The notes beneath the pieces are model-generated. The model was not told the DNA's origin. It was given only the letters and a program-made list of their open reading frames with translations, and made no database searches. From Psammoneis japonica (taxonomy: Eukaryota): DNA of 64,000 nucleotides. The stretch's first letter is position 1; every line of letters begins with the position of its first letter. The position numbers and the translations under genes were made by a program. The stretch covers positions 62,001 to 126,000 of the forward strand of contig QPGO01000202.1 in assembly GCA_008632985.1 (NCBI GenBank). The letters are read 5' to 3'. Below, piece after piece: positions 1 to 64,000 of the stretch.

Positions 1-2793
1 TTCAATGCTGTGAATGACACAACGTCAACACCTTGCTCTGGAACATGACATGAAATAAACGACTGTGAGTGAGACAACGGCAGGCAATGCAGCAACACCT
101 CCAAAAACATCAAAACATGACACTGCACCACCAGACGCAAAACTGCAACTCAGTGCGCTAACTTTTTTCATCACAATGCCACATGTTGCACACATCAGTC
201 ACAGGACAGGGACTGTCGGCCGCATTGAACCAATCGTCTTTGAAATGAGCATCGCAGAGACAAACGCCATTTTCACCATTGATGGTTTTTGAGTTCTGAC
301 CTCATTGTTGGAAAAGCACCAGAAGCTGTGCAGCACTTGATTTTGGGCGGATGGGCCGATGTGCGCATTCGCGCAAAGCAGCCGAGATTTTGAAAGGCAC
401 AAAGTCCATTGGGTGCTGAGTCGTGGCACTGAGCAAAAGAGAGGCTCACAACCTGAGAGTGCTCCACTGTCCACAGTCTGCACAGCACAGCTCTCTCACA
501 ATTCGCGTTGATCGTCGGCGACAATCTTCCTTTTTGACAAATCTCAGGTGCTGCAAGACCACTGGTGACACCATGCCAGACAAACTGCCAACCTCCCCAA
601 ATCAGAAGTCTGCTTCCTTGCTGCATCTGCACTCCTGGAGACATGGGCTTCACTCCCATCCATTGTCAACCCCCCCAACGAGCCACCCCCCATCGCGCAC
701 GCTCTCGGTGCACCTCTCCCTCTCAACAACATCATTTCCTTCCTTTTGGAAGACCCCTTTGATTGCTGCACACCCACAAGCCATCAACAAATGTCAAGAC
801 AACACCTGTGTCACAATCACCAATCACCTCAACATCTCTGAACCCTCCAACCATGCGCCAAGCTCCTCTCTGCGCCGAACCCACGCGGCATCATCCCCAT
901 CTTTTTTGCACACACAACGACCCCCCAATCAAGCACAAACTCCTTTTCTTTGCCACCCCTCTTGTCATTGACATCACAGATGCCACCCTTCACCTTTGCC
1001 CTGGCATGATGCCCAAAGATTTGCTCCATGACCCACCCCCCTGTCACCCCCCTCCCCCCCACTCACACATCCACATCCTTTGCCCAAGCAGACAACAAAC
1101 CATCTTGCGACACTCTCTTGGAAATGGCTCTCTCTTTTCTTGAAGCTTTCTGGCAACCTGCACCCACACCAGCATCCACACCGTCACTGATTGCCCCCCC
1201 CCCCCCCTCACCCCTCTCAAACAACCAAAAAATGCTCTCATCCACATGACTCTGACAACTCAACATGCTTGCCCGACACCACCATGGGCCAAGCCGACAT
1301 TGAAACCACTGCAGACCACACCAAGCCCGCAATTCCAACCCAAATCACTGCAGTTGCAGCCATTGAAGACACAATCTGACATGGACTTTGAACACTCTCA
1401 ACGGGACTGTGAGCTCCTCAATGCATTTGATCAATGGGTCCCTGCACCTCTGCACCTGCACACCTTGATGAATGGAATGAACTGGCCTGTGGTGCCGCCA
1501 AACTAAATCAAGACCCCGCTGCACTCCACCCAACCATCCAGAAATGGAGCCCATTGGCACATGCACCCTGCTGGGGGTTGCCAATTGGTCATGACCCCTT
1601 GAGGGCTGCTCTTTTTGCCTTCCAACTGACACCCCTCCGACCCAAGTTCCCAAGCTTCTGCGTGCACATCTGTCCTCTACACACAAACATTGCAGCTTGT
1701 GATCCATGTGCCTGACTCTTTTTTCCAGCAACCACACAATTTACATCCATGTTGTCACTGTCAACATGCCACCAAGATGTGCCTTTGAGACACCCACCTG
1801 CACACCCGCATTTGCAACACCCACCAACAACCTCGCACAACCACCAACATCCACAACTTGTTGCATCATCCTGCCCATGCCAAGAGCTTTCTGAACAGAC
1901 AGCTTCCCTTCAGTGGCTCAACTCACCAGCCCTTTCACCATCACCTTTCCGCACCTCCATTTGGCACAAATTGCCTCCTTCCTCTTGCCTTCAAGTCACC
2001 CTCACTTTTCACCACTTTGTCCAATCATGGGCTGTCGATTCTTCCCAACCCCACGACCCTGCCGATGACCTGCCTTCACCCTGGCAGACATCTCCAGAAC
2101 ATTTTTTCAAGCTCTCCTTTCTTTTTTGAATCCTTCATCTTCTGCCCACACCCCAAGGACTCCAACATCCCAATTTTGACCACATCCTCCTTCTTTCAAC
2201 CCAAAGGATTTGCTCAAGGCTGTCCTCCAAGCCTGCTTTTTCCTGCCTTGTCCTCTCCCATGCATTCAAACCCAATCAATGATGAGCTTCACTGCTGACT
2301 CCCTTCCCACTCCAAATCTGCTGCTTCATCATGCTTTGAGGACACTCACATCTTCCTTCCCTTCTCCAAAATCCCTTGGCTCCTCAAGCATCTCTCTGCT
2401 CAAGGCCCCCAATTCAGAGTCAAGGTCAACACATCCAAAACACAAATCCTTGCATCCATTGCCAGCACTTCCCAGATCAAAACCAGCTTTTGCCCACCAC
2501 CAACACCAAAGCCCTTGCTTTTGCTTCTCAACCCCGAAAACAGCCCAAACATCAAACCTGAAATCACTGCTGGCATTCAATTCCTCGGCCAACCCATTGG
2601 ATCTGTTGCCTTTGCCCCATGTTTTCTTGAGACAGCAAAAGCCACCACCATTGCCACAGACCTCCAATGTCTTGCCACCCACCTCACCAACAAACAAACA
2701 CAAAGCACACTTCTTCTGTCAACAGACATCTGCTGCAACCTTGTGCACCACTGCGACCCTCCAAACCCCTTCCGACGGGCATCTCCCTTCACC

Positions 2794-3176
2794 TGCAGCA
2801 TGCATTGTTAAGTGGAGGAATTCACACATCATGTTCACAATTGCACATCATCACATGTGTCAATCACACCACAATCGTGGATGTGCACAAAGGACAGATC
2901 AATCACACACAGATGTGGTTGGAAGTCCAAAATTGCAAATGCAATCAGACGATGATGTTGACACATGAGGTGTCAATGTTGATCGCATCTGGACAATCTA
3001 TTGTCATGATCCATTTCTCCATGAGGCCTTCAGTCTGCAGAGACAGTGCAAAAGGTTTGGGCCATTGAGAACTCCTTTGGAGAAACCCAAATCTTAGAAC
3101 AAAATCCAACCTCATAATTTTCCACTTTTTGTGATTTATTTTGCTTTTGTTGCACTCGTTCTTCAAGCAGAGTGCA
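2794..3176 (+). mobile_element. Solo LTR of the Gypsy family seen at 43.5-64 kb
   Basis: TGCA...TGCA termini. Homologous to the LTRs at 43517, 52563, 53771 and 60868. Flanked by a 4-bp direct repeat CACC (2790-2793, 3177-3180) consistent with a TSD. Confidence 0.85.
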
Positions 3177-4024
3177 CACCAACAAAATCATTGGTCCTTC
3201 CCTGCACTTCCTCACCTGCCCCACTCAATGCACAGACCCACTCCCTTCTGCTGCCAAGCTCATCGCCAGCCTGTCCATCTCTCCAGGCAGCATTGGCTGT
3301 CACAACATCTCTGCTGTTGCCATTCCAGCCCTCATCACCTCTCTTGCCTGATCCATGAGCTGCACCAAACACGGCATCCCACTTGCTGGTGACAACTCAT
3401 TCCATCTCCCTCAGAGCTGCTCTGCCACTCTTGGCTCATGGTCCAACCCATGATCCAACCTCTCACTCTGCTGCATCTTCTGCCACTGTGCTCCCACCCT
3501 CTTCCAATTTGACTCTCCTTCCTTCTCGTCACTGCAACATGCCATTGAACACCACAACCTGCAAGGCCTGGCACAACGCCTCCATCTTTGTCACCACAAG
3601 AACAACACCCTTCCTTCCTCAAATTCTGGCTGACCCTGGCCTTCCATCCAACCAGCTCTCCCACCCCTGCTCTCCTCGCTTGCAGCTTGCGGGTTTGTGC
3701 CTTCACTCTCTTTCCCAACTGCATGTGCATCAAACTGACTCCCACCAACCCTGTTTGCACTTCTCCCTCTTCACAAGCTGCAACTCCCTGTAATTTCTCC
3801 TGATCCACTCTAACATGACTGTCCATGTGGTCACACCTGCCCAGACCCTTGTGAGGACCATGCCTTCACCTGCCACAAAATGCACAAGAGCCCTTTTGTT
3901 TCAAACTGTGTCCATGATGCCATCTGCATCATCATCGAAACACTGGCCTCCCTCAGTGGTCCATGCTGCTCTTGCCAACAAATTCATCTAAACCCCAGCC
4001 AACCCTCTTGCTGACCACCCCTTG

Positions 4025-4532
4025 AGGATGGATCTGCGTGCAGCGGCATGATTTAAAATGGCTCGCATTTCCCACAGCACTTCACCGTGTCATTTTGACC
4101 TGTCTCGGAACACCCCCAAACACTCGTGCATTTGTCAAACCCTCACAGGGGCTGCCAAACATCTGCAAGAGCTGCACATTTAATGCTTCAAATGCCGCTT
4201 GTCAGCCTGTGCCCTGTTGTCAGGGTCACGGTTGAAAAAGCACCAATTTTCACTAAAATCTGGCTTCTCATGGGAGATGAGCTGCAACTTTCTGGGAAAA
4301 GGCAATGAGTGGCATTTGACTGGCTCTTTACATGATGTGCATCTACAGTCGACGAGGCAAAAGTTGCGCACGGTCACAACCATTGTTCGTGCATTCTGTG
4401 ATGTCTTTGAAGCGGACAAAGTTCGACCTTTCCCGAAATTGCATTTTTGGTGAATGCGCGCATTCAGTGCAAAGAACCTGGGTTGTTTTTATAAAAATTA
4501 CGAAAGCATGCCGCTGCCTGTGGATCCATCCT
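4025..4532. mobile_element. MITE / non-autonomous DNA transposon with ~30-bp TIRs and a probable TA target site
   Basis: Left arm AGGATGGATCTGCGTGCAGCGGCATGATTT; reverse complement of right arm AGGATGGATCCACAGGCAGCGGCATGCTTT. Flanks are TG (4023-24) and CA (4533-34). Removing the element plus 2 bp restores the LINE frame D-H-P-L-K-C-P-T-N-I. Confidence 0.8.
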
Positions 4533-5271
4533 CAAAATGCCCCACCAACATTGGTGCTCAACTTGTCCCCGGTTCCACACTGCCGACCACCGGAAGCTCC
4601 ATCCACCCACCAATTTTTTGGCCATTGATGTTGCCGCATTGCCAGCTCCCCCACATGCACTCATTTTGCCCACCCCTGAAAACCTGTTGAACAAGGCTCA
4701 CCTCAGCAGCACATGGGGCAAGCTCTTTGGTTGAACTGCATCATCTGCCTGCCGCTCCGACATCATTGACGCGCTGCTGTCAATCAAGCAGGAGGACTTT
4801 TCCTCCTCCCTTTCACCTTGGATCATCTTTGGTGTCTCCACCACAACATCCTCCTCCATCCCTCCTCTCCCTTCCAAACCACCTTGGGCCAATCCATCTT
4901 CCCTCTCCAACTCCCAAGAGCTTCCTTCCCCACCTTCAAAAACTCGCTCTTGCCCCCCCCNCCCCCCCCCCCCGACTTCCTTGCCCACTCCAACTGCGCC
5001 TGGAAACAAGCAAGTGTCACAGACTGCTTTGGCACCTCCCATCACACCGCAACCCCCCAACTTTGGGCCTCACTCGGCGTCGCTCTCTCCAACCACCTCT
5101 CCTCCGACACCCAACTGTCAATGCATGCATGACAACTCCTCCTCCCGACCGTCTGTCCGCACCCTTGGCCGCCCATCTTTCTTCTCTCCATCACTCCGCG
5201 CGCTCCGTGCGCCACTCCCACCACACACTCCTACCGTACCGACCCACCGGGTGCAATGCAACCATGAGACC

Positions 5272-7107
5272 ATGACGGACAAATCATCTTTGAAACGACG
5301 CAAACGCCTTCGATCTCAAGCACGGTGTACACCATGGCGTGATGTATGGGAATTAGAGCATGTCGGTCAGACGCTCATGTACGCTACTCATCTGTTGGAC
5401 AACGACGACAGTAGTTGCAATCCAGAAAACATGTCGCAGTTTCAGCATGCACTTTCACGCGTTTCTCTGTGGAAGTCACGTTCGGAGCAGGGGAGAATTC
5501 CGCATTCGATTGAGACTACAGCGGCTCTTGCCGAATTGGCATGGCGAGATTACGTCTCCCGCAATTATGATGGGTATGCAGGGACGAGGAGTACAATGGA
5601 GCTGCGCTTAGCGTATTCTTCGGCACTTATTCGTGGGATCAACGGAATTGCAGACGTTATGCAACAACACCGTGCGACAGCATCGAGTGTAGCGTCCCTA
5701 TGCGAAATGGTAGGGTTGCCTGGGTGGTTGGTGGATATGAGGCATGATGCTGCTCACAATGATTTGCCCACGCTCCCGTCGCTTCGGTTGGCCTGTCGAA
5801 CCTTTCTGGGATTTCTTCACGAGCGGTATTGGCAACCCATGGCTGCAGCACGAAACGATATCAGTGAAAGTGCAATGAAATCGCTGACCCAATATAAAGT
5901 GTTGTCGAAATCGCAGCCAATGGTGTACTCCTCCAACATGGATCATTCTACCACGCAACAATTGCAACACGCAGACACAGAGAGTGACGACGAGAGTAGT
6001 ACGAGCAGCAGTGACGATGAAGAGTGGGACAATCCAAACGCTAAACTATGGGGTCGCAGTGTTGGTACAAATGAGAACCGTTATTCACTCTTGAGTGTGC
6101 CCGACAAAAAGAAGAAGCCCAAGAAGAAACCCAAGCGAAAAGCGAAGAAGGTAGTTGCAAAACTTGACGAGAATTCACCCATATATCACGCTCGTCAATA
6201 TGTAAAGACGATACCCATTGATGTTGGCTTTCGAGTAGCATTCTCATTTTTGATATGGGGCAGTGATTCTACAAAAGACCGTGGGGCACTCATTCCTGGC
6301 TCACAAGCGGCGTATCCGGAAGACATTGCTGGAGTAGAAAAGATTCGACAACGCTACAAACCCCTGATCCACATTTTGTGCGGAACTTGGCCTGGTTTGG
6401 CATCGGCATTACTAGTGCATCTAGTAGATGGGATTCTAAACATTGAACACGGCCTTTTGCAGGAGACCAAGTCGGGCAAGATGGATGGTTCTTTGACGAG
6501 ACGGATTTTTTTTCTCGTGTCGTGGGTTCATTATCTCCTGTCACGAGAGTTCCATATGCAGCGCCACCCAGAAGTTGCGCAATTTCCGGGTGGAGCGGAC
6601 CTCTCCAAAAAGGCTGATTGGACAGCAGCAGAACAGTCTTTTCTACAAAGTACAGCGCCACTGGAGGTCCTCCAACAGGCAAACTTTCCTCTCAACGGCC
6701 TGTGCGATCGATGTTGCAATATGAATGACAACAAGTCTTCTTTCTGTCAGGCAAGCTCTGATCTTTCTGAATTGTTTTGCCGACTTCTCGGTGATGCCAG
6801 AGTACTGGATATGGGGGTGACGCAGTCGTCTCCCGAAAACACAAGTAATGTAGAGCAGCAAGCTTGTAAACGGCCCAAGCGTTCATTGGTTGAGAAGCCA
6901 GAGGGGCCAGACAGCATATCGAAAGGAATGTCTCTGGCAGACATGGAAGCGCTCTTGTCTGACAGTGATAAGGAAGCGGAAAGCCCACCAGAAAGGCCAT
7001 CGTCAAGCATAGAACAAACAACGACGGATGCGACAGAATCGTCGTGGGTTCAATGTGAAACGTGGGAAGCCTGTGCCGTTGGCTCGCTCCCAGGATACCC
7101 AGCATAG
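5272..7107 (+). CDS. LAS1: Las1-like pre-rRNA processing endoribonuclease (HEPN)
   Basis: Long ORF with 'WKSR...PHSIETTA', 'LRLAYSSALIRGINGIAD' and 'GLPGWLVDMRHDAAHNDLP' (HEPN RxxxxH). The ATG at 5272 was chosen because the upstream in-frame stretch is LINE relic. Confidence 0.88.
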   Translation: MTDKSSLKRRKRLRSQARCTPWRDVWELEHVGQTLMYATHLLDNDDSSCNPENMSQFQHALSRVSLWKSRSEQGRIPHSIETTAALAELAWRDYVSRNYDGYAGTRSTMELRLAYSSALIRGINGIADVMQQHRATASSVASLCEMVGLPGWLVDMRHDAAHNDLPTLPSLRLACRTFLGFLHERYWQPMAAARNDISESAMKSLTQYKVLSKSQPMVYSSNMDHSTTQQLQHADTESDDESSTSSSDDEEWDNPNAKLWGRSVGTNENRYSLLSVPDKKKKPKKKPKRKAKKVVAKLDENSPIYHARQYVKTIPIDVGFRVAFSFLIWGSDSTKDRGALIPGSQAAYPEDIAGVEKIRQRYKPLIHILCGTWPGLASALLVHLVDGILNIEHGLLQETKSGKMDGSLTRRIFFLVSWVHYLLSREFHMQRHPEVAQFPGGADLSKKADWTAAEQSFLQSTAPLEVLQQANFPLNGLCDRCCNMNDNKSSFCQASSDLSELFCRLLGDARVLDMGVTQSSPENTSNVEQQACKRPKRSLVEKPEGPDSISKGMSLADMEALLSDSDKEAESPPERPSSSIEQTTTDATESSWVQCETWEACAVGSLPGYPA

Positions 7108-7236
7108 CGTTTTTCTTTTTCTTTAATCTCCCACTCACTTCTATTCATAAAAAAGCGTTATTTACTACAAGTAAATGCAGGTTTAACAGAAAATGACAAG
7201 CCAATTCGGTCCTGTCATCACAATACGTCTAATTCT

Positions 7237-8479
7237 CTAGACTCGCATGTTTTCAACCTTTACTCGAATCACCTTATCCCTTGAAAGTTGAACGTCATAC
7301 TTGTTGGTTTCTCGAATCCATTCCTTGATTGTTCCCCACTTGCCATTCAATTCAGGTTTCGAATTGAGGCCGTCTAATCTCGCAACTGTTCCAGTTTCAA
7401 TCACAACATTTCCAGGTTTGAGGCTGACAACCTTGCCGCCCGAAAGATAAATATTGTAACGCTGTTTGTCAGGATTCCATGCAAGGATGGTTCCCGTCTT
7501 TCCATTGAGCTCGGGTTGACTTTGAATATCATGGAGGTGAACATGGACATGCTGCAAAAGGTTGGATGGTTTGACACTCATGGTTTCATCGGAATCTTCA
7601 ATTTGCACAACATATCGTCCCGTGTTTTCCTGATAACCCTGAACAACACCGCGGTCTCCATTCCGATCCGGTCTGCTAACGAGTTCCTTGAGCGATACAG
7701 CTGTGCCTGGAGGAATAGCGTCATATCGACGAGCAGGGCGACGTGCACTGCCACCCATTCGACCAGGCATACTAGCACCCATACCAGCAGGCATACCTCC
7801 CATTCCTCCAAAACTGCTATTCATACCGCCCATACTTCCTCTCATACTGCCTCCTGAAAAGAGTGATTCTAACGGAATTCCACCTCCCATGCTTCCTCCA
7901 GGTCCACCCTGAAAAGAAAATCCAGACGATCTAGGACCACCAAAGTGCATTCCTCCTCCTCCTCCACCAAAGCCTCCAAAAGGATCCGAGTCGCCAAAGA
8001 AGGATGCAAACACTCGTTGTGCGTCTTCTTGACTCATGCGATGACCTCCACCACCGGGACCACCAAATCCAAACGGCACTCCGCCGCCCCCCGCTGGCAT
8101 GTCTCCACCATTTTGTTCCGCCACATTGACTCCGTCCTTTCCGTATTGATCATAGACTTGTCGTTTCTTCTTGTCTGATAAAACATCGTAAGCCTCTGAA
8201 ATCTTTTGAAAATTCTCCGTTGCTTCTTGACTACCAGGATTCTTATCGGGGTGCCACTGTAATTTAAGAATAACAACAAAACGTTGAGCACCAAAACGAA
8301 ACAAGCGCAAAGACAATACACGAACCCAGAACACACGTAGCTGCTCATATGTTTTGTACGCAGAAACATACCTTTACCGCAAGTTTTCGATACGCTTTTT
8401 TTAGTGTATTGTCATCGGCGTTCTTTGAACATCCCAGAACTGCATAATAATCATCCGATTTTAAGTTTGGTTGTGGCAT
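7237..8479 (-). CDS. DnaJ/Hsp40 protein (J domain, G/F- and G/M-rich region, repeated C-terminal units); 2 exons 8479-8372 and 8256-7237
   Basis: DDYYAVLG...[10 protein letters not shown] joins WHPDKNP across a GT-AG intron at 8371-8257. HPD motif intact. Confidence 0.9.
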
Positions 8480-8976
8480 TTTCTTGCTGAAGTTGTCTTT
8501 GTTGTTTGTTGTTTTATGGCAAGTGCAACGCTGCTGCTGTGTGTGGTGTAAAAAATGTGATGCGAGCAAAAAAGCGCGGGAAAGGCGGGTGGCGTGGGTG
8601 TCGTGTCTTGTTGTCTTTACGGTGGCGAGTGCCACACATTTTCACGTACAGAAGTTTTACGTAGAAAACATACCATGGGCATCCCTCATTCGCACATAGA
8701 ACTTCTTCGAAGATTCCCTCTCATTCCCGGATCGCACTAGAGTGCGCAGTGCGCGCGCAAAAACGGCACCACACACAAAAAAAGCAACACGCACGACCTC
8801 CGACCGCAGGAAACAACAAGGGGAGAGGGAGAGAAGAGAGAAGCGCGTGGCGTGGAGCTGCTGGCTGAGTTTGCACACGTCTCCGCGAGAAAGCTTTAGA
8901 TAAAACTAAGGACGGCAGCCATTAACTTTCTATTAGAGTGTAGAGGACGACATCTCTAAAGAGGGTGATTGAAATC

Positions 8977-11374
8977 ATGGCTCAGAACGAACAACTTATC
9001 GATAACACTGAAACAACAGACCACGAACACTGTTTGGTATGCTACTCCGACTTGAAGGAGCACGCGGGCATTACGCCTTGCGGGCACAATGAGGTTTGCG
9101 GAGTATGTCACTTGAGACTGCGTTATTTGCACAATGACAAAAAGTGCCCCATGTGTAAAGCGGACAACGAACGAATCATTGTCGATGAACCACAAAAAGA
9201 CTTTGACGATTATCCGATTTGGGGCAACGAGCTGGGTTCTGATTTTGTGTACCGAGAAGACGTTGGAATGTTTTTCAAAACCAAGTATTATCATGACGAG
9301 ATTCTGCCCCTGTTTGGGTTGCACTGTACATTGAAAGGTTGTCATTATAATGGAGTAACACCAGACGAGAACATTTATGAAGACAAGGCTCAACAAAACA
9401 ACGACAAGAATAAGAAGACGCCGCTACGGCATTTGCAAGATCATTTGCGAAACAAGCATCGATTGACACTTTGTAATTTATGTGTCGAGTTCAAACGAGA
9501 CTTTGTCAGTCGACTTCCTCGCTTTACTCCCAATCAGTTGAAAAAGCACTCCTCCAAGGGTGATGGTGCTGCCTCTGGATTCAAGGGACATCCGCTCTGC
9601 GAATTTTGTCGTCCCAAACGATTCTATGATTTGACGCAGCTGCACCAGCACCTGAATAAGGAACACTACAAGTGTCACGTCTGCGAGAAGATGGGACGAC
9701 ACAATCAATTCTTTCGAAACTATTCCTCGTTACAACGTCATTTTGACAGGGAACACTTTTTGTGTCACGACGTGCAATGCCTGGCGGCACGATTTGTGGT
9801 GTTTGAGAATGAAATCGATTTGCGCGCTCACGAATTGAGTACGCACGGTGGAACGTCTACCGGATCCACCAAGATTCAACTCGAATTTCGAGTCCGACGA
9901 TCGGGGCATGATGGTGCCGGTGTGGCGCAAGAAGTGCCCACGGATGAAGATTTTTCCTACGGATTGGATGGAGAAGCCTTTGTTCCTGAGGACCTTCCGT
10001 CACAACAAGAGGCGGCAGGTGTCACGTCCAGCCATCCCCAGCATGTGGCTCGGACAGCTGAAATTAGAGCCCACGCGGAGAGAATAAGAGAGGAGAGGCA
10101 GATGGAACAACTAGAGGATGCTTTTCCTTCACTGGGCGGTAGTAACAACGAATCTGGCGGTGCCTTGAGGGTGGGCTGGTCGTCTGATGGAGGCATACGG
10201 GCAAGGAACAGAGTCGGAGAGGTGACAGCGGAACAGTTTCCGTCTTTGCCTAAGGCTAGCAAGAAGAAGAAATCAGTTGCTACCCAGATGCGTGCAAAAC
10301 CTGTGGTGAGAGGGAATAGTGCCGCTTCCGCTACTACGGCAGCCGCCATCTCTGCTGCATCGTGGGGAAGAGGTACCGCCTCGAATGCCGTCACTGCTGC
10401 TCCTCCATCTCGGGCACCCACGTTGTCTTCCTCGGCTTTTCCACCTCCAAGCTTTGGAGGTACCTCAGCAACAACGACAGGCAATGTAGCATCTCGTAAT
10501 CGCGAGTCAAATCTCCATCCCGACAACTTCCCGTCGCTCGGAGGTGGATCGACTCAACGGTATGTCTCAGCAGAAGCATTTTCTAAACAAAACAGGCAAG
10601 GAAAGACTGGCCCTTCGTTGGACAATCCCAGTGAATTTCCGCCACCTCCAACTGCATCATCTACTCGTACTAGCTACAACAAGGGTATTACGCAAAAATT
10701 TGGGGCGAAACAAAAGCCACCGTCGCAACAAGCACTTGATAACGTGCTTAAGTTTCCACCACCGCAAGCCTCCTTATCGTTAGCAGAGGGCAAGGCTACG
10801 ACGGAACAAATGAAAGCCAGTCTCGGGCCGGCAAAGTACAAGCGTCTCAAGGCGTTAACTAAATCTTTTGCGCTTGACGAAACTCCGCCTGAATCTTATG
10901 TCGACCAGACAGCAGCGCTGTTTGATGGAGGATACTCTGATCCGGACTTTTGGTCCTTTCTACCGAGTCTGCTACAGTCTTGTCCGAACGAGTCGTCGTC
11001 ACAAGAGGCAATCCAATACATGAAGAAACTTCGTGTAACGACTCAGAATGACTTTGTGAGTAGCGGCGACGCACTTGGTCAAGCGTCGTTGTCATCTTCA
11101 TCCCGTCCTCTTTCGTATCCGGTGTATAATGCAACCCTGGCACAACCCGCTGGCAAGAAAAAGTCAAACGCATGGAATTCAGGCTCTGGTGCTACAAAAG
11201 CGGCGCCGGGCATGGTCTCATCCCTGGCTACGCAACAAACACCGGGAACAGCCACAAAGTTTATGGCCAAGGAACAAAAGCAACAAAAGCAAGCGGCGCA
11301 ACAGCAAGGAAAGAAGAAAAGTCAGAAAAAAGAAGGAGAGGGATGAATTGCGTTCATTAGCCTTTGGGAACTAA
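8977..11374 (+). CDS. ZNF598: ZNF598/Hel2-like RING plus C2H2 E3 ligase (ribosome quality control)
   Basis: RING CLVC...PCGHNEVCGVC...CPMC, 'GHPLCEFC', C2H2 array, 'HFDREHFLC...FVVFENEIDLRAH', FPSL repeats. As assembled it stops at 11346; the likely native end (DELRSLAFGN*, 11374) needs a 1-nt shift in an A-run. Confidence 0.88.
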
Positions 11375-11501
11375 TGCAGGTCGCCCTCGGGATGGAGGCA
11401 AGGAATTCTTTCAAGGACAACCGTCAACCTATAAGTTGTGATTATGAAGGTTGTGCGGAGGATCGTGCCGTCATTCTTGGCCTTTGTTTCGTACAAAGCA
11501 G

Positions 11502-11810
11502 CTAACTATCTTTTAATTCATCGCATACTTCGCCATACGAGGTCCAATTCCTCCCGCCACACTTCTGCAGGAACTCTTTCCATTCTCCAACGGTACAGCT
11601 GTGGCTGTCCAAGCGTGCCGTCTCGACGCCAACAGCATTTTCTTCTTCAATCATAGCGTATCGATGTAAAGGAAAAGATTCATCAAAAACTGCCACCGTC
11701 CTTGGTTTTGCTGCTATTACACCTCCCGAAGCGCTGTACATAGTGACGCCCTTAACATCGAATTCGATCCAGCAGGAATCTACCCCTCGCGATTTCACCA
11801 TTGAGCCCAT
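11502..11810 (-). CDS. Hypothetical short ORF
   Basis: 102-aa ATG ORF with normal genic composition; no recognisable motif. Confidence 0.25.
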   Translation of the reverse strand: MGSMVKSRGVDSCWIEFDVKGVTMYSASGGVIAAKPRTVAVFDESFPLHRYAMIEEENAVGVETARLDSHSCTVGEWKEFLQKCGGRNWTSYGEVCDELKDS

Positions 11811-12167
11811 GCTGTCAAAGAGAAACTAGAAAGATGTTGCTGAAGCCGAGCACATCTCTTGTGAGAGAGCAATGTGATGTGCTCCGCAAGCCACATAGTT
11901 CATTAAAACTAAAATATCATAAAATCATTCCCACGCATTCCCGTCATGATTCAACAGGACAGATAAGGGCATCAAAATCTGAAATTTTAATCTCAGCGCC
12001 CTCCTCTAGAAGTAGCTCTCTAGCTAGAGCACGTTACTGACTGAACTTTGGCACAAGTGTGACTGAGATTACCGTGCCATAAAGGTACATTATGCCAGGA
12101 CTTACTCCAGGTCGTACAAACTTTAGCAATAGGTACCGTTACTCAGTACATACATACAGTACGGTAA

Positions 12168-12360
12168 GCCTACTCTAGAGCTAGCTCTAGCTAGCTACTC
12201 TAGCTAGAGTAGCTAGAGAGTAGCTACTCTCTACTCAATACTCTAGCTACTAGTAGTAGTAGCTAGCTACTCTAGAGAGTAGAGCTTTTAGCACTAGAGA
12301 GTATACCGTAGGCCTGTAGGGCCTATGGTATGTACCTGCTCTAGCCACGGAAGCTAGCCG
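12168..12360. repeat. Low-complexity CTAG/AGCT/CTAC/TAG patch upstream of E(z)
   Basis: tactctagagctagctctagctagctactctagctagagtagctagagagtagctactctctactc...; very TpA-rich and self-complementary. Confidence 0.85.
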
Positions 12361-12497
12361 CCGGACCATTTTTTCATTTTTATGCCAGTTTCTGCGGTTT
12401 TCTGCTCTCTCTCAACCCCTCGCCCCGCCAACAGACACCACACACCACCACATCAATCAATCAACTCACAACAAGGCCCTGTCCCGTGCAATCGACA

Positions 12498-15035
12498 ATG
12501 CCGGACATTGGCGGCGGCGCATTCGAGTTGCACAGGCGTGCGAAACCGATCGTTGTCAAAGAAGATCAAAGCCAATTAGATTTGACTAACGACAAGCAGC
12601 GAATCACATATGTGAAGAAGGTGTTCAAGGAGGCACAGAAAAGTAAAACGCAACGAAGTTGTGGGAAACTAAAAGCAGCATTAGCTGAGTCTCGCGACAC
12701 TGCACTGGCAAAAGCTCGGCCACTGCAAGTGCCGAACCGTACAAGATTGTTCCCTAGATTGCCAAGCACCGCCGATGGTCCGGTTGAAGCAAATCTCTAC
12801 TGTCAAATCATTAGCAATGCCGAAGGCAAGAAGGAATCATTGGCGAGAGGAAATGAACGTGAAGATATAGCTACGAGTGCACCAGAAAGTGCTATGAAGG
12901 GTCGATCGACAGAAGTTCATAAGTCTAAGAAACATGCTACAAGTACCAATGAGTTGGACCCAAACAAATCAAACTCCAAGCCGGCATCAATTGATAATGA
13001 CGACGAGGAAAAGGGCTTAGTGTCGGTGCGAATACGAAACCACAAATACCGTGGATCTGAACTGTCAATGCCAGCGAATTATCTGGAAGGTGCCCATAAG
13101 CCGCATCCTCGGTCCAGTGCTACTGTTTTTCTTAAGACGAATTACGCTGCCGATGATGAGCAGAACTTGACCTACATACCTTACTTTGGGGATGACGACA
13201 ACGAAGATGTAGTATCCGATGTTTACAACTTAGACGAGAAAGTCAAGCAAGTGGAACTTGGACTAGCTCATGAAGAGATAGGTAGGAATGAGGCTATTGA
13301 CAAAACCATACGATTGCTAACCACACGTCTTGCTGATGATGGGAAGGAAGTATCTGATGTTGTGCTGGAGCTGATGTTCGAAGACTTGGCGGATTTATTT
13401 GATGTGGATGTGAAACGTATTTTTAAGAGATATGAAACACTTGATGAGGGCCCGGAGATCGATCACTCGCCCCCAAGCGAGACTAAAAACGTGGCGAGAC
13501 CAAAAATTAATTCCTCCACACATGTGCGGCTTCCTTATGAGGAAGTCATGGACTCGTATCGAAGTATCTTTTGTCGCCAATGCTTTACATACGATTGTAA
13601 CATGCATGGAAATCTTAATAAACCCGATGTAGGGCTACAGGGTGAACTCGCTGTTCGAAAACAGAGAGAAGGATTTTGGGAGACGAGTGTAAGCGCCTTT
13701 CAGCAGTTTATTCCATTTTGTTGCGTTGATAGTCTCACTTTTCGTTCGTTTCCCTCATGGCAATACAGGATGTTGATGTTCCAGACGCCACCGGCAATGA
13801 AATATTCGAAGCATATAGTACTGGAGATTCTTATCAAGACGGTGGACTTCAAAGTCGGTTCCGAAAACGCTCCTTTTCATCTATGGCGTCAGACGAACAA
13901 AGCAGCAGTCCTGATTCACCCGAGAAATGTTCTACGGAATTAACGGCTCTGCAGAAATCGATTTGTGACCGTGCATTTCTTATTTTTCAGAGTGATACTG
14001 AGAAAATGGCTGCGGCACTTGACGCGCCACACGATCTTGTTGTTGACTTCGTAGCTAGCGAGAAAATGTCTCTTGGAGATTTCCAATACGAATTACCGGA
14101 AAGCGGAGAAGACAGAAACAAAAAAGAAAAAAAGTCAATGAAGAACTACAACTTAGATTGGTTAAGGCGGGTGGAGGATGCAGAGATCCATCCAATGTTT
14201 CATCCTTGTGATCATTTCGGACCTTGTTCTGTGGAGAACTGTAGCTGTGTACGAAATCGGTTTTTCTGTACCAAGCATTGTGTTTGGGGTGAAAAGAGTC
14301 CGAATTTCTTTCGCGGTTGTTCGTGCAAGGGCGCCAAGACCTGTCGCACAAACTCGTGTGCTTGCTTTGCTGCGAAGCGGGAATGTGATCCGGATCTATG
14401 CCGAACTTGTGGGACATGCACGGATCCGCCCAATCGTCCCGCAACGACACAGAAGTGTCAAAACGACAGCATGGGTATGAGGCGACATTGCCATTTGCTG
14501 TTGGCCGAGTCCACCATTCCTGATGCTGGCTGGGGAATCTTCACGAAGACGGCACTGAAAAAAGGGGACTTTGTCCATGAATATGTAGGCGAAGTTATAT
14601 CCCAAGAAGAAGCAGAACGCAGGGGACGAATCTATGACAAGGTGAACCGTAGCTATTTGTTCAACTTGTGTTCAGACTTTGTCGTAGATGCATCGAGAAA
14701 GGGGAACAAGACACGATATGCCAATCACAGTTCTACACCGAATTGCTACACAAAGATGGTGCGTGTCAATGGGGACATTCGAATCGGTCTGTTTGCCAAA
14801 GAGGACATAGAGCCCCAGAGTGAGGTATGTTCTTATGCAAAAATGTGTTGCATCTCTGTATTCAATTACTCACCCCAGTGCATTTTGCGTGGATTTGCCT
14901 TAGCTGTTCTTTGATTATCGATATGATGTGGGAATGGACAATGATCTAATTATCAAGCCTTCCAAAACTGTTGACTGGATGGAAGACCCAAAGATGGCAA
15001 ATCAGATATCCAAAAAGAACAGAGCGGAAGAATGA
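12498..15035 (+). CDS. E(z): Enhancer of zeste (PRC2 H3K27 methyltransferase); exons 12498-13688, 13769-14824, 14904-15035
   Basis: 'LTYIPYFGD', 'FCRQCFTYDCNMHG', CXC domain, SET 'GWGIF...EYVGEVISQEEAERRGRIYD...NKTRYANHS'. ELFFDYRY is rebuilt across intron 14825-14903. Both introns are GT-AG and in frame. Confidence 0.95.
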
Positions 15036-15824
15036 AGGAGGGTTGAACATGGTTTGTTTGGAATGAAGGTTGGCTTTCCAGGTGTGACATGATGGCCAGC
15101 TGTGAAAGGGATTCAACCACTGAATGGTGTGCTTGCAATTGGTGTTGTAAATAAACTTGCTAGATGAGAACCTGGAGAAAACTCTTTTTTTGCATTCCCG
15201 CTGCACATTTCTGAGTCTTAAAATTTCGATCGATGACCCATGCACACAAACAGGAGAAGATGCCTTGTTCTTTTTGTCTCCGATGTGCACAATCTGTTGC
15301 TCATAGACCGATTAGACAGCTGCCATCTGGCGAGTGGCAATGCCCGTCTTCACAAGAGATGCTTGAGATTTGCAAAATGAGCCATTGTCAACCTCTGCGT
15401 GGCATCAAAGCGCAAGACCAACATCCTGAAGTCTCGTGAGGTCCTTTCAAGTGAGTTGCATCAACAGAGCTCATCTGTTCCTTCTGCAACTCACAATCAG
15501 TCACTTTGGCGGGCAAATGACAGTCAATAGACAACAACCATAGTTTGGTCCCCATGTCAGAGCACGCGTTTGCCGCTTGGGGGGTGGGATCTCAAAACGA
15601 ACGAACGGGATCCTGACGCTCCGTCGGTCCGCCCGTCCTACCTCTCGCAGAGTTTGACGAAGCACAGAAACCTGCTCCAAATAATAATTACCCTTCTAGA
15701 CAAAATAAAAAGATGCCACAGACAGACCCCCCAGCAAGAGAAAGTCGTGTCAAAAAATGAGAACCCCATCGCGCTGATCAGATGATGCGAACACAAAATC
15801 TTTTCTCAGTAAAAACGAAACACG

Positions 15825-16847
15825 ATGAAAGTCTTTCTCCTTCCTTTTCTTGTCGTCTCTGTCACGGCATTTGTCCCTTACCCTGTTTCCCATAGAGGGT
15901 TGGTTGCCTTGAAAGCAACAAAAGATGTCGCTAGCGAAGATCTAGACAGTGTTGCTCACAAACTAAGACTCCAAATTTATGACGACACTACTGGAGTTTA
16001 TGGTATGGAGTCCAAGGATCCTTTCTACGGAATTGAAAACGTTCACACCACGGTCCACTTGGAGCCATCGTTAGGCCTTGAGTTGACAGAGGTGGCTCAC
16101 TCGGACCTCGACCACCGTGGATTGGTGCTCGTATCAAAAGTTGAGGGCAATGCGCTCAAGGACACCCCTATTCACGTCGGTGACACCATTATTGGTGTCT
16201 TTGCTGGAGATGATTTCAAGGAAAGCACCACAGGCTTGGACTATGATGATACTGTGGATGTGATCAATAGCGCAAAACAGCACGCACTTGACCAAGGACA
16301 AGGCAGCATTTCGCTTGAGCTCAACCGGCTAGTAAAGAGAGCCACAGTTCACCTCGAAGTTGAAGACGATGGTGGGAAGGTGACAAAGCTCGATGCGCTA
16401 TCCGGCGACAATCTGCGACTCTTTCTTTTGCATAACCACTTGAATCTTTATGCTAAAGACACGCCTCGACTTGATCAACCTCACCTCACCGGAGATTGTG
16501 GCGGTAAGTAGGAAGACGACTGCTAGTACTTGTTCTGTGCTTTTCGGCGTCCTTGTCCCTACTGTCTGATTGTTTATTGAATCTTGCACCAACAACACGC
16601 TGTACGCATTTTACTCTGACTCATAGGCGAAGGAATTTGCGGAACGTGTTTGGTAGCTGTGCGCTATGGAATGGAACATCTCAACAAAGTAGGACCGCAA
16701 GAAGAAAGCATTCTCAAAAACCATCCTCGAACCTGGAGGGCTGCCTGTAAGACCGTCCTTGGCGCCAACAACGAGGAGGGTGCCGAAATTCGTGTTCGAC
16801 TCCACCCTCAGACTTCCGCCATGGAAGACGAGCTGCTCCACCCGTAA
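15825..16847 (+). CDS. Plastid-targeted PDZ-like plus 2Fe-2S ferredoxin domain protein; intron 16504-16626
   Basis: Signal peptide ending VTA-F (bipartite plastid motif). PDZ-like 'SLGLEL...IHVGDTIIGV'. Splicing gives CGGEGICGTC...RAAC. Confidence 0.85.
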
Positions 16848-17062
16848 TCCAATACACAACCAGTTAGGAACGGCCGAGCCCTGCTACTTACGCTTCATTT
16901 GGGGACACGCTTGCATATTCAACGAACCTACCAGGAATTAATTACCTACCCTTATGCTTCAAACAAAGAGACTTTCCATCTAGGGCCCCTAGTCGACTGA
17001 AACAGCTGGTCACTTGAAAGAGTTGCCATGGATGACTAGGGCTACTGCATTGAGTAGCTTAC

Positions 17063-17718
17063 TCAGCGAGGCCCGTATTGGCCAGGTGCACCATATCCGG
17101 ACCCAAAACCACCACCACCTCCTCTTCCCCCAAAACCGCCGCCCCCACCACGCCCACCTCCACGATCAAAGCCCCGACCACCGCGGCCTCCAAAGCCACG
17201 ACCGCGACCAAACCCACCTCTGCCACCGAATCCTCCTCTTCGTCGCTCCGTAGCCTTACGTAAAATAGCAGCAGCTTGACCAACGGCAGCGCCGACACCT
17301 TCAGGAGGTGCCCCGCCGTGCTTCCTCCAGTGTTTAATTCTTTAGGCGCAGTGTACGATGAGAAATCAGGTTGAGAGCACAACATGCTACGTCATACAAA
17401 AAGTGCACTTGCGAACGAATCAACCGTAGCAAAAATATTGACTCACCTTTGAAACATTGGAGCGTGCTTTAGCATATCTGGTAAAAGAATAAACACAATT
17501 TCGGTACCTCGAATATATACTTGGTTGACTTTGCGCTTTACACCGTTTGGGTCATGAATAACAGCATTTTTCACATATAAATTCATCATATCTTCGGCTT
17601 CGAATAGCAAGCCTCGTATCAATTCCCCCTTCTTCGTTTCAACAGTGATAACAGCGCCCTCGGCATCATGTAAAAGAACAATGGGAATCCCCACTCGATT
17701 GTTTCCGACAACAGACAT
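17063..17718 (-). CDS. SNRPD3: Sm D3 snRNP core protein; intron 17446-17340
   Basis: 'GIPIVLLHDAEGAVITVETKKGELIRG...EAEDMMN...YIRG...LPDMLKHAPMF' plus an RG/RGG-rich second exon. Confidence 0.92.
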
Positions 17719-18047
17719 GGTTCCAACACAGCCCCCGTTAGTTACCGCGGTTGTTGTGCGTTGTATTGTTGGTGGTTGGTCGGTTGCTGCGCGGCATGCG
17801 TCGTGTTGCGGCGGTACCGTCGGCCTGCTGCCGGCTGCCGGGCGGCGGTCGTACAGTAGCGCGCGAATGACATCGAGCGATGGCGATGACGCAGGACGAA
17901 CCAAACACAAAAACAGTGCACGCACACACGCACTGCATGCATGCACGCACATCACTCACTCTTTCAACTTTCAAACTTATTGTACAAGTCAAGAGCAGCA
18001 GTTTATTGAACGATAAACGCTTTAGATTGATTGTGAAAGTAAGAAAT

Positions 18048-18563
18048 ATGAAATATTCTATCTTCTTTGCCGTTCTAGCGATTTCGGGGTTGGTCGGATC
18101 CGCTAATGCGTTTGCCCACCCAAGTCCAAAGGTTAGCGTGACAGACATGGCGAAGACGTCAGATCACAATCCATCGAGCCGGCGCAAGGCTCTCCAGTCT
18201 ATCCTTGGTGGTGCTAGTGCCGCTTTCATTGCCAACGCAAACGCTCTTGATATGGATTCCTTTGTGAATTCCCAGGTACGTGTCTAGCAACGAAGAGTAG
18301 GAAAGTATGCCAGACAAATAATAATCACCTTTCTCAATGGCAGTACCGTATCTTTTTGTTTTCAGTTGGATTCCGATACCAAGAATTGTGATCCGAAACG
18401 CGATCCCAAGTGTGTCCCAAAGCTTTCAGCTGATGAAGCCATGTGCAAGTACGGACAAAGCGGAAGTGCCCGCGGCGAGGCGTGCAAGCGAGTCAAGGCA
18501 TCTGGAGGTGAAGTGCCAAAGGCCACCAAAGAAAAGAGTCTCGGTGGCGCCTATGCCATTTGA
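18048..18563 (+). CDS. Small putative thylakoid-lumen protein with 4 Cys; intron 18276-18365
   Basis: Signal peptide ANA-F, transit peptide, SRR twin-arginine, hydrophobic stretch and ANA cleavage site. Mature part contains CDPKRDPKC...CKYG...ACKR. Confidence 0.8.
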
Positions 18564-18636
18564 GTGTATGCTACTCTTTCTATTGAATGAAAATTGCCTC
18601 TAGTAACAATAAATATAGCAGTTATTAAACTTTGAT

Positions 18637-21600
18637 TTATTTCTTTGCTTGTGATGGTCGTCGTGGAGGCGGAACTTTCTTCTTCCGACTGAGAAACGGA
18701 AGAAGCGGTCGCTTCTCCTTCTTTGGTTGTGGGGGTTTCCGAAACGATGATGAGGACGGAGTGAAGAAGCCGTGAATACCAGTCCTTTTGGATATCGATT
18801 TCCGTATTTTGCGGAGAGGTACCTTTCGAGTGGTTTGACCCATAGGAGGCGGACGACTTTGTGGCACGTTTGATCGCATACCCATTTGACCCAGAGGAGG
18901 GGGTCGACGTTGCGGAGGCGTTTCACTCGCACCTGGTGGTGGTGGTGGGAGTTCCGGGGTTGCGGAATCCTGATGATGAGCTAGCTTTGGTTTTTCAGCA
19001 ACGCTTCCACTTTGGATTCTTTCTACAGGGGCGAGTGGCGCATTTCTTTCTTGCATGCTACTGGCAGGTGTCGACATTCTCTCTTGCACAACACTTTCTC
19101 CGTCGTCTGAGATATCTTCATCGTATTCTTCGCTCTCATCATCTCCGTCTTTCAAATTAGAATCCGACTTGTCCTGATTGAACGCGTCTGTTTCTGCACC
19201 AACCTCAAGCGGTTCAGGCGTCTGTTCTGCCCTCACTTGTTGGTATCCAGGATCGGACTTTTCCTTAATGAAAGCCTCTCCGTTTCCTGTATCAAAGAGA
19301 TTAGGCGGTGCGGGTGTCAGTGTCTCCACTTGTTGGTATTCAAGATCAGGCCTTCCCTCGATAGAGGCCTCTCCGTCGTCTCTTGCAGCAACGAGATCGG
19401 GCGGTGGGGTAGTCTGTGTATTCGCTTGTTGATATCCAGAACCGAATTTTCCCTCTACATGTCCTTCTCTATCACCTTCAGCACCAAGGTCGGCCGATAT
19501 GGGCGCTTGTGCATTCGCTTGTTGGTATTCAGCATCGGACTCTTCCTGAAGAGACACCTCTCCGCTGTCCCCATCAGCAACAAAATCCGGAGGTGAGGGC
19601 GTTTGTGTATCCAAGCGTTGATACCCAAGATCGACCTGTTTTCGAATAGCCGCCTCTCTTTCTCCTTCAGCACCAAGCTCAGGCGGTGCTGCGGTCCGTG
19701 TATTTGCTTGTTGGTATCCATCTGGGTTAAACTGCGGCTGAGGTGAAGCGACAGTGAAAGCATCTTTTTCCATCTCAATCGTAGTCTCTACGACAGCGCG
19801 CTCTGCTTCGAGTTCAGCGACTGTTCTTTCCATTTCTTCGAAATCAACAACTGCTTTTTCTCTTGCTTCGTTCGCCTCTTGCAATGAGGTACGCAGCTCC
19901 TGGACCTCGGCTTCCAGCTCTGCAACTCGAGTTTTCCATTCGTCTAACACCTCTCCCAATTCCTGAACATCGTCTTCCATAGAAGCTATGGACACTTGGA
20001 GCCTTTTCTCCTCGGTAAGCAAATCGTTTCTTTCCTGTTGAAGATTTAACATTTCTCGCTGTACTCTTGTCCGCTCGGTTGCCAAATCCTCTAGAAGCGC
20101 CTTCAATTCTTCTTGTTCTGCCGACATTCTCGTGAACTTCTCCTTCAGCTCGTCCCGCTCTTTGCTTGTCTGGATTGCAGATTCCTCTATTTTCCTGCAT
20201 TTCTCTTCACGGATTTCGATATCACGCCGAGCCATGGCGAAATCTCCAAGACGATCCTCCAATTTGTCCACATAGGTACCAATCACAGTCAAATTTGACT
20301 CTTTGTCGTTGAGAGCGCTCTGCTTCAGCGCGATTGCATGTTGTAGTTCAACAATCTCATTGTGGTGAGAAGTAATCAATTCATCGATCTCGGCCTTCAG
20401 CTCTTTTGATTCTATCCGAGACATGACAGCACAAGTTCAGGGCAAGGTTAGCGAATTCTATTTAACTGACGTATCGGGTATCGCAGATTTCGCTTACCTT
20501 CTCTGGCGCTCTTCAAATCGTTAATAAGCTTTTGTGTTTTTGGCGCCTCTTCCTTGATTTCCTTCTGAAGTTGTCGCAGCGCCGCTTTCAGCACAAGTTT
20601 GTCCTCTTCAAACACAGCCACGCGATCGTTTAGTTCATTGATCAAGGAATCACGAGATCGAACCACTTCGCTGATGGCAGAGTTGTTCTGTTGAAGTGCC
20701 GATACCGCTGCTTCAAGCTCATGGACATTATTTCGTTCAGTTTGAAGGGCGCGTAGCAAGGTAGACCTTGCCAACTCTTGCGCTTCCTCTAGATCATCCT
20801 CGTCGTCATAGCCCTTCGTGAAACCCCCGAAAAGCCAAGAAAAGAACCCCCGGCTCTTCTTTTTCTTTCGTTCAGCAACGTGCTTGTCATGTTCGTCTCG
20901 AAGCCTCAAGTTTTCCACCACGAGTGCTAATTCTTCGAGTTCCAAGGAACGAGTCTTCAGATTTTTTGTCGTCTTGCTAAGCTTCGATTCGATTCGTTCG
21001 TTTTCCTCTTGCAGCCCTTCGCATTGTTCCTTCCATTCATCTACTTCACCCTTGGCAATCGCTAAAGCACGCCCCAACTCCGTACAATTTGCTCGATATT
21101 CTAATGCAGCGTTCCGCTCGGATGACGCCCGAGCCTCGGCGTCCATGACTCGTTCCGTTAGCATGTCCACCTGTTCCATATGAGACGCTTCCTGGCTCTG
21201 CAGCGATCCAAATGCCACAGTTATATTGTTCATCTCCTGAAGAAGATCCTGTTCTCTGGCAAGAGAATCTTCTAACTCCTGGCGCAACTGTTGCACATAC
21301 TCTTGGGATTCCGGAGGTGAAAAGTACTGCGGAGGTTGCTGCTGTTGGATTCGCCACTGCTCATCAACTGCTGTTGGATCATATGGGGTTGCAGGGCCCC
21401 ATGCTCCTTCCATAGGAGGAGCTCCCCACGTTCCTGGTGGCGGCGGCATACCCGCAAACGGGCTGCCGCCGTATTGAACGTCAGGCCATATCGGCGGGGG
21501 TGGCGGTTCCGGTTGCTCGTGCTGCTGCTGCTCTCCCGTCATTTTATCATCATATTCTCCGTCCGATTCTGTATGGATTATTGAGCTTTCTTCGTGGATC

Positions 21601-22094
21601 TCGTGTGCTGGCTCTGGTTGAGAAGTTTCATGGTGTGATTCTGGTGGGGGAGGCACTTTTGCGCCATCTTTGTCGCTGTCCTTGGTTTTCTGCTGAGGTT
21701 CCTGAGGCCTTGGAGGCAGCGGTCGTCCTCCACTTCCACGTGACGTAGTTGGTTTTGGCGGTGGTGGAAGTGGGGGTCGTTCCACCATGAACTGTTGCCG
21801 TCTTGGCGGAGGTAGGCCCCTCGGGCCAACATTGCCTTGCTGACGAGGATCACCGGGAGGAAAAGGTGGAGGACGCTGTTGTTGCTTACTATTATTGTCT
21901 TGTTGTTGCTGCTTCTGTTGAGCTGCTTCTTCCTCTTTTTTGCTGAAGAAGCTTAAACCAGGTAGAATTGCGGCAGTCGTCGTAGCAGGCACGTTGATTC
22001 GTCGACACTCGGCTGACACCAAAATCAATGCCATCAAAAGATGAAACCGCAAAGGCCTCATCTTCTGGTCTCCTTTTTTTGAACAATTCATCAA
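18637..22094 (-). CDS. Large Pro-rich coiled-coil protein with putative signal peptide and internal repeats; intron 20497-20412
   Basis: Two long ORFs join in frame via GTAAGC...GCTAAC...TAG. Heptad-rich core and six ~31-aa repeats. The start may be 22061 (MRPLRFHLLMALILVSAEC). Confidence 0.8.
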
Positions 22095-23759
22095 GGAAAA
22101 ATACTACTTATGCCACAAGAAAACGACAAACGCATTCGATATGATGATCTTGTTTTGTATGAGATGATTTCTTGGCGTGTGGAGTTGCTAGGCTGCTAAA
22201 ACGGCGAAATCCACCGCTCGTCATGGCCGCCGCTGATGCTGTGCCGCGCACGCTAGACTACCGTATGGGCGCGAGGCGAGGCGCGAACTCTAAACCGATG
22301 CCCGCCACGTGTTGCATGCCGATGAAGTTACATAGTTACGCCCCACACGACCGACGGACAAGTCCATTCACGGTTTGGAAAGCGTAAGCGCGACCTCCAG
22401 TCGTGCTCAAGACCTTGTCCGTTGCGGACGGAACTTTTCAAATTTGAATTACCATGTACGACGGTCCGTTGAGCTAGCCGACCGCCGATTTTGCCATCCC
22501 TATCAAGGCTCACTGTGCTGAGCACATTCTAATGCCATCATTGATGCACAAAGTGGGATCAAGAGCACTCGTAACTCGTCTCAAACAAAGGAATTCAATG
22601 AAAAATGGGGTTTCGAGTGCGGCGCAAAACAACGGAGCTAGGATCAAAGGAACGAGCGACAGCGGGAGAGGAAACCAAAACCAAGGAAAAGAGATTGCGC
22701 CGCAGGAAGATTACTCCAACAGCAGCAAAGAAACTGGTCACCCCTGGCAAGACTAGAAGCAACCCTCGTGCATTGACGGCCAGTGCCTCATCCAAGCAAA
22801 ACTCTGTCAACGCAAAGGAAACCAGCGTTCCCGAGCAATTGTCGATTGGGGCTATTTCTTTCGTTCTAAATATTGGCAAGTGGATCGTGAAGTAAGGATA
22901 GAGAATCGGGTGGAACTTTTTGCTCTCTCCAAAATATGTTTTCGGCGGCGTTGGCAAATGTGGGTCGTTGGTTGTAGTTGCACCAGCCGTTCATTGCTTT
23001 GTTCGCATCGCATCCGATAACTTGATAGCTGCGTTTCATTTACAGTGCATATTAACACTTCTATGCAAGTGAAAACAGCATGTCTCTTGTTATGATTAAT
23101 AATATTCTTATTGTGGACGAACCACCACCGTGACAGACTATTGCCTGCAAGCCATCTGAGCGGTAAAAACGGTTCTCTCTAGTTTATTTGAAGTGTGGTG
23201 CGAATTAGATAAAGCAGTAATTTCGCGGATAGTACAGCAGCAGGTTATCTATTTAAGCGTCTTTGGTCACTCTCACGCCTTCACGAGAATCGACTCACAT
23301 AGAAGTAGGTCTAATCAACACTGTCGCAACCACGTGCCATGCCAGAAATTGACTATGTCGATGTTCTGTGTTGGATGCTCTGTTGGTACTGGTGTGTGCA
23401 ACACAGCTACTGGAGAATATATCACGGAAGTGAAATCAAGGGGAAGTCAGGGAAACAAAAGTGCTTTCAACAGCATGATAACTGAAAATTTGCTGCAGTC
23501 GAAATATGTAGTAATTAAGAAACAAAAAAAAGAGATCTCCTGATGCATGGATCTCTAGAGCGGAGTCGTCGCCAATCGCCGTTATCCCTGCATCTCCACG
23601 AGTGAAATGCGATGGTCCCAATCATGAATAAGGCGCGGGCTGAGATAACCTACCGGTACCGTGAAGCCGAACCTCAGTATGCCACTGGACAATCCACTTT
23701 TCTCCGTCAGAAAAGAATAACCGTGCAAATGAACGAACAAAAAAATGTGTGCTTCTCTT

Positions 23760-25261
23760 TCACTCGACAACGGAGATCCACTCAATCAGCGGCTCATTTT
23801 GTTCCGCCTGCACACCAAATGTGAGAGTATTTTTGCCAGCTACAAAGCTTTCTACCTCTATGGGTAGAACAGTCGAAACACCACCATTGGAGCACCACCC
23901 CCCTGAGCTCACAAAAGGAAACGTTGTGGTTGGACCGTCGTTCACGCGCACGCTAAGGATCCGATCTTTGGCGGTGAGGAACCCGACATTAACGGCATAG
24001 TTCCCCGCAGATTGTACCGTGACTGCAAAACTAGCGGTCCCCCCACCCTTGCCCAAAGACTTGATCATCTTGGTCCCAGTCGATTCACAGGTAAATAACT
24101 CAGCCTGTCCACCAAAGTCCGCTTCTTCCGCACTCATGCGAACACCTGGGAAGTTGCAGTCTAGGTTACTTTGATTCAGATACCCATGTCCAAGCGGCGT
24201 GAGCTTTCCTGATTGGTATGTGAGATAATTTGGTTTGATTTGCTATTCCAAGTCGCCCACCAGGAGTAGCGCTCGATATTTTCGATCTCCTCCATTTCTG
24301 CAATTGAACCCTTACCATGCGAACCAGGCTTCTGTCCCGTAATGCGCAGGCACTGCTCCTTACTGCTAGGGTGAGGCGCAACTGCTTCCCAGTAGCAGTT
24401 CGTCTCAGTAATCCAGAGATCGCGACTTTTGAGATACTCATTCCATTCTTTTTCTTTCTTGCCGCCATAGTCTCCCAACTTTTCTTTGAGGAGGTTGATC
24501 AAATTAGATCTATCGCCACCGTACAAATCCTTCCAACTGGATGCCTTGCAGTCGTATTCATGGACGGCAAACTTGTTAATAAGTTCAATATCGCAAGATG
24601 GTTCCTCATTGCGTTTGTCCCAGCAAGCCTTAAGGAAGTCAGAGAACCACAAAATTCCATTCTTGCTCGCCTTGGTGGTAGGAGAAACAAGTTTCAGACC
24701 AACAGCAACAGCCGCAGGCTGCACAAAAGTTCTCCAGTAGTCGGCAGCCTCCTCGGGGGTCAAATCTTTTGGCGGGGGATTATTGTACATCTCGTTGAAC
24801 CCCATCAAATATTGAATCGGTGTTTTGCGATCTTTCTTGGCCTTGGTAAGCACATCGATGACATCCTCCAATGTGCAGGTGGGGGTTTTCAAGCTGTCAA
24901 AGTAGCAGCGAATGCTTCCGTCAATGTTATTCGCGTACGGTTGGGCTATCATGGGGACAAATTCGACACCGTTCTTATCGGCCCACGGGCCTTGCCAATG
25001 TAGTGGCGTCTGTTTGTAATTGTAGAACCACGAGACGGCCTCATTGAAATGCTCGACGGAAGGCTGCACTACTTTGTTTCCGATTATTAGGCCTTTCTTG
25101 GTCTGAAGATCATCATCGCCTTTCTTGTCTTTCTTATTCACACGACGTACTAGGCGCTGCTCGTGATCGCTGTTCTCGTGAAGATCGCCTCGCAGAACAT
25201 CGGACGCAACATAAGCCAAGAAGAGCACTAGCAGCAAGAGGGAGTGGAAGGCCGCTTTCAT
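23760..25261 (-). CDS. Secreted GH128-like (Glyco_hydro_cc) glucanase with C-terminal CBM6/35-like module; 1-nt frameshift at ~24240
   Basis: Signal peptide; SWFYNY, EFVPMI, YLMGFNE, AVHEY, LWITE, ERYSW. Adding one A at 24239-41 gives KIKPNYLTYQSGKLTPLGHGY running in frame into the 23760-24137 beta-sandwich ORF. Confidence 0.8.
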
Positions 25262-25744
25262 AGTTCTCCGTCAAATAGAGTAGAATGGAGGTGGGGCATT
25301 TGATAAAGGTGGTGCAAGAAATTAGAAATTTAAATTTTTTCGGAAGACACACAAGATTGCTTCATACTCGAGTACAGTACAGTACTACCGGTACACACGG
25401 CTACGTACGTACCCGCGACCTTTTCCAATTAATTCTTAAAGTCCGCATAAAAAAGGTCATTATGAAATTGCAGTATCAATAATTTAGATGGTTCATAATC
25501 TTATGCACGTAGTTCTTGCAATTCCGTTGGAGAGTAGTTCAATGTGAATTATACAGATAATCATACAAAATTTATATTAAATGATATCCATTTTATATAA
25601 GTCAGTATTAATAGAATAGATTTACACATTTTACATTGATTGCCGTTGAGACGACTGATGGAGTTTAGATGTTTAAGTCTCAACGGAAAATCATTTCTCT
25701 TTCTGATTCACGAAAATTTTAAAATTTACTCTTTCTCAATGTGC

Positions 25745-26240
25745 TGAAAAGTTTTCAAACCTGCATGAGATCTTCCAAGTCACCTGAATCAGAAATTTGT
25801 GAAAGATGCAGTGTCAAGAGACTTTGTGGACCTGCCTTGCAGCTGCACGGAGGAGCAGAAAGATGTGTGCTGCCCACCAAGAACTCAAGCACTGTGCTTG
25901 TCATGACGAAGCGCGAGTTGGCAGCAGACTCTTTCAAGGCACACTTTGCAGACCACTTTCCAACAAGGGGACAGTGCAATGACCAAGACCAGCCAACCAC
26001 AATCTAGAAAGAGCAGCAGCAAAATGCAAAATGCTTTGGTGAGCAAGCCCGGTTGGCTGCACACAAAAACATTGAGAACACTTGACCACACCCTTTGCGA
26101 GAGAGAAAAGATTGAATGAAATGTTTTGTGCAGTTGAGCAGCGTGCAGCAAAGAACAACAAAGCTTTTTCAGTGATTGATGCTGATGCTAAAATCTTTGG
26201 TGCCTGCTGTGCAGGCACAAAGCCAAGTTTTGCTGGCTCC
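25745..26240 (+). mobile_element. Degenerate 3' part of a Penelope-like element (GIY-YIG region), tentative
   Basis: Peptide fragments FSNLHEIFQ, SRDFVDLPCSC, ADSFKAHFADHF, KTLRTLDHTLCEREKIE and KIFGACC...KPSF occur in the order I recall for Penelope-type C-termini. Frameshifted; not database-verified. Confidence 0.45.
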
Positions 26241-26699
26241 CAAAAGAGACATCTGGCGTGAAAAGCACCCAAGCTGAAGAAGGCAGCAGCGCGCATGAAA
26301 CAAGCTGCAGCAGTGGAGTCATGTGCACACATGGAATCACCCCACCTCCAGAGCCAACTGCTGTCAGTGCATGACACACAGATTCAGCAAGGGATCAGTT
26401 TGGTTGTCACCAACAACTGAGTTTCACTTCTGTTTTTGTCCATGCAATGTTTTGATTTCCATTGAAGCCAAGACATTTTAGTGTCTTTTGGTTGCAACAG
26501 ATTTCTGTTGCAACAAATTTCCAATGAAAATTGACAACTCCTTTGGAACATTGCAGCTCAAGCAGACAGTGCTGGCATGTCCTTCTTCAAACAACAACAA
26601 CGAAGTGACAACATTTGACAGATGGCGCGGCACCAACTTTTTGCTCTGTTTGCAGAGTTGCAAGCCACAAGACTTTGCAAAATGCCACTTTGCGAGAGG

Positions 26700-27140
26700 G
26701 GCACAATTCTGCCTCAGTTTCACAGCCATGCCCTTTGCATGTTTTTCTGAACAGGCTCTGGTGCAGATGTTGCCTTTCTCTGATGGGTGATGATGGTTCC
26801 TGCCTGCCTGTTCAGACCCATTTTTTTGTCAACATGCCTTCATTCTATGATCACAGCAATCTTGTGAAGTGGAAATGATTGACGTTGAGCCCTTTTAGTT
26901 TGTTTGCTTGGCACTCTTCTGGGCAATGTTTGTTCTCACATGCAAAGTTGCTGCACCAGTTTTGGCTCAAATTCTGCAAGTCATTTCAGATGGATGACTC
27001 ATCAAACCACCAAAACTGCACTCGCTCTCCACACCCCTCAAGTGTCAATGACCCCCCCTTCTCCCCACTGTCCATTTGAGTTTCCTGCTTTATGTGGTGA
27101 ACAATCTTCCGTGGTTGCTGTTTTCAGAAGTTTGAAGATG
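26700..27140 (+). repeat. Dispersed repeat X, copy 1 (unclassified)
   Basis: Homologous to the reverse complement of 53270-53666 and to 58790-59103 (e.g. gcacaattctgcctcag...gatgttgcctttctctgatgg...tcaatgacccccccttctccc). Confidence 0.8.
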
Positions 27141-30091
27141 AGACCAACTCAGCACACATTGGCCATTCCATCATGTGTGCCAACAAGTCCACACAAGTTT
27201 CAGCACATTTTCTGCGCGTCTTGAAGGTCATTCAAGACATTTGATTTGCCAAACTGCCAGCTGCTTTCAGTCCATGCCTCTCCCAAACAAACAACTCCCC
27301 TTCCACCTGTTGTTTGTTCAAGTTCTGAGCTCCATGTTGTGAACAATCCTGGATTGTTGCTGCTCCCAGAAGCATGAAATTGAGACCAGCTCAGTGTGAG
27401 TTGGCAGTCAACATGTGTCCTGCTTTTTCTCATGTTAAAACTTTTTCCAGACTGCCCATTTTGCCTTTGCCACCAGATCTGATCCCAGGAAGAAGGCCCT
27501 TTTCCAGTGTCAAGTGCTTTGCTTTTGAAGTTTTGATGTGCTGGTCCTGTTTTTGTTGCCAAAAGCTGTTTCTGGTGGATGCCACAGCCTTGTGTCATCA
27601 ATCTTGCTCAACTGGCTGGTTGCTGCCCATCCTGCTTTGGGTTGGCTTTTTGCCAGAGTTGCAGGGCAGAAGCGCAGCACCGCTTTGAACATGGAATTTG
27701 GGTTTGTTGTTTTGTTTTGCTGTGCCAGAGGGCCAGCCACTGCAGGCTGGTGGGCTGCTGGCAAGGTTTTGTTTTGAGTCCTGCCCCTGCTGCTGCTCAG
27801 CTTCATCCAACCTCAGCTTTTTCTTTCCCAGCAACTGGAGCCATGCTCTTGGCTGCAGTTGCCAAGAGCCACCCAGTGCTCACATCCAAAGCTTCCATTT
27901 TGTCTCTCAAAAACTTTCTTGTGTTGCGCCAAAGACAACTGCTGCTGTTTTGGGGCTGTTTGTGATGCCGTTGCACAGTGCCAGCTGAAAATTTCTTTCC
28001 TTTGCCAATTGTTTGAAATGCTGGACACTTGCTTCTGGGATTTGCAGCTTGAGTGGATCTCCATTGAAGTTGTGTGTTGGCCCCAAAAGTTTTGATTTCA
28101 ATGTTTGTTTCAGTTTCAAAATTTTGGGTTTTGACAAATTTGGCTTCAACAGATCTGTACAAAAAACAGACAGTTCTTTCAGTGCTGTAAAAAAAACTTT
28201 GTCATCATGTGTTGTTGTTTGCATGATTGAGGCAATGGGTTGTGCATGCCATGCTGCACTTGATTGCTCTGATGTGCCAATCTCAACAAACTCATTGGGA
28301 GCTCTGTTTTGAATTTTGTCATGGGCAAGTGACAAGCAAAACACCCATTGCCAGTCAACAAAGTTGGTGCACACCTTCCCAAAGTGTCCTGGCATGTGGC
28401 ACAGTTTCAACAGATTTGCCAGAGCCTCTGGCTCTCATGCCATGCCCAAGTTTTTGTTTCTCAGACAGCTTGTGCTGTTTTCATCACAGGTGTCTTCAAC
28501 CAGCCAGCTTGACAACAGTCTTGGCAGGCTGCAAATGATTTAGAGCAGCTGGCAGAGAGTGCACAATGTTGCAGCATTCCACATCATTGTCAGAGCCACA
28601 CACTCAATCTCTTGCATTTTGTGTTTGTTTTGCCTTTTTTTGTGGTCAAGGGGGGCTGTGCACAGGCACAGTTTGCCTCATTGCATGCCACAAAGCTTGA
28701 GATTGTTTCATCAGCCTTGGGGATTTTTTCTCCATGAAAACAGGACAATCCACTTGGGTGCTGGAGCTTCAACTTTTTTCAGATCTTTGTCACAAGCAAC
28801 ATGACAGACCATGTGTTTTCAACTTGACTGAGCCAGTGGATTGGAAAATCAGCCACAAGCACCATTTTGTGGTCAACTGACTCAAAATGAGAAATGACTC
28901 ACATTCATGTGTGAACAATGCAAGTGACAAGGTCTGGCTGTTGTTGTTGCTCATGTGCATGTCAGAAGCAGGTCCGATCAGTCCAATGCACTGCCAAAAG
29001 AAGAAAAACTTTCATTTGTGCTTGCCACACGTGGAAGTGAAAAAGTTGTCATTGTGATCAATTTTCTGCATCACTGGCAAGGAAGACACCAGGAGAGAGT
29101 TTTTGGAGCCTTCTTGTGCACATCTCCCCTGTGCTGTGACCAAGTCCATTTGTGAAATGCTGGGTCATTGGCGTGACACTTGGGCTCATGTTCCCAACAT
29201 TTGGGCTTCAGTCACCTCCTCTGGCTCAAATTGTGTGTGCCTGCTCTCTCACTCTTTTTTGGTGCTCACCTCTCTCTTTTTTTTCAATGATGTGGGTGCA
29301 CCATGCTGTGCACAATGCATTGGCAATCAGCAGCCACAGCATGGTCTGCTCACACCACATTGGAAAAAAAATTGTGTCACAAATCTGTGGTCCAATGACT
29401 CCCTGCCAGTCACTGCCTCATGTCAGCAGCACTCACAAGATGTGTCGGACTTGTTCATGCATGCCCCACATGCACACACACCAAACATTCTTGTCCATTG
29501 TCTGCAGCCTGTTAAGGTGGCAGCACCAAGGTGGAATCTTTGATCATTGCAGCCAAAAAGTGCAGGCCAAACAACAAAGAGAACATGATGTAATTTTTTG
29601 GCGGCAGTGATTTTTTGGAGTTTTCATGGCACTGCAGCAACACACCAAATGAAGAGGATGGACAGACATTGGATGACAAGACAAGGCAGGCCTGTTCAAG
29701 ATTGCCTTTGTTGTTCCTGGCAGGTAGCTGGCAGCACATGGGGCCAGTTGTGGCAACCCGATGTTGGCCTCTAGCGCGCTGAAAATCCCCTCCCCGCCCT
29801 CGCATTGCAGGAGAGCGGGAGTTGTGATTGTCGCCCTTCCGAGTATTTCGTCAATAGTAAAACTGACCAATAAAGAAGTGTATGTGTATGAAGAAAAATG
29901 CACTCGAAAGACTTAGCGTCGGTTTGCACTTCCTCGTCGACGTTTCTCATTGCAAGCACAAAAGAAAGAAATTATTCTTAACACTGTATGGCATGCAGCT
30001 CCTAACACAAACGAAAAACCCACCCCACGGCTGCGATAACACAGACCTCAAACGTTCATAATCACATAGTCTACACTACTGTGCCGATAGA

Positions 30092-31320
30092 CTAGTCCCG
30101 TCCACCGCGTCGAAAACGTTTCTTCTTGTGAGCCGAACGTTCCTCCCGGCGGTGTCGAACCTGCTTTCCTTTAAATTCAATAAAGTCTTGCCAATACTTG
30201 GTTTCTTCGACTCCCTCCAAAACTTTTGCCGATTCCACCTTGGCTCCTGCAATCAAGAGTTCTCCACTGTGGAGTTTTTCGGCAATCTTGCCAATTTCGT
30301 CGGCAGGCTCGCCAAACCGAATGGCTCCCGTGGTTTGTCCACGAGAATAATCGACATAAATGTTCTTTTCCTTGACATCATCATCCGAAATGCCCATAAA
30401 CTCCGCCACCGTACCACGAAGAGCCTCTCGATCACAGCCTTCCACAAGACCCGTAATGGAAATGACACAGCCTGGTTTCCAATCAATCGAAAACTCTTCT
30501 TCTTCCTTCTTGTCTTCGTCTTCGTCTTCTTTTTCCACCTTGTCGTGGCCTCTCTTCAAGCCTTCCTTTTCTTTGCTTTCCTTTTCTGCGGCTTCTTTCT
30601 CTGCGGCTTCCTTTTCTTCTTGCTCTCTCTTCTTCTTGGCATCCAACTTTTCCTTGAGCGTCATGACTTGGAGCGCGTTTCCTCCGAGCTCCAACGTCTT
30701 GTTTGGCGTGACGCTTTCTCCGTTTTTGAGTGTGCACAAGTCGGACGCTGCCTTGTCGAGTTCCTCGGCCGTTTCATATTCGATAAATGCCGCACCTACC
30801 GGGACATTCCACTTTCTCCTGGGTGACGACGTGCTGTTGTTGTCGTCGTCCGCCGGTTTGAATCGAAACTTGACGAGAGTGACTTTTCCGTAGGGTTCAA
30901 ACAAAGGACGCAAATCGGAAACCGTGACGGCATAACGAATATTCTTTTTTCCGTCCTCCTTTTTAATTTCCTTAAGTGGCAGGTTGGAAACGTACAGCGT
31001 CAGGGGAATGTTGTCGTCCATTTGCTTCATGGTAAAGGGCACGACACGACCAATGGCGGTTTCATCCTCATTCAACACGAGAACTCGGGCAATGTCTTGG
31101 CTGCCTTGGCTACAATCGACGGGTCTGCCGTGTGTTGCTTGATGGAATTGAAACGCAACAAAACTTCAATCGGAACAAAACCCTTTTCGGATTTGAGAAG
31201 CTTTTGTCTCATGAAATAATCGGACCGGACATTGGGATTGGAATAGAAAAATTCCAAGCGCTCGGCAACCAACGACACAACTGGATTTTCTTCTGCAGTA
31301 GTAGAGTCTTCCTCCTTCAT
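30092..31320 (-). CDS. SSB: La/SSB-family RNA-binding protein (La motif, RRM, C-terminal RRM); 1-nt frameshift at ~31083
   Basis: 'RLEFFYSNPNVRSDYFM...GFVPIEVLLRFNSIK', 'TLYVSNLP', 'YVDYSRGQTTGAIRF', 'LEGVEETKYW'. One added base joins the two ORFs (E-F/V-LVLNEDETAIGR). Confidence 0.85.
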
Positions 31321-31743
31321 GGTTTCTATTGCTTTTGATTATTGCTGATGATCGATCAACAAACTGGGGGTCAAGCCACTGAATATGTTGCTGTCGGGTG
31401 AGCTGTCTGTGAAACGTGCTCGTGCCAATCCCACACGATACACGCGATCAACTTTTTTTTGGAATTTTGGATGGCGGGAATCATGCGTCCGTGTGTCGTG
31501 TGTCTGCCGTTGCGGCCCAAAAATGAACGGTCCTGATTGGGTAATGAGTATGTTGATGGTGACGTATCAAAGATCGCGATCTTGATCTTTTTTTGAAATC
31601 GCCAACAGATCGATACTCCGCGTTGTGAGAAAAGCAACGTCGACACACATACTTGTGCCGTTGTTGCATTTGCATCTTGCTTAGTCCATTGACACTGTTT
31701 GCAGTCCTTATCACTCTATCGACAATAAGAAAAGATCGCAATC

Positions 31744-33423
31744 ATGTCCCTTATTCTCGGCAGTAGCACCAATGAACAGCAACCCCGTTGTGTCGTGGAC
31801 CGCAACGTTTTGAATGAAGAAACGGTTGCCGACTTGGACGACATGGGCTTGTCCGTCTTTGCTCCGCTGTGTGGACGAAACCGTGGAGCCTTTGTCTTGG
31901 ACCCTCCCGATGGCAGCACCTATGGATGCGTATCCTTTCCTCCCAAGCTCAAACAACTTGCCGGCGTCAAGGCCGATGCCAACATTACGGATTCCAACTC
32001 CATTGGCGAGCATTTGGTGGATGGCAACATAACCGCCAAGGATGCGGTGAATTTGATTGATCTCGTTGTACAGTCGGTTTACAAGTCAACGCCCGACTTG
32101 AACAAGAATCCGTATGCCTGTGATCTGGGAGGTCTGGCCGTGCTTGAGTGTGACTACGAGAAAAAGCCAGAAATTATGCAGGGAGGTGAACCGATTCGAG
32201 CGGTAACACTGGCTGGTGTCTTTGTACCAGCTCCTTGGGCCACCGGAGGCAAGCCCCTCCTTCTAGATCAAGCCAAAACTTTCTATGGAGCAAGTGATTT
32301 TGAGGAAATGAAGGCACTGGGACTCAACGCTGTGCAAATTCCCGTGCCTCGCGAGGCCTTTGGCGACGACGACGATGCAGCCATCCTTGACGCACTAAAA
32401 GACTTGCTCAAACTCATTGAGGACGCCGGACTCAAGGCCATTGTCAGTCTGGTTGGTTCTTCCGCCGAAACGGATTCTGTCAAAGCCGCCGCCGCTTTTG
32501 GAGAAAAACACGATGCTGTGCTTGCCGTGACGCTCCCCTCCAAGGCGGTTGATGTCGTTGCCGTGGCTCGTGCCGCTGCACCCAACTTGACGCTCTTTGT
32601 TCCAGTCAATGGCGGGGACTTGCAATCACTAGAAGCCTTTAGCAACAAGGATGACAATATCTTTGCCGCGCTCGACATGTCGCATTCCAACAATGTCGGT
32701 GACGTTGCCTCATCCACCAGTGAGGATGATCGCATGAAGATGTTTTACCATGAGGCGGTTTCCTGTGTGGCTCGGTCTCCACTCGAGTACGCTGCGTGCT
32801 TTCAAAGTATGCCCGTCTTTGTGTCGAGAGGCTTTGACTTGTCTGTGGACGATTGCATCAAGGAGGGTACTCCCATGTTCAAAAACTATGGACAGTGTGA
32901 TAGGTTTAACGACACGGTCGACTCGGGTTGGTGGGAACGTCACCGCAAGTCCTTTGCCGAGCGTCAAGTCTTTTCGTACGAACAAGGTCTTGGATGGAGC
33001 TTTGCAACGTGGAAGCTGTACGGGAAAGACAACAAGGGGGTGATGGATTCTCCTGCCAAACTGCTTTCCTTGTCGGACGTGGCTGCCGCGGGACTCTTAC
33101 CGTCCCTTACGAAGACGGATGTTGTTCCATTAGCATGCCTCAATCCTCCCAAGTCCGACTTTGTCTTGGGCGACGCCACAGAAGCGCCCACTCCAGCGCC
33201 TCCTCCCGATTGCGGTAACGGATGGTGGAACTTCAACACGTCCCAGTGCGATTACTGGATCCCGCCCACTCCGGCGCCTTGTCCAGCGTGTCATGATGCA
33301 ACAACCAAAGTTGTGGCTGTATCGGCACTCTCGGGAGCCGCCGTGGCGCTTGTGATTGGTGGCATTGTCGCCAAACTCTTTGGAGGAGGAAAAAAGGAGG
33401 GATACACCGAGTTGCCCAACTAG
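31744..33423 (+). CDS. GH5 exo-beta-1,3-glucanase-like protein with C-terminal transmembrane anchor
   Basis: 'EMKALGLNAVQIPV', 'RKSFAERQVFSYEQGLGWSFATWK', Pro/Thr/Cys linker, TM helix and GYTELP tail. N-terminus uncertain. Confidence 0.7.
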   Translation: MSLILGSSTNEQQPRCVVDRNVLNEETVADLDDMGLSVFAPLCGRNRGAFVLDPPDGSTYGCVSFPPKLKQLAGVKADANITDSNSIGEHLVDGNITAKDAVNLIDLVVQSVYKSTPDLNKNPYACDLGGLAVLECDYEKKPEIMQGGEPIRAVTLAGVFVPAPWATGGKPLLLDQAKTFYGASDFEEMKALGLNAVQIPVPREAFGDDDDAAILDALKDLLKLIEDAGLKAIVSLVGSSAETDSVKAAAAFGEKHDAVLAVTLPSKAVDVVAVARAAAPNLTLFVPVNGGDLQSLEAFSNKDDNIFAALDMSHSNNVGDVASSTSEDDRMKMFYHEAVSCVARSPLEYAACFQSMPVFVSRGFDLSVDDCIKEGTPMFKNYGQCDRFNDTVDSGWWERHRKSFAERQVFSYEQGLGWSFATWKLYGKDNKGVMDSPAKLLSLSDVAAAGLLPSLTKTDVVPLACLNPPKSDFVLGDATEAPTPAPPPDCGNGWWNFNTSQCDYWIPPTPAPCPACHDATTKVVAVSALSGAAVALVIGGIVAKLFGGGKKEGYTELPN

Positions 33424-33635
33424 AAAACGCGGATACAGGTGGACGAATGTTGTCATGAGTGTGGAAAGCACTGAATACGGCATATAGATGGATTAGAAAA
33501 GGGACTAGAACATTATAATAAAAGCTAGCAAGGACAGTTGCAGTAGATTACAAAGGTTCTCATTTGCGCCGTCAAACATGCAATCGATTCTTTTATGCAA
33601 GGCACAACATCATCTAGCTCCAAATGACCAGACTA

Positions 33636-36600
33636 TCAACTATTAAACAATGCAACCTCAGCTTCCAGCTCCAAACTTCCTCCTGAGCTGTCATCCGATT
33701 GATCCCATTCGCCGACGATACCAAAGGATTCGGAGGAGCATGTCCCTTCCTCCTCGTCGTCGGGCGCTTTCTTTTCACCGCCAAAGGGACGATGAGGTCT
33801 TCTAATTTGATCATCAGCAATGTCACCTCTCACCGAAATCCCAACTCCCTCGTTGTTGCATTGTTCATCAGTCAAAGTGGGTGTTGCGCGCCTTTTCTGT
33901 CTCTTATTTTGTTCGCTGCTTTGATTATCCAGGGCTGACAGAGTTTGTCCGCTGCAAGGTTTTTCTGTCGACGCCTTCCGTTTTCGAAATTTTGGATCAG
34001 AAAGGTTGTGAGAGTATGCAATTTCCCGAAGCGCGTCAAGGACTTCTTCCGCTTCCAACGTCAGAGACGTGATTCGCTGATGGTGCGACGAAAACACCCA
34101 TGATTCGCCAGCAAGATCTAGCTCCGACGACGTGGCGCAGCCGCGCCTCTTTTTAGCCGTTGTTGTTGCCTGCCCGCGTATAAATTCGCACAAGGAAAGC
34201 ACCTTGGCAGTGCCATTGGAAGCAAAGCAGTCCAAAAGCTGCTGCAAGTAGACGATCGACCCAGGGTCAAAGACACCTGCATTCCTCTCCTCGAGCGAGA
34301 GGAGAGGTTGCGAGTTGCGCCATTGGACACAGCGGTGTGCGTGATACAGGGATACGTTTAACATGTGATGGCAGAAATTCAACACGGCGGTTGTTATTCG
34401 CTTTGGAAACGCCTTAAATGACGACTGAAACAAGTCAATCAATCGACAGCAAGCTTCAAGCATGGCTTCAAGATGTTGATATGGACTCAGCCGATTGTTG
34501 GAAGTGAGTCGGCCCACTGCTTCTGTACTGTCGTCCGCAGAGGGCGACATTGCAAGCAACGACACTGACATGTGCATTAACATTTCAAAAAACAAGGCAA
34601 ACGACGAGTACGTCAAGCGTGGAATGCCTGAAAAGAACGGGCGCGAGCCTTTGACCAATACATCCGCACCACGAGTTGCTCCCGCTCTTTTTGTCGCCTT
34701 TTCATTGACATCATCCAGCAAGTCCTCTAGGGAACTGGTAAGCTTCGAGACGTACTCAACAGACTGTCTCCATGACCCAGGCGTCATGGCCATAAGACCC
34801 CATATTACCAAGAGGGAGTCCCGCAGATCAGAATGTTGCTTAAAGTCTCGAGTCATCGTATGTGCACTCTTCAGAATGGTAGCTTGAACTGCTTTAACCG
34901 CTGGCCCTACCTTCCACCGTAGATCGCTCCCCCTTTCAGACGAATGCGCTTCAATTACTTCAAGGAAGATAAAAGGAAGGTCGACGGCGCTACCAAGCCC
35001 ATCTCTTGCTGCATTCGATGGGTGCACCGTGTGCAGTGCCTGCCAACTCGCTTTTAATGCCAAAACAAGCAGCTCCTGGTCACCACGAGACGCCAAAATG
35101 GAAATAAGATCCAACAGCTCCGAACTCATGACAGCATCTTCACATGATTTCAATTCCAAAAGAAGATATCCGACGACGTTGGAAAGACACTCGCCGACGA
35201 GGACTGGTTCCTGCAACTCCACTGAAGAAGCGGTTGGACAACTAGATCTTCCAGATGCTATAATGTAGCTATTCCATACCTGGAGCAAATCAACGAACCG
35301 ATGATGTTTCATTCTTTGGGATCCAGCTTCGCCAATCTCATCTCTCAGAAATATGGTGTCATCCGTTCCCTGTCGGTCTTCTTCGACAGCTTTAATGAGA
35401 AGAATTTTTATCAAGCCAATGTAGGAAAACGAGAGCTTCAACGAGTTCTCGTGGACAGAAAGTGCTAGTTCGCTAGTTTCCTCATCTGGAATTTCGCCCC
35501 CCTTTAACATCCAACAGGCAACACGGCAACCGTCAGCTTCTGATATGGGAATTTCAGTCCAATCCAATTTCAAAGTACTTACATCTTCAACCGGGATACT
35601 GTGAGCAATTCGTCGCAGCTGAGGTAGTGCATTCAAGAGGTGCGAAAGCACATTCACACCGTTTTTGAAAACAAAAACATCAGCCCATGCTGCCTTTCCG
35701 GTGCTTGCGTGACCTGACAACAGGACTGTATCGGTTGTACCGGAGAACGCGCCAACAGTGCAGTCGTCTTGCCCCAACACAGAAATATCTAGAACTCCAT
35801 TGTTTCGTTCAGATGCAACAACTCTTCTGCGCGCGATCTCAGCTAGATGGTTCATCAGACGCTGCCTGAGTTTTGCGGTGTGTTGAAACTGCAGTTTGTT
35901 CTCGATTTGCGAATGTATCGGTGGCGTGTGAGAAGCAAAAGATGCCATGTTTCTCAGGACTTCATCATCATCTGAACACATGAGGCAGTCCCGCAGAACT
36001 GAAGGATTACAGAAAGTCGTCGTTGAAAATTGCGTTGATAGTACCTCCGCGATCTGTTTAGTCACAAGATCGATATCCATTACTACCCTATTTATCGCCT
36101 TGAAGAAAAGAAGGCAATGAAAGAAAGCCAGCACAACATGAGACATGCGCCCAACCTGCACCTTAAACGTGAATCGAGTTAACACTTACGACCCGTAACT
36201 CAGTTTCATCCATGCCTCCCTCGTCAGATTCGTCATCTTCAGAAGCCCGAATACTTTCTGAACTTGCCCGGCTTTTCCCAATCTTTTCGCTATTCAGTTC
36301 ACCCGCTTTGCCCCCGTTCTTTCGAAACTTCCTTATCGCTGATTTGTACTTCTCCAACATATCGGTGCAAAACCGACATTTCCCTTTCAAATCATACACC
36401 TTCAATAGCTGGTATTTCATAAGCTGCAGCAACTGGGTACGCTTGCCTTCAGCTGTATTATTTGAAGTGTCGGCGGTGGTACGCGATTTGTCGGTAGTGT
36501 TGGTAGCAAACCTAGAATTGTAGTGGGCGTAGGCATTATCCAATACGGCGAATGAAAGCCCGATGCTCATCAGGCAAACCATGGATAGCCGAAAGATTGT

Positions 36601-39021
36601 CTCTACTTGCGTTTGCACTTCAGAGAGCGTCTTCCCGTGGACAAGACAACAAGAAATATCACGTTCGATCATGCTGAGCTCCGATGCGCGTTTGCTCCCG
36701 ATTTCATAAATGCCGAGCTCATCCCTGATGAATTTGCTGTAAACCGCATGCTTTCCCTTGGCAGACACGCCGATCGATAATTGAAACGCCGGGAATTCCA
36801 TTGCCGCGAGAAGCCAGCCCTCTGGCACCCAGCTACTTTTTATCGAATACGATCCGTTCCTTTCCATTACTTGCTTGGCCGCAAATTTCCGGCCCAACGA
36901 AAGATAAGTATCCACAAGATGATAAATCCACGAGACTGAATGTGCCCATCTCGATGGATGCGGTGTACCTCCGATTCGAAGAAACGACGTGACGCAGTAT
37001 ATCATGTCCCTATGTTTTCGTCGTTGGCTGTTGTCCGAGAGACTTGTGGAAAAAGAGCAGTGATCGGGCACGCACGTATACCCAAGCAAGGCTTGCTTAC
37101 TTGATTTTCTCTGTTGAAATTCAGAGAGAAACTGAATCAATCCCGTTCTTGCTAGAATTGCTTTGACGTGCTCAAAGATGGTCGTATCCCCAACACTGCA
37201 CGAGACATTCGTCTTTTCTATTGCGCTCGAATGAAACTCGCTTTCCCACCTGGACCAAGCTTTGAGGAAGCTCAACCCAAAGGGACCAATTTCTGGATCG
37301 AGCATTCGGTTGTTTGAAGGTAAAAGAACACGAATCACCCACTGCTGGATACATTCTTTATCTTCGTGGCTGAAGTTGGGCGATCTAACCAGCTCGGTGG
37401 CGAGCAAAAGGCCTCGAACAGCGCGATCCGAATTGGTAACGTCGGGTCGCTCGCAAATGTTTTGTTGGTTGCGACAATGGGAGGAAAAGAGGAGCTTTTG
37501 TAGTACCAGCATTAACTCCGAAGCATCGATGCCAGCACCACCTCTCGAATCGGCGTGTACAGGTTCCACCAATAATGCAAGAACCTTGCAAAGCTGCTGG
37601 ATCGACGAGTAACCTGCACTGGCATCCGTCTCCGCTGCCACAAGTCGTCGAATCAGCAACTGTTTGAAACGAGCTACAGTAGGCCGACAAGACTCTGCAA
37701 GCACTCGCAACACCCCATGAACCGCCAAAAGGGTCACGTGCAGACCCTGTAGCTTTTGATTCGTTTCAACCGCTTTGGTTTGGTTTCGTCGCAACCGTTT
37801 ATTTCCCGATGCCTCTGGCATGCCCATTCCTGATTCATTGCTCAAATGAAGTAGACAAGAAACCAACTCCTCTTGACACGCCCGATCTATAGCGTGGTAA
37901 AGTTTCACAACAAAGCAGTGTGTTCTGCTCATAATGGCGGCGAGACTTTTCAGCTCAACGTTTCGAACCGGAGTCAAAAGTAGATTGATTCCTAGCGAAA
38001 CAAGTGATGGTACAAGTGGGCCATACAACACCGATGGCGGCTTATCCGATTGATTCCCTTGGTTCCATGTTTCAAGCAGAGTAGCAAAAGTATCAAACGG
38101 AAATGTACTCGAGTCTAGCAGCATATCCATTACCAACTCGATGTGGCCCTTGAACTCCGGGTGATCATATAAGGCAAGCAAAGCGACAATGTCAACAAAG
38201 AGAAAGTCATCTCGAGTTTGAGCTCTCTGTCCTGGTCCTACTTCTGGTGATTTGGAATATAGTTCCACGTTCTCTGCACGTTCCTTGGCCATGCTTCTAA
38301 AAATCTCCGTGTAAGCGACAGCTATCGTGTCACCGTTCTCTTGATCTCGTATTGACATGAGAATGACGTGAGACACCAATGCGACAGAGTTCATGTTGTT
38401 CGTGTTACTACTACTCGCTTCCACCAGCGCCATTTTCTTTCGTATGGCATCCAAAGTACATTGTGCATTAGATTCTCCAGAAACATTTCTCAGCAAAGTT
38501 TGAACCAAGACCGGCAAATCAGCCTCCGGCACATAGGGCAGAGCATTCACTGCAAATTTCCACGTTTCTGATTTGTCTTTTTCCGAAAGTGGGAGTGCTG
38601 ATAGGCACCGCATGACAGGTAATAATGCTGTGGAGTCATCATGGAAAACTCCGCGTAGAGTGTCCATGACAGTTCGGACCTCCTCTTGCATCTCGTCCGA
38701 CCCAACGGGCATTGTCCACGGAAGCACGTCCAGAACAAGTTGCCGAGAATCGGCATTACTCAATGCCGGAAGCAATTCTAGGAGGGTCGATCGTATTTGA
38801 GCATCGGCACCAAGCTCGTTCATGACAAGAGAGAGGGCGTCTCGAACAAGGCCGACAGGAAATTTCGTGGCATCAACTTCTTCATACGAAATCAGAAAAG
38901 ACCCAACAGCCTCCAACACGATTGTTGCCGAATCGCGGCGTAAGTGATCCGTCGATGCAGCATCTAAAAGCCGACGCTGAACGGATAGGCATTCTTGCAA
39001 CCCACTTGTCAGTTCATTCAT
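33636..39021 (-). CDS. FANCD2: FANCD2-like protein (~1760 aa); intron 36189-36099
   Basis: 'LLPVMRCLSALPL...EADLPVLVQTLL...LDAIRKKM' resembles FANCD2 'VPILDVLSSLRL...EDLPVIIKFIL...ISELREKL'. 'ELMLVLQKLLFSS' resembles the ubiquitinated-Lys segment 'DMHLVIRKQLSS'. In-frame GTAAGT...AAG intron. Confidence 0.65.
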
Positions 39022-39199
39022 TATGGGTGTTGCGTTTCGTCGTGTCTCTCATTGTCAGGTGTTTCACTTTTGGGTGTTGTCTGTACAGCAGGTACAGCAC
39101 CGTACGTAGGAGAGCGGCGCGAGCTTCGTGCGTTTTGGTAAGAACACAACATGGAGACTCCACTCGTCTACGTAAATGAACACACTTTTATGTTGCGCA

Positions 39200-42100
39200 C
39201 AAATCTACGTGATCTGTCAGTGCGTGGTGTGTTCCCATGTGGTGTCTCGCGCAACCCTCCACCTCTGTCTCCCTCCCAGATTTCAAGTTGCGCGCAGACT
39301 TGGGCTTGGCGGCCACAGAAGGAGGAAAGGTGGTGCTGGGTTGGCGGGCACACGATTGATGGAAAAAGGTGATGGGATGATGGATGATGTGGGCAAGGAG
39401 GGGGGCAGCAGAGCAAGGTGACAGGCTCGTTGCTGTGGTGTGGCAAGTGTTGAGTGTTGGGGCACTCTGGTTGTCTGCTGACAAAATCAGAAAGAAGGGC
39501 CCAACGGGTGAGTGCCAGCTGCAGCGCCATCATGCCTCCTGGAGATCTGGAACATTTGGTGCAACCTGAGTTGTGGCACGCAGCTTGAAGCCAAGGGGGG
39601 GGAGCAAGAGAGCAGATGGGACAAGAAATGGTGCACTGGTGCACAGAAGACACAGCAGCAAGGCACCAGCTGGCAGCAAACGCAGGCTTTGCTGTTGGAA
39701 AACAAAAGATTTGCACTCTCAGACAGCTCCATGGTTGGCATGAATTGCAAGTTTCATGGAAGGAAGCTCAAGTGCCACACAAGTTGCACTGTGTTAAAAG
39801 GCAAAGTCAAGTCACAAAGACTCTTGTGTTGAAAGCAATGTGAGACAAAAAGCAAAGAGGGGGGCCTCGCTGGGGCGGAAGAGAAGTCCCGGCTCGGTCC
39901 ACTCGCGGGGACGAGCTGGTTGTTTGTTTTGCAATGGGCTCAATTTTGACATCCAAGCAGTTGAGAGCAAACTCTGGATGCAGCTTTGACACAAAATGTG
40001 GCCAGCTTGTCAAGGATTTTCCTTCACCCAGTTTGTGCTGTGTGCGAGTGCTGTGTGGACAGCAGCTGCAGCTTGGGGGCCAGCGCCAGGTGGCAACCCA
40101 GATGCATCAGCTTGCTCTTCAAAAGAGCTGCAGCCACAACCCAACAAAGCCAGATGGCAGTTGCCAGAAGCAGATCTCTTGCTTGAGGTGAAGCTGCTGC
40201 TGAGTTGTTTTTGCACATGAAGAAAAACAACAAGAAAGCTCATCTCCAGCCATGCCAGCGGGGCTGCTGGGTTTACAAGTGAGAGCACAGGGGTCGTGCT
40301 GCAAGCTGGGGTGAGCAAAGTCACCAGAGACAACTCAAACTGGGGTCATGTGCATGACATTGAAAAAAGGGAATGGGAGCACTGGATCAAAAGAAGAGAA
40401 AAAAGCACTGCACAGGCAAGGGCACCCTGCCGAGGCAGCAAAAAGCACGCCAATTGGCTTTGCTCCCTAGATGCACCAGCTGCTCCCCTGCAAAAGAGTT
40501 TTGTTGTTGCTGTGTTTCTGTCTTGTGCTTGTCATCAAAGTTTTGCATGTGCGCCGGACAAGCTGATGATTTGAACAAGGTGCTGAAGCAACACACAAAC
40601 ATGGAGTGCGCGCAGGGAAGTGGGCCACATTTTGTGAAGGAGTTTCTGGCAATGCAGAGCAGCAAAGAACCTGCTGTGCAATTTTAAATCACACACAGAT
40701 GAATCATGGTGAGGCACTGAAAAGCGCAACAGAGCAAACTGGCGAGGGAACAAACTGCAAAGCATGGTCATGGTGTGCAAGCACAAAACTCTTTTTCTGT
40801 GTTCTGCATTTTTGATGCACTGGCCAAAGGACTGCTTCAATCTTGACATCTCTCAGGCTTTGCTTCTGACAAAGTGGTGGGGATTCCAGTGTTTGTGCCA
40901 TTGGCTGCAGGCACCCCGTGGCCTGTCATTGTTTTGTCTTTCGTTGGTGCGAACACAGTGGCACAGCACATGCACAGGCAGATGGGTGTTGCATCATTTT
41001 CAAGGGGCTCAAGTGATTGTTTCATTGGGCACATGTGATGTTTTGTCAGCGGGCATTGCATTCAAGTGTTTTGGCCAATCAGAGAACCTCTTCCTGAGAT
41101 TTGCGATGTTTTCGTCAAAGGAAAAGAACAATGAAATGCTCTCTCTTTTGTCCAAACAACAAACTGCAATTGGCCACATCGAAACAAAGGCAATTTGTTG
41201 ATGTCACATGTGCCATGACATGATGTGATCACACTTGTTCTGTCACTGCATCACAATCATCACAACGCTGTCGTGCGGCCCTCCAAAAACATGATTGGCG
41301 AACTTGCTCAGCGTCGCACAATCACACTTCTGTGTTCACGAACAATTTTTACAACTCCTCACATGCGCTCTCATCAAAGAACACTTTTTCAGGCAGTGAC
41401 GTCATTCGCGCTGTTTTTTCAACAACTTCAATGCCTTCTGTCTCGAAAACGAGTCAGAATCCCCCACTTTTCTTGTTTCCAAAACATCTCTTTTGCTCAG
41501 CTGCATGACATGAGCGAATCACAAACAAATCTGTGGAACCATTTTGGAGATGTTTCTGCTTTTGTGCAATCGTGTGGCATGTCACAATCTCTTTTTCTGA
41601 ATTTTGGTCTCAATTTCACGATCAGTGTTCCATGCATGGCAACGCAGACAGAACCCTGAAACCAGCGTTTCCTCATCCACCTTCATGTGTTGCACTTGGT
41701 CCACAAGAGTCAGACCCATCCATCCGGTTTGAAAAATCACACTCCGTTTGCTCCTCCTTTTGCCGACCAACGAGGTCCCATCTTTTCAAAATTCTGAAAA
41801 ATGGCTTAAACTTCAAGGCCCTGATCGGCACATGACACTTGGTTGGCGTGCACCTGACTGCAAGATGCCTCTCCGGGTCCCTCCCCGTGAGGCGAAACAC
41901 TCAACCGGCCGGACCATGAGAGTGCAGCCGGCCCATCAAAATGCTTTTCTGCAAATCAAGCCATTTCAAAAAAACCACTGTGCTTTCACCACAAGAGCAA
42001 AAATGGTGGCTGGACTGCACTCACCGCATCATGTTTTGACAAGAGTTTGGTGCGCAGCATGATCTCGTGCATTGACGAGGACACGACACAAGCACTGGAA

Positions 42101-43516
42101 TGACCGGAGCCTGCTGTGGTTTCCATGTTTGAGTTTTTGTGGTGGATGCACCATGGTCGATCATGCATGGAGCAGATTTCGTGGGTCTTCTGGGAACATC
42201 ATTGGGTTGTTCTTTTGCGTTGATGGCAAGAATTGATCCTCCCATGTCGTTTTCATCTGCTCTGATGCTTGTTGACACGGAAACAGTCAACAGAAGCATC
42301 CCGGCACTCACTTCCTTTCATGATGTTTGTTTCAGCGAGCTTTTTGGTTTGTTGTGGTTGTCATGCACCAGCATGACGTCGATGTCAGGTGCCAAGTTGC
42401 GCAGCGTTGCACAACTTTGGCCAGCTTTTTGACCTTTTTCACAAAAAGCATTTCAAGCCCTCTTGAATTGACCAAAAGCATCTTGAAATCTGGGAGGAAC
42501 AAAGAGCTCAGACACCAATGCTGAGGTCTGCATGCGTGCCCCTGCACATGTGGACCTTGGCACCAAATTTCATGTGTGTGAAATTTGTCGGCGTCTGGGT
42601 GCATTTTCTTTGTTCCGAGCCTTGGGGAGCAACAGAGACTCCCTCTTGAACACAAAATGTGCGAATCACAAATTAATTTGCAGGGGCAAACAGCTCAAAT
42701 TTTCACACCATGAAAGCATGCGCAAGGTCTCTGAGTGCTTCATCTTCACTTCAGACAAGCAAGTGGTGCAGCTTTGACAACTGCAGGTCTGCAGTTGATG
42801 TGAAACAACAAACCAGCTGGACTGTTGTCATCACACAGAGCCATGTGATGTTTTGTTTGTGAGGAAAAGTGGCACAATCATCCAAAAAGGTCATTTTCAT
42901 TGAAATCTTGTGATGCGCTGGCATGAGCTGCAGTCACAAGAAGGCAGTTTCTTTTAAAAACAACGATTTCTTGTCCTTTCTTGTGCTTCACATCTTTTCT
43001 CAATCAAAGCAGAAAGAATCCCTGCACCTTGAATTGCACAAGAGGATGCTGCCCACATTCCAAAGACGGTCTTTGAGGGCAACAAGGGTCATTTCTAGAC
43101 TCTCCAAGCGGCAATTGTGCAGGGATTTGAAATTTGTTGCAAATTTTGCAATGTCACAAATTTTGCATTTTGGCAGCTGGCCAGGGCCCTGTTCACACAA
43201 AATTTGCAAAATTGAATGAATTTTTGCAATCTGTCTGTCCATCTGGTTGCACCATTTGGTTGTTTCTTCATCGGGGGTGTCACTCATCATCCATGCAAAT
43301 GAAGCAGTTGTTCATGCTCCAAGACTGAGTGTGCCTCCTGTCCTCTGACACATGAACATCAAACAATGCATCAGATGTCAGGAAGCCATTGGAGAAGGGT
43401 TGTTGCTGAGACTCCCTTCTCCTTGGCTCTCCAACACAATTGATGAAATTGACAAGGACAACAAGCCAGACCTTGTGCTGCAGCTTCAGTCATTGTGACA
43501 GCTTGTCCCCTGGTGG
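39200..43516. other. TpA-depleted degenerate repeat-derived DNA, unclassified
   Basis: Near absence of TpA and only short Cys/His-rich spurious ORFs; no motif recognised. Confidence 0.55.
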
Positions 43517-43883
43517 TGCACCATGCTCGAAGAACGAGCATGAATGAAAGTAGAGTCAAGCATGAAAAGTGAAAATTGTGAGATAAAATTTTGCTCTGTG
43601 ATTTTTGGTTTCTCCGAACGAGTTCTCAATGGCCCAAAGCTTCTGCACTGCTTCTGCAGACCAAAGGCCTTTTGGAGAACATGTTCGTGACAACAGATTG
43701 TCCTGATGCGATTGCCATTGACACGCAAGATGTCAACATCGTCAATCGATCGCATTTGCAATTTTCGACATCCGATCAACTCTGTGTGATCGTTCTGTCC
43801 TTTGCACGCATCCACGACTGTGGTGCGATTGACGTGTAAACAACACATGATTGTGGACATGTGCATGACAGTCGCACACTGCA
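43517..43883 (-). repeat. 3' LTR of the degenerate Gypsy element
   Basis: TGCA termini; on the minus strand it is preceded by a PPT GGGGAGGTGAG (43884-43894) and the integrase 3' end. Confidence 0.88.
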
Positions 43884-46800
43884 CTCACCTCCCCAACTGC
43901 ACATTGGAGTCATTCGTTGAGTGGAATAATTTGACGGACATTGACAGTCTCAACAATGTCTCCAAGTTAACTGCATTGTGCCATTGGCAATGACTGTTGT
44001 TGTTTTTGTGTGCAGGCCAGCACAGGGCCGTTCCATTTTCTGCGAGTCTTTCTCGAGCAGCATCTTTTCTCCCATTCTGTGCATGCAAGGAGCACACCGA
44101 GCATTTTCTCGAGCATCATTTTTATTTGTGATTTTTTTGTTTGCGCTGCTGGATGAATTTCCAGTCTGCAACATGTTGGATGTTAAACGTCATGTCTCTG
44201 AAGACCAATTGTCCAGGTGCAGCTTGTGCAGCAGCATGATGCACAGAACGTGCTGCAAATGCCACTGCTGACAACATTCCAGCATGTCTTTTGAGAGTGC
44301 CTTGCTTGTCTCACGCTCTGCACACACACACACAGCATTGCGTCGAGCATTCTCTCTGATGTTCTTTTGTTCATGTGAGCACAAAGACCAATTGTCCTGT
44401 TGTTTTTTCATTGTGTCGATTGTGCATGGCATGTTGCCCAGTGCTCGATGTGCACTCTTGTTTGTGGCATTCACTTGCTTGCTGGTGGATTTTGTGCAGT
44501 TTGGTGGGCTCACTTCATGTTTGTGCCACATTGCTCTGCTGCGCTGCCACGCTTCTTAAGCAGCAATTAACGATGGTCAAGGATGTGACCATTTCGTCTT
44601 GACAATCAATCCTGTGATGGTTGTGAACTCGATTGTGGATTTTTTGTACTTCAACCATCTGTCAGTTGGATTTTGATCATCATTTGGATGTTTCTTTTTG
44701 ACATGCCGGTGTCATTTTGTCATTCCGAAGGCACTGCTTTCATGCGCTGGTGGACAAATGTCCATTTTTCTTTTCTTTTTTTCTGAATCTTTGGCACATC
44801 TCGTGTGTTGACATGACAAGTCATTTGTGTCTTGCCTCGTACATTGCACAGTGCAACCGCACGGGTGTTGTGAGATTGTCTTTTGCCAGTGTGAAGTGGA
44901 CACTGCAATGCCGTGCACCAATCTGTCACAGAGTTTTTTTTCTAACCGTCCTTTAAAATGAGGCAATTTCATCCTTGTGACATGAGCATTTTTCGATCTC
45001 GCTCGCCTCCACGAAAAGTGTTCGCACAACATGTCGCATCTGACAATTTGGAGGGAAATGTCTTCATCCCATTTTGATGGCAGGACATTGTCGCAGGATT
45101 CAATTTTCTTCACAGCAAGTCGGCTGATCATGTCGATCGACAGCATCGTGACGACGTTCACCTTGCCCTTGATTGGCATTTGTTCAGGACTGAAGTTTTC
45201 CATTGTAAGTCACCAATGCATGACTTTGTCCGTTGTGTCTCATGATCCGTGTGTTTTTCAATCTGTTGGCCAAACAGCATGTTTCAGAATTTTACAAGTG
45301 TTTTCACTGTGGACAGAAGTTCTTTTTTCCATTGCAACGCATGACATTGAAATGTGTGCATGATGACAACACAGTTTTTGATTTGATGCGCTCCACATTT
45401 TCGGAGACTTTTTGTTCCACACTTGTGCTTTTGCCGTTTGACCTTCATTGAGGTGAATCTGGCTGGCGCTGCACAGGAGATCGTTGAGACTGCGTGTTTC
45501 AATGGCAGTGACGCACAACGACGAGTTGTCGCAGTGTTGTTTGCGTTTTTCTCGTGTTGCGATTGCTTGAATCGCCTCCATTTCCTTTGCAATCGAATGC
45601 ATGTCATTGCGCATGGAAGTCTTGACAGTTTGTTTCAAGTTGAACAGTGAAGGACTTTTGTTGTTAACCTTCTAAGCAACTGTTCTGGTCGTTTGAATGC
45701 TGCATTGAGCTGTCACTTGTGCAGGTGACATTTTGAAGTCACTTTTTGTCAGGCACAAACGATCACACACAGTCATTCTGACAACTTCAAACCTGTTGTG
45801 AGTTCACTTGTGTGTTGTTTAAAAATGTCTGGGGCTCCACAGCTTCTCACAGGAAGTCCACAGCACTTTTTTACTCCCCACGGCATGATTTTCGTGTTGG
45901 CACAACATGTGCTTTTTTAATTTGATGTGACAGTGTCCCACATTCAAATCAAGTGAGGTCACATGTGTGAATCTGCTAGTTTCTGAAGCATGTCCTGAAC
46001 ATTTGGCCGAGGATGCGGCACACGTGCTGGCCTCTTGTTCAGTTCACGAAAGTCGGGTGGAAACCAAGCTTCGACCATTTTTCTGTTTTTTAAAGGTTGG
46101 AGCTGTCCATTCAGAATGGTTTGTTTTCCTTTGGGACTTTTAGCTTGCAGAGCCTTTCAATCTCCTTGCAAGTCACCTCCAAGGCTTTTGGAAACAGGAA
46201 ACCTTTCGTGTGGTGCGGTTTTGAGCAAGGTTTCACTGCAAGGTTTTCCGATTCACTCGCCTGGAGAACCATCGAAAAGAGATTTAAATCTTTTCAAAGG
46301 GAAGATCAGCAGCTTCTGCTCCTCTGGAGTCAGATGAGTTGCCGCAGCTGTCACATTGTTGAGATTAGAAGCGTGATGATGTGAGTCAAGGACCATTGGT
46401 TCCGTCACTGACTCCATTCAATGCATCATGTTTTTCAATGTGATTGGCACTCAGCTGGAAACATCGGTTTCGAAGGGTGGATCAACATTCTTCACAGATG
46501 CAGTTGCTTTTTCCTTTTTGATTTCTTCACCTGCACAGTCCAATGTGATTTCAAGACTGGACATCAAGTCGCGTCTCTTGATCACATCACATGGACTTGA
46601 AGAAGAATTTTGTGTTGTCAACACACAGCATTTGAACATCAGCATGTCTTAAATTTGCACAGTGAGAACTGAGCTCGGCATTTGCTGTCAGTGACAAAGA
46701 GCTCACCTTTGGTTTTCCAAGTTTTTGGTGGCGGATTCTTGTGTTCTCAACTTTCACATGAATTTGCGCAAAATCATGTTTGACGATGTTCACGCAGATG

Positions 46801-49800
46801 CTTGTTTCTCTCCTTCCCCCAAGGAAGTGTTCACACAAATGATGATTCCTGGACTGGCACAAACCATTTCTGCCTTTTTTCTGGGCTTCCTGACATCCAG
46901 CAGAGCACACAATTCGTGAACAGACCCAAATTGTTCTTCGGATTCACTCTGGATCATCCAATCAAATTGGCAATTTTCTTCACTGAGGGCATCAGAATCC
47001 AATTCTTTGCCCTCATGCTCTTTTTCTTTGTTCGAGGAACTCGCTTTGAGTGTTTTTTGAACTGCCTGATCAATCATGAGACGTTCAACTCTTTTTTTGC
47101 GAGTGGCATTTTCGTTGTCGCGATGCCACGTGCGATCGCCATTTGAACGGCGCCCTTTCGGATCACACTCAATGTGTCCACGGCTTTCTTTCACCAGCTC
47201 ATTTTCAGAATGGCTTCAATCCATGATGCAGGTGTTCTTTTTTTCAAAGATTGCACCTTTTGCTCACTTTGGATTATTCAGGTGCCACATGGGAGACCAT
47301 TTTTGGAACCAAATTTGGAGCCATTTTGGTTTTGGAATCAATTCTGCCATCAGAGCCTGATTTGACATGGTTCATTGACATGGACGTCATGAACGACTTC
47401 CAAACAACTCAAAACTCAGTCAGCTCATCAAGAGCATGTTCCCCAGCATTTCAGCATTTTGGACAGTCGACTGATGCTGCCATCCTTGCGGTGCAAGTGA
47501 CAGCTGATGGCTCGCAGCTCGGTTTCCCGCTAGATTCAACTTAGAGTTGGATGTCAAACGTCATGCCTCTGAAGACCAATTGTCCAGGTGCAGCTTGCGC
47601 GGCAGCATGATGCGCAGAACGTGCTGCAAATGCCGCTGCTGACAACATTCCAGCATGTCTTTCGAGAGTGCCTTGTTTGTCTCACGCTCTGCACATGTGT
47701 GTGTGGCATTGCATCGAGCATTCTCTCTGACGCTCTTTTGTTCATGTGAGCACAAAGACCAATTGTCCTGTTGTTTTTTCATTGTGTCGAATGCACACAG
47801 CATGTTGCCCAGTGCTTGATGTGCGCTCTTGTTTGTGGCATTCACTTGCCTGCTGGTGGATTTCGTGCAGTTTGGCGGGCTTGCTTCACATTGTGCCACA
47901 TTGCTCTGCTGCACCACCACGTTTCTTAAGCAGCAATTGACGATGGTCAAGGACATGACCATTTCGTCTTGACAATCAATCCTGTGATGGTTGTGAGTTC
48001 AATTGTGGATTTTTTGTGCTTCAACCATCTGTCAGTTGGATTTCAATCATCATTTGGACATTTCTTTTTGACGTGCCGGTGTCATTTTGTCATTCCAAAG
48101 GCACTGCTCAATGGGAACATTTTGAAAATGACCCGTGAAGTGCAACCCACAAATCAATTGAGGACGCCTGTAGAATCCACACGTTTTTGCACTGAAACTG
48201 TCATGTTCACACAATTTGTGCAAAAATGGACTTGACTGTTGTCGGGTCAGGCACATTTTTGCAATTGTGTTGAAGAAAAATGCGCCTGATCAGAAAACAG
48301 TCAAATCCATTTTTCGCAAAGTTAAAATTCACTGAGGACAGACAGACAGACTTGTCTTGGTGCTGTCCCACACGATTTGTGCGCAATGACCCTGCAGCGC
48401 GAAAGATTGCCATTGTCGTGCACTGGTGGATAAATGTCCATTTTTCTTTTCCTTTTTTCTGAATCTTTGGCACATCTCGTGTGTCGACATGACAAGTTGT
48501 TTGTGTCTTGCCTCGTACATTGTGCAGTGCAACCACCGCACGGGTGTTGTGAGATTGTCTTTTGCCAGTGTGAAGTGGACACTGCAATGCCGCACACCAA
48601 TCTGTCACAGAGTTTTTTTCTAACTGTCCTTTAAAATGAGGCGATTTCATCCTTGTGACATGAGCATTTTACGATCTCACTCGCCTCCACGAAAAGTGTT
48701 CGTGTGACATGTCGCGTCCAACAATTTTGGAGGGAAATGTCTTTGTCCCATTTTAACGGTGGGACATTGTCGCAGGATTCAATTTTCTTCACAGCAAGTC
48801 GGCTGATCGTGTCGATCGACAGCATCGCGACAATGTTTGCCTTGCCCTCGATTGACATTTGTTCGGGACTGAAGTTTTCCATTGTAAGTCGCCAACGTGT
48901 GACTTTTGTCCGTTGTGTCTCATGATCTGCAAATTTTTTAATCTGTTGGCCAAACAGTGTGTTTTGGAATTTTATGAGTGTTTTCACTGTGGACAGAAGT
49001 TCTTTTTTCCGTTGCAATGCATGACATTGAAATGCGTGTGTGACAACAATGCAGTTTTTGATTTGATGTGCTCCATGTTTTCGGAGACTTTTTGTTCCGC
49101 ACTTGCACTTTTGCCGTTTGACCTTCATTGAGGTGAATCTGGCTAGCGTTGCACAGGAGATCGTTGAGACTACGTGTTTTGACAGCAATGACGTGCAACA
49201 ACAAGTTGTCGCAGTGTTGTTTGCATTTTTCTCGTGTTGCAATTGCTTGAATCGCCTCCATTTCCTTTGCAATCGAATGCCATGTTGGATGTCAAACGTC
49301 ATGCCTCTGAAGACCAATTGTCCAGGTGCAGCTTGCGCGGCAGCATGATGCGCAGAACGTGCTGCAAATGCCACTGCTGACAACATTCCAGCATGTCTTT
49401 CGAGAGTGCCTTGTTTGTCTCATGCTCTGCACATGTGTGTGTGGCATTGCATCGAGCATTCTCTCTGATGCTCTTTTGTTCATGTGAGCACAAAGACCAA
49501 TTGTCCTGTTGTTTTTTCATTGTGTCGAATGCACACAGCATGTTGCCCAGTGCTCGATGTGCGCTCTTGTTTGTGGTGTTCACTTGCCCGCTGGTGGATT
49601 TCGTGCAGTTTGGCGGGCTTGCTTCACATTGTGCCACATTGCTCTGCTGCACCACCACGTTTCTTAAGCAGCAATTGACGATGGTCAAGGACATGACCAT
49701 TTCGTCTTGACAATCAATCCTGTGACAGTTGTGAACTCGATTGTTGATTTTTTGTGCTTCAACCATCTGTCAGTTGGATTTTAATTGTCATTTGGACGTT

Positions 49801-52562
49801 TCTTTTTGACATGCCGGTGTCATTTTGTCATTCCGAAGGCACTGCTCAATGGGAATCTTTTGAAAATGACCCGTGACGTGCAACCCACAAATCAATTGAG
49901 GACGCCTGTAGAATCCACACGTTTTTGCACTGAAACTGTCATGTTCACACAATTTGTGCAAAAATGGACTTGACTGTCATCGGGTCAGGTGCATTTTTGC
50001 AAATGTGTTGAAGAAAAAATGCGCCTGATCAGAAAACAGTCAAATCCATTTTTTGCAAAGTTAAAATTCACTGAGGACAGACAGACAGACTTGTCTTGGT
50101 GCTGTCCCACACGATTTCTGCACAATGACTCTACAGCGCGAAAGATTGCCATTGTCATGCACTGGTGGACAAATGTCCATTTTTCTTTTCTTTTTTTTTC
50201 TGAATCTTTGGCACATCTCGTGTGTCGACATGACAAGTTGTTTGTGTCTTGCCTCGTACATTGTGCAGTGCAACCACACGGGTGTTGTGAGATTGTCTTT
50301 TGCCAGTGTGAAGTGGACACTGCAATGCCGCACACCAATCTGTCACAGAGTTTTTTTCTAACCGTCCTTTAAAACAAGGCAATTTTGTCCTTGTGACATG
50401 AGCATTTTTTGATCTCGCTCGCCTCCACGAAAAGTGTTCATGTGACATGTCGCGTCCGACAATTTGGAGGGAAATGTCTTTGTCCCATTTTGACGGTGGG
50501 ACATTGTCGCAGGATTCAATTTTCTTCACAGTAAGTCGGCTGATCGTGTCGATCAATGGCATTGCAACGACGTTTGCCTTGCCCTTGATTGACATTTGTT
50601 CGGGACTGAAGTTTTCCATTGCAAGTCGCCAACGTGTGACTTTGTCCATTGTGTCTTGTGATCCGCAAATTTTTTAATCTGTTGGCCAAACAGTGTGTTT
50701 CGGAATTTTATGAGTTTTTTCACTGTGGACAGAAGTTCTTTTTTCCATTGCAACGCATGACATTGAAATGCGTGTGTGACAACAATGTAGTTTTTGATTT
50801 GATGCGCTCCATGTTTTCGGAGACTTTTTGTTCCGCACTTGCACTTTTGCCGTTTGACCTTCATTGAGGTGAATCTGGCCAGCATTGTACAGGAGATTGT
50901 TGAGACTGCGTGTTTCGACAGCAATGATGTGCAACAACGAGTTGTCGCAGTGTTGTTTGCGTTTTTCTCGTGTTGCGATTGCTTGAATCGCCTCCATTTC
51001 CTTTGCAATCGAGTGCATGTCATTGCGTGTGGAAGTCTTGACAGTTCATTTCAAGTTAAATGGTGAAGGACTTTTGTTGTCAAACTTCCAAGCAACTGTT
51101 CCAGTCATTTGAATGCCGCACCAAGCCATCACTTGTGCAGGTGACATTTTGAAGTCACTTTTTGTCAGGCACAAACAATCGTGTGCAGTCGTTCTGACAA
51201 CTTCAAACCTGTTGTGAGTTCACTCATGTGTTGTTTAAAAACATCTGGGGCTCCACAGCTTCTCACAGGAAGTCCACAGCACTTTTTTTCTCCCCACGGC
51301 ATGATTTTTGTGTTGGCACGACATGTGCTTTTTTAATTTGATGTGACAGTGTCCCACATTCAAATCGAGTGAGGTCACATGTGTGAACCTTCTAGTTTCT
51401 GAAGCACATCCTGAACATTTGGCAGAGGATGCGGCGCACGTGCTGGCCTCTTGTTCAGTTCACGAAAGTCGGGTGGAAACCGAGCTTTGACCATTTTTCT
51501 GTTTTTTAAAGGTTGGAGCTGTCCACTCAGAACTGTTTGTTTTCCTTTGGGACTTTTAGCTTACAGAGCCTTTCAATCTCCTTGCGAGTCGCCTCCAAGG
51601 CTTGTGGAAACAGGAAACCTTTTGCGTGACACGGTTTTGAGCCAGCGAATCATTTCTGCCTTTTTCCCAGGCTTCCCAACACCCAGCAGAGCACACAATT
51701 CGTGAACAGACCCAAATTGTTCTTCGGATTCACTCTGGATCATCTGATCAAATTGGCAATTTTCTTCACTGAGGGCATCAGAATCCAACTCTTTGCCCTC
51801 ATGCTCTTTTTCTTTGTTCGAGGAACTCGCTTTGAGTGTTTTTTAAACCGCCTGATCAATCATGACGTTCAACTCTTTTTTTGCGAGCGGCATTTTTGTC
51901 ATCGTGATGCCACGTGCGATTGCCATTTGAACGGCGCCGTTTCGGATCACGCTCAATGTGTCCATGGTGTTCTTTCGCCAGCTCATTTTCAGAATGGTTT
52001 CAATCCGTGATGCAGGTGTTCTTTTTTCAAAGATTGCACCTTTTGTTCACTTTGGATTGTTCAGGCACCACACAGGAGACCATTTTTGGAACCAAATTTG
52101 GAGCCATTTTGGTTTTGGAATCAACTCTGCTGTCAGAGCCTGATTTGACATGGTTCATTGTCATGGACGTCATGAACGACTTCCAAACGACTCAAAACTT
52201 AATCAGCTCATCAAGAGCATGTTCCAGCATTTCAGCATTTTGGGCAGTCGACTGATGCCACCATCCTTGTGGCGCGAGTGACAGCTGATGGCTCGCAGCT
52301 CGGTTTCCCGCTAGATTCAACTTAGAGTCGATTGAAGGGTCACACAGATGCTCTTCATTGACGTCTTGGGTCCAACAGAGGCTTTCTTGCTGTTGAGCTG
52401 CTCTGGTTTCTTCAGATCATCTTGAAAATGGCAACTCTGATTCTGAAGTGCAGTTCTTGGAAAGACATGAGACAAGAGACTCTTGAGGCACTTTCCAACG
52501 GTTCCATCTTGCTCTTTGGACTCGAGGTTTGTCGATTCGGTCTCTAAAAAATCTCCAACAGT
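43517..52562 (-). mobile_element. Degenerate Ty3/Gypsy element with internal tandem triplication (units ~44172-47545, 47546-49280, 49281-52562)
   Basis: Colinear with 61273-64000 (integrase, RNase H 'KELLSTVKTL', 'RWRLTMENFSPE', RT 'EAIQAIAT'). Three copies start at the same 'gttggatgt.aaacgtcatg' point. Many indels. Confidence 0.88.
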
Positions 52563-52929
52563 TGCAGCATGCGACTGTTGTGTGCACATTCATAATTGTG
52601 TGTTGTGTGTGTGTCAATCGCACCACAGTCGTGGATGCGCACAAAGGACAGAACGATCACACAGAGTTGATCGGATGTCGAAAATTACAAATACGATCGA
52701 TTGACGATGTTGACATCTTGCGTGTCAATGGCAATCGTATCCGGACAATCTGTTGTCACGAATATATTCTCCGAAAGGCCTTTTGTCTGTGGAAGCAGTG
52801 CAGAAGCTTTGGGCCATTGAGAACTTGTTCGGAGAAACCAAAAATCACAGAGTAAAATTTAATCTCATAATTTCCACTTTTCGCACACTGTTCTACTTTC
52901 GTTTGCACTCGTTCTTCGAGCATGGTGCA
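52563..52929 (+). repeat. LTR of the same family, opposite orientation to the adjacent internal domain
   Basis: Full-length homology to the other LTRs; flanks CAGT and GCTT do not form a TSD. Confidence 0.85.
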
Positions 52930-53270
52930 GCTTGTCACTGCAACTCCCATTCCAGCAACATCTCTCAGATGAACAGTGACTGTGACATGCCACAGCATTT
53001 TGGTGACAACCCCTCATTTGCTTGCAATTTGGTGGAACAAGAGAATGTCCAGGGGACAGTGGAGGCTGTCATGGTGGTCATGGAGGAAAGGCATCATGGC
53101 AAGGCAACTGCTGCTTGCAAATGGTGCAAGGACATTTCTCAGCACTTGGCTCATCCTGTGTTTCAGAACATCCCTCACTGTGGAGGAAAGCATGGCATTT
53201 TTGGCATGCTCCCCTGGGAGCTGTTGCATGCCTTGCACTTGGCTTTTTGCAAGTGTCTGCTTCAACAATG
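52930..53270 (+). mobile_element. Plavaka-like transposase fragment
   Basis: ACHCNSH...DCDMPQHFGDNP...SQHLAHPVFQNIPHCGGKHGIFGMLPWELLHALHLAFCKC resembles the Plavaka C..C/DNP...GI....P.ELLH...LG..KY pattern once His/Cys are reverted to Tyr. Confidence 0.6.
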
Positions 53271-53666
53271 CAGGAAACTTGAACAGACAACAGGGAGAAG
53301 GGGGGGTCATTGATGCTTGAGAGGCATGGAGAGAGACCAGTCGGCAGTTTGATGAGTCATCTGTCTAAAATGCCTTGCAGAACATGCAGAGTTTGCACTG
53401 AAACCTGTGTGGAAACCTTGCATGTGAGAACAACAAATGCCAAGAAGAGTGCTGAGCAAATGAGCCAACAGGGCTTGACGCCAATTGTTTTCCACTGCAT
53501 GAGATTGCCAATGATTGTAGAACAAAGGCATGTTGACAAAAGAGCACATCTGAACAGGCAGGTGAGAACCATCACCACACCATCAGAGAAAGGCAACATC
53601 AGCACCAGAGCTTGTGCAGAAAAACATGCAGAGGGTGCGGCCGTGAAGCTGAGGCAGAATTGTGCA
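53270..53666 (-). repeat. Dispersed repeat X, copy 2
   Basis: Reverse-complement homology to 26700-27090. Confidence 0.8.
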
Positions 53667-53770
53667 ATCATCCAAAAACAGCAGAGCACTGCAATGAAAC
53701 TGCATTTTTTGAAGACAGCCACGTGCACTTCATTCAAATCAACCAAAAGTGGAGTTAGAAAAACCAGTTG

Positions 53771-54138
53771 TGCAGCATGCAACTGTTGTGTGCATGTTTG
53801 TGATCACACATTGTTTGTGTGTCAATCGCACCACAGTCGCGGATGTGCACGAAGGACAGAATGATCACACAGAGTTCATCGGAAGTCAAAAATTGCAAAT
53901 GCAATTGACAGACAATGTCGACATCTCATGTGTCAATGGCAATCACATCCCAACAATCTGTTGTCATGAACAACTTTTTCGAAAGGCCTTTTAGTCTGTG
54001 GGACCAGCACAAGAGCTTTGGACCATTGAGAACTCATTCGGAGAAACCAAAAATCACAGAGCAAAACTCAATCTCACAATTTCCACTTTTTGCACTTTGC
54101 CCCACTTTTGTTTGTGCTTGTTCTTTGAGCATGGTGCA
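53771..54138 (+). repeat. Solo LTR, heavily mutated
   Basis: TGCAGCATGC...GCATGGTGCA termini and full-length homology; no clean TSD (GTTG / ACTG). Confidence 0.85.
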
Positions 54139-54281
54139 ACTGTTGTGGATGACACAAAGTTGGACAAGACACTTGAAGTTTTGCAAAAAAATTGTGGTTG
54201 TCCATTGCCAGTGATGCCAACACACAATCTGAGGATGAAATTGGCCATTTGGACTTGGATGAGTGCTCCTGACAGGAGGCC

Positions 54282-55180
54282 TTGGATGAACTGTTTGAAT
54301 TGACAGAGAAAAGAGTGGTCAAAATGGATGGGAAGGAGTGGTCTGCAAAGAGTGGGAAGGCCCCCAAAACTTCAAGGAAATGCCAAGTGCATTTTGGCAA
54401 CTGGGGCAATCCAAGGTTGAGTGTTCCCATTCCACACACTCCAAGAAATGCAGACATGGCTTGGCATGGCTCTGTCAGGCTCATCCAAAAGCATTTGGAA
54501 AATGAGGACAAGGAGATGGAAGAGCAAAAACAAGGTGCATCATTGATCGCTTGGGCAAGGCAGTGCCAAACACATTCTGCAAGGCTTGGTCCATTCACAA
54601 AGAGTGGCTTCATTGAGTGGCAAAAGAGTTGGCCAATGGCAACAAAATGTTGTGCTCAATGGAGGATGAGCACCTGCACACAACCCTTGCCATCAACAGT
54701 TGCTGTGGTGGTGGGGTTGCTGGCATTCATGTGGACACACACAATGCATCCATGCATTGGAGGGGATTGCCAGACTTTCATTGCAACCCAACCGGCAATG
54801 CAGACATTGCCCTCCTTGTGTGTGCTCCAGTCAAGAAAGGTGTGTTGAAGCCAATCTTGGTGTTGCAACATGCCAAAACCATGACTTTTTTCAATGCAGG
54901 ATCCTTTTGTCATGGAGCAATTCATGTGGGGATGCACCTCACTCATTTGAACAGTTTGTTCTTCTGTGCAAGTGAGTCAAACAAATTGCTCAGGCCCAAG
55001 CCAAAGTGGGTTGGCAATCACAGCAAGAATGGACAACATCTGTTCCTTGCTTGGCACACAAAGCAAAACTTGCCGATGGTGGATGCAACGGATGAGGTGC
55101 TGAAAACACAACATGGAACCTTGTTTGTTCATGATGAAGATTGGCAATGGGTGCAATCAAATTTGAAAGAACAGAAATGA
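54282..55180 (+). pseudogene. Degenerate 2OG-Fe(II) dioxygenase, TET/JBP-like
   Basis: HTTLAIN...AGIHVD (HxD at 54728-54736), TFFNAGSFCHG (distal His 54911-13), GQHLFLAWHTK (CAT at 55037-39 restores to Arg CGT). One frameshift near 54550 and a TGA (probably from CGA) at 54614-16. Confidence 0.55.
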
Positions 55181-55399
55181 GTGCAATGACCTGAGCAGCG
55201 ATGGTTCCGACAAGGATTGGACATGTCTGCACAAAAGGTCAGACAGAATGGAACCAGTTCATGACTGCAGTGAGGCATCCAAAATTTGGCAACTTCAGGA
55301 AAGGTGACAACTGCAATGACAATGCACACAAGGAGCTGCTTTTGCAGACAACAGACAGGGTTGACACAGTTGGAACATTCCAAAAAGGACACAACTGAG

Positions 55400-57230
55400 A
55401 CACATCAAACTCCAGCAGATCCGTTGGCCTCATCAAACATGTCATCATTGTCTGCCATAGAATGCTCCAGCTCCTTGGTTGCATGTCACTTGTTTCCATT
55501 CAGTTGCACCTCATTGTCCAGCTCGGAGGGTGGGAAAATGACTTGCTCCACTGGGAAAAGGTTGCTGTGGTCTGTTCCCTTGGTGCGTGACAGAAAATCA
55601 AGAGTTGGTCCAACCAGGACATCCATTGCAACAGCAGCCAAATCTGCATTTGTGGGGCAAAAGCTGGCTGATTTGGTTTCTCCACCTCCAAATTGTTGCT
55701 TCAGGAAAGAAAGGCCCATGTTCACTGAAAGTGCCATCCAATGCACGGTTGGAGGTCATGACAATGTTGCGCCACTTCATGAAATGTGCAATGTCTGGGG
55801 CAGCATGCTTCTGCTTGGATTTAGCCAAAGGGACATTGGCAATGAAGTGATTGTGCAAACGCGCACATTTTTGAACAACACCATCATTGGCTGGATCACT
55901 GCTTTTGGGTGCAGCTGGCATGTCATCCATGTTGCACAGGCTGTCAATCAGATCATCCTCATGATGCCAGAACACATTGGCAAGGAGAAACTTTGCAGTG
56001 ATCAACTGGGTGAGTGCCTCCTGAGCAGCACTTTCCATGCAGTGGGTCACAGCTGGCTCATTGTTCTTGGCGTAAAAGTTGGTGACTTTGTCGTGGCTCT
56101 GACTGCAGTCTTTCATTGGCATTCAAGTGCAACAAAGGCTGACAGCAGCAGCAAGAGGCAAGAAAAAATCTGCCCACAGAGATGGGGCCAACCATCCAAA
56201 GTGGCAGGTGGTGCAGAGACAGGCTGCATTGTGACGACACGCAACAGCACTGTTTTCCTCAACTGTTGACACAGTGCCAGCAGGAGGGGCAGTGAACAAG
56301 TCAACAGGAGTGTGCTGGCCTGCAAAAAAGACAAATGAACCACAAACCCATCATGAGTCACACAGAGAAGATTCAAAGAAGAGGGGACAAGGATTTGCAT
56401 CACCTGCATCACCATGATGGGAGCCACAGACTCCACAAAGGACTGTGGGAAACAAGGCACTGCCGGCCTTTTTGGGTGGCAGAGTGTGGTTGATTTGTGT
56501 TCTGAGACAGGAAGCAAAGGTGTTTTGTTCTTGATTCATGAAGTTGAGGGCCAAGGGGCCAACCTTCTCCCAAAACTTTTGACAAACTTCAGGTTTGTTG
56601 AATTCATTGTCAGACCTGTCCTTGTCATTTTTTGGGTTTTTTGGGAAGACATGTTCCCAAACCATCAAGGCAAAGGGACATTTGGAGTTTGCACCAGCAT
56701 CCAGGAGTGGATGGCAATTCACAGTGTTGCCAATCTCTTGTTTGGATGGAAAACCCAGAGAGAACAGAGCAGCATGACCCACCTTTGAGTTGCCCACTTT
56801 CTTCACAAAGTTGGTCTCCAAATTTGTCATTTTGCTGGCATGAAAGGTCTGTTTCTGAGCTTTCTAGAGAGAGGCAACGGCCTTGTTGGCGGTGACAATT
56901 TTTGCACCACAGGCGTTGTGCTTTTGCTGCAGTTGCTTGCACATCTTTTTGTTGTGGTTTTTGCATGGGCTGCACATCCTCCAGCAAAACAAAAGCCACA
57001 CTCTGCAATCATTGCCAGACATTTGGTTTCACTTTGTCATGCTGCTTGAGAGAAATTCAACATCTTCTTTTTGAATTTGAGGGGAACAGTTCTCAGACAC
57101 ATCATCAGAGGAGTCGGCTTCTTCATTGATGGAGGCTGCAGCAGCAGTGGCAGCTGCTGGGTCATTGACTGGTGGAGCAGCTGTGGATGACATGTTCCAG
57201 CCCTGGGTGGAAGCTTGTGGTGCTGACATG
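55400..57230 (-). pseudogene. Degenerate ORF of unknown function, convergent with the TET/JBP-like relic
   Basis: Consecutive protein-like minus-strand segments (57229-57029, 56830-56351, 56122-55598) broken by stops and frameshifts. Confidence 0.35.
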
Positions 57231-58789
57231 TGACATGATCATTTTTGTCGTCTGTTGCATGTTTCACACTCACATTTCTGCATGTGATCTTTCAAAAAAT
57301 TGTTCCACACTCCCTGTTTTGCAAAGCCCCAGATGTTTCATTTGGCACATTTGTGGGAACAACAATGCACCAGGCACATCCTTCAATGTCTGAAGAATGC
57401 ACCTGGCTGAGTGAGAACTGACTTGCTTCAATCATGAACAAGTTTGTGCGTTCTCAAAATTGCCTCTTTTTCTGTTGGCAATCATTGACATTTTCATTGC
57501 CTGACAATTTTACTGCGGAGCTTGCACGCAGAATTGCATGGGCCCAATGTCACATGGATTCCCACCTGCATCTGGAGCATGTCGGACAAAGAGCCTTGAC
57601 ATCACAGAGGGCCAGTCCTGGAGAGCCTTGCCTGGGCTGCCCAGAAGGACGAACTTGGCAACCTCCACCATGACCTCCACCATGGCTGCCAGCACCACTG
57701 GCACGACTGGCATTGTTGGGGCCAGCAACTTGTTGGTTTGGCTTCTTCCATTTTTTGGGCGGCATGGTTGATGACAGCACAAAATGGAAAAAGGGGTTGA
57801 TTTAAGTCCTGGAAATGGGAGTGCAAAGGCAGAAGTGTGTGAAATTTCCAATCTTGACAAGGGCACTTTAATGTCATAAAATCAAACTTGTTGAACAAAT
57901 GTGGGATGTCAATGACTGAATGATTCATCAAGGTTTTCAAATCATTCAAACCATTGCATTGTGGCAAAAAGATTGAATTTTAAAATGAAATTGTTGCTGA
58001 GAAAGAGATGCTGGTGGGAATCAACTGATGGCGATGCTCACAGTTTGGCCAAAAAACGAGTTGTCCCTCCCTCACAAGACACAGAAAATGCAAACTCAAG
58101 TTGCAAGCAATGCATGAAAATGTGAGCGGCAGTGACAAGTGGCGGCATTGTGGATGGGACAGAATGAAATGCAGGACACAAGGTGAGAAAGAGGAAACAA
58201 GTGGCTGGTGCATGGAGATCAGGTGCACAACGCAAACAACGGACACTTGTGCACATCTTTGCACACAGAAATCTGCACAGCAACCTGACATGATGCAAAG
58301 GAAGATTGGCAATGGGGAAGGGCACAAAGGCGAGCCAAAGCAATGCATGAGACAAGATTGCAGGAAACACAAGACACACGCAAAAACTGATCATTGGCAC
58401 AAAGGTTTGTCCAGTTGCAGGCAATGCTTTGCCCAGCCAAACAGAAGGAACCTGAGATTGATCATTCATCAGCGGCTGCAACACAGTGGTGTTCACTTCC
58501 CTTCATCTGGTTTGTGCCAATTGACGTTGTGTGAGTTTGTCTTTTTTTTTACTCAAGAACAAGCATGTGAGGTGAGAAATTGGGCTTCATTGGAAAACCT
58601 CTGCTGCTGTGATTTTTTGCACATTCATCACCAACATTCATCCAGTCCATCAAGTTGTGCATGTTTGCACACAAACGTCAGAGCCACACTCACCACTCTC
58701 AAGGCTGCAGCATTCAGATGGGGTGAGATGTGGCTCAACCCCAGAGCCATGATTGCAAACATTTTCAGCTTTGCTGCTGTGCAACGGTG

Positions 58790-59103
58790 TGACCATGATT
58801 CTCACCTGCCCACTCCAACTGCTTCTCTCTTGACACACACTCATTTCATCAAAAGTGAGTGGCATTGAGCCCTTTGGCTTGTTTGCTCATCATCCTTCTT
58901 GGCATTTTTCTTCCTTGTGTGCAAAATTTCCACACAAGTTTCAGCACAATCTCCACACATTCTGAAAGTCAACTTGCCAAACTGTTGACTGCTCTCCATC
59001 CATGCCTCTCAGGTGTCAGTGACCCAAATTCTGTCCATTGTCAATTTAAATTCCATGCTTCACATGGTGAACAACCTTCTGTTGTTGTTGCTCTTCAAAG
59101 TTT
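58790..59103 (+). repeat. Dispersed repeat X, copy 3 (more diverged)
   Basis: ttgagccctttggcttgtttgctc...ctctccatccatgcctctcaggtgtcagtgaccc...tggtgaacaaccttctgttgttgttg matches 26880-27135. Confidence 0.7.
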
Positions 59104-60867
59104 TGTCATCCATTTGCTTCTCCCATTGGCTTTTCCGTGCAAGATCTGGCACTGTTTCTGTGTGACACCACTGACAATCTGTGTGTCACTTCTCTGGACT
59201 GCTTTTGTCCTTGCCAATTGGCCCCCAATGCTGCTTCTTTTCTCTGCTGTTCAATCAAATCCTTCACTCTTTGGGGTGAATGTGCTGCTTCTGTTGTGGC
59301 CTTTCCAGCAAGAGTGCAAGTCATCCTGTGGCATCATTTGATTGTCATCCTGTTTGCTGCTCCCATCAGCTTTTCTGCACAAGACCTGGCACTGTTTCAA
59401 CATGCAACAAATGTTTTTGCCAATGACCTGCTTGTCTCACCTTCACGGCTTCTTTTGCAAACTCTTTTGGCAACCTGTCCAAATGCAATTGTCCTCTGCA
59501 GCTGTGGTGTGCATTCTGTGGCTGTCATCAGCAAGCACACAATGAATTCCTCATGTGAGTCATTCCTTTTCAGTTGTTTTGGTGGGGTGTCACCTTCTGG
59601 TGGTGCCCATTCTGGCCAATCCCATGCAAGCTCCTGCTGCACTGAAACAGTGCACTGGGAGTGTGGGTCAGCTGGCACCGGCGTGGCTGGCAATGGAGTG
59701 ACTGCACTTGCAACTCAGATTTCTTTTTTTTTTTGTTCACTGGGGGTGTGGGTCGCTTGTTGTCAGAGTTGCAGGATGGAAGCACAGCAGCAGTTTAAGT
59801 GCAGATTTTGGGTTTTGCTTTGCTTTGACTGATGCAAGCAGCACAAAGCAGTGTGACTGCCTTGAAGTGCAGATCAGGAAGAGCAGTGTGCAACCCCACG
59901 AATGACATGTTGTGATGTGGCACTTGCTTCACTGTCAATGGAAAGACAGCAAGCAAACCCCTCAACAAGAAGCTTGTGTGCCTCAGGTTGGCAGCAGCAG
60001 CAAAGCACATGCCCCATTCATTCCATCCAATGAGCGGCTTTGACAAAGGCAAGATGCCCAAGTTGTCACTCAGCTGTGCTGAGGCAAAGCAAGGAAGACA
60101 AATCAGATGTTGGTAAAAAGGAACCTCTTCTCCAGTCTCCTGGGATCAGCTGGTCAGGAATTCACTCAAAGTGATGCAGAGATGTTTGTCCAAGCACTGG
60201 TCAAAACAAAGAGAAGAGAGGCAGAGTTGGGTGCAATGCAAACTGACATCTCCAAGAGAGCTGCTTTTGCTGCCAGTTTGTGTCTTGAAACAACAAAAAA
60301 AATGACAAAAGACAGAAAAAGAAAGTTCTGTGGTTGCATCAACTCTGTCAATGCCAGCAGCAACAAAGGGAAAAGCAAAAAAAATCTTTGTTCACCCATG
60401 GTGTGACCCATGTTGTGCCAGTTGCATCGTGACAAATGGCTTGTGCACAATCACATCTGGCACACATCAACCACCTTTGTGTGCATGTTGGTCAGGAGGG
60501 GTGCAGAGGTGCACTTGCAGGATTCAATGGGGTCCCTGTGTGCAAGTTCATGGTGCAGTGTCTGCCCTTGGGCAGATCAAAACATGGTTGCAGGCACACA
60601 CTGTCAAAGCCATGTGCATCCATGGTGTTTGTTGGGCTGTTCTCAACTTGAGAAATGTTGTTCACTTTGAATGCTGTGTCCTGTTTGCCAGTCTTCTTGT
60701 TCAGCAGTTGGAGTCAATCCACCACTCAGCTGTCATGAGCAATGCAGCACTTGTTCTTTGCATCCTTTAAACTCAGGATGTTTGCAGCTGTGTTCTGTGA
60801 TCCAAACTTCATGTCTCCTCATCCAGTCATGGTGGCATGGTGCTTGTCCAAGGCACACCAGTGGACA

Positions 60868-61246
60868 TGCACTATGCTCGAAGAACGAGTGTAAACGAAA
60901 GTATGACGAAGTTCAAAAGGTGAAAATTATGAGAATCATTTCTGCGCAATCATTTTGGGTTTCTCCGAACGGGTTCTCAATAGCCTGAACCTTTTGCACT
61001 GCTCCTACAGACAAAAGGCCTTTCGGAGAATATGATCGTGACGACAGATTGTCCGGATACGATTGACATTGACACGTAAGATGTCAACATCATCGTACGA
61101 TCGCATTTGCGATTCTCGACATCCAATCACTTCTGTGTGACTGATCTGTACTTCGTACGAACCCACGATTGACGTACGATTGAAACATACTTTTATTTAA
61201 TATATAGATATACATATATAATACGTACATGACAACGCACATTGCA
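60868..61246 (-). repeat. 3' LTR of the youngest Gypsy element
   Basis: TGCA termini; PPT AGGGAGGCGAA (61247-61257) lies just after the integrase stop; retains a (TA)n tract at ~61187-61230. Confidence 0.92.
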
Positions 61247-64000
61247 TTCGCCTCCCTAATTGCACATTAGAGTCAGTCGTTAAACGGCATTATTCGACGA
61301 ACATTGACAGTGTCAATAACGTTACCGCGTTTGATCTGTACTGTGCCATTAGTATGTACCGTTGTTATTACATACGGTCCAACATAGGGCTGTTCTAATT
61401 TTTGCGAGTCTTTCTCGAGTAGTATCTTTTCTCCTACTCTGTACGTGTAAGGAGTACGTCGAGCATTCTCTCGAGCGTTATTTTTATTTATGATTTCTTG
61501 TTTTCGCTGCTGGATTAATTTCCAGTCCGCGACATGTTGGACGTTAAATATCATGTCTCTATTGAAGACTAGTTGTCCTGGTGTAGATTGCGTAGTAGCA
61601 TGATACGTAGAACGTACTGCAAACGCTACCGCTGATAGTGTTCCAGCGAAAGGATCCTCAGTATCTAGAGGTGTATGTTGCAAATCAAATGTATGGAGCA
61701 TGTTCCCCAGCACTTGATGTACGCGTTCAACAATTGCGTTTGCTTGTGGATTTCGTGTGGTTGTAGGCTTGACTTTAATGCCATGACCATCTTGCACCAT
61801 TTCTCTAAATTGGTGTCCGATGAACTCACTTCCACGGTCACATGTAATTGACGATGGCCAAGGATGTCCACTTGGCCATGTTCGTTCTAACAGTCCAGCC
61901 ACAGTTGTGGACTCCTTGTTTGGGATTTCCACAACTTCAAACCATCCGGTTGCTGGATCGATCGCAGTTGAACATTTCAGGACTGGGGGTTTTTCCTTTC
62001 CCTTGCGACGCACTTTGTATGGCCCAACAAGGTCCACACACAGTCGTTCCCATGGTGCGGATTCTGCGCACTTGGGAGGTAAATGTCCACATTTCTTGTG
62101 TTTCTTTTTGAATTTTTGGCACGTCTCACATCTCGACACGTGTTTTCGTATGTCTTCACGTGAGGTGGACCACCGTGGGTGTTGTGAGATTGTTTCTTCT
62201 GTTCGATTTATGCCAGGGTGAAGAAGGTGCGCATGATGCCAATCCATCACTGCCTTTTGCAATGTCCTCGGGACGACAATTTCATCCTTGTGACATGTGA
62301 GCAACCGGTCTCGCTCGCCTCCACGAAAAGTCTTCGTATGAAACGTCTTGTTTGACAATTGGGAGAGAATGTCTTTGTCCCATTTTTGTTCACAATCAAG
62401 AACTTTGCAATTTAACGGAAAGACATTGTCGCAGGATTTTGGTGGGGACCTTTTCAGCTGGCTCTTCTGTGCTGAGGGTTTCCATGGGTTCTATTTTCTT
62501 CATGGCAAGTCGGCCAATCGTGTCTGCGACAATGTTTGCCTTGCCCTCAAGGCATGTCATTTTGGGACTGCACTCTTCTGTCATTAGACGCCAATGCATG
62601 ACTCTGTCCGTTGTGAAATTTTTGTGTGTGAGATTTTTGTGATCCGCACGCATGTTTGTCTGTTGGCCAAACAGTGTGTTGCGGAACTCTTTTAACGTCT
62701 CCACTGTGGACAACAGCTCTTTTTCCGTTGCAGCACAACGCGTCTGCGCTCCATTCAGCTTGCGGCTGTAGAAGGCAATTGGTCGGTTTTTCTGAGCAAT
62801 GACCGCCCCCAATTTGAGAATTGCTGGCATCGGCACACATCTCAAAGGGGATGTTAAAATTCGGGTGTGACAATGGCATGTCTTTGGAGATGATGCGCTT
62901 CATGTTTTCGAAGGCTTTTTGTTCTGTTTCGGTCCATTGCCACTTTGCTTGGGTAGAAGTGAGTTTGGCTAAAGGAGCTAAAACATGAGATCGTCGAGGC
63001 CACATGTCTCGACAGTGGTTGATCATGCCGATAAAGCGTCGCAATTCCTTGCGAGTTTTAGGAGTTGCGATCGCGTGAATCGCTTCTACTTTTTTTGGAA
63101 TCGGACTGATGCCCTTGCGGGTGATGTGAAAGCCCAGATAGTCTGCTTCGGGTTTAGCGAAAAAGGACTTCTCGGCGTTGACCTTCAATCCGGCTTGTTC
63201 CAGGCGTAAGAACACCGTTTCAAGCTTCTTGAGGTGGTCTTGAAAATCACTTTTTGTAAGACACAATGTGTCGTCAACATAAGTTCTGACGAACTCCAGA
63301 CCTGCCATGAGCTCACTCATGTGCTCTTGGAAAATATCTGGAGCTCCACAGATTCCCATCGGGAGTCTACAGTGCTCACATTTGCCCCAAGGCATGACGA
63401 TCGTGCACAAGCAACGTGCATGCGGCGTCAATTCGATGTGATAGCATCCCATGTTTAAATCTAGGGACGTTGCATGCATGAAGCCTTCAAGCTTCTGTGG
63501 CATGTCCTGAACATTGGGTGGAGGAAACGGAGTGCGAATTAACCTCTCACTTAGCTCACGAAAGTCGGATGAGAACCGAACTCTGCCATTTTTCTTGGGT
63601 TGAACAAAGGTTGGAGCCGCCCATTCAGAACAATTTATTTTTCTTGAGACTTTCAACTTGCACAGTCTTTCAACCTCCTTACGAGCAGTTGCCTCCAAGG
63701 CTTGTGGTGCGGGAAATGGTTTGGCATGACACGGACTCACGCCCGATTTCAACTTTAAATCCACCGGTTTCCCGGTCCATTTGCCTGGAGAACCATCGAA
63801 AAGGTTTTCAAATCTTTTTAAGAGGAAGTTCAGCTGCTTCTGCTCTTCAGGAGTTAGATGAGCAGCTGCTGCGGTCACATTGTTGAGGTTTGCAGCGTGA
63901 TGGTCTGAGTCAAGGATCCGATTGACCCTGTCATTAAGACCAATCACTGCATGAGATTCCTCAATGTGATCGGCAATCAACTTGAAAACATCGGCATCGA
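60868..64000 (-). mobile_element. Ty3/Gypsy LTR retrotransposon (RT-RNaseH-integrase), runs off the window; missense-hypermutated, frameshifts at ~62820 and ~62400
   Basis: SEWAAPTF, DFREL, LDLNMG.YH, RLPMG, YVDD, DAS, EKELL, DH, HHCC zinc finger, D-D-E core, GPY module; Gypsy domain order. Confidence 0.95.

Follow-up and report, generated by a model that had tools for sequence, protein, structure and literature searches.

Why has the dinucleotide TpA almost vanished from 30 of 64 kb of Psammoneis japonica DNA while the genes in between were spared? The window considered here is the single 64-kb stretch at positions 62,001-126,000 of the forward strand of contig QPGO01000202.1 (assembly GCA_008632985.1), given below as coordinates 1-64,000, and all copy comparisons and repeat searches were confined to those 64 kb.

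TpA-poor blocks between normal genes

The depletion of TpA is confirmed in the assembly. Three blocks, whose composition was computed on 1-4960, 25727-29513 and 39206-60768 (30,310 bp), contain 137 TpA, an observed/expected ratio (O/E) of 0.06, with pooled O/E values of 0.37 for CpG, 1.69 for TpG and 1.81 for CpA. As controls in gene DNA, the long ORFs (20,291 bp) have a TpA O/E of 0.49 and a CpG O/E of 0.98, and the non-ORF DNA between them (9,805 bp) has values of 0.66 and 0.94, respectively. The longest TA-free run extends over 1466 bp (53992-55458, in block 3), against a maximum of 323 bp in gene DNA, and its chance at genic TA density is about 3e-24. Across the five block borders, 0-3 TpA per inner 500 bp face 14-47 per outer 500 bp. 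These ratios and sharp borders bear out the report, in an earlier note on this DNA, that TpA is nearly absent from repeat blocks and spared in neighbouring genes, and the counts given there (0 in 54001-55456, 3 in 55441-56400 and 16 in 5341-5700) are exact.

Block 1 (1-5232) continues past the first position of the window and reaches on its other side to about where the Las1 gene begins, with 0 TpA in its final 500 bp versus 19 in the adjoining 500 bp. It holds 21 TpA in 1-4960 (O/E 0.07; CpG O/E 0.34) and one LTR-like fragment (2856-3181), and C predominates over G on its plus strand (GC skew −0.35 to −0.41). Block 2 (25727-29513), flanked by a glycosyl-hydrolase gene on one side and an RRM gene on the other, holds 11 TpA (O/E 0.04; CpG 0.13, TG 1.78, CA 1.92), its borders separate 3 from 47 and 0 from 14 TpA per 500 bp, and its segment 26701-27091 is 77% identical to 53267-53665 in block 3. 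Six-frame Pfam searches returned no family in block 1 or block 2. Block 3 (39206-60768; 21.6 kb) is composed of sub-blocks with TpA O/E of 0.03, 0.10 and 0.03 and CpG O/E of 0.39, 0.65 and 0.14, and is bordered by steps of 1 versus 16 and 0 versus 27 TpA per 500 bp. The spared region 5233-25726 encodes Las1, DnaJ, ZNF598-like, Ezh2 and glycosyl-hydrolase proteins (Pfam) along with unknown genes (per-kb O/E 0.33-1.10 for TpA and 0.68-1.20 for CpG); the other, 29514-39205, encodes an RRM/La-like protein (Pfam) and three long ORFs without a Pfam family (TpA 0.36-0.68 and CpG about 0.9-1.25 per kb over 30001-39000).

CpG loss in the TpA-poor blocks was underplayed by the earlier note; the two losses co-occur. 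TpA loss is uniform (O/E 0.03-0.10) and CpG loss variable (0.13-0.65), hence the two are separable.

A Ty3/Gypsy family with copies of different age

The only identifiable element in the window is one Ty3/Gypsy element with its decayed copies; the LINE, Penelope-like, MITE and Plavaka-like classes previously named find no support in Pfam. Of the depleted 30 kb, about 20 kb gave neither a Pfam match nor a repeat within the window, and a mobile-element origin is assumed for them. The less-mutated copy, Y (60868-64000, minus strand, continuing past the window end), comprises a 3′ LTR/UTR (about 60868-61275) followed by integrase, RNase H and RT ORFs with Pfam matches to rve, Integrase_H2C2, RT_RNaseH and RVT_1. 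Searching with these three ORFs (tblastn) recovered decayed, rearranged old copies inside block 3 (43517-54141, the main copies with their sense on the minus strand), which are 67-77% identical to 60868-64000 and 90-95% identical to one another (blastn). Within that interval a 1.74-kb unit is duplicated in tandem (47546-49285 and, adjoining it, 49284-51020; 95% identical). Depletion is graded by copy age, TpA O/E being 0.78 in the LTR part of Y, 0.42 in its pol part and 0.10 in the old copies. Y is itself already partly mutated: its RT contains 0.62% Tyr, 3.5% Cys and 5.0% His, the medians of 120 homologues being 3.9, 1.2 and 2.5%.

Polarisation by outgroup shows, at the level of aligned copies, that TA is the ancestral state and that change ran from TA to TG or CA. 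Among 88 unique TA sites of Y that align to old copies, only 3 are kept in all of them and 7 in at least one, and at 59 every aligned old copy carries TG or CA; for comparison, 1058 of 1990 other dinucleotides and 35 of 118 CG are kept in every old copy. Pairwise, across comparisons that draw repeatedly on one set of Y sites and on old copies related to each other, 146 TA of Y correspond to 9 TA, 53 CA and 46 TG. Two further patterns described earlier, TA/TG/CA variation among copies at one site and TAY>TGY/CAY exchange in conserved codons, are both found. TG in one copy faces CA in another at 7 of the 32 Y TA sites aligned to at least two copies, and of the 16 columns at which 70% or more of the 120 outside homologues have Tyr, 10 are now His (CAY, 6) or Cys (TGY, 4) codons in Y, which keeps Tyr in 3.

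Might these repeat families instead come from, or have evolved as, TA-poor sequence? Nothing beyond the depletion itself speaks for such a native composition, to which we give practically no credence. Tyr is not scarce in the outside homologues (lowest content 2.0%, n=120), and TpA O/E ranges from 0.53 to 0.90 in five related metagenome loci, which indicates that the Gypsy family is not natively TA-poor. We rejected native composition for this family, given that old copies carry TG or CA where Y has TA, that Tyr has given way to His or Cys and that its relatives are normal.

Context of the changes

Comparing Y with the old copies, A>G per site amounts to 0.358 after T and 0.082-0.164 after A, C or G (0.105 at ApA; 0.164 at CpA, a value that, like the apparent C>T at CpA, is inflated because Y itself has mutated). 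C>T at CpG (0.227) hardly exceeds that in other contexts (0.178-0.203). The changes also depend on the flanks: V-TA-B is hit and TTAA persists, and T, C and G are apparently favoured over A as the base 3′ of the A. TTAA is the most persistent TA context in the blocks (0.73 of genic density), though its signal is mixed, as the old copies no longer have TTAA in 13 of 14 observations based on Y, and young copies are polymorphic for TTAA at 10 sites and keep it at 9.

Probable change in place on DNA

Both strands are affected equally (53 TA>CA, 46 TA>TG) and in random interspersion, and ten runs tests for strand runs found none (p 0.22-0.79). The tandem pair (47546-51020) shows 78 mismatch columns, of which 71 are transitions and 65 fall into the CG/TG, CG/CA, TA/TG, TA/CA or TG/CA classes; the two copies share TA at 8 sites and differ as TA/x at 9, and they share CG at 49 and differ as CG/x at 35. 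Over six segmental or tandem copy comparisons, 71-91% of mismatches (32/45 to 75/82) are in CG- or TA-derived classes, and transitions account for 42/45 to 51/52. TG/CA double differences between young copies may have had CG as well as TA as ancestor; with Y as outgroup, they correspond to TA in 3 cases, CG in 2 and TG or CA in 21.

Equal strands without runs, and divergence of DNA-level tandem duplicates at CG and TA sites, argue for change in place on DNA rather than for editing of retroelement RNA or cDNA before integration (ADAR/ADAT-like, or by a deaminase on minus-strand cDNA), after which copies would arrive mutated. Editing would suit the retroelement nature of the identifiable elements and the 5′ U preference typical of A-to-I editors (10.64898/2026.01.13.699255). 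It would also be expected to mark one strand, whereas the two directions are equal and interspersed, the duplicates keep diverging with the same spectrum, and depletion runs uniformly across junctions and unassignable DNA up to sharp block borders; we consider it very unlikely. Nor is the effect simple spreading, since Y retains TA 100 bp from a saturated block. Copies, outgroup and strand symmetry agree on a DNA-level, context-specific A:T>G:C change at TpA confined to repeat-derived blocks, as had been proposed, and there is probably a genuine process, directed at TpA and operating in place, that is limited to these blocks.

An assembly or base-calling artefact, whereby a long-read caller would render modified TpA and CpG in repeats as TG/CA although the true sequence is TA, appears improbable. 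Near-identical tandem copies do differ mainly by TG/CA, TA/TG, TA/CA and CG/x, which random consensus choice could mimic. Yet TG/CA flips between the 95% identical tandem copies number 9, versus roughly 130 excess TG/CA sites, far from 50:50, and the grading of depletion by copy age is likewise at odds with miscalling. Contigs built from run X1 alone (from 2019, possibly the sample behind the assembly) include 0.68 of the 31-mers sampled from 52001-60000, where a presumed converted site occurs about every 12 bp, which suggests that X1 reads carry the TA-free sequence. Such a share would not be expected from noisy reads, and accurate platforms would not miscall modified bases. Illumina data from Bigelowiella natans, another alga, moreover show the same signature arising de novo (10.64898/2026.01.13.699255).

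Comparison with known systems

The earlier note's statement that no such system had been described is superseded by that 2026 preprint, which reports the same signature in this chlorarachniophyte, where giant-virus and virophage DNA integrated in the genome is hypermutated from TpA to TpG or CpA (Mettrop et al., bioRxiv 10.64898/2026.01.13.699255). A mutation-accumulation experiment caught the process in 11 of 15 lines at about 1000-fold over background; of the 231 de novo mutations that Illumina data revealed in two viral insertions, 230 were A>G or T>C and every one of these fell on TpA, and TpA-poor, CpA+TpG-rich clusters and coding sequences were enriched for reverse transcriptase and DDE domains (10.64898/2026.01.13.699255). 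According to the preprint as in our window, only TpA is hit, yielding TpG and CpA with an almost purely A:T>G:C spectrum, and only silent or foreign DNA undergoes the change, the genome being otherwise normal there and the flanking genes spared here. The hosts differ (a rhizarian alga there, a diatom-like stramenopile here), as does the evidence, observed de novo there and deduced from copies here. Depletion is modest there (Rho TpA 0.45 in the viral region) and near saturation here (0.03-0.10 over 30 of 64 kb), where strong CpG loss runs alongside. Flank dependence and absence of strand runs, both seen here, receive no mention in the preprint's Results and Discussion. Our literature search found no report of a TpA-erasing signature in diatoms, and the text of the preprint available to us does not contain the word “diatom”.

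RIP is duplication-dependent and premeiotic and involves a RID-type cytosine methyltransferase homologue. It consists of C>T change, mostly CpA>TpA, and enriches TpA, whereas here TpA is removed and TG/CA enriched, so that the description “reverse of RIP” is apt as regards direction. Shared with ascomycete RIP are the destruction of repeats and mobile elements by dinucleotide-specific transitions, the sparing of genes and the long blocks of odd composition (PMC7296669, PMC7882544).

Decay by methylated-CpG deamination is known in mobile elements, including the CpG hypermutation of basidiomycete elements (PMC3318451), and within silenced repeats it too turns a symmetric dinucleotide into TG/CA, each strand being affected independently. 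A CpG-decay component is present here (O/E 0.37). CpG decay cannot remove TpA, whose loss is more complete and more uniform; on its own it does not explain the pattern, as the earlier note had held.

ADAR/ADAT A-to-I editing resembles the present changes in A becoming G, in the preferred U/T before A and in repeat-derived nucleic acid as the usual target (10.64898/2026.01.13.699255). It acts on RNA, on one strand and often in clusters, whereas the changes in our window fall in equal measure on the two DNA strands and form no runs. ADAR also has a 3′ G preference, unlike the apparent preference for T, C or G over A in our data. Phase-2 somatic hypermutation (Pol eta, WA motif) likewise links A:T mutation to nearby cytosine deamination and has a TA hot spot, but AA is not hot here (0.105 versus 0.358) and transversions are rare.

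Origin of the TpA loss

A dedicated system might be dispensable if silent methylated chromatin were repaired differently, whether through weak mismatch repair or through error-prone patch repair (Pol eta-like) that begins at deaminated 5-methylcytosine; T:G mistakes of replication or repair at TpA, a weakly stacked step, would then be fixed alongside CpG transitions. Mutation spectra under mismatch-repair deficiency show T>C together with CpG C>T, and WA sites are favoured by Pol eta. Consistent with this, TpA and CpG losses share the same blocks and dominate young-copy differences, and events are independent per site and strand, as expected of passive errors. We nonetheless regard this account as unlikely: A>G after A does not exceed that in G or C contexts, contrary to the WA rule, transversions are rare in copy comparisons, and the uniform TpA loss is separable from the variable CpG loss. 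The B. natans rate, some 1000-fold over background in 11 of 15 lines only (10.64898/2026.01.13.699255), also suggests a switched-on activity.

Slightly more doubtful is the idea that a TET/JBP-type oxygenase symmetrically modifies thymine at the TpA of silent DNA, yielding 5-hydroxymethyl- or 5-formyluracil, which would miscode as C, on the model of 5-methylcytosine at CpG. TpA is self-complementary, both strands are hit equally and independently as in the decay of a symmetric mark, and the contrast between V-TA-B and TTAA resembles an enzyme recognition motif. Dinoflagellate hydroxymethyluracil has a TpA preference. Oxidised thymines and their excision are expected to cause transversions too, however, and the changes are almost purely transitions. 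Our literature search, within the sources it reached, turned up no thymine modification of this kind in diatoms.

We lean, by a little over even chances, towards reading the blocks as old, silenced mobile-element DNA in which ordinary CpG>TpG/CpA decay would be joined by a second process, acting in place on DNA and turning TpA into TpG or CpA on either strand, site by site. The changes go on accumulating between DNA-level tandem duplicates and cease within a few hundred bases of the genes. It may be of the same kind as the TpA-only hypermutation of silent foreign DNA in B. natans, targeted by chromatin state or DNA foreignness rather than by sequence alone; on the evidence of this single window, it may be either repeat-induced or domain-directed. 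That it is a targeted enzymatic system is, on balance, the favoured view. Adenine deamination is our tentative choice of chemistry, held with somewhat less than even confidence: the adenine of TpA would become hypoxanthine, copied as G, through a DNA-acting deaminase of the TadA/ADAT kind, whose natural tRNA target is also an A preceded by U. We know of no natural double-strand DNA adenine deaminase. In P. japonica, the TpA process may serve in genome defence.

TpA depletion is confined to three blocks

Averaged over the whole window, observed/expected (O/E) ratios are 0.31 for TpA, 0.69 for CpG, 1.47 for CpA and 1.42 for TpG, a mean that masks two states, depleted blocks and gene regions. In the three blocks (block 1, 1-5232; block 2, 25727-29513; block 3, 39206-60768), O/E values per kb range from 0.00 to 0.20 for TpA, from 0.02 to 0.90 for CpG and from 1.5 to 2.0 for TG/CA, whereas the gene regions have TpA values of 0.33-1.10 per kb and CpG near 1. 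Pooling 1-4960, 25727-29513 and 39206-60768 (30,310 bp) yields 137 TpA dinucleotides (O/E 0.06), with CpG at 0.37, TpG at 1.69, CpA at 1.81 and ApT at 0.83. Within the window TpA loss is limited to these blocks: long ORFs in the gene regions have a TpA O/E of 0.49 and the non-ORF DNA between them 0.66, with CpG there at 0.94-0.98. TA-free gaps of 150 bp or more number 71 in the window, and the largest (1466 bp) would have a probability of about 3e-24 at genic TA density; the longest one within gene DNA measures 323 bp. The five block borders are sharp: the 500 bp just inside each contain 0-3 TpA, and the 500 bp just outside contain 14-47. Three TpA counts made by eye in the earlier note were exact on recount, and its observation of nearly TpA-free blocks beside spared genes is borne out in the assembly.

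Some local features of the blocks deserve mention. The plus strand of 1-4000 is C-rich (324-377 C against 141-184 G per kb; GC skew −0.35 to −0.41) with more CA than TG (120-138 against 73-88 per kb), a bias seen in no other block, which may reflect either the native strand composition of an element or a one-strand conversion bias. A single assembly N lies at 4961, some 270 bp short of where block 1 ends, at the margin of the Las1 gene region. The saturated DNA of block 3 ends at 60768, about 100 bp from a less-mutated Ty3/Gypsy copy, hereafter Y (60868-64000, minus strand), whose LTR part still has a TpA O/E of 0.78; either Y is a recent insertion next to old DNA, or there is no spread of the process from adjacent sequence.

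Pfam searches of the spared regions identified Las1, a DnaJ protein, a ZNF598-like RING/zinc-finger protein, Ezh2, a glycosyl hydrolase and an RRM/La-like protein. The Ezh2 homologue (12486-14914, plus strand) is split across two overlapping ORFs, 12486-13943 (MCSS) and 13757-14914 (CXC and SET), which implies that an intron or a frameshift is present. Its SET-domain ORF is 70% identical to environmental proteins, and the best named match is from the diatom Skeletonema (58%), followed by Triparma (50%) and Fistulifera (45% and 39%). On these matches the source is taken to be a diatom or something closely related to one. The ORF at 18637-20424 (minus strand, 595 aa) has no Pfam family and, with internal diverged direct repeats at 19159-19720 (65-71% identity), encodes a repetitive protein. 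Three long ORFs (559, 849 and 952 aa) at 31744-39021, between blocks 2 and 3, likewise have no Pfam family, and TpA is normal there.

The depletion also distorts the apparent coding content of the blocks. Six-frame counts of stop codons in block 3 are 1101 TGA, 116 TAA and 39 TAG, the latter two being scarce because TpA is depleted; in gene DNA the three are of similar order. As a consequence of the near absence of TAA and TAG, and because TA>TG/CA changes make no new stops, 146 stop-to-stop ORFs that reach 90 aa or more (the longest 331 aa) occur in the blocks, none of them with any match. Gene finders are thus prone to false gene calls in TA-free blocks, and homology-based repeat annotation will overlook them.

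Identity of the depleted DNA

On the minus strand of 61276-63998, Y carries Pfam domains in the order of a Ty3/Gypsy pol (RVT_1, RT_RNaseH/RT_RNaseH_2, Integrase_H2C2, rve); its 5′ LTR lies beyond the window end. Self-comparison with blastn and tblastn located decayed Ty3/Gypsy copies (the old copies) at 43517-54141; these include duplicates 90-95% identical to one another (the young copies below), among them an adjacent tandem pair at 47546-49285 and 49284-51020 (95% identity). Short LTR-like pieces were found by self-comparison at 2856-3181, 52563-52932 and 53771-54141, as were two copies of a 400-bp repeat at 26701-27091 and 53267-53665. Ty3/Gypsy is the sole nameable element family in the blocks.

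The earlier note had also recognized LINE, Penelope-like, MITE and Plavaka-like sequences, labels that found no support in our ORF or six-frame Pfam scans. Of the 153 ORFs that reach 90 aa and lie within or next to the blocks, we scanned all but the ORF of the Las1 gene and three that run antisense to Y (149 in total), and none of the 146 stop-to-stop ORFs outside Y matched a mobile-element family; sub-threshold hits to TAS2R (E 0.0022) and JmjC_2 (E 0.0031) were regarded as chance. Six-frame read-through returned no family in 1-5232, 25701-29900 and 39201-44000 (E<=0.01) or in 53001-60900 (E<=0.1), the stretch 44001-53000 having been assigned by blastn and tblastn. The region 1546-2965, which looks reverse transcriptase-like by eye around 2200-2500, gave no Pfam family even at E<=10, and an exhaustive search with the ORF at 2180-2965 produced one match of 20 short stretches, probably of low complexity. 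No homologues were found for the ORF at 55274-56266, in the most TA-free stretch. Heavy mutation may hide LINE, Penelope, MITE or Plavaka/CACTA elements from Pfam, and for two thirds of the depleted sequence the term ‘repeat’ is only presumed.

Direction of change

With TpA O/E values of 0.78 in its LTR part and 0.42 in its pol part, Y has lost less TpA than the old copies have and therefore serves as a proxy for their ancestor. Only 3 of 88 unique TA sites of Y are kept in every aligned old copy, against 35 of 118 CG sites and 1058 of 1990 sites for all other dinucleotides. TA is found in at least one old copy at 7 of the 88 sites, and 59 show only TG or CA across the aligned copies. Among the 32 TA sites covered by at least two old copies, seven read TG in one and CA in another, which implies a TA ancestor and two independent events. 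Counted pair-wise, with Y sites reused and hence non-independent, 146 TA observations became 9 TA, 53 CA and 46 TG. Of 137 changed TA observations, 99 are transitions to CA or TG; the spectrum as a whole is impure, since numerous C>T changes at CpG and a general divergence of 25-30% are found in the blocks as well. Per site, A>G occurs at 0.358 after T compared to 0.105 after A, 0.164 after C and 0.082 after G.

We also aligned the reverse transcriptase of Y with 120 outside homologues, which polarises the direction independently of Y as proxy. At 16 columns where at least 70% of homologues have Tyr, Y keeps three and shows six CAY (His) and four TGY (Cys) codons, while conserved Pro (16/17), Phe (13/14) and Gly (13/14) columns are retained. 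Accordingly, Y has 0.62% Tyr, 3.5% Cys and 5.0% His, compared to medians of 3.9%, 1.2% and 2.5% among the homologues, whose minimum Tyr content is 2.0%. In the old copies, none of the 17 aligned tyrosines of Y is left (5 His, 5 Cys). Five related metagenome loci have TpA O/E values of 0.53-0.90 and none is TA-poor, so that these five provide no independent environmental example of the signature. Given the normal Tyr content of the homologues, the normal TpA of the metagenome loci and the altered Tyr codons, we conclude that a TA-poor composition is not native to the family and that Y is partly converted; the idea that the blocks merely keep a native TA-poor composition is hardly credible. Three of the metagenome loci, all from sediment (L001, L002 and L004), have CpG O/E of 0.25-0.28 and TG/CA of 1.2-1.5 but TpA in the normal range (0.53-0.59); in these relatives from Y's element family CpG has decayed and TpA has been kept. 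No relatives of the reverse transcriptase of Y were found among viral contigs.

An artefact of assembly or base calling would produce the same reading of the assembly, and we hold it to be quite improbable. Of the 31-mers sampled from 52001-60000, where presumed converted sites occur about every 12 bp, a share of 0.68 is present in contigs built only from one sequencing run (platform not stated; possibly from the assembly's source sample). This share is probably too high for noisy long reads, and accurate platforms would not be expected to miscall modified bases. Two further runs of the same sample share next to no 31-mers, and no RNA run is among the matches listed. Also against an artefact, only 9 TG/CA flips separate the tandem copies, against the half expected from a lottery, and depletion is graded by copy age.

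Probable change in place on double-stranded DNA

The products CA (53) and TG (46) are equally common and interspersed at random (ten runs tests, p 0.22-0.79), revealing neither strand preference nor strand-coordinated clustering. In six duplicate comparisons, the columns with CG/TG, CG/CA, TA/TG, TA/CA or TG/CA mismatches account for 65/78, 121/140, 75/82, 32/45, 44/51 and 44/52 of the differences, and transitions for 71/78 to 51/52 of them. In the 95% tandem pair (1734 aligned columns), 13 of 78 mismatch columns lie outside the CG/TA-derived classes; the two copies share TA at 8 sites and differ at 9 others, the corresponding numbers for CG being 49 and 35. TG/CA double differences between duplicates are ambiguous, as they could stem from a TA or a CG ancestor. 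Column-wise majority polarisation of three young copies suggested 46 apparent ‘TG/CA>TA’ changes, misled by independent hits at one dinucleotide, and dinucleotide-level tables were used in its place.

The depletion is even across element junctions and unassignable DNA and ends a few hundred bases from genes. Together with the equal, interspersed strands and the diverging DNA-level duplicates, this uniformity with sharp ends points to a process that changes double-stranded DNA in place and does not work through RNA or cDNA. A-to-I hypermutation of retroelement RNA or cDNA, which would be expected to mark one strand (the sense strand for RNA editing) in coordinated clusters, would also exchange A for G, but it is very improbable here given the near parity of CA and TG (53 against 46), the ten runs tests out of ten without clustering (p 0.22-0.79) and a spectrum that is found again between tandem copies made at the DNA level. 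The lack of strand runs further suggests single-site events on duplex DNA, or many small independent events. GC-biased gene conversion was rejected, as it lacks TpA specificity and the GC content of the blocks (0.47) is not elevated; selection on codon usage or RNA stability was likewise set aside, no such action being expected on dead elements.

Flanking context of surviving TpA

Surviving TpA sites are a non-random sample with respect to their flanks. The ratio of densities in blocks and gene DNA is 0.73 for TTAA (42 sites in blocks, 57 in gene DNA), 0.11 for CTAG, 0.09 for TTAT/ATAA, 0.07 for GTAC, 0.02 for ATAT and 0.01 for GTAT/ATAC. A model with one factor per strand, set by the base preceding TA (T 0.85, C 0.34, G 0.26, A 0.155), fits ten context classes within two- to three-fold. 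In the polarised comparisons, the A changed in 15/73 TAA against 23/70 TAT, 38/94 TAC and 22/53 TAG, a sign that agrees with the model; at asymmetric sites the predicted strand was changed 19 times against 6 (p 0.015; sites reused), and in the young copies 8/8 asymmetric polymorphisms, non-independent and unpolarised, fit the flank rule. The simple reading that TTAA is immune is opposed by the loss of 13 of 14 Y TTAA observations in old copies and by polymorphism at 10 TTAA sites among young copies, which keep 9. The persistence of TTAA reflects either slower loss or faster re-creation by C>T in TCAA.

CpG loss alongside TpA loss

The blocks have the sequence profile expected of methylated-CpG decay, which would explain a CpG O/E of 0.37 compared to 0.94-0.98 outside and the gain of TpG/CpA. 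Across sub-blocks CpG O/E varies from 0.13 to 0.65 while TpA stays at 0.03-0.10 throughout, and TpA is almost gone from the Gypsy-derived sub-block although its CpG O/E is 0.65; the two losses are thus separable, and TpA loss reaches saturation before CpG loss. Between Y and the old copies, C>T at CpG (0.227) is scarcely above other contexts (0.178-0.203), and 95 of 239 Y CG observations read TG or CA. In the young duplicates, CG classes dominate the differences. CpG decay accounts for part of the TG/CA excess and for none of the TpA loss.

Mechanism and precedent

On the best reading, a chromatin- or foreignness-directed activity would act on silent DNA, where the A of TpA would be converted to hypoxanthine on either strand. 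A passive repair bias in silent chromatin would likewise single out silent DNA; we regard it as unlikely. Overall confidence is limited by the single window. The nearly pure transitions favour deamination over oxidised thymine or abasic intermediates, and a miscoding thymine modification, although it too could turn TpA into CpA or TpG, is for us distinctly unlikely. TadA/ADAT enzymes act on substrates with a U33-A34 context. The T-before-A rule matches this context and suggests an enzyme of the TadA/ADAT kind.

The signature differs from fungal RIP, which changes C to T at CpA and enriches TpA, giving a high TpA/ApT index, whereas the blocks here have O/E values of 0.06 for TpA and 0.83 for ApT and the direction is TA>CA/TG. 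A precedent exists in Bigelowiella natans. According to the accessible text of a preprint, 231 of 302 nuclear point mutations in mutation-accumulation lines fell in two integrated viral regions, where 230 hit TpA, each as an A>G or T>C change, at a rate of about 6e-7 per site per generation and in 11 of 15 lines (bioRxiv 10.64898/2026.01.13.699255). The same text reports TpA-poor coding sequences enriched in reverse transcriptase and DDE domains, proposes an ADAT2 homologue as the enzyme, and in its accessible form makes no mention of diatoms, flanking context or strand runs (bioRxiv 10.64898/2026.01.13.699255). As in B. natans, TpA sites are mutated to TpG or CpA (59/88 sites with only TG/CA; 10/16 Tyr codons CAY/TGY) and, within the window, DNA presumed to be foreign or mobile is affected while the rest is normal. 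A literature search, from which most subscription journals were absent, found no description of TpA hypermutation in diatoms or other stramenopiles. The earlier note's interpretation, a repeat-targeted TpA to TpG/CpA hypermutation of a kind for which it knew no description, is right in substance, except that this precedent exists and that its element list lacks support.

With the diatom blocks, a process of the B. natans type is extended to another supergroup lineage and, in a saturated form, to transposons; its dependence on flanks, its independence of strand and its separability from the decay of CpG are new descriptive handles. If real, TpA-specific erasure of mobile DNA would be known from two independent lineages, first a rhizarian and now a stramenopile, and the present case would be much more extreme than the one already published. 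The process would then not be one alga's curiosity and would affect transposons besides viral insertions; the new handles would be testable, and diatoms would offer a genetically tractable group for finding the enzyme. We tentatively propose, as a possibility, that a DNA-editing defence directed by chromatin is old and common to diatoms and chlorarachniophytes. In it, an enzyme would mark or deaminate TpA of silenced foreign DNA on either strand and, with cytosine methylation, would drive TpA and CpG, the two pyrimidine-purine steps that are self-complementary, to TG/CA, here saturated over tens of kb. If this is true, the persistence of TTAA against V-TA-B would be the enzyme's footprint, and adenine-directed DNA editing would stand beside RIP and APOBEC as their widespread counterpart in eukaryotes, detectable in any assembly through dinucleotide statistics.

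What the first reader, a model, noticed from the sequence alone, without database searches (positions are those of the whole stretch)
61750..63980. Gypsy pol inactivated by systematic missense without nonsense codons
Seen: the frame is open for ~385 codons (63980 to ~62820) with only 3 Tyr. Conserved motifs are altered exactly as TpA loss predicts: PCHA (PYHA), FMHAT (YAT), GCYH (GYYH), GKCEH (GKYEY), YVDDT (YIDDI), NHCRD (NYYRD), TRCAATE (RYTTTE), EECSP, KKCGHLP and ITCDRG. GAG ATG TGT GCC GAT (62843-62829) derives from GAG ATA TAT ACC GAT by three consecutive TA>TG changes on one strand, hinting at strand-coordinated runs. T>C/A>G changes cannot turn a sense codon into a stop, so such copies look intact to ORF finders.
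Basis: partly seen in the sequence, partly recalled or inferred. Interest (0 to 1): 0.78.

Follow-up and report, generated by a model that had tools for sequence, protein, structure and literature searches.

The report
TpA-erasing hypermutation of diatom retrotransposons
A Gypsy retrotransposon gene in what looks like a diatom genome has been disabled mainly by a mutational process that turns nearly every TA dinucleotide into TG or CA, a repeat-scrambling signature so far reported only in one unrelated alga.

Summary
Window 61276-63998 (minus strand) encodes a Ty3/Gypsy pol (RT, RNase H, integrase) with no in-frame stop. Of 24 Tyr positions conserved in relatives, 17 are Cys (TGY) or His (CAY) here. 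TpA is depleted in all three codon phases, so the cause is mutational rather than selective.

The signature extends well beyond this element. About 30 kb of the window (1-4.8 kb, 26-29.5 kb, 39.3-60.9 kb) has TpA observed/expected of about 0.06 and CpG of about 0.37, with TG and CA near 1.7-1.8 and boundaries sharp to tens of bases. Neighbouring host genes are normal (TpA 0.55, CpG 0.97).

Copy-to-copy comparison shows a transition-only process. It hits TpA on both strands and acts independently in each genomic copy, including adjacent tandem duplicates, so it works on integrated DNA and not on RNA.

- The pol also carries two frameshifts.
- Strand-coordinated runs are not supported.
- The 3' 0.9 kb of the element (3' LTR plus integrase C-terminus) is unmutated.

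The same TpA>TpG/CpA hypermutation was reported in a 2026 preprint for integrated viruses in Bigelowiella natans. My searches found no report for diatoms or LTR retrotransposons. The enzyme is unknown.

The parts
62805..63998 (-). Gypsy element A pol, frame 1: reverse transcriptase and the start of RNase H. It runs off the window end. It is open, Tyr-poor and partly hypermutated.
   Evidence: (RVT_1 1.9e-16).
62507..62815 (-). Pol frame 2: RNase H. It is reached through a frameshift near 62813, in a run of G.
   Evidence: (RT_RNaseH 1.2e-17). table 4: contigs of other copies are one base shorter at 62813.
61276..62439 (-). Pol frame 3: integrase (H2C2 zinc finger and rve core). It is reached through a second frameshift near 62444.
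   Evidence: table 4: one base fewer at 62444/62445 in other copies.
61777..64000 (.). Hypermutated part of element A: TpA o/e 0.25, CpG 0.81, GC 47.5 %.
60868..61776 (.). Unmutated 3' part of element A (integrase C-terminus, TA-rich polypurine region, 3' LTR): TpA o/e 0.89, GC 41.4 %, 5 Tyr in 167 codons.
60868..61187 (-). 3' LTR of element A, about 320 bp with TG...CA ends. Other copies lie at 43517-43884, 52563-52932, 53771-54141 and 2853-3180.
   Evidence: table 7: 15 contigs diverge at 60868. table 2: depth 20,000-50,000 against 6,000-9,000 for the internal part.
43517..47547 (-). Copy B of the same Gypsy family, colinear with A and heavily hypermutated (TpA o/e 0.10, CpG 0.64).
47546..52331 (-). 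Partial tandem duplicates of copy B (47546-49285 and 49284-51020 are 95 % alike, 99 % after collapsing transitions). They diverged in place almost only by transitions.
39207..60867 (.). Largest TpA-erased block, which includes copy B. TpA o/e 0.00-0.19 per kb, and TA-free runs up to 1466 bp (53992-55458). Element A is inserted at its right edge.
25728..29843 (.). Second TpA- and CpG-erased block between host genes. Both edges are sharp.
   Evidence: It shares repeats with 53265-53665 and 58850-59103.
1..4499 (.). Third TpA-erased block at the window start. It contains an LTR copy at 2853-3180.

Best explanation
Element A is a nested, fairly young copy of an abundant Ty3/Gypsy LTR retrotransposon in a diatom-type genome. 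A regional, DNA-level hypermutation is erasing it. The process converts TpA to TpG or CpA, which is an A>G change on one strand or the other.

The process acts on integrated chromosomal copies, on both strands with equal probability, and independently in each copy. It runs almost to saturation. Its domains follow repeat DNA, have edges sharp to tens of bases, and spare adjacent host genes. A slower CpG>TpG/CpA decay follows in the same domains and most simply reflects deamination of 5-methylcytosine in methylated transposons.

Because TAY Tyr codons are prime targets and T>C or A>G can never make a stop, the pol accumulates Tyr>Cys/His and other missense changes while its frames stay open. Two frameshifts add to the damage.

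Shown here: the signature, its context specificity, its strand symmetry, its independence between copies, and its regional limits.

Inferred: that it is an enzymatic, targeted process of the kind measured directly in Bigelowiella natans mutation-accumulation lines. The most likely chemistry is deamination of adenine in DNA by a TadA/ADAT-type deaminase. That enzyme's natural tRNA substrate, A34, follows U33 (recalled knowledge). I give that chemistry about 0.4.
For: Context specificity. I compared the unmutated part of A (60868-61647) with copy B. Of 58 TA dinucleotides, 27 became CA, 20 became TG and 4 were kept. Of 51 CG, 24 became TG or CA.
- Per-site transition rates were TA 0.43, CG 0.25, and all other pyrimidine contexts 0.03-0.14.

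Transition-only divergence. Identity between copies rises from 90.4 % to 99.1 % when purines and pyrimidines are collapsed (44727-46226 against 50142-51642). For the LTR pair it rises from 87 % to 98 %, and for A against B from 76 % to 92 %.

Independent data. In contigs of DNA run X1, the family differs from the window at 371 transition places and 37 transversion places.
- Of the 40 listed places (368 more were not shown), 20 classify as TA<->TG/CA, 12 as CG<->TG/CA and 8 as neither.

Both strands are hit.
- Tyr codons became 9 His and 8 Cys.
- Polarised TA sites became 27 CA and 20 TG.

The process acts per copy and in place.
- Two mutated copies differ by TG against CA at 37 sites.
- At conserved Tyr 33 the window has His while 96 % of family depth reads Cys.
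- The adjacent tandem duplicates differ by 71 transitions out of 78 changes.

The process is regional. Block edges lie at 25727, 29844, 39206, 60868 and 61776.
- Pooled blocks have TpA 0.06, CpG 0.37, TG 1.69 and CA 1.82.
- Genic DNA has 0.55, 0.97, 1.16 and 1.14.

The cause is mutational, not selective. TA per 100 codons by phase is 0.78 / 3.12 / 2.60 in the window. The mean over 80 relatives is 4.29 / 8.50 / 6.85.

Order of events. Blocks fall into grades: A at TA 0.25 and CG 0.81, copy B at 0.10 and 0.64, and the oldest blocks at 0.00-0.07 and 0.06-0.22.

Precedent. The Bigelowiella natans preprint 10.64898/2026.01.13.699255 reports 230 of 231 de novo mutations in two integrated viral regions as A>G or T>C, with all of these on TpA. 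They appear in only some lines, and the authors name an ADAT2-like candidate. I read the abstract, Results and Discussion.
Against: - No enzyme, no base-modification data and no real-time mutation data exist for this organism. Only the fixed outcome is seen.
- No whole genome was available. The link to repeats, the genome-wide extent and the presence of a deaminase gene could not be tested.
- The sharp switch inside element A at about 61776 is not predicted by a simple per-site process. It needs either tract-wise action or recombination between a mutated and an unmutated copy.
- The most mutated blocks show no recognisable protein domain: 0 of 59 ORFs of at least 110 aa hit Pfam. Their transposon origin rests only on shared LTR-like repeats.
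- Run X1 may be the sample the window was assembled from, so it is not certainly independent. It consists of contigs, not reads.
- Adenine deamination and thymine oxidation give the same strand-symmetric outcome, so sequence cannot separate them.
Confidence: 0.85

Rival explanations
1. The retrotransposon RNA is edited before reverse transcription by an ADAR- or ADAT-type A-to-I activity, which prefers U before the edited A. Each new insertion would then arrive already mutated.
For: The TA>TG context matches the -1 U preference described for ADAR and for fungal A-to-I editing (Discussion of the preprint; abstract listing of PMC11156358). Two local clusters of three same-strand A>G changes lie on the coding strand.
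Against: Editing of the packaged sense RNA would give A>G on the sense strand only.
- T>C on the sense strand is equally common here: 9 Tyr>His against 8 Tyr>Cys, and 27 CA against 20 TG.
- Adjacent tandem duplicates cannot arise by retrotransposition, yet they diverged with the same signature.
- LTRs and unrecognisable blocks are erased alike.
Confidence: 0.04
2. The same regional DNA-level process operates, but its chemistry is oxidation of thymine at TpA by a TET/JBP-type dioxygenase to 5-hydroxymethyl- or 5-formyl-uracil. That base mispairs with G and gives T>C. The mutation would then be a by-product of a silencing mark rather than of a deaminase.
For: The outcome is strand-symmetric, so T>C is as good a description as A>G. 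In dinoflagellates a TET/JBP enzyme makes 5hmU, and the mark is linked to transposon silencing (PMC11572971: title, abstract start and found passages only). A TpA preference of 5hmU in dinoflagellates and the mutagenicity of 5-formyluracil are recalled, not checked.
Against: No data on base modification exist here. The passages I searched in PMC11572971 do not mention TpA or diatoms.
Confidence: 0.2
3. Ordinary neutral decay: a genome-wide dislike of TpA plus CpG methylation acts for a long time on dead repeats, with no dedicated process.
For: TpA is under-represented even in host genes (o/e 0.55). CpG decay of methylated transposons is ordinary. Diatom transposons are CpG-methylated (PMC9998398, abstract and found passages).
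Against: - TpA is lost before CpG and far faster than any other T or A context (0.43 against 0.03-0.09 per site).
- Transversions remain rare while TpA is already about 95 % gone.
- GC rises from 41 % to 47.5 %, against the usual AT-biased spectrum.
- The state changes within tens of bases, inside a single element.
Confidence: 0.05
4. The Cys and His residues are native features of this Gypsy lineage, or element A is a cDNA recombinant that inherited its 5' two-thirds from a mutated parent and its 3' end from an active one. In that case nothing would have happened at this locus itself.
For: The sharp switch at about 61776 lies inside an otherwise continuous integrase frame. Template switching between co-packaged RNAs is common in retroelements (general knowledge). 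At 63730, 23 % of family depth shares the window's derived letter.
Against: The native-feature version is rejected: 0-6 % of 120 relatives share the window's residue at the nine replaced Tyr columns of the RT. The recombinant version does not remove the hypermutation. It only moves it to a parent copy.
Confidence: 0.15

Closest known systems
TpA>TpG/CpA hypermutation of integrated NCLDV and virophage DNA in the chlorarachniophyte Bigelowiella natans (Mettrop et al., bioRxiv 10.64898/2026.01.13.699255, 2026; abstract, Results and Discussion read)
   Same: Transitions are confined to TpA and give TpG or CpA depending on the strand. The process is regional and limited to foreign or selfish DNA. 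Low-TpA coding sequences are enriched in reverse transcriptase and DDE domains. It works against the usual AT-biased spectrum.
   Different: - The host here is a diatom-type stramenopile.
- The targets are multicopy LTR retrotransposons.
- Erasure is near saturation (o/e 0.03-0.1, against 0.45 reported for the viral region).
- A CpG>TpG/CpA decay accompanies it. The preprint text contains no 'CpG', 'diatom' or 'retrotransposon'.
- Surviving TpA are enriched in TTA/TAA.
- Only the fixed outcome is seen here, not the rate.
Repeat-induced point mutation (RIP) of ascomycete fungi
   Same: It is a transition-only, dinucleotide-specific, both-strand, per-copy scrambling of repeated DNA in the genome. 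It has sharp limits and makes transposons unrecognisable.
   Different: RIP changes C>T mainly at CpA and so creates TpA and lowers GC. Here TpA is destroyed and GC rises. RIP readily makes stop codons, and this process cannot. Dependence on duplication and on a sexual stage was not testable here.
A-to-I editing by ADAR (animals) and TAD2/TAD3 (filamentous fungi), and tRNA A34 deaminases TadA/ADAT2-3
   Same: A>G with a U/T immediately 5' of the edited base.
   Different: Those enzymes act on RNA. Here the change is heritable, lies on both DNA strands, and arose in place.
APOBEC3-type hypermutation of retroviruses and retrotransposons
   Same: Host-driven mutational inactivation of reverse-transcribing elements.
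   Different: APOBEC gives G>A on the plus strand (C>U on minus-strand cDNA) in one round and creates stops. The signature here is A/T>G/C at TpA, on both strands and cumulative.
CpG decay of 5mC-methylated transposons (diatom DNMT5-dependent methylation, PMC9998398)
   Same: The CpG>TpG/CpA component in the same blocks (CpG o/e down to 0.02-0.2).
   Different: It explains only the slower, secondary component and has no bearing on TpA.

Membership tests
Ty3/Gypsy (Metaviridae-type) LTR retrotransposon | Pol domain order RT, then RNase H, then integrase | tested here: met
   RVT_1, RT_RNaseH, Integrase_H2C2 and rve lie in that order on the minus strand. The region is colinear with full-length relatives of 1444 and 1485 aa.
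Ty3/Gypsy (Metaviridae-type) LTR retrotransposon | RT catalytic YxDD box and integrase zinc finger plus core | tested here: met
   YVDD is present (translation). H2C2 scores 1.8e-13 and rve 9.6e-10.
Ty3/Gypsy (Metaviridae-type) LTR retrotransposon | Flanking LTRs with TG...CA ends | tested here: inconclusive
   The 3' LTR (60868-61187) has TG...CA ends and occurs as 4 more copies in the window. The 5' LTR lies beyond the window end.
Ty3/Gypsy (Metaviridae-type) LTR retrotransposon | Intact, potentially active pol | tested here: not met
   There are two frameshifts. The window differs from relatives at 42 of 213 conserved RT columns, against a mean of 11.3 and a maximum of 34 for relatives.
TpA-targeted hypermutation of foreign DNA (as in B. 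natans) | Changes are almost only A>G and T>C transitions | tested here: met
   Identity between copies reaches 99 % after collapsing purines and pyrimidines. Run X1 shows 371 transition places against 37 transversion places.
TpA-targeted hypermutation of foreign DNA (as in B. natans) | Restricted to TpA, giving TpG or CpA | tested here: met
   47 of 58 TA became TG or CA. The rate is 0.43 per site against 0.03-0.09 for T in other contexts. A separate CpG component also exists that was not reported for B. natans.
TpA-targeted hypermutation of foreign DNA (as in B. natans) | Confined to delimited regions of foreign or selfish DNA, sparing host genes | tested here: met
TpA-targeted hypermutation of foreign DNA (as in B. 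natans) | Elevated de novo mutation rate measured in real time, active only in some lineages | not testable with these tools
   Only contigs of one run were available. No raw reads or mutation-accumulation lines exist for this organism.
Fungal RIP | C>T at CpA producing excess TpA and lowered GC | tested here: not met
   TpA is erased (o/e 0.06) and GC rises from 41 % to 47.5 %. C in CpA changes at only 0.06 per site.
RNA editing before retrotransposition (ADAR/ADAT) | A>G on the sense strand only | tested here: not met
   9 Tyr>His (T>C on the sense strand) against 8 Tyr>Cys. 27 CA against 20 TG.

The most novel reading that the evidence does not exclude
Diatoms possess a dedicated genome-defence system that edits DNA at TpA (adenine deamination or thymine oxidation). 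It is directed at retrotransposon chromatin, acts on both strands until TpA is erased, and is shared with chlorarachniophytes. On this reading it is an ancient SAR-wide functional counterpart of fungal RIP. It silences elements by missense without ever creating stop codons, and it leaves kilobases of stop-poor pseudo-ORFs behind.
Probability: 0.5. Interest if true: 0.85.

Novelty: new member of a known kind. Interest (0 to 1): 0.7.

Why it matters
- It would be a second, phylogenetically distant case (stramenopile against rhizarian) of a TpA-specific DNA hypermutation described only in one 2026 preprint. That argues for a widespread eukaryotic defence or chromatin-linked process rather than an oddity of one alga.
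- It shows the process acting on LTR retrotransposons and running to saturation. It also shows the order of events, TpA first and CpG later, and a possible extended context in which TAA/TTA are spared.
- It offers a partly mutated element with a sharp internal boundary as a natural substrate for rate measurements.
- There is a practical hazard. Erased DNA has almost no TAA or TAG (2.5 and 0.9 per kb per strand, against 8.1 and 8.7 in genes). It therefore fills with long ORFs in all six frames: 59 ORFs of at least 110 aa in the four stretches scanned (about 22 kb), and none has a Pfam domain. Gene finders may call these as genes, and repeat finders may miss them. Collapsing transitions restores the homology.

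Tried and rejected
- Whole-genome access: none is held for this window. I could make no genome-wide scan and no search for deaminase or TET/JBP genes.
- Tandem repeats as a cause of the skewed composition: none were found.
- Earlier notes of this scan by place, words and sequence: nothing was found.
- Pfam on 59 ORFs of at least 110 aa from the most erased blocks gave 0 hits. tblastn with full-length relatives found pol remnants only in 43974-47080, 48766-49008 and 50533-51643, besides element A.
- Sequencing runs: one holder (X1, contigs only) and no RNA holder were listed. Contigs cannot show sub-clonal variants, so the test for ongoing mutation at the remaining TpA could not be made.
- Strand-coordination tests all came out negative:
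  - 17 Tyr codons: z = +1.77, meaning more alternation than chance.
  - 47 polarised sites: z = +0.31.
  - Three LTR copies: z between -1.58 and +0.21, on 7-11 sites each.
  - 37 discordant sites: z = -1.07.
  - Neighbours concordant 8 of 13 (within 6 nt), 7 of 20 (7-20 nt) and 7 of 13 (beyond 20 nt).
- The metagenome scan for hypermutated relatives was biased towards intact copies, because the peptide patterns used need unmutated motifs. The 80 loci serve only as an unmutated baseline. The lowest TpA o/e among them was 0.43 (L005).
- Literature: the TpA-related and diatom-repeat term searches found no report of this signature in diatoms. Subscription journals and bioRxiv supplements were not searchable.
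- A base-calling artefact at modified bases was considered. It is unlikely. Contigs of run X1 with word depths of tens to hundreds reproduce the erased flank 60500-60867 with only 4 listed letter differences and 4 listed one-base indels. The changes also differ between copies.
Full report
WHAT IS THERE

The minus strand of 61276-63998 encodes the pol of a Ty3/Gypsy LTR retrotransposon. Pfam finds RVT_1 (1.9e-16), RT_RNaseH (1.2e-17), Integrase_H2C2 (1.8e-13) and rve (9.6e-10), in that order.

The region is colinear with full-length relatives of 1444 and 1485 aa, but only across three reading frames: 63965-62805, 62815-62507 and 62439-61276. The pol therefore has two frameshifts and no in-frame stop. 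At both places, contigs of other copies in a public run are one base shorter than the window (62813, in a run of G, and 62444/62445, table 4).

The element runs off the window end, so its 5' half and 5' LTR are unseen. Its 3' LTR is 60868-61187, with TG...CA ends. Fifteen contigs of the run diverge exactly at 60868 (table 7). Four more LTR copies lie in the window.

The RT frame has 3 Tyr, 11 Cys and 17 His in 385 codons. The 120 best relatives average Y 3.8 %, C 1.3 % and H 2.8 %.

- At the 13 RT columns where at least 80 % of relatives have Tyr, the window reads H C H C Y C H Y Y F H C H.
- The RNase H and integrase frames add 8 more Tyr>Cys/His. Together 17 of 24 conserved Tyr upstream of 61776 are replaced, always as TGY or CAY.
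- No relative has more than one Cys/His at the 13 RT columns (18 of 1560 cells).
- Of 42 replacements at 213 conserved RT columns, 16 are single TA>TG or TA>CA changes and 1 is a CpG change. TA-loss changes make up 4.5 % of possible non-synonymous changes, or 15 % of transitions (P 1e-11 and 3e-4).
- Relatives differ from the majority at 11.3 of these columns on average (maximum 34), against 42 for the window.

EECSP is possible (relatives Tyr 54, Phe 51 of 105) and ITCDRG is ambiguous.

Independent support comes from run X1. At 63730, 77 % of family depth reads T, which restores TAT (Tyr) in PYHA. At 63901-63902 other copies read the Cys codon where the window has His, so both states descend from the same TAY.

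IT IS MUTATIONAL AND REGIONAL, NOT A PROPERTY OF ONE GENE

TA is depleted in all three codon phases. The window has 0.78 / 3.12 / 2.60 per 100 codons. The mean over 80 environmental relatives is 4.29 / 8.50 / 6.85.

TpA observed/expected is 0.25 in 61777-64000, below all 80 relatives (mean 0.78, minimum 0.43).

The depletion stops abruptly near 61776. The integrase C-terminus and 3' LTR (60868-61776) have 69 TA in 909 bp (o/e 0.89), 5 Tyr in 167 codons and GC of 41.4 %. Upstream there are 38 TA in 2224 bp and GC of 47.5 % (Fisher 9e-15).

Far stronger erasure covers 1-4.5 kb, 25.7-29.8 kb and 39.2-60.9 kb.
- Per kilobase there are 0-14 TA against about 30-40 in genes, with TpA o/e 0.00-0.19 and TA-free runs up to 1466 bp.
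- CpG o/e falls to 0.02-0.7, and TG and CA rise to 1.3-2.5.
- There are no tandem repeats.
- Pooled values are TpA 0.06, CpG 0.37, TG 1.69 and CA 1.82. Genic DNA has 0.55, 0.97, 1.16 and 1.14. The other twelve dinucleotides barely change.
- Edges are sharp to tens of bases.

The DNA in between carries ordinary host genes: Las1, DnaJ, a ZNF598-like RING protein, EZH2, an LSM protein, an RRM/La-type protein and a GH128-type hydrolase.

WHAT THE ERASED BLOCKS ARE

Self-comparison shows that 43517-47547 is a colinear copy (B) of the same Gypsy family. 47546-52331 holds partial tandem duplicates of it, and LTR copies are scattered in the other blocks.

Collapsing purines and pyrimidines raises identity between copies from 90.4 % to 99.1 %, from 87 % to 98 %, and from 76 % to 92 %. 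Almost all divergence is therefore by transitions.

The oldest blocks have no recognisable domains (0 of 59 ORFs).

In run X1 the internal part of the family has summed word depth of 6,000-9,000 and the LTR 20,000-50,000. The erased flank has 230-500. The family differs from the window at 371 transition places and 37 transversion places.

HOW IT WORKS (INFERENCE FROM ANATOMY)

1. Context. With the unmutated part of A as reference, 47 of 58 TA in copy B are TG or CA and 4 are kept. 24 of 51 CG are TG or CA. Per-site transition rates are TA 0.43, CG 0.25 and other contexts 0.03-0.14.

2. Both strands. Outcomes are 27 CA against 20 TG, and 9 Tyr>His against 8 Tyr>Cys. This excludes editing of the sense RNA before reverse transcription.

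3. Independence per copy and action in place. Two erased copies differ TG against CA at 37 sites. Adjacent tandem duplicates, which cannot arise by retrotransposition, differ by 71 transitions out of 78 changes.

4. No strand processivity. All runs and neighbour tests are negative.

5. Order. TpA goes first and CpG later. Grades run from A (0.25 / 0.81) through B (0.10 / 0.64) to the oldest blocks (about 0.03 / 0.1).

6. Extended context. Surviving TA have T at the 5' side (equivalently A at the 3' side) in 54 % of cases in erased blocks and 45 % in A. In intact DNA the figure is 19-22 %. TAA/TTA therefore appear spared and TAT/TAC favoured, which would explain why Tyr codons are hit so hard. 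This is a lead. Some survivors may be newly created TA.

7. Consequence. T>C and A>G can never make a stop, while C>T and G>A can. Erased DNA keeps only TGA as a stop (25.3 per kb per strand, against TAA 2.5 and TAG 0.9) and fills with long meaningless ORFs.

COMPARISON WITH WHAT IS KNOWN

A 2026 bioRxiv preprint (10.64898/2026.01.13.699255; abstract, Results and Discussion read) reports the same signature in Bigelowiella natans mutation-accumulation lines.
- 231 of 302 new mutations fall in an integrated giant-virus region and a virophage region.
- 230 of those 231 are A>G or T>C, and all of these fall on TpA.
- The rate is about 6e-7 per site per generation, in some lines only.
- Low-TpA coding sequences are enriched in reverse transcriptase and DDE domains.
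- The authors name an ADAT2-like candidate deaminase.
- The text has no occurrence of CpG, diatom or retrotransposon.

The host here is not that alga.
- Genes are long uninterrupted ORFs.
- The best named relatives of its EZH2 and glycosidase are diatoms: Fragilaria crotonensis 69 %, Leptocylindrus 61 %, Cyclotella 60 %, Thalassiosira 58 % and Chaetoceros 54-56 %. Triparma follows, and animals come at or below about 54 % over shorter matches.

The five searches listed under Tried and rejected found no report of this signature in diatoms.

Fungal RIP is the closest functional analogue but has the opposite chemistry: C>T at CpA makes TpA, lowers GC and creates stops. APOBEC and ADAR models fail on context or strand. 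The CpG component fits ordinary decay of methylated transposons. Diatom transposons are CpG-methylated through DNMT5, and many diatoms carry RID-like DNMT4 genes of unknown role (PMC9998398, abstract and found passages).

The chemistry at TpA is open. Candidates are adenine deamination by a TadA/ADAT-type enzyme, whose tRNA target A34 follows U33 (recalled), and thymine oxidation by a TET/JBP enzyme as in dinoflagellate 5hmU (PMC11572971, listing and passages only).

OPEN POINTS

- The internal boundary at 61776 needs the unseen 5' LTR to decide between tract-wise mutation in place and a recombinant cDNA.
- Without the genome I cannot say whether targeting depends on repetition, chromatin or foreignness. 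I also cannot say whether the process is still active.
- Run X1 may be the assembly's own data.

VERDICT

The element is one partly affected member of a large set of retrotransposon copies being erased by a TpA-specific, DNA-level, both-strand hypermutation. This places, in a diatom-type genome and on LTR retrotransposons, a phenomenon so far described once, in a preprint, for integrated viruses in a chlorarachniophyte.

Noticed in passing
window 53992-55458 and the erased blocks generally: Erased DNA has almost no TAA or TAG, so it carries many long ORFs in all six frames. 59 ORFs of at least 110 aa were tested and none had a Pfam domain. This is a trap for gene finders.
   Followed up: partly
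window 47546-49285 and 49284-51020: A head-to-tail tandem duplication of a 1.74-kb piece of the erased Gypsy copy. The two units are 95 % identical, or 99 % after collapsing transitions. The units differ mostly at CpG sites, so the duplication came after most of the TpA loss.
   Followed up: partly
window 61190-61230: A TA-rich stretch (alternating TA and TAT runs, then a short purine run) lies directly upstream of the 3' LTR of element A. It is fully intact although it would be an ideal target, which underlines that this end of the element has escaped.
   Followed up: no
window 12345-13940 and 13733-14911: The host EZH2-type gene (MCSS, CXC and SET domains) is split over two overlapping ORFs in different frames. 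This is either a short intron or a frameshift in the assembly.
   Followed up: no
window 19191-19720: Internal direct repeats of about 95-100 bp lie inside the 599-aa coiled-coil ORF (18637-20436, minus strand). They were seen only in the transition-collapsed self-comparison.
   Followed up: no
window 4961: A single N in the sequence, inside a C-rich, TA-free but CpG-normal stretch upstream of the Las1 gene. That stretch is probably TA-poor by composition, not by hypermutation.
   Followed up: no
L005 and L001 (sediment metagenome contigs): The two closest environmental relatives of the RT (62-66 % identity) have the lowest TpA o/e of the 80 loci (0.43 and 0.59). They may be mildly affected copies from related hosts.
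   Followed up: no
window erased blocks and 61780-64000: Surviving TpA are flanked by T on the 5' side (A on the 3' side) in 45-54 % of cases, against 19-22 % in intact DNA. This suggests that TAA/TTA are poor targets and TAY good ones.
   Followed up: partly
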